Assembly: GCF_964355755.1 (NCBI RefSeq)
Contig: NC_092676.1
Coordinates: forward strand, 23,888,871-23,952,870
DNA: 64,000 nt
Direction of reading: 5' to 3'
Origin: Antedon mediterranea
Lineage: Eukaryota; Animalia; Echinodermata
Part shown: positions 1-64,000 of the stretch, in pieces
Position numbering within the stretch: position 1 is the first letter of the stretch
Layout of the letters: every line of letters begins with the position of its first letter
The notes under the pieces: model-generated
The model's input: the letters and a program-made list of their open reading frames with translations, nothing else
Databases searched by the model: none
Told to the model about the DNA's origin: nothing
Translations under genes and position numbers: made by a program

Positions 1-3000
1 CTGAAATCAATGTTTCATCAGCACACTATGGTCTGGGTTCATCCGTCAGTTCCGTGGTTCAAATCATTCCCAAGGATTGTCCCTGAACCAAAAATAGCCA
101 AGTAAGTTAAAGAGCTAACATCTCTTAAGCTCTGTCTACACTACCAAACTTTATGTGACAAAAAAAATGTGATATTGCCATATATTGACATGTATCACTA
201 TCATATCACTAATATATTTGAGCACATCACACTTGTTTGATAGTATAGACAGAACTTTACATACCTCAGAACCATGTTAGGTTTACAATATGTATGATGG
301 TATATGATATGGTATAAGAATCTAAGTACTATGGTAAGTGTTTAAAAAGTGTCGTGCATGAAGGCACCTGTAGGGGACAGGAAAGCTGTTGAATGTGACA
401 ACTTGTAGTCCACTGCGCATTATAAAAAGGAATCTACTGTAAAGCACTTATAAAAAAACGCTTTGATAAAAACGCTATAATATAGTGAGTTTTACACTCA
501 AATAACAAAATGTATGAACTTAATTTTTAATGATGCTGTTTTAAATGAAGTATTACACTTCTTAATGGTAACCTACGATGACATTTAAAAGACTTTGGCT
601 AGACTGAAAATAAAACAGAAAGTAATCGACCAAATTCAATCTGGTTTTAAAATAAAAGCATTACTGTTTACTTAAATTCAAAATCTAAGTCTATAAATAG
701 GAGAGAAAACAGTAAGTACAAGATGTTAATAAATTGTTGACAAATCTCTGAAGATCTATTTTTAAATATTAGTATTTTGTTTGCTTGACAGGCCCAAGAG
801 AATAATAATACCATATGATTCCTAAACATAGAAACTAAAGTTGAGAATGTCAACTTTACTAGGGTATCTTCAAAATGCCAACCATTAAAGATATATTTTT
901 CCCTTGAAAAAAATAATTTTTTTTTCATTTTTGTTGTTGAATATGCCCATTTAATATTAGTAATAACTGTAATTTAAAGCAAAAAAATAATCATATTGGC
1001 TGCCAGCCAATGGTTTGTTTTTTTTAGTCGAAACTACAAAATGACATATTCAAAGTCTGTATTAATTTTCATGTTTTTGGGAGACAATACATCTTTAAAC
1101 AACATTTTGTCATGCTCAAGGAAATAAATATAAAGAATATTTATAAGTAATATTTAAATTAATGTTAGAAATTGACTTGAAACATACCAAGTTAGTGATA
1201 CTATTTCCCATAAGATTTTCCACTAAAAAATACTCACTCAAGAGTGACCAGATTCAATCAACTTTCATTTGTTTTTTTCTTATATAATCACAGTGCATAA
1301 TACATGTAAAACAACACTGTAGTCATTTCCTCTTAGGCAAATTGTCTTATAGAGAATTAATTATAGTATATTGAATTCTAACATGTTTTAGGTGAAAAAT
1401 ATTTTTGCCTATTAACAATCTAGTAGTACAGTAGTTATCTCACATACAATGGCAGTAGAAATAATTGAAACATCGAAATGGTTATTAAATAATTTTTCCG
1501 TAAGCTCGAAATTTGTCTTCTGTATAGTAGTATAATGTAAATTTACAGATAAAACTCTATAATTTATAATTTAGCCTTCAATGGAATAGCAGATCATCCT
1601 AAAGAAAAAAAGCCGATTTAATTAAAAATGGTATAATTATAGCAAAATTAATTAACTGGTTGATGAAAAGGTACCTGTGTTAAAATGTGAATGTTGTATA
1701 TTATAAGATAAGATAAATTTTATTGTCATGACCACAACAAGGCGAACATGAAATTTGTTTTCCTTGATGCTTATACACTTACAATACAGAAAAATATAAC
1801 ACTTAACAGTAATAAATATCAATACAATTATATGAAGACTAAAATTAGAAAACGTACGCGATTACAAGAGGGATATTACTGCACAGTAGAAACCTATATT
1901 CTGGGTATACCTTCTGGACCAGACAATGTGTCCCTTAATGGCCGTCTCCTAAATAAGGGTTAGTCATGGTGTTACATGGTATATTTTCTATGTGCTTCAG
2001 GGTAAAGTGTCCCTTAATATATGGGTGTCCCCTAAATAGGGGTTTATCTCAGTCTTAAAACATATATTTCCTATTTGTTTCAGTAGAAAGTGTCCCTTAA
2101 TAGGGGTTCCCCTAAATAGTTGTAGATTGTAATGTTAAAACATATATTTACCATGTGTTTCAGGTAAAGTGTTCCTTAATAGAGGTTTTCTCTAAATAGG
2201 GGTTGATCAATATTGTTAGAACATATTATTTCGCATGTCTTTCAGGGAAAAGTGCACATCTATCATATATTCTGTCTTTTGTTTCAGACAATCTTTTGCA
2301 GTTCTAAATGACAGTTTTCAAAAGGCTTTGTTTACTAGCTGGTGTGAAAGTTTCCGATCAGTCTTCCACCTTCTTCGAGCTAAACGTTGTCCGTATTTCT
2401 ACCTGTGTGCGCATCAGTTCTCTATCTTGTTTCAAGCTGCTGGTATTGGTGGCAGCAAACAGGTGCACGCCGTTATTACACCAACAACCAAAGGACTCAG
2501 AGATGCATTGAACAGAGAAGGTAAAATGCGACAACTGGTTAGAACCAGTTTTGTTATAGTTTTCCTGAATCAAGTCTTACAGCTGTGAAACATTTTTGAG
2601 GAAGGTGGGGTGGATGAAGAAGGGTAAAGCAAATTGTGAAAAGTGGGGAGGGAGAACAAAGGAAGATAAAGAGGGGAAAAAAGAGAAAATAGAAGAGGTA
2701 TTGAGAAGGAAAGATGGAGATGGGAAATCAATTTGATAAAGAGTAGAGAAGGCAGAAATGAGTATAGAAGGAGGTAAGAACAGGAGAAATTTTGAAAGGG
2801 TTTGTTATGTTTTTGTTGAATAAACCCATATTATTTTCTTTTTAGGAATAGAGTTTTCCTTACCAAACCTACAGCTAGGTGACGATGAAAAGGCATTGAG
2901 TGTCTCACCAGATATATCAATTAACAGTCCAGATAATCTGACTGATGAAATGTTAGTACATAGTCAGAATATTCTTCAATTTATTAAAATGATAATGATT

Positions 3001-6000
3001 GTTCGTGGAATTAAAATTCATCTCGCATGTTACTGAATAATTTATGTGCAAACAGACAGGATGAGCTGATTTAACATAGAAATTGTTTACTCACCACAAT
3101 ACAAGTCTAATTATTTATGAACCTTCTATACATATATTATAACATTTGAGTACATAACCATAACAATCTGAGCATAAAATTAACAATTATGAAGTGAAAA
3201 ACAAATATTCAATAATTCATTCTAAAGCTCTATAAAACTTGGACATGATGATGTCATCACTATCATATTTGGATTTGGAATTAATTAAATTAGTTTGATA
3301 GTGTAGACAGAGCTTTAAATAATGATGTACTGTAATCAGTGAAGTTTATTTATGGAATTTTTAAGCTCTGTCTACACTATCAAACTTTATGTGACAAAAA
3401 ATGTGATGTAGGTACCCATATATGAACATGATGTCATATCACTACCATATTTGGGTATATCACTACCATATTTGGGCACATCACTTTTAATCCGGGTTAA
3501 CAATAAACTTGTCAGTTTTCGACAACCTAGCCGTCCTGCACGACCTTAAAGCTCAGGTACAGGCATGAATTTTAAATATAATATTTGGTTAATTGTACAT
3601 AAATCAAATATTTGAACAGAAATCAAGATGAATAAACATGAATTTCCCCCTTGATATGGTCAAATACAAAATTTTGCAAAATTCTTCCATAAAAACCAGG
3701 AAGACTTTTTTTCAGTAGGTAGGTAGTTAACATAATGTAACAACATGTCTGGTGACTCCCTAGCAGGTGAAAAAAGATGGTGGATATACGGTGGATAATT
3801 TTTGTTATAGCATGAAAATAAAAATCTGAAGTTGAATAAAAATACCAGAAATGTAATATTCAAGTTATATTACCTATATTTAGTCATCTGATAACATTTT
3901 TTACCACACCGTTTATTTTTCATAGCTTTTTAAAATGCCTCTCTATTTACAAAATTTGTGTACAAAAGAATAGAGATTTTACTGTGTAATTTGAACTATC
4001 CTCCACTGATAAGAAAGTGCTTATTTTCAACAAGGTCTTGTAACACAAAGAAAATCCCAAAAATTATGAAACATAGGGGAAACTATAGATCGATAATTAT
4101 TGGAATGTATGATCAATAGAAATTTTTTGCCCGCACCTGGCCTTTAAGCTCTGTCTACACTATCAAACTTTATGTGACAAAAAATGTGATGTAGGTACCC
4201 ATATATGAACATGATGTCATATCACTACCATATTTGGGCACATCACTTTTTTTAGCTAGTGTGATAGTGTAGACAGAGCTTAATAAAAAAGACCATTAAC
4301 TGCTAAAAACTAATAAATAATTGGATAATAAAAAAGATTTTTAATTAGATTGACACAAACAAATAGTCAAATTATGTTTTTTATTTTTAAGGAATTGTTC
4401 TGAAAATCCACGCCTCTGTGAAGAAGCTGATGACGATGATGACATTACGCAAGACGATGAAGCTGCATCATCATGGATACAGAGTATTGGTTTAGATAAA
4501 AAGGAATTCCCATCTCTTGATCCAGCCAGAGTAAAATTGTATCCTTTAATACTACCTGTCCTATTTACTAAAATAAACTGTTTTTCAATTGACAATTAAT
4601 CGTAAAGATGTGTTTTCACCCATTAATTTAAAAAACCCTTATAAATCAAACAAGACTTATGCAGGGACGGATTCTATATTATAATACACACTGATTTACT
4701 AGAAAATTCATTTGATGTTTAATGTTTGAATAAAAATATTCTAATAATAAAATTCCCAACAATTCAATGGGTTTAGCTAGCAGGATAAAAAATCTGAAAA
4801 GAAAAGGACAAAAGTATATCAAAAAAGTTACAACTTTAGACTACTGTAGTAATTAGGGGTTTTCCACATTTGTTTAAAGCTCTTGTCTATACCATCAAAC
4901 TTTATGTAACAATACCCATATATGGACAAAAATGTGATATCACTAACATATTGTATTTGGGCACATCACAGTTTTTTTGTCAAACTAGATAGAGCTTTAT
5001 ATTTGTAATATGTTCACAAGTACAGTATCTTTCTTTAACTTGTAAAATTCAGTAAAAGAGACAAAGTTGTGAAGCTGGACAACAAGCCTCAATCTCTTGT
5101 GCTAGTACAAGGTCAGGACACCAAGGCCCTGTTTAACTTCTTGCTTAATAGTAGCACAGTTGTAGCAGTAGCTGGGTCACAGGCAGGCATCCCACCTACC
5201 CTGCTAGCACCTATAGCCTTTGAAGGGGCTACTCTACAGAAATGCAAGGTAACATTTAGTTCTAGACAGTGTTTAAATATTGAGGCACCATTTACCGTAC
5301 CTGAAGAGCAACAAATATCGGCATAGATTCAAGGCCAACTCGCTCCTAGTTCTGGTGGTGGAACAAATCTCTGATAAGGACTATAAACTGTAGGTCCAGT
5401 GTACACAGTTTACCCATGTGCACAGTTCCAGGATGAACCCAGTTTCCAGGTTACCCCAGTGAACTGGTTCACAAAAACAGCCCCTGTATCAGGGGGATTA
5501 CCACCTATCTCATATCACAGTGATAAATTAACTAAATTGGTAATCCTTGGCCACATGTGCCTAAAGATATAAAATAAAAAAACATGTTAATCGGATGTAG
5601 CAACATGTGCCTAAAGACAGGACAAAATTAAAAAAATTCTAGGTAAAATTGTCAGCCTTGTATGTGACGTGCATTGGTCGAACAAGAAAGTTAATAAAAA
5701 AAAAGAACTGTACATATTGCAATCTGGACAGGTTCATTTGGAAGTTCATGACATAGCCTCTAGTTATATTACTATGATTGAATTTGAATTAATTATTCAT
5801 TTCAGGTAAGAAACAGTGTCATCAAGCAAAAGACAGCATCAGGGGCCTTAGAAGGTGTCAACAGTTTGGAAATTTCAGGAGTTCTTTTACCAAACTCTGT
5901 GAAGGGACTTTGTGAAGTGTTAAAACAGACGGGAAGCTACGCAGCATCTTTCAACATACATGAGCCTACAGCACCATTCAATCAAGCACAATTAAATACA

Positions 6001-6147
6001 GCCAATCAAAATCCAGATAGTGGTAACCTGAGTGAATGTGGGTTGAGTGATCACATGATATCAGAACTTTATAATGGAGAAACATTAAAGAAAGGTTTCT
6101 TAAGAGAAGTGTTATGTAAAAATGGAAAATATGGCTGGTCCCTTTAA
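1..6147 (+). CDS. DONSON: DONSON (downstream neighbor of SON), 5'-partial; exons <1-101, 2288-2520, 2846-2951, 4392-4538, 5053-5248, 5806-6147
   Basis: Exons join in frame across GT-AG sites. Peptides WVHPSVPWFKSFPRI, CPYFYLCAHQFSILFQAAG, TPTTKGLRDALNREGIEFSLP and GIPPTLLAPIAFEGATL match DONSON family motifs. Stop TAA at 6145-6147. Confidence 0.93.
128..257. mobile_element. MITE family 1 (TIR AGCTCTGTCTACACTATCAAACT, TWA flanks; PIF/Harbinger Tourist-like). Further copies at ~3226-3315, 3364-3487, 4147-4280, 4878-4996, 8300-8408, 53584-53702
   Basis: Seven related 90-135 bp copies with terminal inverted repeats and TAA/TTA flanks, all in introns. Confidence 0.8.
1925..2255. repeat. Degenerate ~80-bp tandem repeat, about 4 copies
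   Basis: TGTCCCTTAAT...CTAAATAGGGG...TTTCAG recurs at about 1929, 2008, 2091 and 2170. Confidence 0.7.
3550..4143. mobile_element. Non-autonomous DNA transposon with TTAA flanks (Kolobok-like)
   Basis: TTAA|AGCTCAGGTACAGGC ... GCCCGCACCTGGCCT|TTAA: imperfect ~15-bp TIRs starting AG. Confidence 0.5.
4539..5052 (+). other. U12-type (minor spliceosome) GT-AG intron in DONSON
   Basis: Donor GTATCCTTT; branch point TTCTTTAAC at 5031-5039, 11 nt before the AG; no polypyrimidine tract; splicing preserves frame. Confidence 0.88.
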
Positions 6148-6484
6148 GAAAAAATATATAATATAGTTAATAAATTTTAAAAACATTCTTGCAATAATAT
6201 GGTAGATATGTTACATATTGATAAATATGGTATTTTTATTGTAAATTTTAATGGAAATTTTAAAAATAAATGTAAATGCATCGTAAATTTAAACATAGTT
6301 AGTAATTATTGCAATGTAACTTACATTTTTAATAACAAAATAGTTAAAATATTACGTGATGTATTTATATTTTGTTCATGCCTACAAATTACATTTTTCA
6401 ATAGACAGAACTTACATCTATAGAAATAATTCCAGACACACTGTATAGTGTATAGTCTGTTGCAGTTCGCATTTAATGATAAAA

Positions 6485-6750
6485 ATAATAGTTCATTCTT
6501 ATATAGCGCATATAAGCAAGCTCTCAATGTGCTGCACATTATTACCCCAGTCATTTTTGGATCAAACACATGGAAACATATAATACTCCCATAATAATGC
6601 AGCTACTAATCAGTGCAAAGTACGGTCTTTTTCTAACAGATACCCATTTAATACACCTGGGTGGAGAAAGGCAAATGTAAGTGTCTTGCCTAAGGATACA
6701 AGCAATGCGGCGAGAGTGACTTCACGATAAGTAATCTAACCACCAATACA
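6485..6750 (-). mobile_element. Degenerate tRNA-derived SINE with L2-like 3' tail
   Basis: Typical SINE blocks GTGTCTTGCCTAAGG and TACCCATTTAATACACCTGGGTGGAGA; minus-strand tail GCGCTATATAAGAATGAACTATTATT. Confidence 0.55.
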
Positions 6751-7388
6751 TTTTTTAATTCGGAAAACAGAAAAAGTACTTTATTCTTGTTTTGTACAAA
6801 AATTTATTTTATTATTTATTTACTTTTCCTTGCTTTACTAACATTTCTGTAACTGAACAAAATAATACTACTACTCATTTTAAAATACAAGGCTTTTTAC
6901 AGCATATTCAAATTAAAAGTCAGTTAGCATTCAGCACCAATAGAATTCATAACATGTTTTTACTCAATTAAAAGGGTATACAAGCAAAGAAAATAAATTC
7001 AATTATAAAATAGCAATAATGCATGCATTTTCAGGTACTTTTTTTAAAAACATATTCAGATACTTATTTCAATCTTATAGCATTCAATTAACATAAAACC
7101 CTGCAGGGTTTACAGATGCTTAGGCATCATTTTAATCTTTAATTAACAGTAGTTGTGTATGAAGGCTAGCATCTACTTGATTATCATTTCAAGACTCCAG
7201 ACTCTTCTGCATGGCTAGTGGTGGCTGCTTATTCACCACTATCTTACCTCTCTTTGTTAACATAGTTGCATCTTCTGAAGGGCAACAGTTCGCACTTTAG
7301 TTATCTCTTGCTTCCAATCTAACTCTCATACACATAGTCGAATGTATGTTCCATCTTCAGTGGGCAAGACTGACCGCTTGATAATTGC

Positions 7389-7745
7389 TTCAACCTAGCA
7401 TTCCTTGTGTACATAGTCCATTGGTATAAGGCTCATCTTTTGCAGGGCTACAGTGGCCACTTCAACCTAGCATTCCTTGTGTACATAGTCCATTGGTATA
7501 AGACCCATCTTTTGCAGGGCAGTGGCCACTTCCACCTAGCATTCCTTGTGTACATAGTCCATTGGTCTAAGGCCCATCTTTTGCAGGGCAATAGTGGCCA
7601 CTTCAACCTAGCATTCCTTGTGTACATAGTCCATTGGTATAAGACCCATCTTTTGCAGGGCTACAGTGGCCACTTCAACCTAGCATTCCTTGTGTACATA
7701 GTCCATTGGTATAAGACCCATCTTTTGCAGGGCAACAGTGGCAGC
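7389..7745 (-). repeat. 72-bp tandem repeat x5 spanning the last SON codons and stop
   Basis: Units start at 7389, 7461, 7530, 7602 and 7674 (spacings 72, 69, 72, 72). Confidence 0.95.
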
Positions 7746-10700
7746 TTGGGCCTTTGCTTGCTTTTTATTTGAACTAGCTACGGTAGGTTGATATTCCTCA
7801 TTATTTATGAGAACCTGTCGAAAAACAAAAGTTGAAATAATGGAATCCCAAAGGTATTCAGTACTGTACACTTATTATTTATCCATAATAAAATCGTAAA
7901 ATATTATTTCCAAACTGACCTTAAAGACAAAATTCTTCTGATGAGATGGTCCGCTATCGTGAATAAGCTCAAAGTGCGGTGCACGCCATTTGCGTTTGTT
8001 GCAGATTTCCATTAGAGCCGATACAGGATGCTTGCTGGTTAAATCATGAGTCGTGACTCTAACAGCTGGGGGCTTTCCCCTACTAGCCTCTGATGCAGAC
8101 ACCAATCCTATAAAACAAACAGTATTATAATCATCTCATAACAAGTGCATTTCAAAATGTAAACAATAATACTTAAAAAAAATACCTAAAATATAAATGT
8201 ATTAAATATTATATTATTATTATTATTAGTAAATAAACTTTTTAAAAAAAGCTAATAAAAAGGAACATTATTAAAAAGTGATAAAAACATCTAATCTAAA
8301 GCTGTCTTCATTATCAAACTTTATGGGACAAAAAAATGTGTCACATCACTACCATATTTGGGCACATCACACTTTTTTTTAAACTAGTTTGATAGTGTAG
8401 ACAGAGCTTAATATAAGCGGCATTCTTTGAATGTATAAAAAACAACTGTTTAATATACAGTAATTAATAAAATATATTGATTTTTCAGATCAACTCCAAA
8501 TCAATTCTAACAATTTACCTTTCCTGTCCGACTTGATTTCAATAAGTAATGGTTCTTTGCTGCCCTCTTTGTTCTTCCCCAGACCTTCCCCCTGCCGCCA
8601 CCCCATACGTTGCAGCATCATCATCCCAATGCCACTTTGAACAGGCATAGATTTCAAAAACATGTCCTGGGGACAAATCAGTAATGTATTCTACTAATAT
8701 ATGTTTTGAAGATGAAGATATTTGGCACAAAAAAAAGAAAAACATTGTTTATAATATAAATTTAAAGAGTCATATTTAATCTTTCATATATAAACAAAAC
8801 AAAAAAGCAGATAAAAACATTATTACAAACCATTTTCTCCACATTTTTTTTTTCATGATTGTGATAGAGAAGTTAAAAATGTTGTTTAAAAGTGTTAAAA
8901 ATTCGGAATTCTGTAAAATAATGCTCCTACTGTAGTGACTGAAAATCCTAACATGAACAACCAACCAGAGTAGCAAATGATTAAATCTAAATTACTCTTC
9001 AATTTTTCAAATTGTGTAATTGCTTTATTATGATAAACAGGTAAAATACGTTTCTAAAATTATTTTAATTCTAAAATTTTTATTGTGGAGTCCTATGATT
9101 TTAGAATCTAATACGTCAATGGGCCGACAACATCAAAACTTCAATAAATAGTGATGATGTAAGAAAAAAACAAAACCTATTATTCTATGTGGAAGTAAAT
9201 ACCAGTGAAAAAAAGAATCAGCTTTAAGAATTTGTGAAGAGTACTGTCCTCATATGATGAACAAAACGTCCCGCATATCAGGGAACGTCCCGCATATCGG
9301 GAAACGTCCCACATATCGGGGAACGTCTCGTTACACAGCAGGTTCCTATACCTACCAACCAGCGCCATCAACCTCCACGGGGTGTGTACCATCCGAGTCG
9401 TAAAGCGTGTTGTTGAAACTCCTGTATTAAATAAGTTTGCCAGTGTTTATCAGAGTGCAGCGGATTGACCCATCAGTGGAATGGTTGAGTCCATTAAATA
9501 CATAATGTATTGTTGTTAACGGAAGCAACCATTCCACTAACAGGTCAATCTCAGAATCAAATGTAATGAGGTCAAAATTTGAGTCAGATTTTTGTTTCTT
9601 TTGTTGATCCGACATTTTAAAGCAAATTCGCGTTACATTAATATGATTCTCTGCCTCTGATATTAATTGCATATGAGCAATCTCCTAATAAAAAATAGAG
9701 GCACATTACTCATATGCTTGGCTAAATATACATGCCTATCGTATGCAGGATTTATGAAATGTGGTTTTTAGATATATTTTCATAAACGGCCATATTTTTT
9801 GTTATACTGTACTATTATACAGATATAATATTACTGTACCTATATACAATAATTGATCGTATATGCGCATGCATGCAAGTACATCAACGGCCTAAAAAAA
9901 CACAGAACCACAGTGTTTGTTCTCTTTTTTCAATATTATAATGCGAATTTAGTATAAATTATTTGTATACGTACAAAATTATTCCGATAAAAATACAAAA
10001 AACTATTACTGAAAATGTTTGCAAAAATAGGTGGTAGATAAATTTGTTTATTTCTTTTTAAAAAGAAATAATTTGAAGTACATGTACAAAACTCAGAGAG
10101 AGCGATTAACACTAAAATCTGGCACGCCAATGACATTTAAGAAAAGTGTATGATTGGTTTTCCTGTTATTTACTAGCGTTATCTTTAATTTGAAAGTTAC
10201 TTTATTTTATTTCTTTCAACAAAACATAATATACAAAATAAATGTTACAATGGAAGTGGAGAGCCGAGGAGGGTCAAGGGTTGGATATGGGTAGTACCAC
10301 CATCACTGGAAATTGTGTGACCCTCTAACTATGCAGCTTCTTGTGTCTATGATTTAAAAAAATGTTTATTTCACAACCAGGCCTGGCTAAACGGATTTGG
10401 ATCTATAAAGTACACAGCATGGACAAAAGCGTTTTAAATTACACACTGACTGTAAAAGAAAAGTTAAAATACCTTTTTAGCCCAGGCTTGAGCCCTTGGA
10501 TTTGAGTTGGCTAGCTCCTTAGGATTCAGTATCTGGACTCCTGTACTGCCTGTAAACTGGCCTGGCTTGTTGCCCACATTCACCCAACTCTGAATCTAAA
10601 TATCAGTGAGTGAGAAAATAAATGTAAGGACACACAGACTACAAATAATTTATAAATAGTACTGTAAAGTAAGAAATTGTTTTAATGAATCAAGTGGTTC

Positions 10701-13700
10701 CTATACACTATATTTGAAACCGTAACTTAAGGGGACACTTTTCTGTGAAGCAAATGAAGGTCAATAAAGGTCACAACAACCAACCTTTATTAAGGATACA
10801 CTTTGTTGGGTGTCCCTTTAATAGGTGTTATATACAAAACACATTGTCTATGTACAGTAATAGATTTGTTTGTATTTACCCCTCTTTGAGCTTTGTGAAG
10901 TTGACCTAGGGCCTCAACATCTAGAGGGTTCGACTCCAAGGCCCTGGCTGCTTTCAGTCTTGCGGATACCATTGTAGCTATATCAACATCCTACAAAAGA
11001 AGAAAATATTATTGTTCATCATCATCATCGACTACTTTAAAAGGAACGAACAAATTCATCCACACTCTCATCTACCTGTAGAGTGTGACAATGCTTTTAC
11101 CACTAATCTCTACACATTGAATGCCAAAAAAAACCAAACAAATTCTAAAAGATTTTGTTATAATGTTTACCGGCGTCTTTGTTTCCTCAAAAACTCTATC
11201 CTCCGGATCTACTACTGGACCTGTAGGTGGCGCTGCAGCAACAGGTGGAACTGGTGTTGCGGTAACTGGTGTCAGGACACTAGTTGATGTTTGATTTGTA
11301 GGAAATGACAACTGCCCTCCTGCTGCCATTTTGGGAATTTCGGTAACAGATGTTTCGGTAGTGGTTGTGGCAACAGTTGTGGTAACAGTTGTGGTAGTCG
11401 GTGCCTTTGATACCGATTCAGTAGTAGCTGGTTTCTGGTATGGCACCCATGCACCATATGGTGAAACTTCTTCCTCTTTCTTGCGATGCTGGGATCCACT
11501 GGACACAGGAAACTGTATTCTGAGCTTGTCTTTGTCCATATTTGGTGCTCTTTGAACAGCATTCTATAAACAATTAAATGCATTATCATCAAAAATTGAA
11601 AAACCACCAAAAGTCAAATGATTTGTGAAAGATTTAACAGCAAATAATAACATTTACCCTACTTTTTCAATCAGGTTTTAGTTTCTGCATATATAAACAA
11701 ACGGGAAGTGGTGTTTTTTTTAGGTCAACTATATATCTATTATCAAGATGCAAAGAATGCAGTGTGTGACATCACAAGCTGTAATACTGGTGGTTATGTG
11801 ATGGGAATCCCCTTTCCATTCATAAAAAAATATAAAAAGACCACAGATGGTCATACAATATTGTATATGTGCTTGTGTGTAATCATTTTTGTTTATTTCA
11901 ATGCAGAATACAACACATTAAGTTCTTTATAATCAGGGAGATAATGTGGAAAACCAAAAGCACAATCTTAGGCCGGAAGATGAGTCTAAAATACAGTCTC
12001 CACGGGAATGTTGGCATGTATGATATAAATTATTACAAAATAAATGTTAAGCTGTACTATACCTTGATATTGACAACAATACTCTGTATGTGGGGTTTTA
12101 GTTTGAATGGATGATTGATGAACGTGTTGGATTCTTCTTCATCGGAATCTACAGGTCTATTCACGGGTGACTCGTCATCAGAATCAACGCCCTCGTCTCG
12201 CTTCTGAATTGCTTGGCAAACTGCCGTTAATTCATTTATTGTCTGCCCACCTTAATTGAAAAAAAAAAAGAATAGAAAAATCATTAAAAAATGATATATA
12301 ATTATTCTTGTTTGTTCACATTAATTAAATTTTTTTCTTCTGAGAAAGAGTACTGAACCTACCACAGTAGACTACAACTAGATTAAGCATTTTTATTTAA
12401 TTTTGTTTTCGTACGCATCCAACAGTGAGTAACTCGCCAATTACAGGATGGATAAACTATTTATAATGATGAATATTAACAAAGTCTCATTTTAGGCTTA
12501 GGGAGTGGAGTTGAAAAAGTCGTGAGTTACAACCCTGGCACTAGGTCGGATTGAACCCCGGACCTTGGGATTGGAAGGCAAGCATGTTAACCACCAAGCT
12601 ACAGCTCCACTACAAATTTAATACATACCAGCTCTTTGGCTTGCTTTATCTTCATTGGACAGCGGAGGTAGCGTCATGCCAGCTGGTAGCAAGCCTGCTT
12701 TCATCTGAGCATATGCGTTTGCTTTCGCGATTTCCAACAGCTTTGCTTTGTCTATACGTTCTGCTGGAGATCGCGAACGTGGTCGACGATCACTGTACAT
12801 TCGACTTGTTTTCGTTTTGTACGAGCTTCTATTGCGTGAACGTGACCTCGAACGCCTGTGTCTTTCAGACGTATGTGACCTGCGGGGAGAACGTGACCTA
12901 CGAGGAGAACGAGACCTATGTTTAGATCGTGATCTTCTGTGTTTTTTGCTTTTTGACCATGATCGAGATCGTCGACTATCCTCATGTTTTTTATCGCTAT
13001 CTCGGCTTTTCTTTTTGTGTTTCTCCGTTATCTCGCCTTCTTCATTTACAGTCTTATCCCTCTTTCGTTTCTTTGACTTATGAGATTTCTTTTCTTCTTT
13101 GTCCTTCTCCTTCTTTTCTTGTGTCTCCTGTTTATCATCAGTAATGTTTTCACTTACCGACAGAGTTTCTTCTTTTATGCATTGCACCGTTTGATTAAGA
13201 TCTGGTTCTTTTACAGAAGTCACTTTGTTATCAGTGACAGGGTTCTCACTATTTTCGCTTTTAATTTGTGTGGTTGTTACCGTTTCTACTGGTATTGTTA
13301 CTTCAGTGTCATTCTCAACTTGTACACTCTGTTTCGCTTCTACTGTCTTTTCCTCCGTTTTCATTTGCTCTTCTTCTGTTAATTTATCTTCAGCAACAAT
13401 TTCTTTATTTTCAATTATAGACCTAGACTCTTCTTCTAAATTCTGTATTTGTTTTTCCTCATCTTGTTTATCAAGATTTTTAAAAGTACCAATATTTTTT
13501 TCTATATCTTTTTCTACCTTTACAGAGATAGTTTCGTTTGACACAGCAGTACCATCACTGGCAATTGTTACATTGGGTTTCTGAGGTTCCACCGGGGGTT
13601 CCACATTGTCTTTTGTATCAAACTCTACTATTGTTTCTTCTTTAATTTTATCATGTATTTTACTTTTCTTCTTTTCATTTGTGTTTTTATCTTCTAATTT

Positions 13701-14781
13701 TACTTTATCTTTAGACTTATGTTTTGATTTCTTGTGTTTACCCTTTTTGTGTTTATGTTTATGCCTGTGTTTCTTTTTCTTTTTATCACTACTCTTTGAT
13801 TGTTTTTCTTCTAGCTTTTCTTTCACTACCGTTTTATCTTGTTGAATTTCAACATCGCTTAAACTCGAAGCAGTTATTTCGCCTTCTTCGGGTACATCGC
13901 GCCACGGCAAAACCTGCTGGTTCTCCGTTGATTCCTCTTCTGAAGATGATCCCAAGTTGTCAACCTCTTCATCTGTTTTTGATTCGATCACCTGACTTGA
14001 AGTATGATCAGAAAGATCCTTACTAAATATTTTAATTTGTATTGGTTTTTTTTCTGAATTTTTTTCTTTTCCATTACTCTGCTTATTATTGGTTTCATCT
14101 TTGTCATCATCAGCCGGAATGACATTGTTTTTCTCACAGTGTTTCATTTTCCTCATACTCTCCTTCATTTCTTTAGCAATTCTGTTTTGAATAATGGCAC
14201 TAAACATAGACTTTTCCTTTCCATGTTGATTATTTGTGTCTTTTTTATCTTTTGACATGGAATGATCTTTTGTTTTTACAGTACTTGCACTGTAACCTTT
14301 TTCTTTATTGTCTGCAGTTTCATTCTGTGGATTTCTGTAAAGAAAAGTATCAACATCACAGTAACAATATTATAAATTTAAATGAGGAATTGTCAATAGT
14401 CAATACATTGTCATTACAATACAAATAATAATATTCATGTAAAAAAAAGTTATGCAGTATTTTAGGCCTATTATGCCTGTCAAAGGGTAGACTTATTTTA
14501 GTTAACAGACCTCTACTTTACCTTACTACTAGGCCTATCAATTGCTTTTGTTTTCTGGCTCCACTACCTAGACCTAACTTTATTTTTTTGCTGGCTGCTG
14601 TGTCTGGTTCTGGCCCTACACTTACTACAAATATAGCTTAAAAGAGCCTACACTAACTGCAAGTAGGCCTAGGCCTAGGTAGGCCTACTCTAGATAGTTA
14701 CTACCTTTGTTTTTCTTTTTCAATTGCCTGCATTTTTTGAAGTGCAAAATTCATCAGTGCATCTTGAACATTTGAGTCCAT
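7680..14781 (-). CDS. SON: Protein SON (RS domain, G-patch, dsRBD), ~1022 aa; exons 14781-14705, 14334-12629, 12250-12063, 11563-11171, 10990-10880, 10595-10473, 8666-8519, 8107-7920, 7814-7680
   Basis: Nine exons join in frame (3069 nt). Motifs IDKAKLLEIAKANA, FPVSSGSQHRKKE, PGQFTGSTGVQIL, G-patch MLQRMGWRQGEGLGKNKEG and dsRBD KHPVSALMEICNKRKW...NKKQAKAQAATVALQKMGL are diagnostic of SON. Confidence 0.96.
9265..9332. repeat. 19-bp minisatellite, 3-4 copies (GGGAACGTCCCGCATATC)
   Basis: Direct tandem copies in a SON intron; resembles a transposon subterminal repeat. Confidence 0.7.
12500..12610 (-). mobile_element. tRNA(Gly-TCC-like)-derived SINE head
   Basis: A box TAGCTTGGTGG, TTCCAA loop and B box GGTTCAATCC on the minus strand; acceptor stem does not pair. 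Confidence 0.65.
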
Positions 14782-15087
14782 TTTCTCTGTTCTTTAATTA
14801 GAGGAACATGCACAAAAGATGAGATTCTAGCCTATGATGCTAGACTGCATACTCGAACTACATTTACATTCGCACAAAAACCAAAGCGCCCTCAAAATTA
14901 ACTTTGAAGCATGTTTGTCACTCCACCAGCCAGAGAACGCTTGTGTCAAGCTAGCCAACAATAAGCCAGCCAACAATAAGCCAGCCCACTTTTATTTTTT
15001 CCAGCCAACAATAACTATGAAACGCCGTTTGTGCATTCTTTACATTTTCATTGTTACTTATGGCTTTTATGATATTAGGAATTAAAT

Positions 15088-18000
15088 ATTTGTGAGAAAA
15101 ACGGCGGATTGTTCCTGGGATTCACTTGGTGGGATTATACTAGGGTACCCCCTTAGTCGTCCAGTATAAGTTAGAGTGGGACCACTGGTCCCGTTTACTC
15201 AGCCCTCATCACTAAAATTTGAGTGTAACTCAATTACGATTTTTAAAATATAGTTAAATTTGAAACTGTATTTGTGAGAAAATGGCGGATTGTTCCTGGG
15301 AGTCACTTGGTGGGATTATACTAGGGTACCCCCTTAGTCGTCCAGTATAAGTTAGAGTGCGACCACTGGTCCTGTTTACTCAGCCCTCATCTTAAAAATT
15401 TGAGTGTAACTCAATTACAATTTTTAAAATATAGTTAAATTTGAAACTGTATTCGTGAGAAAATGGCGGATTGTTCCTGGGAGTCACTTGGTGGGATTAT
15501 ACTAGGGTACCTCCTTAGTCGTACAGTATAAGTTAGAGTGGGACCACTGGTACCGTTTACTCAGCCCTCACCTTTTAAATTTGAGTGTAACTCATTTACG
15601 ATTTAAAAAATATAGTGAAATTTGATACTGTATTTATGAGAAAATGGCGGATTGTTCCTGGGAGTCACTTGGTGGGATTATACTAGGGTACCTCCTTAGT
15701 TGTCCAGTATAAGTTAGAGTGGGACCACTGGTCCCGTTTACTCAGCCCTCATCTTTAAAATTTGAGTGTAACTCATTTACGATTTTTAAAATATAGTGAA
15801 ATTTGATACTGTATTTGTGAGAAAACAGCGGATTGTTCCTGAGAGTCACTTGGTAGGATTATACTAGGGTACCCCCTTAGTCGTCCAGTATAAGTTAGAG
15901 TGGGACCACTGGTCCCGTTTACTCAGCCCTCATCTTTTAAATTTGAGTGTAACTCATTTACGATTTTTAAAATATAGTGAAATTTGAAACTGTATTTGTG
16001 AGAAAACGGCGGATTGTTCCATAGAGTCACTTGGTGGGATTATACTAGGGTGCATCCTTAGTCGTCGAGTATAAGTTAGAGTGGGACCACTGGTCCCGTT
16101 TACTCAGTCCTCATCTTTTAAATTTGAGTGTAACTCATTTACGATTTTAAAAATATAGTGAAATTAGATACTGTATTTGTGAGAAAACGGCGGATTGTTC
16201 CTGGGAGTCACATGGTGGGATTATACTAAGGTACGTCCTTAGTCGTCCAGTATAAGTTAGAGTGCGACCACTGGTTCCGTTTACTCAGTCCTCATCTTTT
16301 AAATTTGAGTGTAACTCAATTACGGTAAAAAAATTTTAAAATATAGTGAAAATTGATACTGTATTTGTGAGAAAATGGCGGATTGTTCCTGGGAGTCACT
16401 TGGTGGGATTATACTAGGGTACCTCCTTAGTTGTCCAGTAGAAGTTAGAGTGGGACCACTGGTCCCGTTTACTCAGCCTTCATCTTTTAAATATGAATGT
16501 AACTCATTTACGATTTAAAAAATATAGTGAAATTAGATACTGTATTTGTGAGAAAACGGCGGATTGTTCCTGGGAGTCACATGGTGGGATTATACTAAGG
16601 TACGTCCTTAGCCGTCCAGTATAAGTTAGAGTGCGACCATTGGTTCCGTTTACTCAGCCCTCATCTTTTAAATTTGAGTGTAACTCAATTACGGTAAAAA
16701 ATTTTTAAAATATAGTGAAAATTGATACTGTATTTGTGAGAAAATGGCGGATTGTTCCTGGGAGTCACTTGGTGGGATTATACTAGGGTACCTCCTTAGT
16801 TGTCCAGTAGAAGTTAGAGTGGGACCACTGGTCCCGTTTACTCAGCCCTCATCTTTTAAATATGAATGTAACTCATTTACGATTTAAAAAATATAGTGAA
16901 ATTTGATACTGTATTTGTGAGAAAATGGCGGATTGTTCATGGGAGTCACTTGGTGGGATTATACTAGGGTACCTCCTTAGTTGTCCAGTATAAGTTAGAG
17001 TGGGACCACTGGTCCCGTTTACTCAGCCCTCATCTTTAAAATTTGAGTGTAACTCATTTACGATTTTTAAAATATAGTGAAATTTGATACTGTATTTGTG
17101 AGAAAACGGCGGATTGTTCCTGAGAGTCACTTGGTGGGATTATACTAGGGTACCCCCTTAGTCGTCCAGTATAAGTTAGAGTGGGACCACTGGTCCCGTT
17201 TACTCAGCCCTCATCTTTTAAATTTGAGTGTAACTCATTTACGATTTTTAAAATATAGTGAAATTTGATACTGTATTTGTGAGAAAACGGCGGATTGTTC
17301 CTGAGAGTCACTTGGTGGGATTGTACTAGGGTGCATCCTTAGTCGTCCAGTATAAGTTAGAGTGGGACCACTTGTCCTGTTTACTCAGCCCTCATCTTTT
17401 AAATTTGAGTGTAACTCATTTACGATTTTAAAAATATAGTGAAATTAGATACTGTATTTGTGAGAAAACGGCGGATTGTTCCTGGGAGTCACATGGTGGG
17501 ATTATACTAAGGTACGTCCTTAGTCGTCCAGTATAAGTTAGAGTGCGACCACTGGTTCCATTTACTCAGCCCTCATCTTTTAAATTTGAGTGTAACTCAA
17601 TTACGGTAAAAAAATTTAAAATATAGTGAAAATTGATACTGTATTTGTGAGAAAATGGCGGATTGTTCCTAGGAGTCACTTGGTGGGATTATACTAGGGT
17701 ACCTCCTTAGTTGTCCAGTAGAAGTTAGAGTGGGACCACTGGTCCCGTTTACTCAGCCCTCATCTTTTAAATATGAATGTAACTCATTTACGATTTAAAA
17801 AATATAGTGAAATTTGATACTGTATTTGTGAGAAAATGGCGGATTGTTCCTGGGAGTCACATGGTGGGATTATACTAAGGTAGGTCCTTAGTCGTCCAGT
17901 ATAAGTTAGAGTGCGACCACTGGTTCCGTTTACTCAGTCCTCATCTTTTAAATTTGAGTGTAACTCAATTACGGTAAAAAAATTTTAAAATATAGTGAAA

Positions 18001-20560
18001 ATTGATACTGTATTTGTGAGAAAATGGTGGATTGTTCCTGGGAGTCACTTGGTGGGATTATACTAGGGTACCTCCTTAGTTGTCCAGTAGAAGTTAGAGT
18101 GGGACCACTGGTCCCGTTTACTCAGCCTTCATCTTTTAAATATGAATGTAACTCATTTACGATTTAAAAAATATAGTGAAATTAGATACTGTATTTGTGA
18201 GAAAACGGCGGATTGTTCCTGGGAGTCACATGGTGGGATTATACTAAGGTACGTCCTTAGCCGTCCAGTATAAGTTAGAGTGCGACCACTGGTTCCGTTT
18301 ACTCAGCCCTCATCTTTTAAATTTGAGTGTAACTCAATTACGGTAAAAAAATTTTAAAATATAGTGAAAATTGATACTGTATTTGTGAGAAAATGGCGGA
18401 TTGTTCCTGGGAGTCACTTGGTGGGATTATACTAGGGTACCTCCTTAGTTGTCCAGTAGAAGTTAGAGTGGGACCACTGGTCCCGTTTACTCAGCCCTCA
18501 TCTTTTAAATATGAATGTAACTCATTTACGATTTAAAAAATATAGTGAAATTTGATACTGTATTTGTGAGAAAATGGCGGATTGTTCATGGGAGTCACTT
18601 GGTGGGATTATACTAGGGTGCATCCTTAGTCGTCGAGTATAAGTTAGAGTGGGACCACTGGTCCCGTTTACTCAGCCCTCATCTTTTAAATTTGAGTGTA
18701 ACTCATTTACGATTTTAAAAATATAGTGAAATTAGATACTGTATTTGTGAGAAAACGGCGGATTGTTCCTGGGAGTCACTTGGTGGGATTATACTAAGGT
18801 ACGTCCTTAGTCGTCCAGTATAAGTTAGAGTGCGACCACTGGTTCCGTTTACTCAGTCCTCATCTTTTAAATTTGAGTGTAACTCAATTACGGTAAAAAA
18901 ATTTTAAAATATAGTGAAAATTGATACTGTATTTGTGAGAAAATGGCGGATTGTTCCTGGGAGTCACTTGGTGGGATTATACTAGGGTACCTCCTTAGTT
19001 GTCCAGTAGAAGTTAGAGTGGGACCACTGGTCCCGTTTACTCAGCCTTCATCTTTTAAATATGAATGTAACTCATTTACGATTTAAAAAATATAGTGAAA
19101 TTAGATACTGTATTTGTGAGAAAACGGCGGATTGTTCCTGGGAGTCACATGGTGGGATTATACTAAGGTACGTCCTTAGCCGTCCAGTATAAGTTAGAGT
19201 GCGACCACTGGTTCCGTTTACTCAGCCCTCATCTTTTAAATTTGAGTGTAACTCAATTACGGTAAAAAAAATTTAAAATATAGTGAAAATTGATACTGTA
19301 TTTGTGAGAAAATGGCGGATTGTTCCTGGGAGTCACTTGGTGGGATTATACTAGGGTACCTCCTTAGTTGTCCAGTAGAAGTTAGAGTGGGACCACTGGT
19401 CCCGTTTACTCAGCCCTCATCTTTTAAATATGAATGTAACTCATTTACGATTTAAAAAATATAGTGAAATTTGATACTGTATTTGTGAGAAAATGGCGGA
19501 TTGTTCATGGGAGTCACTTGGTGGGATTATACTAGGGTACCTCCTTAGTTGTCCAGTATAAGTTAGAGTGGGACCACTGGTCCCGTTTACTCAGCCCTCA
19601 TCTTTAAAATTTGAGTGTAACTCATTTACGATTTTTAAAATATAGTGAAATTTGATACTGTATTTGTGAGAAAACGGCGGATTGTTCCTGAGAGTCACTT
19701 GGTGGGATTATACTAGGGTACCCCCTTAGTCGTCCAGTATAAGTTAGAGTGGGACCACTGGTCCCGTTTACTCAGCCCTCATCTTTTAAATTTGAGTGTA
19801 ACTCATTTACGATTTTTAAAATATAGTGAAATTTGATACTGTATTTGTGAGAAAACGGCGGATTGTTCCTGAGAGTCACTTGGTGGGATTATACTAGGGT
19901 GCATCCTTAGTCGTCCAGTATAAGTTAGAGTGGGACCACTTGTCCTGTTTACTCAGCCCTCATCTTTTAAATTTGAGTGTAACTCATTTACGATTTTAAA
20001 AATATAGTGAAATTAGATACTGTATTTGTGAGAAAACGGCGGATTGTTCCTGGGAGTCACATGGTGGGATTATACTAAGGTACGTCCTTAGTCGTCCAGT
20101 ATAAGTTAGAGTGCGACCACTGGTTCCATTTACTCAGCCCTCATCTTTTAAATTTGAGTGTAACTCAATTACGGTAAAAAAATTTAAAATATAGTGAAAA
20201 TTGATACTGTATTTGTGAGAAAATGGCGGATTGTTCCTAGGAGTCACTTGGTGGGATTATACTAGGGTACCTCCTTAGTTCTCCAGTAGAAGTTAGAGTT
20301 GGACCACTGGTCCCGTTTACTCAGCCCTCATCTTTAACGTTTGAGTGTAACTCAATTACGATTAATATTTTAAAATATAGTGAAATTTGATACTGTATTT
20401 GTGAGAAAATGGCGGATTGTTCCCGAGAGTCACTTGGTGGGATTATACTAGCGTACCTCCTTAGTTGTCCAGTTTAAGTTAGAGTGGGACCACTGGTCCC
20501 GTTTACTCAGCCCTTATCTTTAAAATTTGAGTGTAACTCAATTACGATTAATATTTTAAA
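15088..20560 (+). repeat. 181-bp satellite, left arm of foldback A (~30 copies)
   Basis: Tandem 181-187 bp units containing the palindromes GGGACCACTGGTCCC and AGGGTACC. Confidence 0.97.
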
Positions 20561-23500
20561 GATGAGGGCTGAGTAAACGGGACCAGTGGTCCCACTCTAA
20601 CTTATACAGGATGACTAAAGAGGTACTCTAGTATAATCCCACCAAGTGACTCTCAGGAACAATACGCCGTTTTCTCACAAATACAGTATCAAATTTCACT
20701 ATATTTTAAAAATCGTAAATGAGTTACACTCAAATTTTAAAGATGAGGGCTGAGTAAACGGGACCAGTGGTCCCACTCTAACTTATACTGGACGACTAAG
20801 GGTGTACCCTAGTATAATCCCACCAAGTGACTCTCAGGAACAATCCGCCGTTTTCTCACAAATACAGTTTCAAATTTCACTATATTTTAAAAATCGTAAA
20901 TGAGTTACACTCAAATTTTAAAGATGAGGGCTGAGTAAACGGGACCAGTGGTCCCACTCTAACTTATACTGGAAAACTAAGAGGGTACCTTAGTATAATC
21001 CCACCAAGTGACTCCCAGGAACAATCCGCCATTTTCTCACAAATACAGTATCAAATTTCACTATATTTTAAAAATTTTATCGTAATTGAGTTACACTCAA
21101 ATTTAAAAGATGAGGGCTTAGTAAACGGGACCAGTGGTCCCACTCTAACTTATACTGGACGACTAGGGAGGCACCGTAGTATAATCCCACCAAGTGACTC
21201 TCAGGAACAATCCGCCGTTTTCTCACAAATACAGTATCAAATTTCACTATATTTTAAAATATTAATCGTAATTGAGTTACACTCAAACGTTAAAGATGAG
21301 GGCTGAGTAAACCGGACCAGTGGTCCCACTCTAACTGATACTGGACGACTAAGGGGGTAACCTAGTATAATCCCACTAAGTGACTCCCAGGAACAATCCG
21401 CCATTTTCTCACAAATACAGTATCAAATTTCACTATATTTTAAAATATTAATCGTAATTGAGTTACACTCAAACGTTAAAGATGAGGGCTGAGTAAACGG
21501 GACCAGTGGTCCCACTCTAACTTATACTGGACAACTGAGGAGGTACCCTAGTATAATCCCACAAAGTGACTCCCAGGAACAATCCGCCATTTTCTCACAA
21601 ATACAGTATCAATTTTCACTATATTTTAAAATTTTTTATCGTAATTGAGTTACACTCAAATTTAAAAGATGAGGGCTGAGTAAACGAAACCAGTGGTCGC
21701 ACTCTAACTTATACTGGACAACTAAGGACGTACCTTAGTATAATCCCACCATGTGACTCCCAGGAACAATCCGCCGTTTTCTCACAAATACAGTATCTAA
21801 TTTCACTATATTTTTAAAATCGTAATTGAGTTACACTCAAATGTTAAAGATGAGGGCTGAGTAAACGGGACCAGTAGTCCCACTCTAACTTATACTGGAC
21901 AACTAAGGAGGTACCCTAGTATAATCCCACCAAGTGACTCTCAGGAAAAATCCGCCGTTTTCTCACAAATACAGTATCACATTTCACTATATTTTAAAGA
22001 TCATAAATGAGTTAAACTCAAATTTTAAAGATGAGGGCTGAGTAAACGGGACCAGTGGTCCCACTCTAATTTATACTGGACAACTAAGGAGGTACCCTAG
22101 TATAATCCCACCAAGTGACTCCCAGGAACAATCCGCCATTTTCTCACAAATACAGTATCAAATTTCACTATATTTTTTTAATCGTAAATGAGTTACACTC
22201 AAATTTAAAAGATGAGGGCTGAGTAAACAGTACCAGTGGTCCCACTCTAACTTATACTGTACGAGTAAGGAGGTACCCTAGTATAATCCCACCAAGTGAC
22301 TCTCAGGAACAATCCGCCGTTTTCTCACAAATACAGTTTCAAATTTCACTATATTTTAAAAATCGTAAATGAGTTACACTCAAATTTTAAAGATGAGGGC
22401 TGAGTAAACGGGACTAGTGGTCCCACTCTAACTTATACTGGACGACTAAGGGGGTACCCTAGTATAATCCCACCAAGTGACTCCCAGGAACAATCCGCCA
22501 TTTTTCACAAATACAGTATCAAATTTCACTATATTTTAAAAATCGTAAATGAGTTACACTCAAATTTTAAAGATGAGGGCTGAGTAAACCGGACCAGTGG
22601 TCCCACTCTAACTTATACTGGACGACTAAGGGGGTAACCTAGTATAATCCCACCAAGTGACTCCCAGGAACAATCCGCCATTTTTACACAAATACAGTAT
22701 CAAATTTCACTATATTTTAAAATATTAATCGTAATTGAGTTACACTCAAATGTTAAAGATGAGGGCTGAGTAAACGGGACCAGTGGTCCCACTCTAACTT
22801 ATACAGGATGACTAAAGAGGTACTCTAGTATAATCCCACCAAGTGACTCTCAGGAACAATACGCCGTTTTCTCACAAATACAGTATCAAATTTCACTATA
22901 TTTTAAAAATCGTAAATGAGTTACACTCAAATTTTAAAGATGAGGGCTGAGTAAACGGGACCAGTGGTCCCACTCTAACTTATACTGGACGACTAAGGGT
23001 GTACCCTAGTATAATCCCACCAAGTGACTCTCAGGAACAATCCGCCGTTTTCTCACAAATACAGTTTCAAATTTCACTATATTTTAAAAATCGTAAATGA
23101 GTTACACTCAAATTTTAAAGATGAGGGCTGAGTAAACGGGACCAGTAGTCCCACTCTAACTTATACTGGACAACTAAGAGGGTACCCTAGTATAATCCCA
23201 CCAAGTGACTCCCAGGAACAATCCGCCATTTTCTCACAAATACAGTATCAAATTTCACTATATTTTAAAAATTTTATCGTAATTGAGTTACACTCAAATT
23301 TAAAAGATGAGGGCTGAGTAAACGGGACCAGTGGTCGCACTCTAACTTATACTGGACGACTAAGGACGTACCTTAGTATAACCCCACCATGTGACTCCGA
23401 GGAACAATCCGCCGTTTTCTTACAAATACAGTATCAAATTTCACTATATTTTTAAAATCGTAAATGAGTTACACTCAAATTTAAAAGATGAGGGCTTAGT

Positions 23501-26500
23501 AAACGGGACCAGTGGTCCCACTCTAACTTATACTGGAAAACTAAGAGGGTACCTTAGTATAATCCCACCAAGTGACTCCCAGGAACAATCCGCCATTTTC
23601 TCACAAATACAGTATCAAATTTCACTATATTTTAAAAATTTTATCGTAATTGAGTTACACTCAAATTTAAAAGATGAGGGCTTAGTAAACGGGACCAGTG
23701 GTCCCACTCTAACTTATACTGGACGACTAGGGAGGCACCGTAGTATAATCCCACCAAGTGACTCTCAGGAACAATCCGCCGTTTTCTCACAAATACAGTA
23801 TCAAATTTCACTATATTTTAAAATATTAATCGTAATTGAGTTACACTCAAACGTTAAAGATGAGGGCTGAGTAAACCGGACCAGTGGTCCCACTCTAACT
23901 GATACTGGACGACTAAGGGGGTAACCTAGTATAATCCCACTAAGTGACTCCCAGGAACAATCCGCCATTTTCTCACAAATACAGTATCAAATTTCACTAT
24001 ATTTTAAAATATTAATCGTAATTGAGTTACACTCAAACGTTAAAGATGAGGGCTGAGTAAACGGGACCAGTGGTCCCACTCTAACTTATACTGGACAACT
24101 GAGGAGGTACCCTAGTATAATCCCACAAAGTGACTCCCAGGAACAATCCGCCATTTTCTCACAAATACAGTATCAATTTTCACTATATTTTAAAATTTTT
24201 TATCGTAATTGAGTTACACTCAAATTTAAAAGATGAGGGCTGAGTAAACGAAACCAGTGGTCGCACTCTAACTTATACTGGACAACTAAGGACGTACCTT
24301 AGTATAATCCCACCATGTGACTCCCAGGAACAATCCGCCGTTTTCTCACAAATACAGTATCTAATTTCACTATATTTTTAAAATCGTAATTGAGTTACAC
24401 TCAAATGTTAAAGATGAGGGCTGAGTAAACGGGACCAGTAGTCCCACTCTAACTTATACTGGACAACTAAGGAGGTACCCTAGTATAATCCCACCAAGTG
24501 ACTCTCAGGAAAAATCCGCCGTTTTCTCACAAATACAGTATCACATTTCACTATATTTTAAAGATCATAAATGAGTTAAACTCAAATTTTAAAGATGAGG
24601 GCTGAGTAAACGGGACCAGTGGTCCCACTCTAATTTATACTGGACAACTAAGGAGGTACCCTAGTATAATCCCACCAAGTGACTCCCAGGAACAATCCGC
24701 CATTTTCTCACAAATACAGTATCAAATTTCACTATATTTTTTTAATCGTAAATGAGTTACACTCAAATTTAAAAGATGAGGGCTGAGTAAACAGTACCAG
24801 TGGTCCCACTCTAACTTATACTGTACGAGTAAGGAGGTACCCTAGTATAATCCCACCAAGTGACTCTCAGGAACAATCCGCCGTTTTCTCACAAATACAG
24901 TTTCAAATTTCACTATATTTTAAAAATCGTAAATGAGTTACACTCAAATTTTAAAGATGAGGGCTGAGTAAACGGGACTAGTGGTCCCACTCTAACTTAT
25001 ACTGGACGACTAAGGGGGTACCCTAGTATAATCCCACCAAGTGACTCCCAGGAACAATCCGCCATTTTTCACAAATACAGTATCAAATTTCACTATATTT
25101 TAAAAATCGTAAATGAGTTACACTCAAATTTTAAAGATGAGGGCTGAGTAAACCGGACCAGTGGTCCCACTCTAACTTATACTGGACGACTAAGGGGGTA
25201 ACCTAGTATAATCCCACCAAGTGACTCCCAGGAACAATCCGCCATTTTTACACAAATACAGTATCAAATTTCACTATATTTTAAAATATTAATCGTAATT
25301 GAGTTACACTCAAATGTTAAAGATGAGGGCTGAGTAAACGGGACCAGTGGTCCCACTCTAACTTATACAGGATGACTAAAGAGGTACTCTAGTATAATCC
25401 CACCAAGTGACTCTCAGGAACAATACGCCGTTTTCTCACAAATACAGTATCAAATTTCACTATATTTTAAAAATCGTAAATGAGTTACACTCAAATTTTA
25501 AAGATGAGGGCTGAGTAAACGGGACCAGTGGTCCCACTCTAACTTATACTGGACGACTAAGGGTGTACCCTAGTATAATCCCACCAAGTGACTCTCAGGA
25601 ACAATCCGCCGTTTTCTCACAAATACAGTTTCAAATTTCACTATATTTTAAAAATCGTAAATGAGTTACACTCAAATTTTAAAGATGAGGGCTGAGTAAA
25701 CGGGACCAGTAGTCCCACTCTAACTTATACTGGACAACTAAGAGGGTACCCTAGTATAATCCCACCAAGTGACTCCCAGGAACAATCCGCCATTTTCTCA
25801 CAAATACAGTATCAAATTTCACTATATTTTAAAAATTTTATCGTAATTGAGTTACACTCAAATTTAAAAGATGAGGGCTGAGTAAACGGGACCAGTGGTC
25901 GCACTCTAACTTATACTGGACGACTAAGGACGTACCTTAGTATAACCCCACCATGTGACTCCGAGGAACAATCCGCCGTTTTCTTACAAATACAGTATCA
26001 AATTTCACTATATTTTTAAAATCGTAAATGAGTTACACTCAAATTTAAAAGATGAGGGCTTAGTAAACGGGACCAGTGGTCCCACTCTAACTTATACTGG
26101 ACGACTAGGGAGGCACCGTAGTATAATCCCACCAAGTGACTCTCAGGAACAATCCGCCGTTTTCTCACAAATACAGTATCAAATTTCACTATATTTTAAA
26201 ATATTAATCGTAATTGAGTTACACTCAAACGTTAAAGATGAGGGCTGAGTAAACCGGACCAGTGGTCCCACTCTAACTGATACTGGACGACTAAGGGGGT
26301 AACCTAGTATAATCCCACTAAGTGACTCCCAGGAACAATCCGCCATTTTCTCACAAATACAGTATCAAATTTCACTATATTTTAAAATATTAATCGTAAT
26401 TGAGTTACACTCAAACGTTAAAGATGAGGGCTGAGTAAACGGGACCAGTGGTCCAACTCTAACTTATACTGGACAACTGAGGAGGTACCCTAGTATAATC

Positions 26501-29500
26501 CCACCAAGTGACTCCCAGGAACAATCCGCCATTTTCTCACAAATACAGTATCAATTTTCACTATATTTAAAAAATTTTATCGTAATTGAGTTACACGCAA
26601 ATTAAAAGATGAGGGCTGAGTAAACGGGACCAGTGGTCGCACTCTAACTTATACTGGACGACTAAGGACGTACCTTAGTATAACCCCACCATGTGACTCC
26701 GAGGAACAATCCGCCGTTTTCTCACAAATACAGTATCAAATTTCACTATATTTTGAAATATTAATCGTAATTGAGTTACACTCAAACGTTAAAGATGAGG
26801 GCTGAGTAAACGGGACCAGTGGTCCCACTCTAACTTCTACTGGACAACTAAGGAGGTACCCTAGTATAATCCCACAAAGTGACTCCCAGGAACAATCCGC
26901 CATTTTCTCACAAATACAGTATCAAATTTCACTATATTTTTTTAATCGTAAATGAGTTACACTCAAATTTGAAAGATGAGGGCTGAGTAAACAGTACCAG
27001 TGGTCCCACTCTAACTTATACTGTACGACTAAGGAGGTACCCTAGTATAATCCCACCAAGTGACTCTCAGGAACAATCCGCCGTTTTCTCACAAATACAG
27101 TTTCAAATTTCACTATATTTTAAAAATCGTAAATGAGTTACACTCAAATTTTAAAGATGAGGGCTGAGTAAACGGGACTAGTGGTCCCACTCTAACTTAT
27201 ACTGGACGACTAAGGGGGTACCCTAGTATAATCCCACCAAGTGACTCCCAGGAACAATCCGCCATTTTTTCACAAATACAGTATCAAATTTCACTATATT
27301 TTAAAAATCGTAAATGAGTTACACTCAAATTTTAAAGATGAGGGCTGAGTAAACCGGACCAGTGGTCCCACTCTAACTTATACTGGACGACTAAGGGGGT
27401 AACCTAGTATAATCCCACCAAGTGACTCCCAGGAACAATCCGCCATTTTCTCACAAATACAGTATCAAATTTCACTATATTTTAAAATATTAATCGTAAT
27501 TGAGTTACACTCAAATGTTAAAGATGAGGGCTGAGTAAACGGGACCAGTGGTCCCACTCTAACTTATACTGGACAACTAAGGAGGTACCCTAGTATAATC
27601 CCACCAAGTGACTCCCAGGAACAATCCGCCATTTTCTCACAAATACAGTATCAAATTTCCCTATATTTTAAAAATCGTAAATGAGTTACACTCAAATTTT
27701 AAAGATGAGGGCTGAGTAAACCGGACCAGTGGTCCCACTCTAACTTATACTGGACGACTAAGGGGGTAACCTAGTATAATCCCACCAAGTGACTCCCAGG
27801 AACAATCCGCCATTTTCTCACAAATACAGTATCAAATTTCACTATATTTTTTTAATCGTAAATGAGTTACACTCAAATTTAAAAGATGAGGGCTGAGTAA
27901 ACAGTACCAGTGGTCCCACTCTAACTTATACTGTACGACTAAGGAGGTACCCTAGTATAATCCCACCAAGTGACTCCCAGGAACAATCCACCATTTTCTC
28001 ACAAATACAGTATCAAATTTCACTATATTTTAAAAATCGTAAATGAGTTACACTCAAATTTTAAAGATGAGGGCTGAGTAAACCGGACCAGTGGTCCCAC
28101 TCTAACTTATACTGGACGACTAAGGACGTACCCTAGTATAATCCCACCAAGTGACTCTCAGGAACAATCCGCCGTTTTCTCACAAATACAGTTTCAAATT
28201 TCACTATATTTTAAAAATTGTAAATGAGTTACACTCAAATTTTAAAGATGAGGGCTGAGTAAATGGGACCAGTGGTCCCACTCTAACTTATACTGGACGA
28301 CTAAGGGGGTACCCTAGTATAATCCCACCAAGTGACTCCCAGGAACAATCCGCCATTTTTTCACAAATACAGTATCAAATTTCACTATATTTTAAAAATC
28401 GTAAATGAGTTACACTCAAATGTTAAAGATGAGGGCTGAGTAAACCGGACCAGTGGTCCCACTCTAACTTATACTGGACGACTAAAGGGGTAACCTAGTA
28501 TAATCCCACCAAGTGACTCCCAGGAACAATCCGCCATTTTCTCACAAATACAGTATCAAATTTCACTATATTTTAAAATATTAATCGTAATTGAGTTACA
28601 CTCAAACGTTAAAGATGAGGGCTGAGTAAACGGGACCAGTGGTCCCACTCTAACTTATACTGGACAACTAAGGAGGTACCCTAGTATAATCCCACCAAGT
28701 GACTCCCAGGAACAATCCGCCATTTTCTCACAAATACAGTATCAAATTTCACTATATTTTAAAAATCGTAAATGAGTTACACTCAAATTTTAAAGATGAG
28801 GGCTGAGTAAACCGGACCAGTGGTCCCACTCTAACTTATACTGGACGACTAAGGGGGTAACCTAGTATAATCCCACCAAGTGACTCCCAGGAACAATCCG
28901 CCATTTTCTCACAAATACAGTATCAAATTTCACTATATTTTAAAATATTAATCGTAATTGAGTTACACTCAAACGTTAAAGATGAGGGCTGAGTAAACGG
29001 GACCAGTGGTCCCACTCTAACTTATACTGGACAACTAAGGAGGTACCCTAGTATAATCCCACCAAGTGACTCCCAGGAACAATCCGCCATTTTCTCACAA
29101 ATACAGTATCAAATTTCACTATATTTTAAAAATCGTAAATGAGTTACACTCAAATTTTAAAGATGAGGGCTGAGTAAACCGGACCAGTGGTCCCACTCTA
29201 ACTTATACTGGACGACTAAGGGGGTAACCTAGTATAATCCCACCAAGTGACTCCCAGGAACAATCCGCCATTTCCTCACAAATACAGTATCAAATTTCAC
29301 TATATTTTTTTAATCGTAAATGAGTTACACTCAAATTTAAAAGATGAGGGCTGAGTAAACAGTACCAGTGGTCCCACTCTAACTTATACTGTACGACTAA
29401 GGAGGTACCCTAGTATAATCCCACCAAGTGACTCTCAGGAACAATCCGCCGTTTTCTCACAAATACAGTTTCAAATTTCACTATATTTTAAAAATTGTAA

Positions 29501-30940
29501 ATGAGTTACACTCAAATTTTAAAGATGAGGGCTGAGTAAATGGGACCAGTGGTCCCACTCTAACTTATACTGGACGACTAAGGGGGTACCCTAGTATAAT
29601 CCCACCAAGTGACTCCCAGGATCAGGAACAATCCGCCATTTTTTCACAAATACAGTATCAAATTTCACTATATTTTAAAAATCGTAAATGAGTTACACTC
29701 AAATGTTAAAGATGAGTGCTGAGTAAACCGGACCAGTGGTCCCACTCTAACTTATACTGGACGACTAAGGGGGTAACCTAGTATAATCCCACCAAGTGAC
29801 TCCCAGGAACAATCCGCCATTTTCTCACAAATACAGTATCAAATTTCACTATATTTTAAAATATTAATCGTAATTGAGTTACACTCAAACGTTAAAGATG
29901 AGGGCTGAGTAAACGGGACCAGTGGTCCCACTCTAACTTATACTGGACAACTAAGGAGGTACCCTAGTATAATCCCACCAAGTGACTCCCAGGAACAATC
30001 CGCCATTTTCTCACAAATACAGTATCAAATTTCACTATATTTTAAAAATCGTAAATGAGTTACACTCAAATTTTAAAGATGAGGGCTGAGTAAACCGGAC
30101 CAGTGGTCCCACTCTAACTTATACTGGACGACTAAGGGGGTAACCTAGTATAATCCCACCAAGTGACTCCCAGGAACAATCCGCCATTTTCTCACAAATA
30201 CAGTATCAAATTTCACTATATTTTAAAATATTAATCGTAATTGAGTTACACTCAAACGTTAAAGATGAGGGCTGAGTAAACGGGACCAGTGGTCCCACTC
30301 TAACTTATACTGGACAACTAAGGAGGTACCCTAGTATAATCCCACCAAGTGACTCCAAGGAACAATCCGCCATTTTCTCACAAATACAGTATCAATTTTC
30401 ACTCTATTTTAAAAATTTTATCGTAATTGAGTTACACTCAAATTTAAAAGATGAGGGCTGAGTAAACGGGACCAGTGGTCGCACTCTAACTTATACTGGA
30501 CGACTAATGGGGTACCCTAATATAATCCCACCAAGTGAATCCCAGGAACAATCCGCCATTTTCTCACAAATACAATATCAATTTTCACTATATTTTAAAA
30601 ATTTTATCGTAATTGAGTTACACTCAAATTTAAAAGATGAGGGCTGAGTAAACGGAACCAGTGGTCGCACTCTAACTTATACTGAACGACTAAGGGGGTA
30701 CCCTAGTATAATCCCACCAAGTGACTCCCAGGAACAATCCGCCATTTTCTCACAAATACAGTTTCAAATTTAACTATATTTTAAAAATCGTAATTGAGTT
30801 ACACTCAAATTTTAAAGATGAGGGCTGAGTAAACGGGACCAGTGGTCCCACTCTAACTTATACTGGACGACTAAGGGGGTACCCTAGTATAATCCCACCA
30901 AGTGAATCCCAGGAACAATCCGCCGTTTTTCTCACAAATA
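20553..30940 (-). repeat. 181-bp satellite, inverted right arm of foldback A (~57 copies)
   Basis: Reverse complement of the same monomer; followed by an inverted copy (30941-31051) of the unique subterminal sequence 14976-15087. Confidence 0.97.
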
Positions 30941-31327
30941 TTTAATTCCTAATACCATAAAAGCCATAAGTAACAATGAAAATGTAAAGAATGCACAAAC
31001 GGCGTTTCATAGTTATTGTTGGCTGGAAAAAATAAAAGTGGGCTGGCTTATGAGCTATATTGTGTAGTCGTTTTTTGATAACTGAGAACTATCAGTGTGT
31101 ATCATCCTCGTACATAACTGTTTCTTAGTTGTAATAAAGATCACATTATTATAACATCTAGCATGTTATTATAATATATAAATTTATAGGTACCAATACT
31201 AATATTTTTATTTTCAAAAAAATTCGATAAGTATTTTAATAATACTAAAACAACATTCTTAATATAACAAATGATATGTAGTACTACTAAATCAATGTCT
31301 AATGCATAAAGGACTATGTACAGTATT

Positions 31328-34300
31328 ATGATCAGTGTAGTTACAATTTGATAACTGAGCACGCATCTTTTAATATCTACCTCATCAATAATTAGCATTG
31401 ATATCATATATCAGATTGTTGGATATGATCAGTGTAGTTACAATTTGATAACTGAGCACGCATCTTTTAATATCTACCTCATCAATAATTAGCATTGATA
31501 TCATATATCAGATTGTTGGATATGATCAGTGTAGTCATAATTTGATAACTGAGCACGCATCTTTTAATATCTAGGCCTACCTCATCAATAATTATTATTA
31601 ATAATCTATATCACATTGTTCGATATAATCAGTGTAGTCAAAATTTGATAACTGAGCACGCATCTTTTAATATCTACCTCATCAATAATTATTACTAATA
31701 ATCTATATCACATTGTGCGATATGATCAGTGTAGTCAGAATTTGATAACTGAGCACGCATCTTTTAATATCTACCTCATCAATAATTATTATTAATAATC
31801 TATATCACATTGTTCGATATAATCAGTGTAGTCAAAATTTGATAACTGAGCACGCATCTTTTAATATCTACCTCATCAATAATTATTACTAATATATCAC
31901 ATTGTGCGATATGATCAGTGTAGTCAGAATTTGATAACTGAGCACGCATCTTTTAATATCTACCTCATCAATAATTATTATTAATATCTTATATCACATT
32001 GTTGGATATGATCAGTGTAGTCATAATTTGATAACTGAGCACGCATCTTTAAATGTTTACCTCATCAATAATTATTATTAATAATCTATAGCACATTGTT
32101 TGATATGATCATTGTAGTCATAATTTGATAACTGAGCACGCACCTTTTAATATCTACCTCATCAATAATTAATGTTAATAATCTAAATCACATTGTTGGA
32201 TATGATCAGTGTAGTCATAATTTGATTACTGAGCACGCATCTTTTAATATCTACCTCATCAATAATTATTATTAATATCTTATATCACATTGTTGGATAT
32301 GATCAGTGTAGTCATAATTTGATAACTGAGCACGCATCTTTAAATATCTACATCATCAATAATTATTAATAATAATCTATATCACATTTTGGGATATGAT
32401 CAGTGTAGTCATAATTTGATAACTGAGCACGCATCTTTTAATATCTACCTCATCAATAATTATTATTAATATCTTATATCACATTGTTGGATATGATCAG
32501 TGTAGTCAGAATTTGATAACTGAGCACGCATCTTTAAATATCTTACCTCATCAATAATTATTATTAATAATCTATATCACATTGTTGGATATAATCAGTG
32601 TAGTCATAATTTGATAACTGAGCACGCATCTTTTAATATCTACCTCATCAATAATTATTATTAATAATCTATAGCACATTGTTTGATATGATCAGTGTAG
32701 TCATAATTTGATAACTGAGCACGCATCTTTAAATATCTACATCATCAATAATTATTAATAATAATCTATATCACATTTTTGGATATGATCAGTGTAGTCA
32801 TAATTTGATAACTGAGCACGCATCTTTAAATATCCACCTAATCAATAATTATTAATAATATCATATATCACATTGTTCGATATGATCAGTGTAGTCAGAA
32901 TTTGATAACTGAGCACGCATCTTTTAATATCTACCTCATCAATAATTATTATTAATATCTTATATCACATTGTTGGATATGATCAGTGTAGTCAGAATTT
33001 GATAACTGAGCACGCATCTTTTAATATCTACCTCATCAATAATTATTATTAATAATCTATAGCACATTGTTTGATATGATCAGTGTAGTCATAATTTGAT
33101 AACTGAGCACGCATCTTTAAATATCTACCTCATCAATAATTATTATTAATAATCTATAGCACATTGTTTGATATGATCAGTGTAGTCAGAATTTGATAAC
33201 TGAGCACGCATCTTTAAATATCTACATCATCAATAATTATTAATAATAATCTATATCACATTGTGGGATATGATCAGTGTAGTCATAATTTGATAACTGA
33301 GCACGCATCTTTTAATATCTACCTCATCAATAATTATTATTAATATCTTATATCACATTGTTGGATATGATCAGTGTAGTCAGAATTTGATAACTGAGCA
33401 CGCATCTTTCAATATCTACCTCATCAATAATTGTTATTAATATCTTATATCACATTGTTGGATATGATCAGTGTAGTCAGAATTTGATAACTGAGCACGC
33501 ATCTTTTAATATCTATTTCATCAATAATATTATTAATACTCTACATCACACTGTTGGATATAATCAGTGTAGTCATAATTTGATAACTGAGCACGCATCT
33601 TTAAATATCTACCTCATCAATAATTATTATTAATAATCTATGTCACATTGTTGGATATGATCTGTATATTCATAATTTGTTATAACGCATCTTTTAATAT
33701 CTACCTAATCAATAATAATTATTAATATCTTATATCACATTGTTGGATATGATCAGTGTAGTCAGAATTTGATAACTGAGCACGCATCTTTTAATATCTA
33801 CCTCATCAATAATTATTATTAATAATCTATAGCACATTGTTTGATATGATCAGTGTAGTCATAATTTGATAACTGAGCACGCATCTTTAAATATCTACCT
33901 CATCAATAATTATTATTAATAATCTATAGCACATTGTTTGATATGATCAGTGTAGTCAGAATTTGATAACTGAGCACGCATCTTTTAATATCTACCTCAT
34001 CAATAATTATTATTAATAATCTATAGCACATTGTTTGATATGATCAGTGTAGTCATAATTTGATAACTGAGCACGCATCTTTTAATATCTACCTCATCAA
34101 TGATTAATGTTAATAATCTAAATCACATTGTTGGATATGATCAGTGTAGTCATAATTTGATAACTGAGCACGCATCTTTAAATATCTACCTCATCAATAA
34201 TTATTATTAATAATCTATATCACATTGTTGGATATAATCAGTGTAGTCATAATTTGATAACTGAGCACGCATCTTTAAATATCTACATCATCAATAATTA

Positions 34301-35200
34301 TTAATAATAATCTATATCACATTTTGGGATATGATTAGTGTAGTCATAATTTGATAACTGAGCACGCATCTTTCAATATCTACATCATCAATAATTATTA
34401 TTAATATCTTATATCACATTGTTTGATATGATCAGTGTAGTCATAATTTGATAACTGAGCACGCATCTTTAAATATCTACATCATCAATAATTATTAATA
34501 ATAATCTATATCACATTGTGGGATATGATCAGTGTAGTCATAATTTGATAACTGAGCACGCATCTTTAAATATCTACCTCATCAATAATTATTATTAAGA
34601 TCTTATATCACAATGTTGGATACGATTAGTGTAGTCAGAATTTGATAACTGAGCACGCATCTTTAAATATCTACATCATCAATAATTATTAATAATAATC
34701 TATATCACATTGTGGGATATGATCAGTGTAGTCATAATTTGATAACTGAGCACGCATCTTTTAATATCTACCTCATCAATAATTATTATTAATATCTTAT
34801 ATCACATTGTTGGATATGATCAGTGTAGTCAGAATTTGATAACTGAGCACGCATCTTTCAATATCTACCTCATCAATAATTGTTATTAATATCTTATATC
34901 ACATTGTTGGATATGATCAGTGTAGTCAGAATTTGATAACTGAGCACGCATCTTTTAATATCTATTTCATCAATAATATTATTAATACTCTACATCACAC
35001 TGTTGGATATAATCAGTGTAGTCATAATTTGATAACTGAGCACGCATCTTTAAATATCTACCTCATCAATAATTATTATTAATAATCTATGTCACATTGT
35101 TGGATATGATCTGTATATTCATAATTTGTTATAACGCATCTTTTAATATCTACCTAATCAATAATAATTATTAATACTTAATGTTGGATATGATCAGTGT
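31328..35200 (+). repeat. 97-bp AT-rich satellite, left arm of foldback B (~40 copies)
   Basis: Unit ATATGATCAGTGTAGTCATAATTTGATAACTGAGCACGCATC...CACATTGTTGG, period 97 (e.g. 31423 to 31520). Confidence 0.96.
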
Positions 35201-35879
35201 GATTTTGTTAGATTTACTGTATACAAGAGATCGAGTCGATGGATTTTGAAAATGTGTTATTCTTTTGTTCCTAATTACCCTATTGATTTGTATCCGTTTG
35301 CTGTTTAAATTTATACTTTTAAGAACGCATCGTTTATGATGAACGTGTGCCGTTGTAAAAATAAAAATATTCCATATCTTTTTATGTTTGATATGTATTG
35401 TAGGGGCCATCATGAGACATGCTTTGGCTTCTATTGAGGGTCCCAGTTCTTCTTAACAGAATAAATGTGCAGTGAATGAATAATTTGATAAATGAGGACG
35501 TGTGTTTTAACATCGATCTATTCAGACCGTAATACTCTTCCAGAAATGATATGTTGCTATAATAGGCCTATGACAAATTTCCATTACATTAATAATTCAA
35601 TTAAGATTTGAAATGTGTCAGAAATACTAAAGAAATCCAGTAATCTTATTGATTAATAATTATTTATACCATTTCTGATGAACGAACAGAAAACTAAACT
35701 TGCAGCCAATCAAAAAGCTGCTGTACTGTATAAGTAGGGAATTTTAAGTAGGAGTTGTTTTAAATGTCATTGGTCTCGGCTAATCAGTTATTGCCATTTG
35801 ACTATGATAGGCATCTTTATTACCAAACAATATTAAAATGTAATGATTTCCTTCACTTTTTACAACCTAGTTTGTGTTT

Positions 35880-38800
35880 TAAAATGTCAATTTTGGATAA
35901 ATTTACAGATTTTACTATTTAAACTGCGTAAACTTAATGCTAACTTTAAAAAAACACCCACAAACATCATCCAAACAACTTAATATTGATTATACCACTA
36001 CAAGAACTATAAAAGAGGACAATTTATGAAATAATTTCATTGAAATAGCTCTAGGTTTGAATTTTTAGGGTAAAAGATGTCAATTTTGGATAAATTTACA
36101 GATTTTGCCATGTAAACTGTGCAAACTTTAAAAAAACACCCCACAAACATCATCCAAACCACTTAATATTGAGTATACCACTACTAGAACTATAAAAAAG
36201 GACAATTTATGAAATAATTTTATTGAAATAGCTCTAGGTTTGAATTTTTAGGGTAAAAAATGTCAATTTTGGATAAATTTACAGATTTTACCATGTAAAC
36301 TGCGTAAACTTAATGCAAACTTTTAAAAAACACCCACAAACATCATCCAAACAACTTAATATTGATTATACCACTACTAGAACTATAAAAGAGGACAATT
36401 TATGAAATAATTTTATTGAAATAGCTCTGGTTTGAATTTTTAGGGTAAAAAATGTCAATTTTGGATAAATTTACAGATTTTGCCATGTAAACTGCGTAAA
36501 CTTAATGCTAACTTAACAAAAACACCCCACAAACATCATTCAAACAACTTAATATTGATTATATCACTACTAGAACTGTAAAAGAAGAGAATTTTTGAAA
36601 TCAATTTATTGAAATAGCTCTAAGTTTGACTTTTTAGGGTGAAAAATGTCAATTTTGGATAAATTTACAGATTTTACCATGTAAACTGCGTAAACTTAAT
36701 GCTAACTTAACAAAAACACCCCACAAACATCATCCAAACAACTTAATATTGATTATACCACTACTAGAACTATAAAAGAGGACAATTTATGAAATCAATT
36801 TATTGAAATAGCTCTAAGTTTGACTTTTTAGGGTGAAAAATGTCAATTTTGGATAAATTTACAGATTTTACCATTTAAACAGCGTAAACTTAATGCAAAC
36901 TTTAAAAAAACACCCACAAACATCATCCAAACCACTTAATATTGATTATACCACTACAAGAACTATAAAAGAGGACAATTTATGAAATAATTTTATTGAA
37001 ATAGCTCTAGGTTTGAATTTTTAGGGTAAAAGATGTCAATTTTGGATAAATTTACAGATTTTGCCATGTAAACTGTGCAAACTTTAAAAAAACACCCCAC
37101 AAACATCATCCAAACCACTTAATATTGAGTATACCACTACTAGAACTATAAAAGAGGACAATTTATGAAATAATTTTATTGAAATAGCTCTAGGTTTGAA
37201 TTTTTAGGGTAAAAAATGTCAATTTTGGATAAATTTACAGATTTTACCATGTAAACTGCGTAAACTTAATGCAAACTTTTAAAAAACACCCACAAACATC
37301 ATCCAAACAACTTAATATTGATTATACCACTACTAGAACTATAAAAGAGGACAATTTATGAAATAATTTTATTGAAATAGCTCTGGTTTGAATTTTTAGG
37401 GTAAAAAATGTCAATTTTGGATAAATTTACAGATTTTGCCATGTAAACTGCATAAACTTAATGCTAACTTAACAAAAACACCCCACAAACATCATTCAAA
37501 CAACTTAATATTGATTATATCACTACTAGAACTGTAAAAAAAGAGAATTTTTGAAATCAATTTATTGAAATAGCTCTAAGTTTGACTTTTTAGGGTGAAA
37601 AATGTCAATTTTGGATAAATTTACAGATTTTACCATGTAAACTGCGTAAACTTAATGCTAACTTAACAAAAACACCCCACAAACATCATCCAAACAACTT
37701 AATATTGATTATACCACTACTAGAACTATAAAAGAAGACAATTTATGAAATCAATTTATTGAAATAGCTCTAAGTTTGACTTTTTAGGGTGAAAAATGTA
37801 AATTTTGGATAAATTTACAGATTTTACCATTTAAACAGCGTAAACTTAATGCAAACTTTAAAAAAACACCCACAAACATCATCCAAACCACTTAATATTG
37901 ATTATACCACTACAAGAACTATAAAAGAGGACAATTTATGAAATAATTTTATTGAAATAGCTCTAGGTTTGAATTTTTAGGGTAAAAGATGTCAATTTTG
38001 GATAAATTTACAGATTTTGCCATGTAAACTGTGCAAACTTTAAAAAAACACCCCACAAACATCATCCAAACCACTTAATATTGAGTATACCACTACTAGA
38101 ACTATAAAAGAGGACAATTTATGAAATAATTTTATTGAAATAGCTCTAGGTTTGAATTTTTAGGGTAAAAAATGTCAATTTTGGATAAATTTACAGATTT
38201 TACCATGTAAACTGCGTAAACTTAATGCAAACTTTTAAAAAACACCCACAAACATCATCCAAACAACTTAATATTGATTATACCACTACTAGAACTATAA
38301 AAGAGGACAATTTATGAAATAATTTTATTGAAATAGCTCTGGTTTGAATTTTTAGGGTAAAAAATGTCAATTTTGGATAAATTTACAGATTTTGCCATGT
38401 AAACTGCGTAAACTTAATGCTAACTTAACAAAAACACCCCACAAACATCATTCAAACAACTTAATATTGATTATATCACTACTAGAACTGTAAAAAAAGA
38501 GAATTTTTGAAATCAATTTATTGAAATAGCTCTGAAGTTTGACTTTTTAGGGTGAAAAATGTCAATTTTGGATAAATTTACAGATTTTACCATTTAAACT
38601 GCGTAAACTTAATGCAAACTTTAAAAAAACACCCACAAACATCATCCAAACAACTTAATATTGATTATACCACTACAAGAACTATAAAAGAGGACAATTT
38701 ATGAAATAATTTCATTGAAATAGCTCTAGGTTTGATTTTTTAGGGTGAAAAATGTAAACTTTGGATAAATTGACAGATTTTACCATGTAAACTGTGCAAA

Positions 38801-39750
38801 CTTTAAAAAAAACACCCCACAAACATCATCCAAACAACTTAATATTGATTATACCACTACTAGAACTATAAAAGAGGACAATTTATGAAATCATTTTATT
38901 AAAATAGTTCTAGGTATAAATTGACACATTTTACCATGTAAACTGTGCAAACTTTTAAAAAACACCCCACAAACATCATCCAAACCACTTAATATTGATT
39001 ATATCATTATTAGAACTATAAAAGAGGACAATTTATGAAATAATTTTATTGAAATGGCTCTAAGATTTTTTTAGGAGTGAAAAATGTCAATTTTGGATAA
39101 TTGACAGATTTTACCATGTAAACTGCGTAAACTTAATTAAAAAATACCCCACAAACATTATTCAAACAATTGAATACTGATTATACCACTACTAGAACTA
39201 TAAAAGAAGACAATTTATGAAATCATTTTATTAAAATAGTTCTAGGTTTGACATTTTTGGGGTGATTATGAAATAATTTTATTGAAATAGCTCTAGGAAT
39301 AAATTGACACATTTTACCATGTAAACTGTGCAAACTTTTAAAAAACACCCCACAAACATCATCCAAACCACTTTGATTATATCATTATTAGAACCATAAA
39401 AAGAGGACAATTTATGAAATAATTTTATTGAAATGGCTCTAAGATTTTTTTAGGAGTGAAAAATGTCAATTTTGGATAATTGACAGATTTTACCATCTAA
39501 ACTGCGTAAACTTAATTAAAAAATACCCCACAAACATCATTCAAACAATTGAATACTGATTATACCACTACTAGAAATATAAAAGAAGACAATTTATAAA
39601 ATCATTTTATTATTAAATAGCTCTAGGTTTGACATTTTTGGGGTAAAAAACCACTTAATATTGATTATCACTAAAACTATAAAAGAAGACAACTTATGAA
39701 ATGATTTTATTGAAATAGGTCAAAGTTTGACCTTTTGGATAAATTGAACT
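35880..39750. repeat. ~193-bp satellite (~20 copies) with 956-bp pentamer higher-order repeat
   Basis: Units of 183-194 bp; the AAGATGTC/short variant recurs at 36077, 37033 and 37989; array decays after ~38900. Confidence 0.95.
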
Positions 39751-40625
39751 TTACAATGCAAAAAAGGCCATCTGCAATCATCCTTCAAACCACTTATTAT
39801 ATTAAGACAATATTAATATTTGAAGCAGATATAAAATGATGCATGCTCAGTTATCAAATGACTAGGCCTACACTGATCATATTTGATGGTATATAGACAA
39901 TTAATATTAATTATTGTTGAGGTAGTTCAAACTATGATTACACTGATCATATCCAAAATTGTGATATAGAATATTATTAATAGTTATGGAAAAGATAGAT
40001 ATTAAAAAACTAAACAGATCATATCCAACAGTTTGATATAGATTATTAATATTAATTAATGATGATGCAGATATTAAAAGATTTTTGCTCAGTTATCAAT
40101 TTATGACTACACTGATCATATCCAACTATGTGATATAGATTATTAATAATAATTATTGATGAAATAGATATTGAAAGATGCATGCTCAGTTATCAAATTA
40201 TGACTACACTAATCATATCCAACATTGTGATATAGATTATTAATAATAATTATTGATGAGGTAGATATTAAAAGATGCATGCTCAGTTATCAAACTATGA
40301 CTACACTGATCATATCCAACATTGTGATATAGGATATTATTAATAGTTATTGATAAGGTAGATATTAAAAAACCAAACAGATCATATCCAACAGTGTAAT
40401 ATAGATTATTAATATTAATTATTAATGAGGTAGATATTCTTCTTCTTTATTGTATCAAACAAAAACAATTTCAATACAAAAGGTAGCCAAGGTATAGCCA
40501 AAGCTAATCAAGCTTGGTACCTTTTATCTTAAACTAACTTAAGCTACGAAATTAACAAATGAATAACAGAACTTAAAAGAAAATAAAAATTTGATAACGT
40601 CAAAAACCAAACAAAAAATGTTGAA

Positions 40626-41719
40626 TCTATATTATAAGTGAGAGAGTTTGTCTGTTTGTCTGTTTGTTCGTTATACAAAATTTTGTTACTGCACATAATC
40701 TTACATATGGGGTATCAAAATGACCGCAATTGTACCGGGAATGTTCTAAGCTATATTTCAACATCATCCGCCACCTAGGATCCAAGTTAGGGACCAAAAT
40801 GTGGTCAAAACCCCCACTTTCGATGTTTGTTCGTTATAAAAATTTCTGTGTCTGCACGTAACCATACGTATGGGGTATCAAAATGATGGCAATTGTACCC
40901 GGAAGGTTTTAAACTACATTTTAAAAAATTCCCCCGACTCCTGGGGTTTTTGTGGAATGGGTGGGGGGGGGGGGGGTGGTTGTGTGGTGGCTTGTGATGT
41001 CATTTTTGCTAGGGCTCGGGGTTGTAGGCTATCGAATTGTAAAATTATACTACAAAAGTTTTACAGTATTTGAATTATCCTCAGCAAGGCGTTTGGGGAA
41101 ATATAGATATAGCTATACATATTTCATTCATTAAACAATATGACACCTATTCAATTACACATTAACTGCCACTGAGGGATTATGGGTTGGGAGTGATAAT
41201 AATATAAATTGTACTGGAACCGGCTTCAACAGATCACCCAGTGTATCTGGCGTGTGTTTTTTGTAGAGGGAGGAGGAGCGAAAATACTAGCGTAATGAAG
41301 TAGCCTATATGATTGGATTGTACTAGGAAAAGTTACTAAATTTGAACTGTCCAGGGGAGGAGTTAAGGTTTGTTGATGGTGGCTGGGGTGGTGAAAGGAG
41401 AAAGAAGGCTGGGTGCCCGCAGTATCTAAATTACAAATTTTAATTATCAGCCAATATGACACCTATTCATTTACACAATTTACAACGTACTACAACCATT
41501 ATTAGACCCATCGTAGTTATGAATACTCCTCTCAATTCGAAGCTTAGGTTGAATTGAATTTGTCCATCACTGGGAAGATTTTGTTTTTAAGAAAGAGTAT
41601 GGGGTGTTGTTGAGGGGTCGATGTTGGTGAGTATAGACAGATACTGGCGTCGGGTGTTATGTACTGAGAAGGCTGTAAACTAATTTTGAAACCCGCCCTG
41701 GGGCGGGTATAATTGCTAG
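40626..41719 (+). mobile_element. Non-autonomous Helitron, copy 1 (internally deleted)
   Basis: 5' TCTATATTATA, GTTT/GTCT microsatellite, 3' hairpin ACCCGCCC-TG-GGGCGGGT, terminal CTAG; preceded by A. Confidence 0.9.
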
Positions 41720-43174
41720 TCTATATTATAAGTGAGAGAGTTTGTCTGTTTGTTTGTTTGTCTGTTTGTTCGTTATACAAAATTTTGTTACTGCACATAA
41801 TCTTACATATGGGGTATCAAAATGACCGCAATTGTACCGGGAATGTTCTAAGCTATATTTCAACATCATCCGCCACCTAGGATCCAAGTTAGGGACCAAA
41901 ATGTGGTCAAAACCCCCACTTTCGATGTTTGTTCGTTATAAAAATTTCTGTGTCTGCACGTAACCATACGTATGGGGTATCAAAATGATGGCAATTGTAC
42001 CCGGAAGGTTTTAAACTACATTTAAAAAAATTCCCCCGACTCCTGGGGTTTTTGTGGAATGGGTGGGGGGGGGGGGGTGGTTGTGTGGTGGTTTGTGATG
42101 TCATTTTTGCTAGGGCTCGGGGTTGTAGGCTATCGAATTGTAAAATTATACTACAAAAGTTTTACAGTATTTGAATTATCCTCAGCAAGGCGTTTGGGGA
42201 AATATAGATATAGATATACATATTTTATTCATTAAACAATATGACACCTATTCAATTACACATTTAGCAAAGTACTTTAACCATATCCAGCTATTTATTG
42301 GTCTCTTGGATTGCCTCATTACAGACATCCATACCTGTGTGAACATACACATGTTGTTTACTGTTACTGTGTTCAACTACATCACCAATCCTCCAAGGAA
42401 AAAAACGTACATTGTGGGAGAGTGGGGTTGGGAGATAGGGTTTGGGAGTTTGGTTTCAGGAGAGAGTGGGGATTTTGCTTACACCAGAATTGTGGTTGGA
42501 AACTTTTAAAGTATTTAATCATCCCTGGGAAGCGGATGGGAGTTTGGGGTGGGGATGTACATGTAGGCCTATCACCATGACCGAAACTGTATTTGGAATG
42601 TTTTAAACTACATTTGAAAACTGCCACTGAGGGATTATGGGTTGGGAGTGATAATAATATAAATTGTACTGGAACCGGCTTCAACAGATCACCCAGTGTA
42701 TCTGGGGTGTGTTTTTTGTAGGGGGAGGAGGAGCGAAAATACTAGCGTAATGAAGTAGCCTATATGATTGGATTGTACTAGGAAAAGTTACTAAATTTGA
42801 ACTGTCCAGAGGAGGAGTTAAGGTTTGTTGATAGTGGCTGGGGTGGTGAAAGGAGAAAGAAGGCTGGGTGCCCGCAGTATCTAAATTACAAATTTTAATT
42901 ATCAGCCAATATGACACCTATTCATTTACACAATTTACAACGTACTACAACCATTATTAGACCCATCGTAGTTATGAATACTCCTCTCAATTCGAAGCTT
43001 AGGTTGAATTGAATTTGTCCATCACTGGGAAGATTTTGTTTTTAAGAAAGAGTATGGGGTGTTATTGAGGGGTGGATGTTGGTGAGTATAGACAGATACT
43101 GGCGTCGGGTGTTATGTACTGAGAAGGCTGTAAACTAATTTTGAAACCCGCCCTGGGGCGGGTATAATTGCTAG
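41720..43174 (+). mobile_element. Non-autonomous Helitron, copy 2
   Basis: Same termini and hairpin; exact CTAG|TC head-to-tail junction; followed by T; no TSD. Confidence 0.9.
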
Positions 43175-45319
43175 TAATAAATAAATAACATAACATAAAG
43201 TGCTGTATGTACTATGCTGTAATAAACAAAACCATATCAGTTCAATAGATAATATCTGATGAATTCACAATATATAAAACATTGTAAATTATAGATTATT
43301 CTTTTATATACTTAAATAAAAGTAATTCTAAAGATGTATGCTCAGTTATCAAATTATGACTACAATGATCATATCCAACAATGTGATATAAATTATTAAT
43401 AATAATTATTGATGAAATAGATATTGAAAGATGCGTGCTCAGTTATCAAATTATGACTACACTGATCATATCCAACATTGTGATATAGGATATTATTAAT
43501 AGTCATTGATAAGGTAGATATTAAAAGATGCATGCTCAGTTATCATATTATGACTACACTGATCATATTGAACAATGCAATATAGATTATTAATATTAAT
43601 TATTGATGAGGTAGATATTAAAAGATGCATGCTCAGTTATCAAATTCTGACTACACTGATCATATCCAACAATGTGATATAGATTATTAATAATAATTAT
43701 TGAAAGGTAGATATTAAAAGATGCGTGCTCAGTTATCAAATTATGACTACACTGATCATATCGAACAATGTGATATAGATTATTAATATTAATTATTGAT
43801 GAGGTAGATATTAAAAGATGCGTGCTCAGTTATCAAATTCTGACTACACTGATCATTATCGAACAATGTGATATAAGATATTAATAATAATTATTGATGA
43901 GGTAGATATTAAAAGATGCGTGTTCAGTTATCAAATTCTGACTACACTGATCATATCCAACGTGATATAATATATTATTAATAGTTATTGATAAGGTATA
44001 TATTAAAAAACTAAACAGATCATATCCAACAATGTGATATAGGTTATTAATATTAATTAATGATGATGTAGATATTAAAAGATTATTGCTCAGTTATCAG
44101 ATTATGACTACACTGATCATAACCAACAATGTGATATAGATTATTAATAATAATTATTGATGAAATAGATATTGAAAGATGGGTGCTCAGTTATAAAATT
44201 ATGACTACACTGATCATATCCAACATTGTGATATAGGATATTATTAATAGTTATTGATAAGGTATATTAAAAGATGCGTGCTGTTATTAAATTATGACTA
44301 CACTGATCATATCGAACAATGTGATATAGATTATTAATATTAATTATTGATGAGGTAGATATTAAAAGATGCGTGCTCAGTTATCAAATTATGACTACAA
44401 TGATCATATCCAACAATGTGATATAAATTATTAATAATAATTATTGATGAAGGAAATAGATATTGAAAGATGTGTGCTCAGTTATCAAATTATGACTACA
44501 CTAATCATATCCAACATTGTGATATAGGATATTATTAATAGTCATTGATAAGGTATATATTAAAAGATGCGTGCTCAGTTATCAAATTCTGACTACACTG
44601 ATCATATCGAACAATGTGATATATTATGATATTAATATTAATTATTGATGAGGTAGATATTAAAAGATGCGTGCTCAGTTATCAAATTATGACTAACACT
44701 GATCATATCCTACATTGTGATATAGGACATTATTAATAGTTATTGATAAGGTAGTTATTAAAAGATGTGTGCTCAGTTATCAAATTTTGACTACAAAGAT
44801 CATATCCAACATTGTGATGTAGATTTATATTAATATTAATTATTGATGATGTAGATATTATAAGATGCATGCTAAGTTATCAAATTGTTACTACACGGAT
44901 CATATTTGATATTGTGATTGATGATATATTCATATAAAGAGTGTACAATACTCACAGTATTTTTTAATCCATCCACATGAAGAAGAGACACAAGAAGAGT
45001 TGTTTGAAATTGTGAAGCCTCACAACCTTACTAATTGTGATGACATTTAATATAATATTACAGCCATACACAAACAGTAAGGTAGTTAGGGTCACTACAA
45101 TCTATTAAAATAATTAACATTAATTTAACTGGAAACATTGTTAATTATCAGTTTGAGTTTGACTTTTGTCTCTTTTGTTGTAGAATTGAATCTCTGTTTA
45201 TCCATTGCTTTCAACCTGAAAATAAACAGGCCTAATACCTTGGCATTAGCAATGAAATCAACTTACACACTGATGAATCTTAATACTCCTACCTACCTAT
45301 CTAATATTTTATATAGATA

Positions 45320-46075
45320 GGCTGTCTATGACCCCCCAGCCTATCCCTAGCTAGGCCTATGCCTCTCTAGACCATTCTGCTGGCTAGCTAGCAAGGCCCT
45401 AGGCCTAGTCCTATAATTAATAGCACAGGTCTCATATAGATAGGCCTAGCTAGAGTGTTTAGACTGAGCCTGGTTATATGCCTATTTATTTAACTAGGAC
45501 TAGGCAGGCCTAATCAGCCTAAACTAAGGCCTAATAAACTAGTCTAGGCCCTAACTAGAATACATAGAGCTAGCTAGTTAGGCAGCCTAGGCCTAGCTAC
45601 TTATTAGCTAGTAAGTAGGCCTAGCTAGCTAGCCTACCAGTTCCCTAGTAGGGCCTAACCAGGTGGGCCTACTAGCCTAGCCTACTACTCTAGCTAGGCT
45701 AGATCTTTCTATTTCTAGGCCTAGCTAGACAAGGCTAGCCAGTAGGCCTAGTAGTACTAGGCCTACCTAGTTTTTAGGCCTAAACTATTAGCTAGAGTAG
45801 AGAGATGCTAGCCTAACTAGGCCTAGGCCCTAGCTAGCTAGCTAGGCCTAGACTAGGCTAGCCTATAGGCTATAGGCCTGCCCTCTACTAGCTAGGCCTA
45901 ATCTGCCCTTTTTGGAGGCTAAAATATTGTCTGAAATAAGCTATGACCTACAAATATAGCTTAACTATCTGTTTAAGGGTGACACTGATGATGGGTAATC
46001 AATAAAATATGCTTCTAAATCTACCTTTTTGGCTTGCAATCATAATATCCAGTCTAGCCTAGGCCTAGGCCTGCA
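45320..46075. repeat. TAGGCC/CTAG-rich low-complexity tract (similar tracts at 14460-14700 and 46650-46860)
   Basis: Dense AGGCCT, CTAG and TAGCTA short palindromes. Confidence 0.8.
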
Positions 46076-46572
46076 CGGATCAGGTAGCGAAACGAACGAA
46101 GTGAGAGCAGAGAGCTGAGGAGGAGGAGGCCTCCTCCTCGGCCTAGGTTTCAGGCAGAAAAGAACATCTTGAGTTTGTGTAATTATATATCTATTTATAG
46201 TTATTTTAAAATATATCCCTAACATTTAAAAAATTATATATATTACTGACAATTAATTCTAAGAATGATACTCTATCTAATGATAAAATCAATTAAATGT
46301 ATTTTCCGTACGAAATTAATTATATACGAGGATGGCATAAGTGATAGTTCTCTGTTATCAAAAAACAACTACATACTATACCTGGGCTTATTGTTGGCTG
46401 GCTTATTGTTGGCTAGCTTGACACAAGCCAGAGAACAGCATGTTGTACAAAAACACCACCACCACGTCTCTCTCACACTCACAGTACTGTGTTGGTTGTG
46501 ATAGGCCTAAATAATTTTTTATTTTAAAGGTACTTTCAGCAATTTTATTCTGTAGCTAGCCCTACCATAATA

Positions 46573-46611
46573 ATGGCCAGTATCTGAATGAATGGTCACA
46601 GTGGCAATTGA
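46573..46611 (+). promoter_or_regulatory. Candidate AMD1 leader uORFs: MASI* immediately followed by MNGHSGN*
   Basis: ATGGCCAGTATCTGA ATGAATGGTCACAGTGGCAATTGA, then a possible donor GTGAG at 46616 and a TAGGCC tract. Membership in the AMD1 mRNA is inferred. Confidence 0.4.
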
Positions 46612-48049
46612 TTTAGTGAGGCTAAGCCTTTTACAGTTGATTGAATAAAAAACTAGGCCTAGGCCTAGGCCCTAGGCTAGCCTAGCTAGGGCCAGGCCTA
46701 GGCTAGGACCTATAGTAGTATAGTAGTAGGCCTAGTACTAGTAGTAGTATGTAGGCCGTGCCCAGCAGGGGAGGCTACTATTTAGTCTAGGCTCAGGCTG
46801 TACGTATGTTGGGATCCGTATGTAGTGGTGTAGTACGAGGCCTAGGACGATTGGTAGGAGGAGGCCAAAACTAGATCGTAGGTCGTTGTGAAATAAGCCA
46901 AGTATTATTTTTTTGTATCGACTTATACCATTATAAAAAGATGGGAAAATAGAGGTGTCCCATTTATTGATTGAGTTTGTTAATGTGTTAAAATACTGCT
47001 GCTTTTGTTTAGTGCATTATGTTTCAGCAACAAAGGGAAAACAACTATGCCCTGCATGCTGTAGAATTAATTTCAGTTTTCAAGTTAATGCAGTATATTA
47101 TGGCTCTTTATTTCTATATAATTTTTACAGATTTATAGATACAGAAAGTATATAAAGAAAGTTTTTATTCCAGTTACAAATAAAAAATATAATTTACCTA
47201 ACGATAACACAGTAGTACATTTAATAAAGATGACAGTAGTACATTTAATAAGATCTATCACATACTGATTATTAGGTAATCAGTAAAACAAATAAACATT
47301 ATAATTTTGTCAATGAATCTGTACCATTTTGTTCCCAGAAAACACAGTGTTTGACATTGCGTGTTTTTAGGTTTGGTTTTTCTAAAACGTTTTAAACACG
47401 TTTTTAAACTTTTCTGTGTAGAAATACATGTTCTAATTGAACAACGTTTGCATCAAAACGTTATAATAGCGAATGCAAAACGGAGCTGATAATGTCGCCA
47501 TGAAGAGGATGATTGGTGTGAATACATCGGTAAGCCGTTCGCTGTAGAATGAGTCAAGCATTTGCATAGACAAACCAATTACTTTCCACGCTCTACCCAG
47601 CACCTTCGCACCCTTACATTCCCCTGATATTCCTAGCCCAATATACAATATGCCCAAATAGAACATTACTGATTAGTAAAACATAAACATTCTATAGTAC
47701 AAATATCCTGCTTTACCCCAAAGAACCGAGTTTCCTCAAGCAGTACAGCCTTGTATTTAACTTCTTAACTTACGATCAACATGTCCACCCATTTAAGCTT
47801 AAGTCAAACACTACTGCCAGATACTTATAATTGTTAACAATCTCTACTTCCTTTACTTTAATTAATGTATACTGTCAGACCAATTATGTTTTCGAAAATC
47901 AATCCTTATTTCTTTCTTTTATTTATGTTTAGTGTTTAGTTCAAGAAACTAAAAAATATGATTTATCTACCAATAAGATTTGGCCGATTAGAATGCATTT
48001 GCCAATATTCTTTTACATATTTCACAACATTATAGAGTTTAGGTAATTT

Positions 48050-48260
48050 AACCGATTGTAATGTAGTATTTAGGATATTTTAATATCGATTGTACTGTAG
48101 TATTTAGGATGTTTTAAATCCGATTGTATTGTAGTATTTAACATTTTCTAATTTCGAATCGGATTGTACTAAATTTTAAAGTGTTTAAATCCAGATAGGA
48201 ATAACATAGGCCTAGTATTTAATATGCTTTAATTTTGATTATACTGTAGTGTTTAGTTTA
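48050..48260. repeat. Degenerate ~35-bp minisatellite
   Basis: CGATTGTA-TGTAGTATTTAGGAT recurs at about 48053, 48087 and 48121, with weaker copies after. Confidence 0.6.
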
Positions 48261-48300
48261 GTTTTTATATATAATAAGTAAGTATACCTACTTATATAGT

Positions 48301-49260
48301 TTTTATTTATTTATTTATTTATTCATAGGAATCACCTTTATATCGGTGTCACACATTTATCTCAGTTAATGGTGCATCCAATTTACAGACAAAATTACAA
48401 ATAACATAAGCCACAAAGTTCTAAATACTAATACATAACATCAAAACAAAATGTAAACTAATTAATTAATTAGATCTGTATGAAAATACATAATATGTAA
48501 ATTGTACAATATATATAACTACAAAAATAAAAACAGAACAACAAAAATACAGGATGGGCCTAATAAATAAATAAAACGTACAGATACATCCTCATAGAGA
48601 TGTCTGTAGCTTGTTTACTATATTAATCAATTAGTTGAGAGAGGTAATGCTGATAACATTGTAGATCTAGTAACCCATGCTTTCATTAAATATTTTTTAC
48701 AATAAAAATCAAAGATTTTTCCTAATGTTTCATTTTCAGTGAATAAATTGTCTAGCATAAAGTGGTGTTTTAATTCCTGAGATCCACAATTAAAATTATC
48801 CCAGTACATACTTAATTATTGTCTAACAGAGTTTAATGAGGGACATTTAAATAAAAAATGGTTTACTGTTTCTTTTTCGTTAGTACTACACACCTTACAT
48901 AATCCTGTGTTATGATTTGACCAGGATTGTCTACGACCCTCAAGATCTAGAGAGTTTGATCTTGCTTTAAATTTTAAATTGATACTCATAAAATTAGTTT
49001 TATCTAACAAATATTGTTCAAGGTTTGGAGTTCCTTTATACATAGTATATTCCGTTAACGTTGTTTTGAATGGAATTTCGTTTTGCATTGGGCCTTTGAA
49101 AACCACTCGTTATGATCAACTTGTTTATTATTTTTCCTAAATGGCTTTATCCAGTTAGTAGATGGTTCTTCATTAAATTTGTCTATAAAATTTGTTTTAT
49201 TTAAAATATCTTTAGTTAATATAGTATATTGTTACAAAATCTTGGCATTCCCTATAACAC
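48301..49260 (-). mobile_element. Decayed LINE ORF2 3' fragment with (TAAA)n tail
   Basis: Broken ORFs include LKFKARSNSLDLE and CKVCSTNEKETVNHFLFKCPSL (non-LTR C-terminal zinc-knuckle-like motif); TTTA repeat at 48301-48322. Confidence 0.8.
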
Positions 49261-49701
49261 AGTACCTAATAATAACATGCCTTATAAAAAGTACATGCAT
49301 TGCTAGTTGTTGATGTTTTGTATTGTTCCTTGTAGTTTGTACTGTAGGTTACATAACAGAACAATTGTATTGTCTTCCCATTCAATAGACACCCTTCTCT
49401 ACATAAAACATAATACACAACACCCCTATCATAATAATGGTATAGTCCATATAAGTCGAGGTGGCCGAAAGCGGCACCTGATAATAAGTGGAGTTTGACA
49501 GCAGTTTTAACCTGGACCTGGTGGAGCTACCCTTTGAAACCAGGTAGGTAGGTTTATACCTCCCTGCTTTATTTATAACATTATAAATAAGGCTAATGTT
49601 AACCTTATTTTGTGTTACCTTTTCATATTTTTTTTTCAGGATTTCTACATGAAGTAGTAAAGACAAAACCAGATTTAAATTGAGAACAGGGAAATGCCAT
49701 C

Positions 49702-52700
49702 ATGGCAACCACTAATAATGGAATGCCTGGTTCCAACCAGGTGACACACTACGAGGGCACAGAAAAACTCTTTGAAATTTGGTTCAAAGAGAGTGGAAAT
49801 GGTGACTTGAGAACTGTACCAAGGTATTTGGAATTAATGGGAGTTTCCTTGAATTCCTGATCTGCTACAGTATTTATTTATTTATACATTCTCATGTTTT
49901 TGCGTCACTACTATAGGCAAATAAATTGAAAAGAACGAAAGCATTAGGAAACAGTTTACCATATAGAAGCTTTTACAGTTTACTACAGCTGAAAAAATAG
50001 TTATTTCTAAACTCGGACTGGGCATGCGCACACCACAAAGTACGTCGAAAAAAAGAGAGTGTATGAAAATAAACATTGAGATACATGTAGACATTTAGTT
50101 ATCGTGAGATAAGCAGTATTTTTTGTAAGAAATATTTCTTGTTTAAGTTGTTTTATTTATTTTTCCAGGTTTGTGTGGGAAGATATGCTGAAGCTTGTTA
50201 ATGCTGAAATCATCAGTGAAATGCATGATGATTCCCAGTGTGCTTATATTCTCAGGTAATAATAGGCATACATTTATAATATATTATTATTATACCTTGA
50301 TAGCATATAGCTTTTATAATATAAAAGAATACTGAATTTTAATTGGATCGGCACTATGCTACAGTGGTTTATAAAAAAGAGCTTAATAATCCTATACTTA
50401 TCCATTCAAGGTCAATGTATCTTGTTTATTTGAAATCTCTTTGATATGTATTTTAGTATAAATACTGTATTATATTATGGTGTTCAATTGCATACATTTA
50501 GATCAATTTACAGGTACTTAGTATATACAGTAGGCATCTGTTTCCATTATTAATTGACCCTACTCATGAATTAATGATTTAAATATTTCACCTACTCCTT
50601 GTTAATTACTAATCAATATTTTTCAATGTTTCATTTATTCTTTTAATTGTCAAAAATTAATATTGAGTTGACAATGAATAAATAGAAAAAATGTTAAACA
50701 ATTGAAAATAAAAATCCCCCCAAAAAATAATAGTAAAAAAAATAAAAATAATTGAAGTTGTACAAGCCTGTGAAAAAAGAAAGAATACTGTACAAGTTTA
50801 TTTACTTCATATTTTTTTATTTAAATTATTCAGATTTATTGGTCCTTGTGGAAATTCATGACAGGCACAATCGCTCACATAAAAATACAATAACATACAT
50901 AATATATATAAGTAAAATAAATATTTTATTTTCTCTAGTGAAAGTAGCATGTTTGTAGCTAAACGACGCTTTATTCTGAAGACTTGTGGTACAACTACCC
51001 TTCTTAACTGCATTGATACCTTGCTAAGGATAGCCAAGAAACATTGCACTTTTACTGTAGTTGAGGTATATTCTCTTACTGTTACATGATACTTTATAAT
51101 TGAAGATGATAATAGAACTCACTCACGAACGATTTAAATTTTTTATCTAAAGTAGTTTTTATTCAGATTTTAACCAGCTCAATAGTGGCGATGATTCGCT
51201 GTTGTTCTGGAATGAAATAAATAATTATATTCGTAAAAATAAAAAAGTTTCTTTAGTAAAGACATGAGAAAAAATAGCTCCATTAGATTTCTAAATCCTG
51301 TTTTCTATGGTAAAGAATATATTGTAGAATAATAAATTTATGTTTTTTGCTTCTACAATTTTTACCCACAGGATGTGTTCTACTCTAGGAAAAACTTCAT
51401 TCGACCTGAACTTCAGGCTTCAACCTACCAGAAGTTTGAAGATGAGGTCAAAATACTAGAAAGCCACTTTCCAGGTATTATCATATTAGAATAAAATATC
51501 CTTGTTATTCATTTTAGGAAGATTGGGATAGCAAATGTATTACTTTACTAATGGTTGGTAATTGTGCACAGGATAACATACAAATACAATGCATTCTACA
51601 ATCTTTTGAAAGTGTTGTGTTTGTCAATGAATTTGAACCCAGGACATTGGGGTTGTTAGACCACAAATAATAATGCCAACTCTCATTATTTTTTTAGATG
51701 GTGCAGCATATGTTCTTGGTAGACTGAATGGCGACTGCTGGTATAAATATATTTTTGATTTTTTAAAACAGGATACATAAATAGAAATAAAAAAATGTAA
51801 CCTTTCATCATTCACTGAATGAACTTATTTTTACCATTCCTCAAATATTCATTCATTCCGTATGTGAAAAGATTTTTTGTCTATAAAAATACTATTTAGC
51901 GATTGTTAATAGTTGCCATATGACCCACAATCGTCCTATCAAGTGACAGGAATTCATTTAGGTGTTATATGATATATAATATTGTCTGTGTTTTACTAAT
52001 TATAATGGTTCATTTACACAAGGCAATTTAACAACAGGATGCTTAGCTCTGGAGATCAAAGGGTGTATCTGTGGCTGAAACACGATCAGTTCCGTGACCC
52101 TTAACAGACACTGCACACCACAGAGAAAATATACATAGTAAAATACTGTTGGTATTTGCCGCAGCCAGACATAAGATCAAAGGACTGTTACAAGTTCCTA
52201 TCTTGGCAAGGCAAGCTCAGTGTCCTGTTGTTAGATTGCCTTGATTGATTTACATTACCCTCAACCCATTTTTTAGCCCAAACAATCACATAAACATTAA
52301 TGTTGGCAAATTTATCTGGGTGGCATATAAACCACATTTTTTGTTTTAATCATAGGTACCTTTTTACTCTGCCTGTTGAAGACAACATGAAAGCAGATCA
52401 AACTCTAGAGATATCCTTTTTCGTACTTCAACTACTTCAAATAATTAATTCATACAATACCACATGTCACTGGGTAAACAATTGTAATACTGTATAAGTA
52501 AATGCAAGATTGTTACTTTTATTAAATTGATGGTATTTATATAAAATAATTTAAATGTATTTAATTATTATCGTTTTTTTCTTAACATTCCAATGTACGT
52601 CCTTATGACTGACCTTGATGAGGATGTGATGGCGCTCTTTCACAAGACGAACAAGACCGCAACAGAGGTCACAAAGGTTAGTTTTATTGGAACTTTAAAT

Positions 52701-53041
52701 GATCCTAAAATAGCATTCATCATACTTTAAATATGACCAGAATATTACCAGAATATGATTAGCCTTTGGGGCACAAAGTGATGTGAAATCTGGGCATTAT
52801 AGTACATTTCGAACGTTTAACTTCTTTACAAAAATACTTATTTAATATCTAATCCTATAATTTTTTCAGGTATCCGGTATATCTGATCTGTTACCAGGTT
52901 GCAGTATTGATGCTACCTTGTTCGATCCGTGTGGCTACTCAATGAATGGTCTATTAAGAAATGTAAGAAACAAATTAAGGACTTTTTACCTAAAATATTA
53001 TAGTTAGAGTTACCAACTAATTCCATTAGCAAAACATATTA

Positions 53042-53078
<37 letters not shown>

Positions 53079-54000
53079 GTATGTTTTCTGCAATAATAAA
53101 TACACAAAAATTGTAAATATAATAATAAAAGTGCAATATTCTTTGATTAGGAGGAATATGCGACAATCCACATCACACCAGAGAAGGATTGGTCATATGT
53201 TAGTTTTGAGACTAATGTTGAAATGGTAAGTAATATATGTACAGAGCGTAGCTACTATCTATGCCGTGGGGTTGTTATATCTGTTCACTGAACTATGAAA
53301 ACACTGCCACCTGGCAAATTCCCCCTTTCATTTGACAAGGGAGAGCGGGGATGGAGTGGGAAATAAAGCAACTTAGTTTTTAATGGCAATTTGTGATTTC
53401 CATGAAAATTCATCATTTTGTTTTTACCAGCCATGTTACGATAATCTTGTGAGAAGCATTCTAGAAACGTTCAAGCCTGGAAAATTTGTGATGACGGTAT
53501 TTGCTAACAAGGTATGCAACAGTAACACACTCGGGATCCTATAGGTTAAGATAGGACATGCAGCATATAGGTTAATGGTTTAAAGCTCTGTCTACACTAT
53601 CAAACTTTATGATGTGCCCATATGGACATAATGATGTCATATCACTACCATATTTGGGCACATCACACTTCTTTAAACTAGTTTGATAGTGTAGATAGAG
53701 CTTAATTAATTACTTAATTTCACAATATTTAGGCCCTGGGTCACTGGATCCTACTACAGTACTACTATGCCAGAAATGGGTGCTAAGCAACCAAGTTTTA
53801 ATTTTAAAAAATTACAGTACATTTTTAAGAATATTCTATCTCTTTTCTAGGTAGCAAAGTGTGTCTCGTCATACCACGCACTGCGAGAATCATTCCACGA
53901 TGGGTATATCCGTCAGGATCGTCAATTTTCACAGTTTAAATCCTACGACTTGACCTTTGGAAATTATGTTAAAGAAAAATCATTTGGTGTTCAAAGATAG
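49702..54000 (+). CDS. AMD1: S-adenosylmethionine decarboxylase proenzyme, 337 aa; exons 49702-49823, 50169-50255, 50939-51065, 51372-51474, 51698-51740, 52356-52410, 52599-52676, 52870-52962, 53151-53225, 53431-53511, 53851-54000
   Basis: 1014 nt in frame. Motifs [22 protein letters not shown] (E/S autocleavage, pyruvoyl site), [30 protein letters not shown] and [15 protein letters not shown]. Confidence 0.97.
52019..52243. mobile_element. MITE family 2 (TIR CAAGGCAATCTAACAACAGG), copy 1
   Basis: ~30-bp imperfect TIRs; ATTTACA on both sides (offset by 4 nt on the right); homologous to 54701-54925. Confidence 0.75.
52411..52598 (+). other. U12-type AT-AC intron in AMD1
   Basis: Donor ATATCCTTTT, branch TTTCTTAAC ~10 nt before terminal AC; removal gives DQTLE|VLMTDLD in frame. 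Confidence 0.93.
53048..53074. repeat. (TA)n microsatellite
   Basis: Run of about 13 TA units. Confidence 0.9.
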
Positions 54001-54700
54001 AAGAAAGAAAGAAGCTTGACTAATTACAATCACAGACAATTATTGTTCATCATTTATTTTTTAAAGAAAACTATAAATTAATCATATTTAATATTTAGGG
54101 TATATTGTTTTATGTGAATATAATAACCCTGCATATTTTATAGATCTTTTATTAGGAATCACATATTTACAAAAATCAGTGGGTGTTGTGTAGTTAACAT
54201 TTTAATTATTAATTTTTAAGTACAATTGAGAAATGACATTTAATGGTAGTTAACTATTTTTGGTTGTAATTATGCAAATATTATATTGATTTGGTTTGCG
54301 GTATATTGTTTATTGGTTATATTTTAATTGAAGTTTACATTTTTTAGTTTAAATTTATGAAATGGTGCAAGGTAGACATTATTCCACACTACAGATGTGC
54401 CACAGTGAATTGTGTATTATAATTTACTTTTTATCAGGGTTATTCTTCCCAGGGGAAATGTACTAACAACAGTAATTGTTTCTTCACATTTTTTAATTAA
54501 TTGATATACAACTAATATTTTATGTAAATTTAGCTTGCTCTTTATCACTGCCTGTATAAGAAAGCCACTTAATTATATCTTAATATTTATCACTGTACTT
54601 TGGTTTGAATTAAATCTTTAAAATCATTTCTTTTTAATATGTTATGTAAACAAATTTTAAAGAAGATCTATGAATTATAGAAAGTGACCGTGTGATATAC

Positions 54701-54925
54701 CAAGACAATCTAACAACCTGAGGCTGAGCTCCGGAGACCAAAGGGTTTATCTGTGGCTGTGAGACAATCAGTTCCACGCCCCCTAACAGACACCGCGCGC
54801 CGCGGAGAATATGTACATAGTACAGCACTGTTGGTATTTGTCGCAGCCAGACATAAGATCAAAGGACTGTTACGAGTTCATATCTTTGCAATGCAAGCTC
54901 GGTGTCCTTTTATTAGATTTCCTTG
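54701..54925. mobile_element. MITE family 2, copy 2, with 7-bp TSD GATATAC (P-element superfamily-like)
   Basis: GATATAC|CAAGACAATCTAACAAC ... TTAGATTTCCTTG|GATATAC. Confidence 0.8.
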
Positions 54926-55105
54926 GATATACTACTCCTTATAAATCAACCAGAAAAGCCAAAACTAACAACATAAAACTACAATTCAGAAAAGACTATT
55001 TGTCGACTACACTGCGAAAGATCTTGCAACCATGAAAAACCTGGAGCACGATGTTAGGTCAGGAGATAAAGAATAAAACATGACCGTTTCTCGGCCAAAA
55101 CGAGA

Positions 55106-55170
55106 GTTTTGGCAGGTAAGCCCGTAGAGTAGATAGTTTTGGCAGGTAAGCCCGTAGAGTAGATAGTTTG
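55106..55170. repeat. 30-bp perfect direct duplication
   Basis: AGTTTTGGCAGGTAAGCCCGTAGAGTAGAT twice in tandem. Confidence 0.85.
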
Positions 55171-55554
55171 GTAGGACTAATGTGGAAACTAACAGTGTAT
55201 GTAAAAGGGTCCTGTAAAAACAAAATTGTAAACTTTGTTATTGCAGGATCCTTGCCATCAATATTGTAATTGTAAAGTTAGAAACGATGAGTAAATAAAT
55301 GCGAATGAATGACAATGAAAAGACTGGACGTTCCAATTGCTGTACTACAATACACTAATACTGCACCAGGAAGCGTGAATCATCTGAAAACTATTTAACA
55401 AAAATACAGCTAATAACAACCTAGCTCCGAAGAGAAACAAAACACATATATAAACTTGGATACGTATGACAATTGCCTATTCAATGTTCTCACCAACGAG
55501 TTTTATGAATTAAAACGTTTTGTAAACATCGGGTTGCAAACAAAACTTAACCAC

Positions 55555-55755
55555 TGTAAGCCAATCAGAAGACGAGGATTCACTCGTTGGCACTTTACTA
55601 TCCAATCACAGACGTGTAAAAACGCCTACTTGGTTTGTTGATGTTAAGCCCTTTGAAAGCCATATCCTAATCTAAATTGTTTTGATCTTGCCGATAAATA
55701 CGATTGACAAATTTATAGAAAGATAAGTTAGTAACAGGTAGTCGCTATAAAAACT
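55555..55755 (+). promoter_or_regulatory. Putative Brachyury promoter: two CCAAT boxes, TCF/LEF site, TATA box
   Basis: CCAATCA at 55561 and 55602, CTTTGAA at 55651, TATAAAA at 55746, about 300 bp before the ATG. Confidence 0.5.
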
Positions 55756-56043
55756 CTACTTGTGATGAACTGAGATAATCGTGCTACTGACCACATGTGT
55801 ACTGACCATTTGACCGGCGAACTACGGACAACTTGTTTTTTAACATATATGATAGAACCTTCAATTTGTGGACCTTGCACTAAACATATCTCTGCTAAGA
55901 AGTCAAACTAATTTATATCTTCTACGATACATTTTTGCTGAATGCTAAATATCACATACAAGAAGTGCGAAATCTATTAAAATATTTACGACCGCATTAA
56001 CTAAAGCGATAGATTTAAACAGACGACGAGGGATATAATCATA

Positions 56044-59000
56044 ATGGAAAATAAAGTAAAAATTACTCTGGCTGAGTCTCATCTGTGGCGTAAGTTTAAC
56101 AATGTTACCAACGAGATGATAGTTACAAAAAGTGGAAGGTGAGTTTATATACTTTTTTTTATTTAACTTCAAAACAGTGTATTGTACAAATCGTACAGCT
56201 TTATATGAAAAAAACTTGCGGTAGTCTCAATCTAAAATGAATCGCATGACTATTTAGGTATCAACAGTATTCCATCTATATGAACACTTTCTTTCAAACT
56301 TTTGACTATCAGTCAAAAAATACACTGTACACTAAAAAATAATTTCCATTTTGTAGGTTAATAACAAAATAGTTGTTTTATTCTGTGTCTACCATTATAT
56401 ACGATACTTCTTTGTACGACAAATAAAACTCAATCAACCAAGTGTTTTTTGTAAGAAAAATAAATGCAAATACATTGCTATTTTCACGTTTTCCGTTCTA
56501 ATTAATATTAGAAAATTCATTAAAATTAAATGAAGTGAAACTTCTAAAACTATATAACTTTGTTTTCAATGTTTACACAATTTACAATTGAGAATGTCAA
56601 TTACTGGTATAGTGGTACAAATTACGTCGAGATGAAAAATGTAATCTATTTGTTTACAAAATAAAGTAGATTTGCTATTCGCTAGTTCAGATGATCAAAG
56701 TTAATAACCCTATTAATCCGAATTAATTAAGTACCGTGTATTGTTATCAAATACATGAAACTCGTTATACCGAGTTGCAAGATAGGAAATCATCCATTGT
56801 CACTCAAGTATCCTCTACTCCTCACTAATTAATTTTAATTTTTCGTATCGGAAATGAAACATAATCTATTGGGGGTTTTTTAAACCATCTTTAAAATTAC
56901 AAGATACTAATATACTATATATATATACTATACTAATATAAGTTTTCATAAAGATCAATAACATACTTTCACCACGGTAACATTTTAATATAAAACGTAA
57001 TATCTATTTATATTTTTTAAGGTTCCCTGTCCTCTCAGTTTAACAAAATGTGTTTATATTTTAAATTTTTTTAGGAGAATGTTCCCAGTTCTTTCGGTTT
57101 AAAAAATATGTTTATATTTTCTATTTTTAGAAGAATGTTTCCTGTTCTCTCGGTTTCATTACGCGAGTTAGACCCTAAAGCTATGTACTCTGTTATGGTG
57201 GATTTCGAACCAACTAGCGATACCCGCTGGAAGTACCTTAACGGGGAGTGGGTCCCGAGTGGCAAGCAGGAGTCTCTATCTACCAGTTCATCCTACGTAC
57301 ATCCCGACTCCCCTAACTTTGGTGCGCATTGGATGAAAAATATGGTATCATTTACTAAAATAAAGCTGACGAATAAGGCAAGCAGTGACGGACAGGTATG
57401 TTAAAGTTCAATTAACTGTTACTGAAAATAGGCCTACAGTACCACTTGTTAGATATGTAGTTATGCTAATTTAAGAACTTCTTTTGTACTACGTGAAATG
57501 AATGAATGAACGCTGTAGTTTGTTGTTAGGCCTATCTCATCTTAAATTTTCTTTGATATCTTTAGCATTGTCAAGACAATAACAGGCCCTATAGTTTACC
57601 AAAAAAATTGGTTAATTGTAACAAAAATGATATATCTGATTAATTAATTTATATCTTGAATTGTTATTAGTAGTAATGATTTTGAGGTGTTACTTTTACG
57701 TTTGTATGTTAATTTATTCTATGTTCAATGTAATACTTTCTAACGACAAAGATAAAATATCGTATTATTATCTTTTTGAAATTTAAAACAAATGTGGGTT
57801 TCTCTCACAAAAGAGAAACAAAATATAGTTTAACCCCAATACCAATCGGTGACGTTGAAATAATTATAGAAAACGACAAATATCTTTTTAGTACCGTCAA
57901 ATATGCAATAACTGTTCACTCCAGAGACTGAAATTCTATTTAAACTTTCTTTCTATAGATAATGTTACAATCGCTTCATAAATACCGTCCACGTATCCAC
58001 ATTGTAAAGGTTGGAAGTTCGGAAAAGCAGAAACGCTTGGCAACTCAATCTTTCCCTGAAACGCAGTTTGTAGCCGTCACGGCTTACCAAAACGAAGAGG
58101 TAACAAATACTAAAACTCTATAAACTCTACTATATTCTAAAACTTCTCAAACCTACTATCTTACAAAAAAGTCATATTTCAATAATTACATCATATTTTC
58201 AGCACGCTTTTTACTTTAATGTAAGGTGCTTTTGATTTTTTGTTTTGTTTTATAAGGACGATGATAGGTTTGTTTATTTCCTTACTTTAATCTAATTTCG
58301 ACACGTTATACACGACATTATCCTCACTACTGATATTTCATATAGGCATTGGCCTACAGAATATAAAGTTTTACAATAGACTAAAACATAAACCAAATCG
58401 TTTCTCTATGACTGAACATTTGACTGCATTATACTAACCATACATGTATACAGATTCTAACGTTTTACCAGGAAAGAGTAAGATTTACTCTTCGTTTCCT
58501 GGTTTTACTAATTATTATTTTATTTATTTAAAATAGATAACTCAGCTTAAAATCAAACACAATCCATTTGCAAAAGCCTTTCTTGACAACAAAGAAAGAG
58601 GTGAAGAAACCTATCAAGAAAACACAGTTTTGTCATTTCCACACAGTGAGTATTATTTTCCAAAATCTATACAGGTCACGTCTACCCCTATTAGGGAACA
58701 CATTCGAGACATACAAAGTGGGCGTCCCGTGTGTGAATAGGGGTTAGTCGTAGTGTCAAAACAACTATTCGTTCGTTTCTCGAGACTTGTGAAAACCCAA
58801 TTTCAAAGTTACATTTTTTTTTCTTTTCTTAACTTTTATTCATCTTTATATTCAGTGAATGGATGGTTCTACTCTGCACCGAACCCTATACGTACAGCAG
58901 GAACACCTTTCCAGCCAGCATTACGTCTTTCGCACCAGACCTGTGAGACATTCAGCGGGTTAAGGAATCACAGAACGACGCCATATTCACGACCAACATG

Positions 59001-59560
59001 CAGACAACATTCATCAACAGGTAAATTGGCTTCTTCCACTAAACTGTTTTTCCTAACCTATTTTCATAAAACATTAGCCAAAATTTAAACCTATTAAAGA
59101 TATTGAACAACACAAAATAGCTCTAAGTTATTAACTACATTTACAAATACAATTCCTTATATAGACTTACAAAATCATCAATTTACTAAGAAATGTTATT
59201 TTTTTAGGACACAGTTATTCGCCACCGCATTCGGTACCCAGTGAATGGTCTACCATTCAGCCTTCTGTATCGTCATCACACAGTACTCAATACCCATTAT
59301 GGCAATCAGTAGGGAGTCGCTCGAGTATCGCCCCTATTGTGACAGCTAACATTGAACCGGTACCATCCGCTCTTCGCCGAACATCTCCGATAATTTCGTC
59401 AACGCCGACGACCTTTTCGTCGCCCATACTTCCGAGACCCACACCTGTACCTCATGCACCATGTCTAAATCATCAGGACAGTTTCAACGATGTGCATGGT
59501 TATCTACGCAGTCAGTTCTCATATCAACAAAGTATGCCTTCAGGTTTCCATTTGAATTAG
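56044..59560 (+). CDS. TBXT: Brachyury-class T-box transcription factor, 375 aa; exons 56044-56138, 57131-57395, 57959-58099, 58537-58645, 58856-59020, 59208-59560
   Basis: 1128 nt in frame. Motifs [74 protein letters not shown] and the Brachyury R1-like motif LRNHRTTPY. Start codon and exact orthology are less certain. Confidence 0.9.
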
Positions 59561-61980
59561 TGAAATATAGGGCCAAATCATGTTTAATAACCGAACCGAA
59601 CCATAATGTCTTTTATACCGTGCTAGCACTTGGGCTTTGGTCCATCTCTTATTGTTTCACATGGACCTATAACACTTAATGTATAGATCCATGTTTCACC
59701 AATTACTGTTGTATTTCCGTATTCTGTATTATTTTTAAAAAGAACATTTATGTTTTTATTAAATAATTTATCATATACATTATAAATATATTTATATACC
59801 GTGTTTTATCAATGTCATTGATGTTCAATGTAGAAACAAACTGACGTCGAGCATATCTCATTTGTTACTTAAAATTCATTTCATCACGACCATCTTATAT
59901 GAATAGTATTTGTGTTAAGAAAAGTTTTATTCATTGCAACATGTGTGCTTATGTATTTTTACCATTATTTTAATATATTTATATAACGTTGAATACAAAA
60001 TATACAAAAATACATGTCAGTTATAAATCTGTTTTACTTTTTTCTAAAATACTGTCCCTCGCCCTCCCTTTCCCACAAAGATAATGCATGAGAACACTGG
60101 TTCGGAACATATTTTGTTTATGATTGAGGGGTCGTATTTTGAGAAAAAATCGTCTGTCTTTACAAGGAAAAAACATAATTATTTGCTGGTCAATGCTTTT
60201 ATCAACGCGCGTGGGACGCTCATTGTTCAATTAGTCAAAATTGTAGCCTAAATTTAAAAAATAAAATAATTGGCTAATCCTAAACGAAAATAGACCCGAT
60301 TGAAGAAGCTTCCTGCCTTTACCGTATGGAGTAAACATATTTATGTCGTTATTCTTGTTTCAAAGATATTTTATTAACCAAGTGATCACAAAACAATAAC
60401 ACAAAACAATGCACACACTTGACCACTGTGTCGGCTTTTGCCATCAAAGGCAGCCGATATAGGTGTAAACGGGTATAGGACTGATCGTTAAGGTTTCACG
60501 AATCACAGTATTGTGTTTTTACTTTGTTGAGGAAATCATTCATTTGATTGCTGTGATTTTTGACAATAGGGCAGAGAAGTTATCGTTTCCGAATCAAGAT
60601 GGGTTTTATTGTTTGTGAAATTCTTCAAAGATAATAAAAAATGAAAAACAAGTGGGATAATTGTGATCTGGTGCCAGGATTTAAACTAAGGAATTTCGTA
60701 AACAACTTAAACCTGAATGGTCATTTTATAGAGTTCGCTGACACTTGTGACGTAATAGGAAGTCTATAATTAGTAATTGTTTCATGTTTGGCCCTTTCGA
60801 AATTCTGCAATACAAATTGTATCTAATTAAAATTGACAATCATAAATATATAAAATAAAGTATCATTACAATTGAATAAACGTGTCTTCCTTTTTCCATA
60901 CGTAAGAACAGTATTGGCTAAACTTATAAATAGGAATATAAATTAGTACTAGTAAACCTCTATAAAAAAAAAATGATTGAATAGTTGTAATATTCTTGTT
61001 GCTTGTGTTTGCAATCATATGCTCCATATTAAATATATATATTTAAGCTTATAGTTTGTGAATTTTCTTTTTCTGTTTGTAGGCCTACGTTTGTTGATAT
61101 GGATAAAATGTTCGAAATAAAAGAAATTGAAATCGCTAAGAATGATTTGGTGATGTTGGTTTGGCGCGTTTAGACGCGTTGGTTTGGCGCGTTTAGACAT
61201 AGCCATGTAGCCTAATAATATTCAAAAAATAGGTACAATACTTTCTAGGAGCATTTTTTTAAATATTTTATTATACATAGGCCGTTGGCTCAAATACAGC
61301 AATATAAATAATAACAATAATATAAAGTTATATGTGCGTTAAATAATGCTTTCTTTTTTATAAGCAAAGTAAATGAACTTAGCAAGGTTAAGATATATTT
61401 TTTCTTTTTTACTTGACATTAATAAAATAAATTTTTCAACAGTTAGGGAATTTGAAGTAAAAAAATGGAAGTAATTGTTTTCTTAAATTATTATATAAAG
61501 GACATTGTAATAAAAAATGAAACTCGTTTTCTACTAAATCATTGTTACAACCTTAACACATTCTTTCATGTTTTTGATGTTCTTGTCCATCGCTGTTTTT
61601 CAATGTCGAGGTCAATACATTATCTAGCACAAGATAATGAAATATATTGCGATCAAATCACCTGTATATTATTAAACGCTATATTGTTGAGGCAAAAGGC
61701 ATTTTTTCAATAGAGTTTGGTTTAGTTTATGATGTTTATCGACAAACATTGTATGAAAGCAATTTTACTACGTTTGAACAGCTATCGACAAGTACCTGTA
61801 AATTGGAAGAACTTTACACGGTCCTGTTAGCAACAACATCTAAATAAAAACTATAGAAATATACTTTCACCACTTTTCTATCCCACCTCTTGTAGGCCTA
61901 CCAATACAGTAGACCACTCGGGACATTTAGTTATTTAGGAATACCCCTTAAAAGGGACCCTTTCGAGTGAAGAGTACGAT

Positions 61981-63810
61981 CAGCGTTGCCAGCGATAAAA
62001 TTTAAATTATGCCGTATCCTGTCTCAAATAATGCCAGATTGGGAAAAATAATGCCAGATCCCCAAAATGTGGCCCTAAAGAGCGCCACCAACGGTTGTAT
62101 GTCTAATAAACGTTTGTAAAACCCCAACTGACACAAAATAGGGCCTAAATTGTATCCCTATGTCGTTCAAAAATTGTATTTTACTAATAATTCTAAAAAT
62201 ATCTGGGGTGCGAAAATGGTAATTGCAAATGACACAAACACCAACCCACGAACCCTTCTCCCCCCCCCCCCCACCCCCAAAAAAACCTGTTACAGCCATG
62301 GAAATTTAGAATTTTTGAGCTGAAATATGAGAGCTGCTCGATCTTTGCACTTAATTTCAAATATGAAAGGATCTTAGCCCACCATAATTAGAAAATGGCA
62401 ATTATAATTTAAAATAGGAAATAAAAATATATATTAAGTGTCTCCAGGACCTCAGCCCCACAATGGTTGATAAGAAAATTTTGAAAAATGCTGATGGCCG
62501 GAAATGCCACTTAATTTAAAATATGAAATAAAAATATATTTATTAGTGTCTCCAGGATCTTAGCCCACCATAGTTAAAAAATGGCAATAATTATAATTGA
62601 AAATAGGAAATCAAAATATATATTAAGTGTCTCCAGGACCAGCCCCACCATGGTTGGGACTGAGGTACAAACATTTGGAAAATAGAGCTGCTCGATGGCC
62701 GGAAAGGGCACTTAATTTCAGATATGAAATAAAAATATATTTATTAGTACCTCCAGGATCTTAGCCCACCATAGTTCGAAAATGGCAATTATAATTTAAA
62801 ATAGGAAATAAAAATATATATTAAGTGTCTCCAGGACCTCAGCTCGTGGCTGGTGCTGAGGTAAGAAAATTTGGAAAAATAGAGCTGCTCAATAGGCGGA
62901 AATGGCACTTAATTTCAAATATGAAATAAAAATATATTTATTAGTACCTCCAGGATCTTAGCCCATCATAGTTTTGAAAATGGCAATTATAATTTAAAAT
63001 AGGAAATAAAAATATATATTAAGTGTCTCCATGACCTCAGCCCCACCATGGTTGGGGCTGAGGTACAAAAAAATGGAAAAATAGAGCTGCTCGATGGGCG
63101 GAAATGGCACTTAATTTTAAATAAAAATTACCTCGCCCACATGGTCACTACTGGGGCTGAGAGGTGAAGAACATTTGGAAAAATAGGGTTGCTACGACGA
63201 TGCAAATGGAACATAATTTGAAATATGGAAAACAAATTCTCCTAGAAGAAATTCTTTTTAAAATTAGAGCTTCTAATTAGTTACTGGAAATTGCCATTTC
63301 AAGGGTTGGGGTAGGGGTGCGGCCACTTATAATTATGAACTGAAACAACAAAACCCCTTTCATAATGTTTTCGTTCAATTGTCTCTATATCTGGGGATCC
63401 AATAACCTGCATGGTCTCTGAAATAGAGCAACATAATTGGCCAATAGCTAGCCTCTTCGGATTTGTTGTGCTGCCTATATCGCACACACGGTAGTTTTCG
63501 AGCAGCCTTCCTATCCGAAGAGTCTATTTAAGTCCGAAACAAAAGGATGGAAGAGCTATTGTACGGAAAATCCGAACAGATCTGTTTTGTACGATATGAT
63601 ATTGTGTAAGGTGATATGTATTAAATTGCAAGATTAAACAAAATATTTTATTTTTGTTCTGTGGTATATTATTTTTTTGGTTGTTCAAAAAACACAAAAT
63701 TATGCCAGATTATGCTAAAAACGGCTAAATAATGCCGCGGCATTATGCCAGATGCCGTGGGCCTCTAAATAATGCCAAAAAGCATAATAATGCCAGAAAT
63801 GGCAACTATG
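61981..63810. mobile_element. Non-autonomous hAT-type element, 8-bp TSD AGTACGAT, with internal ~200-bp tandem repeats
   Basis: AGTACGAT|CAGCGTTGCCA ... TGGCAACTATG|AGTACGAT; subterminal ATGCC motifs at both ends; internal units at about 62331, 62487, 62685, 62882 and 63084. Confidence 0.88.
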
Positions 63811-64000
63811 AGTACGATATAGGCCTAAGCAATACGTTTTTAACACGTGAAACCCCGGCTAAAAGGAGGCATCTCTATGAAACGGACACTTCAATCAAGC
63901 GAACGATAGGCAATATATATATATGGCGACTGTGTTTAAACTCAATGTACATTTTGTCCCCTTCATTTCACATCTGGTGTTTTGCTGTATTTTAAAACCT

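Follow-up and report, generated by a model that had tools for sequence, protein, structure and literature searches.

In a 64-kb window of the Antedon mediterranea genome (64,000 nucleotides of contig NC_092676.1, the whole stretch analyzed here), the housekeeping genes SON and AMD1 point away from each other across an insert of 31,490 bp. This arrangement raises the question of whether a compact promoter shared by the two genes was split by a transposable element, as the original prediction held, and what the two halves may still do. The frames of both genes are open, as anticipated (Table 1). The SON protein contains an RS region, a G-patch and a dsRBD, its gene lying upstream of DONSON, and the AMD1 product matches Pfam SAM_decarbox. 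The 5' end of DONSON lies beyond the window.

The SON/AMD1 promoter gap

The insert (14939-46428) has termini that are identical as inverted ends at 44/44 bp, and it is flanked on both sides by an exact 8-bp target-site duplication, CAGAGAAC, expected by chance at ~1e-5 from the base composition. Its left end lies 158 bp from the SON ATG (14781, minus strand) and its right end 145 bp from the first ATG past the AMD1 exon 1 donor (46573), while removal of the insert in silico leaves 293 bp from ATG to ATG. These distances reproduce the predicted 158, ~145 and ~300 bp, but the ATGs on the AMD1 side had been taken for leader uORFs, and those at 46573-46592 were rejected as such because they are intronic in the sole spliced form observed (run X9 of a close relative, organism B). 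In X9, AMD1 exon 1 uses the donor GT at 46530 and is spliced to 49640 (joint 46508>49638, 25 letters between). On the opposite side, a contig of run X5 puts the SON 5' end at 14843, with 95 bp separating it from the insert's left end, a contig end being a lower bound for the transcription start site (TSS). Given the position of AMD1 exon 1 at ~46451-46529 in the relative, the two 5' ends would be ~110-125 bp apart on an empty allele, divergent and within the <1 kb of bidirectional promoters, an estimate that mixes the SON 5' end of organism A (A. mediterranea, X5) with the AMD1 5' end of organism B (X9). This supports the view that a compact divergent SON/AMD1 pair has been split by an element with terminal inverted repeats. 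A GT-AG skip in each of X5 and X9 led us to read them as RNA, none of the listed runs being recorded as such; X5 is a single run and RNA by guess. One of the eight SON introns (intron 1, 14704-14335) was observed spliced in X5, and the remaining boundaries were picked by eye. All run evidence consists of contigs, which drop variants.

The first exon of AMD1 apparently differs between the two close relatives, as compared in one run per organism. The original prediction had set an exon at ~46450-46615 against a start near 49300; the former was found in X9, whereas in X5, the only RNA-like run of A. mediterranea, AMD1 starts at 49521, near the alternative. The donor GT of this proximal exon (49544-45) reads GG in run X7 of organism B. 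This exon has no CTAG-rich intron like those at the other two starts (0 CTAG-type motifs per 100 nt, as against 8-9), and it may therefore be internal or minor. X5 contigs give no cover at 46409-46638, and contig absence was not counted as evidence. Two ATGs (49649 and 49694) precede the AMD1 start. The ends of the high-copy block that makes up most of AMD1 intron 1 are related in inverted orientation (depth; opposite-strand joint 46935/49434), and its LINE-like fragment matched zf-RVT with E 3.6e-5, under the curated cut-off and a hint only. We regard this apparent shift of the first exon as the more surprising lead.

Table 1. Features of the SON/AMD1 locus (window coordinates).
Feature	Position	Strand	Description
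SON coding region	7680..14781	-	9 exons, 1022 aa, open frame
SON exon 1	14705..14843	-	X5 RNA-like contig
Target-site duplication, left copy	14931..14938	+	8 bp, CAGAGAAC
A, left end	14939..15087	+	terminus of 44 bp containing 2.6 copies of a 15-bp repeat, followed by unique sequence of the arm
A, left arm	15087..20549	+	181-bp tandem array, 29.9 copies
A, centre	20527..20552		~26 nt separating the inverted arrays, without middle domain
A, right arm	20553..30940	-	181-bp array, inverted, 56.7 copies
A, right end, inner part	30940..31051	-	terminates in left GGCTTAT copy (31045-31051)
Element B	31052..46384		15,333 bp, ~65-bp imperfect inverted ends (83%), within right end of A
B, 97-bp array	31327..35200	+	~40 copies
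B, ~190-bp array	35881..39644
B, 97-bp array, inverted	39809..44905	-	broken at ~40440-43330
Helitron-like copies	40626..43174	+	two in tandem
B, CTAG/AGGCCT-rich block	45250..46130	-	resembles SON and AMD1 first introns
A, right end, outer part	46385..46428	-	44 bp, begins with right 7-bp duplication copy
Target-site duplication, right copy	46429..46436	+	8 bp
AMD1 distal exon 1	46451..46529	+	non-coding, 5' end approximate; organism B, X9
ATGs formerly read as uORFs	46573..46615	+	within intron 1 of the observed spliced form
Repeat block	46900..49480		high-copy, most of AMD1 intron 1, with LINE-like fragment
AMD1 proximal 5' exon	49521..49543	+	organism A; X5, joint 49540>49637
AMD1 coding exons	49640..54000	+	ATG 49702, 337 aa, open frame

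Two nested elements

The insert had been described as one element but is in fact two, a 15.3-kb element (B) inside the right end of a 16.2-kb element (A). B is bordered by a 7-bp duplication, GGCTTAT (31045-51 and 46385-91), and after excision of B plus one 7-mer the right end of A matches its left end at 148/149 positions. The alternative of one element whose inner end is broken was rejected, the structure being A cut by B.

Element A (16,150 bp) is a Tetris-like foldback: its long inverted arms contain internal tandem repeats (the 181-bp arrays), and it has both an 8-bp target-site duplication and an empty site, seen in a contig. Owing to one double monomer of 368 nt, the array means for the right arm and between the arms come out too high, and they were set aside. 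In both organisms the ends of A occur in many copies that adjoin several unrelated flanks, as in a multicopy family. Deep cover and unrelated loose ends occur at 14934-14939 in 4/4 runs, and the left-end depth is ~250-500x that of SON exon 2 in X1 and X6, a ratio that implies no copy number. Reading the duplication as 9 bp would require a one-base mismatch between the ends, and the end contigs of greatest depth begin at 14939. The 8-bp length, observed at one site, lies within the 8-10 bp of Mutator/MULE elements, and 8-bp duplications also fit hAT, Merlin, P and Zisupton. No MULE DDE transposase was found within the 64-kb window. A Pfam scan of 36 open frames (31 within the insert) matched a transposase family in 0/36 cases, four weak below-cut-off matches being disregarded, and a 26-nt end pattern had 0 matches among metagenome contigs. 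A is probably of the Mutator/foldback type.

Several known systems resemble A. The TU elements of Strongylocentrotus purpuratus, said to have been described by Liebermann et al. in 1983, reportedly combine an 8-bp duplication with 15-bp repeats arranged in tandem in their outer domain, a likeness by description only to A and its repeats at 14948-14986. Unlike A, they reportedly have arms of <1 kb with numerous outer repeats, and they possess a middle domain. Tetris of Drosophila virilis is a foldback with TIR-220 repeats and 8-10 bp duplications (PMC4079207). Like A it is non-autonomous and lacks a transposase, and each of its long inverted arms has a unique domain on the outside and, on the inside, a tandem array whose copy number varies. 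Its arms, however, reach 1.7 kb and enclose a middle domain, whereas A has arms of 5.6 and 10.5 kb and a 26-nt centre; the likeness is one of structure. Tm1, a Mutator/Foldback family of root-knot nematodes, is similar in that its composite ends contain repeats of 13-15 bp, its duplications measure 8-10 bp, its empty sites were tested by PCR and one copy holds a nested element with a 7-bp duplication, but these elements are ~1 kb long, have mostly 9-bp duplications and include a transposase copy (PMC3169594).

Within element B, the 97-bp monomer and the element's end have a common 28-nt motif (23/28). Helitrons begin with TC, end in a hairpin plus CTAG and insert at A/T sites without duplication; the two copies in B show a TC start, a GC-rich hairpin, a CTAG end and an A/T insertion site. 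The Pfam scan of open frames detected no RepHel frame in these copies, and we therefore consider them non-autonomous and only Helitron-like. As for B itself, its duplication has the 7-bp length of P and Galileo elements. The termini of these elements read CA...TG; the right end of B reads CA inward and its left end GA. Among frames of at least 30 aa in the unique regions of B, no match to a P-type transposase or THAP domain was found. B is possibly of the P/Galileo type. Galileo (P superfamily) likewise has 7-bp duplications and tandem repeats in or near its ends, proposed as extra transposase sites (PMC3573991), to which the motif common to B's monomer and its end is comparable, whereas B has ~65-bp ends that are 83% alike, arrays 0.2 and 1.4 kb inside and no transposase/THAP frame. 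B sits in the outer 44 bp of the 16,150-bp A, a placement expected in 0.5% of cases if uniform, by a post hoc calculation. Another copy of A's end, seen as a loose end, is interrupted by an 18-nt palindrome with a 7-mer repeat on either side; hence the position of B may reflect a preference for A's end sequence rather than for the promoter. B may also have arrived together with A.

Satellite-armed foldbacks, nesting and TSS-adjacent insertion are already known. In the open-access literature, we found no report on echinoderm foldback transposons together with satellite DNA, none on SON/AMD1/DONSON head-to-head synteny and, judged by titles and abstract starts, no case like the present bidirectional-promoter insertion; papers on AdoMetDC uORFs and on crinoids contributed nothing to this analysis.

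An empty allele

A 649-nt contig of X1 (depth 26.9, plus strand) has its letters 1-409 on 14512-14914 and 420-649 on 46430-46662. Since it spans both flanks, there must be an empty allele, and heterozygosity of the sample is likely. A 647-nt contig of X3 departs from the window at the same place in the left flank, the flank compared. The DNA contigs that show the empty form bear the code of a single organism A sample, in line with the polymorphism suspected earlier. Two haplotypes are present in this sample at 14338-14541, one being that of the window (X1 17.3/20.4; X3 160/160.8), and comparison of the window with the empty contig reveals a 6-bp indel at 14890 and a difference of ~7 bp at 14915-14931. 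Among the contigs listed for X1 and X3, none joins an element end to either flank, and the filled allele thus rests on the assembly, the duplication and linked variants. That organism B carries the empty site is suggested by arithmetic only: the X7 bin depth of 34.5 equals 41.7 x 95/115, the value for a contig that would start at 46429.

How the insertion may have arisen and what it may do

We think it probable that the nested, gene-less A and B, absent from the other haplotype, are a young cut-and-paste insertion that was likely drawn to the TSS region of a shared promoter and is likely tolerated with partial effect. A entered with its 8-bp duplication ~95 bp from the SON 5' end and ~15-30 bp from the AMD1 distal 5' end. 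Its arms, inverted 181-bp arrays meeting at a 26-nt spacer, expanded independently of each other, and B entered 44 bp inside A's right end, with its 7-bp duplication. Both were presumably mobilised by transposases encoded elsewhere, B probably later than A as a second hit beside the same start site. On the SON side the start, exon 1 and the CTAG-rich first intron are all preserved, and the gene is likely still transcribed; the AMD1 distal exon, stripped of nearly all upstream sequence, is likely weakened. AMD1 would be covered by the empty homologue and probably also by the 49521-49543 exon, consistent with an X5 AMD1 contig that contains this downstream 5' exon. Mu and P insertions peak within 50 bp of TSSs (PMC7337890), and this precision targeting of Pol II start sites likewise falls tens of bases from a housekeeping 5' end. 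The predicted promoter targeting of the MULE and P kind thus fits the site, the superfamily being a candidate only. Here, by contrast, there is one site and a cargo of 31 kb of repeats, and a single insertion site allows no targeting preference to be measured. In the same study, 0/4 Mu promoter insertions altered expression (PMC7337890). The Mu expression data come from short maize elements, versus 31 kb of satellite here.

Alternatively, the allele could be harmful and silenced in cis, with repressive chromatin from the 16-kb inverted satellite shutting both genes and the allele surviving only as a rare heterozygote. The sample does appear heterozygous, the arms of A can pair (4021/5443 left-arm 21-mers are exact in the reverse-complemented right arm) and the 181-bp array begins 244 bp from the observed SON 5' end (14843). 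The claim that both genes stand beside palindromic satellite is thereby borne out for SON but not for AMD1, from which the closest array, ending at 44905, is 1.5 kb away and the end of the palindromic array 15.5 kb. We nevertheless consider silencing unlikely. The open frames of both genes imply a young or kept allele, no more, and 22/33 near-gene Mu insertions showed no reduced expression (PMC7337890). At 14786 and 14813 the X5 SON contig agrees with the window, unlike X3 and organism B, yet it mismatches the window at 13954 and 14160, so this partial match cannot be taken as the insertion haplotype.

A further reading, which we find improbable, is that the element supplies the lost promoter half, the ends of A or the CTAG-rich block of B driving or insulating the genes and giving AMD1 a new head-to-head partner. 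This block lies ~320 bp from AMD1 exon 1, and its predicted first exon and donor point into the element, away from AMD1. CTAG-type motifs number 13.4 per 100 nt in the block, 8.0 in the SON first intron and 9.2 in the AMD1 first intron, against 0.3 in the flanks, and these three are the only clusters in the 64 kb. However, the CTAG signature was drawn from two genes only, none of the contigs at the locus showed transcription beginning within an end of an element, and a motif scan of the ends, run without a control, gave loose Inr-like matches only.

As a long shot, the AMD1 start may have moved ~3 kb downstream in this species, making the shared promoter dispensable for AMD1 and exposing it to repeated transposon hits, while the SON-side half would fire into A, a 16-kb inverted satellite with almost no spacer, and the resulting hairpin RNA would silence the family in trans. 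The proposed new AMD1 first exon would adjoin the end of the intronic repeat, and the hairpin RNA would be Mu-killer-like. Mu killer of maize is, like A, an inverted transposon duplication beside a host promoter with potential hairpin RNA, but it measures ~4 kb, has transposase sequence and was shown to silence (PMC3440606). Lastly, a misjoin of satellite from elsewhere into the locus is very improbable: although the contigs listed for X1 and X3 include the empty form and no junction contig, the exact 8-bp and 7-bp duplications, the matching ends and the 148/149 restoration are atypical of misjoins, and the differences between the window and the empty contig are such as a second haplotype would show.

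We therefore return to the tolerated nested insertion, which is likely nothing more unusual than a young element pair in a promoter, present on one copy of the chromosome. Its value lies mainly in providing a natural test of splitting a shared promoter. In one individual, an intact ~120-bp gap and a version interrupted by 31.5 kb of repeats likely coexist, and SNPs in SON can serve as markers. RNA and chromatin data resolved by allele in a single animal would reveal whether each half of a divergent promoter can function by itself, how far satellite chromatin spreads and whether so large an inverted repeat gives rise to silencing RNA when it lies next to an active promoter.

Architecture of the nested insert

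The DNA between SON and AMD1 is interrupted by an insert whose ends are identical at 44 of 44 positions and which is flanked on each side by the 8-mer CAGAGAAC. It is composed of two elements, an outer element A and an element B nested in its right end. When B and one 7-mer are excised, the right end of A matches the left at 148 of 149 positions. Taken alone, this structural identification is held with very high confidence.

Features of the window and their coordinates
Feature	Position	Size or copies	Remarks
DONSON	1-6144 (+)		tail to tail with SON
Tandem repeat	7388-7742	72 bp, 5 copies	overlaps last SON codons and 3' UTR
SON	7680-14781 (-)
CTAG/AGGCCT-rich tract	14480-14704		SON first intron
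Insert (A and B)	14939-46428	31,490 bp
Element A, outer arm		149 bp	right end split: 30940-31051 and 46385-46428
Element A, first array		181-bp unit, 29.9 copies
Element A, centre		~26 nt
Element A, second array		same 181-bp unit, 56.7 copies	inverted
Element B	31052-46384	15,333 bp	GGCTTAT at each flank
CTAG/AGGCCT-rich tract	45250-46130		element B block
AMD1 distal (non-coding) exon 1	~46451-46529
CTAG/AGGCCT-rich tract	46530-46900		AMD1 first intron
17-mer pair ending ATGG	46560-46576; 49424-49440	16/17 identical	both ends of AMD1 intron 1
AMD1 downstream exon	49521-49543
AMD1 spliced leader	49649-49744 (+)		two uORFs
AMD1 intron 6	52411-52598 (+)		AT-AC
T-box gene	56040-59560 (+)		after AMD1; Pfam T-box E 1.2e-29

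Structural tests identified element A, which we take to resemble the sea-urchin TU elements, as a foldback element. The Mutator superfamily is a candidate placement; none of the 36 frames scanned against Pfam, 31 of them inside the insert, matched a transposase family. Element A works like Tetris (PMC4079207) and Tm1 (PMC3169594). In each arm (window 15087-30940) a separate block of 14 monomers was recently duplicated, with identical monomers, while pairing between the arms is limited to the outermost monomers (2 differences); the arrays therefore grew separately, presumably by unequal exchange. By k-mer comparison with the right arm, 4021 of the 5443 21-mers of the left arm are able to pair exactly. 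Since the A end has deep contig cover with unrelated flanks, both in A. mediterranea and in a relative, it belongs to a multicopy family. Searches of the open-access literature found nothing published on echinoderm foldbacks that carry satellites.

Element B has ends of ~65 bp (83% identity), inverted 97-bp arrays whose monomer has a motif in common with the B end, a 190-bp array, Helitron-like copies (two in tandem), and a CTAG-rich block close to its right end. CTAG/AGGCCT density in the three tracts tabulated is ~25-40x background, which might mark promoter-proximal sequence in this genome. The 7-bp duplication and internal repeats of B recall Galileo (PMC3573991); B was not placed there because no THAP or transposase frame was found among its unique-region frames of 30 aa or more.

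Empty allele and probable heterozygosity

Contigs from six public runs were compared with two stretches of the window. An allele lacking the insert is represented by a 649-nt contig (depth 26.9) from X1, a DNA run of A. mediterranea. Its letters 1-409 align with 14512-14914 and its letters 420-649 with 46430-46662; the two placements were assigned to one contig because they agree in length, depth, and strand and their letter ranges complement each other. In X3, a run coded as the same sample, a 647-nt contig departs from the window at the same point. Two equal-depth haplotypes, one identical to the window, were present at 14338-14541 in both runs, and at 14786 and 14813 X1 has the window letters and X3 different ones. 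These data place the window haplotype and a second, empty haplotype in one sample, and heterozygosity for the insert is the simplest reading. Counting against it, none of the contigs listed for X1 and X3 links an A end to the SON or AMD1 flanks; such contigs can lose variants. Judged only by depth arithmetic, the relative looks empty at this locus.

Flanking genes and their transcript starts

The left gene is SON, with an RS-rich exon 2 and, by domain search, a G-patch (E 2.8e-15) and a dsRBD. It was modelled with nine exons and GT-AG introns (1022 aa, no internal stop), intron 1 being observed spliced and the other boundaries picked by eye. Downstream lies DONSON, oriented as its name implies. 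Among named proteins, those closest to it come from echinoderms, hemichordates, and amphioxus (33-39% identity), which points to a marine invertebrate deuterostome, probably an echinoderm, as the likely host. In humans SON faces GART; here it faces AMD1, modelled with 11 coding exons and a 337-aa product that matches SAM_decarbox (E 5.4e-15). The frame across AMD1 intron 6 is open only with the modelled AT-AC boundaries, and we take its 5' end and branch site to be minor-spliceosome-like. The T-box gene is Brachyury-like by eye. No paper on SON/AMD1 synteny was found in the open-access literature.

In X5, a separate A. mediterranea sample guessed to be RNA, a SON contig begins at 14843, 95 bp from the insert, and skips 14335-14704. 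In X9, a run of the relative taken as RNA, an AMD1 contig has 46508 joined to 49638 with 25 intervening letters. They fit the missing part of an exon whose last base is 46529, followed by GT, and ~17 further letters carry its 5' end to about 46451. Without the insert, the SON and AMD1 5' ends, lower bounds from different organisms, are separated by ~110-125 bp, and the insertion point is ~15-30 bp ahead of the distal AMD1 end. The original prediction of one terminal-inverted-repeat element splitting a compact SON/AMD1 divergent promoter thus holds for the insertion and the short gap, with two nested elements in place of one.

An X5 AMD1 contig starts at 49521 and splices from 49543 to 49640; the missing X5 cover over the distal exon was not counted as evidence. 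In X7, also from the relative, GG stands at the donor of this downstream exon, and the contig shows no likeness to the window on the side upstream of 49505, which in A. mediterranea is occupied by a 2.6-kb high-copy repeat block. On whether AMD1 has an exon at ~46450-46615 or starts near 49300, the outcome is therefore mixed, the exon appearing in X9 and the downstream start in X5. The ATGs at 46573-46592, earlier proposed as AMD1 leader uORFs, fall in intron 1 of the X9 spliced form; positions 49649 and 49694 hold the true upstream ATGs of the leader. Of the two uORFs in the spliced leader, one has two codons and the other, 16 codons long and out of frame, overlaps the main start; these are the candidates for polyamine control instead. 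The 17-mer pair in intron 1 is perhaps chance or an intronic-repeat remnant.

Probable course and consequences of the insertion

Element A inserted and B nested in A. Both were presumably mobilised in trans and probably attracted to the start region, by analogy with Mu and P, whose insertions peak <=50 bp from TSSs (PMC7337890). That B landed no more than 44 bp from the right tip of A, beside the AMD1 start (0.5% if uniform, calculated post hoc), suggests a second hit. A loose end in X1 before 14945 belongs to a different A-end copy with an 18-nt near-palindrome between two 7-mer copies, resembling a minimal insert that has duplicated 7 bp, so a preference for A-end sequence would explain the position of B equally well.

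In maize (PMC7337890), Mu changed expression in 0 of 4 promoter insertions and lowered it in 11 of 33 near-gene insertions, although those elements are short compared with this insert. Silencing of the genes in cis is unlikely. That the insert acts as a replacement promoter or insulator is distinctly improbable. We give little credence to a downstream shift of the AMD1 start in which the orphaned promoter half would transcribe the 16-kb inverted repeat into a hairpin, likened to Mu killer (PMC3440606). Misassembly is very improbable.

Among the matches listed in the open-access literature, no comparable natural insertion in a bidirectional promoter was found. The nested insertion is real and likely heterozygous, and lies within a very short divergent promoter gap; we consider the whole account, from nested insertion through start-region attraction to a partial outcome, reasonably probable. 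SON would likely retain its start and first intron; the AMD1 distal exon would likely be left without its upstream sequence, a loss covered by the homologue and perhaps also by the downstream exon.

Follow-up and report, generated by a model that had tools for sequence, protein, structure and literature searches.

The window analysed here, a 64,000-nucleotide stretch of the genome of the feather star Antedon mediterranea, a crinoid, contains a SON-like gene and an S-adenosylmethionine decarboxylase (AdoMetDC) gene, two housekeeping genes arranged head-to-head, with an insertion of 31.5 kb between them. The 5'-most exon seen of the SON-like gene (14705-14843, minus strand, ATG at 14781) lies 88 bp from the target-site duplication of the insertion; a spliced contig from sequencing run X4 joins it to an RS-rich exon, and G-patch and dsRBD exons follow downstream. 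Because this spliced contig is present, X4 contains RNA. The coding exons of AdoMetDC occupy 49640-53541 on the plus strand, and the insertion moves the SON-like transcript 31.5 kb away from the AdoMetDC gene. Evidence on other copies of the inserted sequences comes from contigs assembled from sequencing runs X1, X2, X4 and X9.

The ends of the insertion form a perfect 44-bp inverted pair (14939-14982 and 46385-46428; self-BLAST E = 2e-15) in which the motif GCCAACAATAAG occurs twice per end with a 15-bp period, and they are flanked by an 8-bp target-site duplication, CAGAGAAC (14931-14938 and 46429-46436, plus strand), of which these are the only copies on that strand; the right copy matches the left, and the empty allele has a single target copy. 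The perfect ends, their repeated motif and the 8-bp duplication had all been described in the original prediction and are confirmed here. The outer direct match reaches 11 bp merely because the end of the flank resembles the TIR: a duplication of 11 bp is ruled out by the inverted pairing together with the terminus at 14939 in contigs, and with 9 bp the terminal pairing is lost, the contigs again placing the terminus at 14939.

An empty allele, which had been proposed as something to seek in other haplotypes, was found in contigs of X1 and X2. A 647-bp X2 contig (depth 221.2) connects 14512-14914 with 46430-46662 and contains one copy of the target and no satellite; a 642-bp X1 contig is its equivalent, both runs being of one sample. 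Small indels beside the target distinguish the empty haplotype from the window and may be an old excision footprint. Because an empty version of the site was found, the 31.5-kb insertion is young and polymorphic, and the same allele supports the earlier suggestion of a recent insertion of a non-autonomous TIR transposon that took satellite into gene-rich DNA. No contig spans the whole insertion, and none of those compared matches the filled junction of the window; junction contigs that match over only ~30 bases fall outside the matches listed.

Satellite accounts for ~26 kb (82%) of the 31.5-kb insertion. As predicted, it comprises three families (181 bp, 97 bp and ~193 bp) that are distributed over two inverted structures with nested inserts, and these two structures are two elements, one inside the other. 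Comparison of ten element parts with the window gave no matches outside 14939-46428.

Element 1 is a 16.15-kb foldback with a 148-bp head and arms of 181-bp satellite that meet head-on, its right end being split by element 2. The left head (14939-15086, plus strand) has the terminus GCTTG, three copies of the motif CCAACAATAA and a unique spacer. Tandem-repeat analysis counts 29.9 copies (~30 monomers) of a 181-188-bp satellite in the left arm (15087-20549, plus strand) and 56.7 inverted copies (~57 monomers) of the 181-bp satellite in the right arm (20553-30940, minus strand), giving arms of ~5.5 kb vs. ~10.4 kb; comparison of the arms places the fold centre at 20550-20552, where they abut without a middle domain. 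The inner part of the right head (30904-31051, minus strand) overlaps the outermost letters of the satellite and ends in GGCTTAT (31045-31051), and the outer 44 bp (46385-46428, minus strand), recognised by TIR pairing, begin with a second copy of GGCTTAT and retain the terminus and two of the three repeated motifs. The 44-bp TIR of the original prediction is thus a perfect pair, but its length is set by the point of the nested insertion, and the true end of element 1 is the 148-bp head plus satellite.

The left arm contains a 2568-bp duplication (identity 98.2%), and the right arm an exact 2604-bp duplication with a period of 2564, the repeat spanning 20934-26101. Counted from the centre, the arms are 88-95% identical in register, and the monomers next to the fold centre match at 131/138, which shows that one arm is not a mirror copy of the other. 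Identical monomers were found in none of the 1624 pairs between arms, vs. 7/406 and 24/1540 pairs within arms, and 59 of the 85 monomers are distinct. Satellite monomers diverge by ~8%, and the two ends of element 1 are identical at 171/172 bases. Comparison of the 181-bp unit with either head and with the other satellites gave no clear homology (best z 3.6).

Element 2 (31052-46384; 15,333 bp) is lodged in the right head of element 1, 44 bp from its right end. With element 2 removed, the ends of element 1 agree at all but one of these 172 bases, and an exact 7-bp duplication, GGCTTAT, flanks the element (31045-31051 and 46385-46391; chance ~6e-5 at a fixed junction), an 8-bp reading of which needs a mismatch. 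Its right boundary also appears in two other samples, where an X4 contig terminates at 46384 and the match of an X9 contig ceases at 46385 with 273 letters remaining. The X4 contigs over the right end of element 2 are unspliced, and no transcription is inferred from them. The left TIR (31052-31117, plus strand; 65 bp), itself a 97-bp satellite unit that has diverged, is 83% identical to the right TIR with which it pairs (46320-46384, minus strand; terminus CAGGT read inward). The two TIRs align at z 24.8 and the TIR aligns with the 97-bp satellite at z 6.7, which indicates that satellite and TIR are homologous. Because the terminal bases do not pair (GAGCT at the left vs. CAGGT at the right), the ends of element 2 may be off by one.

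Within element 2, the left arm (31327-35217, plus strand) holds ~40 monomers of the 97-bp satellite (39.8 copies over 31327-35176). The middle (35218-39750, plus strand) consists of a 660-bp unique stretch and ~20 units of a 183-193-bp satellite, the ~193-bp array spanning 35881-39644; a search for a TIR or duplication around this block found none. The right arm (39809-44938, minus strand), with inverted 97-bp arrays at 40009-40370 and 43330-44905, is broken at 40438/43330 and adjoins a CTAG-rich, non-coding, multi-copy unique region (44939-46319). The break holds a nested insert (40439-43329) consisting of a ~340-bp 3' fragment on the minus strand, LINE-like as judged from its structure (AATAAA and a (GAA)n tail, without duplication), that is split by a Helitron dimer. 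Helitrons start with TC, end in a 3' hairpin plus CTAG, and insert between A and T, leaving no duplication. The dimer, a head-to-tail pair of non-autonomous Helitrons (40626-43174, plus strand; copies 97.8% and 98.9% identical), has every one of these features when taken as a whole (5' TC, GC hairpin, 3' CTAG, a site between A and T, no duplication); the 3' hairpin of Helitrons is noted in PMC4455052.

Both families are multi-copy and are present in related species. For element 1, contigs start or branch at 14939 in 4/4 runs, and the contigs over 14939-15002 in X1, X2 and X4 do not branch. Relative to the empty-allele contig, depth was 26-54x (four X1 contigs) and 41-49x (two X2 contigs) for the element 1 head and 9-25x (four X2 contigs) for the right end of element 2, contig depth being a rough guide and not a copy number; the branching at 14939 and end depths of 9-54x that of the flank contig agree with the earlier expectation of a family, the ends being multi-copy. 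Elsewhere the element 1 head runs unbroken into the terminal 44 bp, with loose ends before 46385 in at least three X2 and at least two X4 contigs. The proposal that the 31.5-kb composite of three satellites is the architecture of a family is not supported: there are two nested families, with different TIRs and duplication lengths, and element 1 ends are uninterrupted elsewhere. Neither the terminal 20-mer of element 1 nor a 22-base TIR motif of element 2 had a match in metagenome contigs (0 each). A single 18-mer match in viral contigs (n = 1) was attributed to chance, since similarity ends immediately beyond it.

As had been noted, the insertion has no visible transposase: none of its open reading frames of at least 100 amino acids is transposase-like, and none of the 13 internal frames tested exceeded the Pfam cut-off. 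A protein-like frame (44925-45047) and an exon-like stretch (45128-45262) had no Pfam match, and Rfam gave 0 matches over 30900-47000. Foldback structure is evident in the long, internally repetitive inverted arms of both elements, in the duplication and empty site of element 1, in the 7-bp duplication and the heads intact elsewhere for element 2, and in dispersed multi-copy families, the last being a rough, contig-based result. Of the earlier MULE/foldback affinity, the foldback part is upheld, and the MULE part is still a guess that fits element 1 only (8 bp vs. 7 bp).

P superfamily elements have a CA terminus at both ends; element 2 reads CAGGT at the right and GAGCT at the left. The hAT superfamily combines an 8-bp duplication with a (C/T)AG terminus; element 1 has an 8-bp duplication but starts with GCTTG, and one end of element 2 begins with CAG, but its duplication is 7 bp, a length known in some hAT families (PMC4455052). 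MULE duplications are 8-11 bp (PMC6446971), a range that includes the 8 bp of element 1 and excludes the 7 bp of element 2, each measured at one site, and Rehavkus has a 9-bp duplication (Table 1 of PMC6446971), a length that neither element shows. The 7-bp duplication GGCTTAT, again from one site, agrees with the Galileo type of the P superfamily. Merlin elements (5'-GG termini, 8-9-bp duplication; PMC8101967) are excluded by the termini GC, GA and CA. The element 1 transposase would on balance most likely be of MULE/Rehavkus type; that of element 2 could quite plausibly be of P/Galileo type, and a hAT-type enzyme is possible at lower probability.

In the original prediction, elements of this sort were held to be far smaller as a rule and this kind to be possibly undescribed. 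Neither point is supported, given the Rehavkus-like elements of Tribolium, DNA transposons of the foldback type that have satellite arrays (TfSat06, TfSat15, TfSat23 and TfSat25) as inverted termini, sometimes of more than 11 kb, and whose transposition is proposed, in the passages cited, as a route of satellite spread, near genes too (PMC12581902). In those passages the Tribolium elements retain a central part with Repbase similarity, whereas element 1 lacks a middle altogether, and Rehavkus has a 9-bp duplication vs. 8 and 7 bp here (PMC6446971); the passages of PMC12581902 on Tribolium contain no nesting of one satellite foldback in another. Excerpts of PMC4079207 describe Tetris of Drosophila virilis, with the TIR-220 satellite, as a non-coding foldback with 8-10-bp duplications, placed in Mutator by duplication length only, for which no autonomous copy was found. 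Like element 1, Tetris has a flanking domain and then tandem repeats within its TIR, but in the same excerpts it has inner and middle domains and its TIRs are at most 1,735 bp, the arms here measuring ~5.6 and ~10.5 kb.

The best model for element 2 is Galileo (P superfamily, Drosophila), which in the portions of PMC3573991 and PMC3688188 cited has 7-bp duplications and long TIRs whose internal tandem repeats vary at each end independently of the other, many copies being only two TIRs. Galileo differs in TIR length (0.5-1.3 kb, containing two or three repeats) and in having a known transposase, according to the same portions, whereas the TIR match of element 2 is 65 bp at 83% with unpaired terminal bases, and Pfam found no THAP/P sequence in the internal frames. 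TU elements, ~3 kb long, have 8-bp duplications; their outer domain is built of 15-bp tandem repeats and their inner domain is non-repetitive. These echinoderm elements (Strongylocentrotus purpuratus), cited as foldback in part of PMC4079207, resemble the element 1 head in their outer 15-bp repeats, a comparison made by general description only. Muta1 of Aedes (PMC5499845) and Tm1 of Meloidogyne (duplications 8-10 bp; PMC3169594), MULE foldbacks with a terminal motif and short subterminal repeats, serve as the mechanistic model for element 1; both are small, with known transposases, and the passages cited contain no kilobase satellite arms. The cichlid centroid structure was rejected as a counterpart, being centromeric and differently built in the sections cited (PMC13652916). 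In the literature searched, no giant satellite foldback was found in echinoderms.

The reading we favour, and consider probable, is that two non-coding foldbacks are nested, having likely moved by cut-and-paste through transposases encoded elsewhere, with element 2 likely landing second in the same promoter region. Nesting of transposons is treated as common in the part of PMC12628747 cited. The boundaries, both duplications, the empty allele, the multi-copy ends and the homology of the 97-bp unit to the element 2 TIR were observed directly, and for the mechanism we infer transposase binding, arm expansion and internal loss. A transposase would recognise the terminus and short repeated motifs at each end, excise the element regardless of the content between them, and reinsert it, duplicating 8 bp of target for element 1 or 7 bp for element 2. 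Unequal exchange or slippage would let subterminal units grow into satellite arms, each arm on its own, and an internal deletion would have removed the transposase gene and the middle. Passages on related systems report that Galileo transposase binds TIR repeats (PMC3688188) and that Muta1 excision rises with repeat number (PMC5499845). That the satellite arrays came as cargo is likely: divergence among monomers is ~8%, against 171/172 identical bases at the ends, and the empty site is free of satellite. Each duplication length comes from one site, and the order of events is inferred rather than observed. A random strike by element 2 within 44 bp of the element 1 end is unlikely unless both favour promoters.

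Alternatively, element 2 could have entered an element 1 copy elsewhere, the 31.5-kb composite then jumping here by the left head and the remaining 44-bp right end, an account to which we give limited credence. It needs one event at the site, fewer than two; one 8-bp duplication surrounds everything, the empty allele lacks all of the insertion, and the outer 44 bp retain the terminus and two of three motifs, where Muta1 excision, in the passages cited, needs just the terminal motif and one repeat per end (PMC5499845). However, among the matches listed (24 of 32) no loose end lies at 14975/14976 or 14982/14983, the unbranched contigs over 14939-15002 imply that most element 2 ends are not attached to an element 1 terminus, and longer elements usually transpose less efficiently (PMC3688188, in part). 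Also doubtful is the broader notion that the nest moved as a unit, the terminal 44 bp sufficing, and that giant foldbacks home in on the promoters of housekeeping genes and on one another's ends; if so, another satellite transposon would have been carried along together with two Helitrons and a LINE fragment, with ~26 kb of three unrelated satellites per jump, and segregating satellite blocks would split bidirectional promoters such as SON/AdoMetDC.

A single family defined by the 44-bp TIRs, with three satellites in two palindromes as its normal body, accords with the perfect match, the one outer duplication and a depth ratio of ~2:1 between the head of element 1 and the right end of element 2 in some contigs, as a repeated composite predicts; it is very improbable given the inner 7-bp duplication and 171/172 continuity, the uninterrupted heads of other copies and the element 2 end at 46384/46385 in two other samples. 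Just as hard to sustain is an assembly artefact, with palindromes from fold-back chimeric reads or repeat misjoins. No contig crosses the element or, among those compared, matches the filled junction, and array lengths are uncertain, since over-expansion of a repeat could have produced the exact 2604-bp duplication of the right arm; but the arms are not mirror copies (88-95% in register, 0 identical cross-arm monomers), and a misjoin would not yield two clean duplications and an empty allele connecting both flanks. Adjacent insertion of two foldbacks with a shared 44-bp TIR and loss of the inner TIR pair as a hairpin is scarcely credible, for although the 31051/31052 junction links an inverted left end to sequence resembling the right subterminal region, this model does not account for the exact 7-bp duplication, and under it other copies should have joins of terminus to element 2, whereas they have joins of terminus to head.

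On the nested reading, transposons likely carried kilobases of satellite between two housekeeping genes. The architecture is not new, being known in beetles and flies, and the elements described here are fresh members. Published cases infer from structure and distribution that transposons spread satellites; here there are filled and empty versions of one site, ~26 kb of satellite having appeared where another haplotype has none, and the 97-bp satellite unit appears to be a copy of its own element's TIR. The two versions form a natural allele pair for asking if a new satellite block seeds silencing or alters expression.

At the outer ends of the insertion, we identified a perfect 44-bp inverted pair (14939-14982 and 46385-46428) adjoined on both sides by the 8-bp direct duplication CAGAGAAC, in agreement with the original prediction, which had, however, taken this pair as the termini of a single 31.5-kb composite foldback (14931-46436). 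The head of element 1 (terminus, short repeated motifs and spacer, 14939-15086 on the left) has an inverted right copy that runs past 31051 and resumes at 46385, with the 7 bases GGCTTAT present on either side of the gap. When 31052-46384 is removed with one GGCTTAT copy, the ends are identical at 171 of 172 positions, and the removed piece has inverted ends of its own (65 bp, 83%). The restored match and these inverted ends therefore define two elements, of 16,150 bp (element 1) and 15,333 bp (element 2, nested in the right head of element 1); together with the continuity of the head and the GGCTTAT duplication, the inverted ends of element 2 rule out a single element, and the 44-bp repeat is the stub of element 1 remaining outside the nested insertion. 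None of ten element parts matched the rest of the window.

Contigs from 6 of 11 listed public sequencing runs were compared with the window at the two junction stretches and agree with the two-element structure. At 46385, three X2 contigs and two X4 contigs show loose ends that represent uninterrupted heads running into the terminal 44 bp, the match of an X9 contig (organism C, a related species) ceases at 46385 with 273 letters remaining, and 14939-15002 is spanned by unbranched contigs in X1, X2 and X4. An X4 contig end at 46384 says little taken alone, because a nearby variant can also end a contig.

The predicted empty allele is present in the sample shared by X1 and X2. In a 647-base X2 contig (depth 221.2), the first 230 bases correspond to 46662-46430 and bases 241-647 to 14914-14512, and its loose end crosses one target copy into the right flank; X1 contains a 642-base equivalent, and both join the two flanks with one target copy. 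The site is polymorphic and the insertion young and well bounded, as anticipated from its intact ends. The sample may come from another individual or from the assembled one, which would then be heterozygous. Because the empty haplotype and the window differ at 3 positions and by several small indels over 403 bases, in part beside the target, an ancestral empty site appears more likely than a fresh excision with a footprint.

Relative to the empty-site flank contig, the depth of the element 2 right end was 24.5, 20.8, 24.5 and 9.2x in four X2 contigs, and that of the element 1 head 47, 26, 54 and 44x in X1 and 41 and 49x in X2. Both families are repeated, with ends that we read as tens, since contig depth is a rough measure and not a copy count. 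The element 1 head also occurs in organism B, a related species (X6), as does the element 2 right end (X8), which is found, more diverged, in organism C (X9). Similar sequence lies directly outside the element 1 terminus (14935-14939, 46429) in two organism B samples (X6 and X8), in one X6 contig at ~19x flank depth; element 1 may there lie inside an amplified repeat, or have a target preference. Another element 1 head, in a low-depth X1 contig, carries at 14945 an 18-bp perfect palindrome between two 7-bp copies of a TIR stretch, possibly a second 7-bp-duplication event inside the TIR.

All three predicted satellite families were recovered by Tandem Repeats Finder: a 181-bp satellite (~30 copies forward, then ~57 inverted), a 97-bp satellite (~40 copies forward, plus three inverted blocks) and, separating the forward from the inverted 97-bp arrays, a 193-bp satellite. 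Satellites make up ~25.9 of 31.5 kb (82%; borders approximate). The two 181-bp arms meet directly at 20549/20553, without a middle domain, and neither mirrors the other: monomers average 92.1% identity within the left arm, 92.9% within the right and 91.8% across arms, identical pairs number 0/1624 across arms vs. 7/406 and 24/1540 within them, the 85 monomers comprise 59 distinct sequences, and in-register identity of 98% is confined to the outermost monomer. A recent 14-monomer duplication is found separately in each arm (left 98.2%; right exact over 2604 bp, which might be assembly over-expansion). The periods of these duplications (16213-20549 and 20934-26101) are nearly equal, 2568 and 2564 bp, with different monomer order, by coincidence or through a preferred expansion unit. 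In element 2, the 97-bp consensus is identical in both arms and can be aligned with the opening 125 bp of the element (z 6.7 vs. 60 shuffles), which makes the TIR unit the likely source of this satellite; for the 181-bp and 193-bp units, no TIR homology was found. Its right arm contains a short 3′ fragment, presumably LINE-like, split by two head-to-tail copies that we take to be Helitrons (40626-43174), both labels resting on terminal structure and known hallmarks; the second copy is ~350 bases longer, with the extra sequence at 42265-42618. The right unique region of element 2 (45300-46150) is richer in CTAG/TAGG/CCTA than any other kilobase of the window (109 hits, no ORF); it resembles host DNA adjoining both insertion flanks, has splice-like signals on the minus strand and may be a promoter with its 5′ UTR, either captured or relic. 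As predicted, no transposase was found within the insertion: internal frames of at least 100 aa are satellite or chance frames, and of 13 frames tested none passed a Pfam cut-off.

Elsewhere in the window, a short, dispersed, partly palindromic MITE-like family occupies at least six places (125-262, 3240-3490, 4143-4288, 4872-5002, 8297-8416 and 53578-53710), and Tandem Repeats Finder identified arrays with units of ~83, 72 and 198 bp (1944-2254, 7388-7742 and 62368-63123, respectively).

The left neighbour has RS-rich, G-patch and dsRBD parts, the architecture of SON, which we take it to be; the start of its spliced X4 contig (14843) is separated from the duplication by 88 bp. The right neighbour, AdoMetDC, is on the opposite strand, so that the two genes lie head to head with the insertion between them. 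Since a splice acceptor precedes the first coding exon of AdoMetDC, its promoter is predicted somewhere in 46437-49640. A 225-bp direct repeat (84% identity, 52019-52243 and 54701-54925) lies in or near this gene. In a flanking T-box exon, identity reaches 99% with a protein of Antedon mediterranea and 80% with one of Anneissia japonica, which places the host among the comatulid crinoids, in or close to the genus Antedon. This exon belongs to a Brachyury-like gene (57075-59700) and is, among the matches listed, 62-68% identical to other echinoderm and chordate T/TBX19 proteins, which we read as a fast-evolving crinoid copy.

Tribolium Rehavkus-like elements have satellite termini, sometimes >11 kb (PMC12581902), Tetris is a non-coding foldback with 8-10-bp duplications and the source of a satellite (PMC4079207), and Galileo has 7-bp duplications and TIRs expanded by repeats (PMC3573991). 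From this likeness, both elements would work like known foldbacks. Repbase assigns non-autonomous elements according to the sequence of their termini and the length of the duplication (PMC4455052). Of the suggested MULE/foldback affinity, the foldback part stands; MULE features (duplications of 8-11 bp; PMC6446971) allow element 1, whereas element 2 departs from them. Both elements lack a tested feature of Rehavkus (9-bp duplications; same source) and of Merlin (GG ends required; PMC8101967).

By analogy with Muta1 and Galileo, movement would be cut-and-paste by transposases supplied in trans and binding the terminus and short repeats; one repeat per end is enough for Muta1 and further repeats increase excision (PMC5499845), and in Galileo the TIR repeats are bound by the THAP domain (PMC3688188). 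The arrays are likely to have arrived as transposon cargo, because divergence among the monomers far exceeds that between the element ends. If both elements favour open promoter DNA, element 2 probably landed here after element 1. A nest formed elsewhere that then jumped whole to the present site is less likely: nest junctions in other samples are absent among the matches listed, from which short junction contigs would escape.

In the openly accessible literature, none of the papers listed dealt with these crinoid repeats, and none combined echinoderm, foldback, transposon and satellite. A lead for comparison is offered by the sea-urchin TU elements. The suggestion of a possibly undescribed giant family thus holds in part: the kind is already published in the Tribolium termini of >11 kb, and what we describe are probably two uncatalogued crinoid families of that kind, in a nest; what makes the finding useful is the filled/empty pair at a promoter.

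Follow-up and report, generated by a model that had tools for sequence, protein, structure and literature searches.

The window analysed here is the whole stretch of 64,000 nucleotides taken from contig NC_092676.1 of Antedon mediterranea (assembly GCF_964355755.1; positions 23,888,871 to 23,952,870 of the forward strand). Gene-like regions, with genes split by introns, lie at 2220–14369, 49702–50256 and 57075–59560, and a large repeat element is placed between the first two of them. The exons to its left, which their motifs suggest to be DONSON-like (+) and SON-like (−), gave no match in a Pfam scan. On its right are S-adenosylmethionine decarboxylase-like exons (+), with a weak Pfam match to that family below the cut-off, and a T-box gene (PF00907, E 1e-29) that is presumably Brachyury-like, judging by a motif. 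The element sits between divergently oriented gene-like regions, namely the SON-like one (−) and the decarboxylase-like one (+). Further short tandem arrays were seen outside the element at 1944–2254, 7388–7742 and 62368–63123 (units of 83, 72 and 198 bp, respectively).

The element is a foldback structure of ~31.5 kb (14939–46428) whose 44-bp tips match perfectly and which is flanked by a duplication of 8 bp. It comprises two halves, here called A and B, with the following features:

14931..14938 (+): left copy of the flanking duplication, 8 bp (CAGAGAAC)
14939..14982 (+): left 44-bp terminal inverted repeat (TIR)
14983..15086 (+): A-type subterminus, outer copy
15087..20549 (−): left arm of A, ~30 units of the 181-bp satellite
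20529..20552 (no strand): centre of A, where the arms meet with ~22 bp of asymmetry and without a middle domain
20553..30940 (+): 181-bp satellite, right arm of A, ~57 units, with its own 12/14-unit higher-order duplications
30941..31051 (−): inner A-type end, consisting of the subterminus and only the last 7 bp of the tip (tip positions 38–44)
31052..31052 (no strand): single seam base, either inserted or the native base next to the B tip
31053..31118 (+): inner B-type end without tip, an end-type monomer of the 97-bp satellite
31119..31326 (+): AT-rich spacer of the inner B end, 208 bp, with two variants among the public contigs
31327..35176 (+): left arm of B, ~40 units of the 97-bp satellite
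35200..39800 (no strand): middle domain of B, ~680 bp of unique sequence plus a 193-bp satellite (35881 to ~39650)
39809..40438 (−): 97-bp satellite, inner block of the right arm of B
40626..43174 (+): two tandem Helitron-like copies nested in the right arm of B
43325..44934 (−): 97-bp satellite, outer block of the right arm of B
44935..46317 (no strand): spacer of the outer B end, 1383 bp
46318..46384 (−): outer B-type end, an end-type monomer of the 97-bp satellite
46385..46428 (−): right 44-bp TIR
46429..46436 (+): right copy of the flanking duplication, 8 bp

The two outer tips (14939–14982 and 46385–46428) are complementary at 44 of 44 positions, as expected from the original prediction that A and B share their outermost 44 bp, and this complementarity does not extend outwards. 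The 8-bp duplication is exact (probability of a chance occurrence at that position ~7e-6, calculated from flank composition), its length being ambiguous between 8 and 9–11 bp as the direct match continues for three bases into the right tip. Within the left tip there are two 15-bp units, and a 12-bp core motif starts at tip positions 15 and 30, with a third copy at 65. Sea-urchin TU elements, to which the present element is likened by description only, are modular foldbacks with 15-bp terminal repeats, an 8-bp duplication and swappable middles.

Terminal inverted repeats, a target site duplication and long inverted arms with internal tandem repeats were all found. By the criteria tested, the element is a foldback-type non-autonomous TIR element whose target duplication has an ambiguous length of 8–11 bp. 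No transposase was detected within it: the longest stop-to-stop frames outside the satellites encode 121 and 119 aa, and a Pfam scan of those two frames identified no family at cut-off. The window offers no coding copy by which to assign the element to Mutator, P/Galileo or another superfamily. By eye, the flanks (14905–14938 and 46429–46465) also show a weak likeness outside the 8-bp duplication, which would suit a degenerate 30-bp host repeat as the target. A search of metagenome contigs with an 18-base tip pattern retrieved five loci, none of which agrees with the window past 18–29 bases; given these short matches and a GC content of 45–58%, we took them as chance occurrences and rejected them as relatives.

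Half A (~16 kb) consists of two opposed arrays of 181-bp units that meet with ~22 bp of asymmetry. When the arms were compared unit by unit, they showed a mean of 13 differences per unit and not one identical pair across arms (0 of 29 × 56), and each arm has a higher-order pattern of its own. The outer 366 columns, with three differences (99% alike), are the sole part of the arms to match so closely. By these counts, the arms have separate histories inside yet keep matching outer ends, as foldback arms do. A recent local inverted duplication of the left arm was considered as a source of the inner A end and discarded, because the arms mirror each other neither at the centre nor in the interior. 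In the right arm (20553–26200), units R3–R15 equal units R17–R29 with 0 differences, and a separate 14-unit period marks the left arm; the exact duplications of the right arm reflect either recent expansion or an assembly effect. At the centre of A (20529–20552) the arms join at a short AT-rich repeat, which forms a second palindrome seam that survived.

Half B (~15 kb) is built from opposed 97-bp arrays around a middle domain with a 193-bp satellite. The 66-bp piece at its inner end can be recognised as a degenerate 97-bp satellite monomer, agreeing with the array at 46 of 65 columns. Among the 59 monomers compared, the inner and outer end monomers are mutual nearest neighbours: they differ from each other at 13 positions and from any of the 57 array monomers at 20 or more. 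They also have 17 letters in common against the array majority, and 7 letters are private. Because of this mutual proximity and of the 17 common letters, the inner B piece truly corresponds to an element end. Past the 66 bp, the B ends have no detectable homology, since the alignment of the 208-bp with the 1383-bp spacer scored 24, a value reached in 151 of 200 shuffles. We likewise rejected the idea that the three satellites (of 181, 97 and 193 bp) are related by descent, or that the A subterminus is so related to the B ends, as similarity among them never rose above that of shuffled sequences (in the best case, 7 of 100 shuffles reached the score).

Two other components of half B deserve mention. 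The nested pair at 40626–43174, inserted between an A and a T base, has a TC start, a GC hairpin and a CTAG end; we call it Helitron-like on account of these hallmarks. Its copies are non-coding and 97.6–98.9% alike, with an extra 355 bp in the second. The stretch 45300–46317, which lies inside the element, is CTAG-rich (51 per kb) and AGGCCT-rich, a composition that resembles the right flank, and is possibly captured host DNA.

The seam between the halves lies at 31051–31053. The inner A end (30941–31051) had been described as a near-perfect inverted copy of the outer A end minus its last 37 bp. Indeed, it carries a single mismatch (15072/30955) in 111 bp against inverted 14976–15086, and the pairing continues into the satellite; the 44-bp tip is entered at its position 38 (14976), so that 37 bp are absent. 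On the other side, 31053–31118 had been described as a roughly 80%-identical inverted copy of 46318–46383, and alignment of 31053–31117 gave 54 of 65 columns (83%). The significance of this similarity, on which the original prediction depended, was borne out by a local score of 73 as compared with a maximum of 37 in 60 shuffles, with the rest of the window searched on both strands. Chance or mere satellite likeness can therefore be rejected as the cause of the match, being contradicted by the shuffles and by the monomer comparison. Most or all of each inner TIR is missing, much as had been noted: the A-type end keeps 7 of 44 tip bases and the B-type end none. On the B side, the deletion ends at most one base from where the shared 44 bp, and hence self-complementarity, would end. 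In folding models, an intact seam reaches −54.7 kcal/mol and the observed seam −6.8 kcal/mol. Separate subtermini had also been claimed for A and B; they are unrelated between the halves, as proposed, with the qualification that B's own pair is alike over 66 bp only. Between inner and outer ends, divergence is 1% in A and 17% in B, an inequality expected of two elements.

Five public runs from two studies contain part of 30941–31330, and the contigs of four (X1, X2, X4 and X5), representing two organisms, were compared; depth values below are contig depths and no measure of copy number. In both organisms, A-type ends run into a full tip. A shortened A-type end (loose end behind 30973; X2, X4 and X5) is followed by a variant tip and by another flank, and may represent a subfamily with an internal deletion that sits at a different locus. 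B-left pieces were also met in other surroundings: two loose ends have the piece behind sequence that is neither A nor tip (before 31049 in X2, before 31060 in X1). As the X2 match starts at 31049, the four bases that precede 31053 may be part of B sequence that is not terminal. The B-left spacer exists in two variants, which differ at 16 positions over 183 bp and have depths of 98 and 105 in X2 and of 2273 and 2868 in X5, compared with 14 and 295 for one 1.5-kb contig. Modules of the element are therefore probably multi-copy, though contig depth is no copy number. The depth of the exact A subterminus relative to the B-left spacer was 2.2 (X2), 2.1 (X5) and 7.4 (X4); with all A variants included, the ratio was 3.5 (X2), 15.3 (X4) and 5.7 (X1).

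The original prediction had proposed a search for stand-alone A and B elements and for further loci with the seam. Full-tipped A ends were recovered, as just described, and among the 23 of 36 loose ends listed there was no free A, no free B and no B-left piece with a tip. The modules recur, and among the 32 of 388 pieces listed no contig bridges the seam with 31 letters per side, which we do not read as absence. In X1, the summed depth is low at 31052–31059 and leaves no room for a contig across these positions. Of 44 words sampled from 30941–31330, 14 were missing from the best runs, about seven of which are explained by visible differences (P = 0.005). There is thus a hint that the sampled runs lack the exact seam, but a single private substitution close to it would have the same effect. 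Other letters found in the window alone (the outer variant of 30955, and 31243) are also missing from the runs, which are for this reason probably not its source.

Two palindromic halves, identical outer 44-bp tips, an 8-bp duplication and truncated inner ends form the observed base for our preferred interpretation. We consider it rather likely that the seam marks where the junction of a tandem heterodimer was deleted, its partners being two non-coding foldbacks that have one terminus in common and probably entered the same target. A and B would once have been separate elements served by a single unseen transposase, and insertion of the second into the duplicated target of the first would have generated the order target–A–target–B–target. 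The inner tip–target–tip palindrome might then have extruded as a hairpin or been cut, its repair costing 81 tip bases (37 + 44) and any target copy. From then on only the outer tips would be usable, and a later jump is predicted to move all 31.5 kb. Such loss of a palindrome is not inevitable, because A's own near-palindromic centre, with its ~22 bp of asymmetry, has persisted. Moreover, B ends with 66 bp in common and non-homologous spacers would offer poor symmetry for a free foldback, which counts against the heterodimer.

The process has precedents. McGurk and Barbash (2018) found junction deletions in 24 of 36 hobo dimers and incomplete TIRs in Bari1 arrays; for P dimers they report double insertion at one site and a location near transcription starts, and they propose a hairpin as the cause of the deletions (PMC5932611). 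The hobo, P and Bari1 dimers of Drosophila resemble the present locus in that elements lie end to end with inner TIRs partly or wholly deleted, for which double insertion and a hairpin were proposed, and the position of our element between divergent gene-like regions recalls their enrichment near transcription starts (PMC5932611). They differ in joining copies of one family over a few kb, whereas here apparently unlike foldbacks of ~16 and ~15 kb, with unrelated satellites, have a common 44-bp tip (PMC5932611). In the model that Hikosaka and Kawahara proposed for Xstir hybrid MITEs, as summarised in PMC12628747, a nearby pair likewise forms a stem-loop whose loop is excised to leave a hybrid; that hybrid, however, is assembled from portions of a single MITE family and contributes to the origin of satellites, while our partners are nearly whole.

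As to architecture, Tetris of Drosophila virilis is also non-coding, with long inverted satellite arms, a middle domain and 8–10 bp duplications, and its satellite unit is ~80% similar to the terminal domain over a short stretch (PMC4079207). It is a single element with arms of at most 1.7 kb, compared with 4–10 kb here, and the available part of that report describes no fused pair (PMC4079207). Our literature search, in which subscription journals and old foldback papers were thinly covered, returned no account in which two unlike foldbacks with satellites form a dimer.

Other histories could produce a similar arrangement. Module shuffling, in which a B-left piece that had no tip left, or had never been terminal, acquired an A end through recombination or template switching over 3 bases of microhomology, would require no palindrome collapse. 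It would accommodate the X2 contig that matches from 31049 behind foreign sequence and the X1 contig with other sequence in that place, and the 16 differences between the spacer variants, which therefore mark an old module. Galileo chimeras of D. mojavensis, single elements with ends from two subfamilies, offer a parallel (PMC3573991). Those chimeras, however, are recombination products with non-matching flanks and without an inner end-to-end seam, unlike the present element with its matching duplication and inner seam (PMC3573991). In addition, each of the two odd contexts is known from a single contig and could represent a decayed copy, and it would be a coincidence under shuffling that the B side begins exactly one base past the end of the outer B tip. 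We accordingly hold shuffling to be unlikely. Alternatively, A-type left and B-type right ends might belong to one asymmetric family, the seam being the right-to-left joint of an excised circle or tandem dimer that became inverted inside another copy, with the same sequence order as A+B. Tip loss at circle joints has been proposed for Bari1 (PMC5932611), and the depth ratios of 2.2 and 2.1 are near the 2:1 of the structure. This history predicts approximately equal divergence of the inner ends, contrary to the 1% and 17% and the non-homologous B spacers found, and requires two extra inversion breakpoints; the ratios of 7.4 in X4, and of 3.5 in X2 with all A variants, depart from 2:1, and contig depth is in any case no copy number. 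A single asymmetric family consequently appears quite improbable.

An assembly artefact, with two repeat-rich loci misjoined at the seam, would be compatible with the lack of a bridging contig among the 32 of 388 pieces listed and with the excess of missing words. Yet matching outer tips and the duplication enclose both halves, and the seam has lost exactly the complementary part, for which a misjoin gives no reason; the runs that lack the words are, as noted above, probably not the source of the window. We give this explanation very little credence.

The original prediction went beyond fusion to a eukaryotic analogue of a composite transposon, bounded by one A end and one B end. The fusion itself, an A-type end joined to a B-type end with tips mostly or wholly lost, agrees with our data. 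The composite step is not established by the outer duplication and does not follow from the locus, because double insertion at one target leaves an identical outer duplication without joint movement. Two element ends adjoin with loss of TIRs, as in a dimer, and a single base, rather than cargo, separates them. Depth ratios of 2.2 and 2.1 fit the prediction of joint movement and those of 7.4 and 5.7 do not, contig depth again being no copy number. Nor is the framing new, as there are precedents in PMC6431247, PMC9910405 and PMC5932611. The foldback-bounded Ising TE (PMC6431247) and the Ac macrotransposons (PMC9910405) show that two elements can delimit a single mobile unit by their outer ends; they differ in having host DNA between the elements and observed movement, whereas here the elements abut and their movement as a unit is a prediction. 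With tip loss at dimer seams and eukaryotic composites already known, the locus is, by analogy, a tidy example of a known process, and no new enzyme or chemistry is implied.

It is conceivable, though we think it doubtful, that the fused A+B unit constitutes a spreading 31-kb non-coding family that has jumped as a whole since the loss of its inner tips and carried three unrelated satellites to gene starts. If the heterodimer interpretation is true, it would extend inner-tip loss, known from same-family dimers of Drosophila, to unlike and very large foldbacks in another animal, at base resolution. A mobile fused unit would explain mismatched arms in modular foldbacks and the joint transport of several satellites, here 31 kb between divergent genes. 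Should such a family indeed spread, deletion at a dimer seam would be a birth route of giant foldbacks with mismatched ends.
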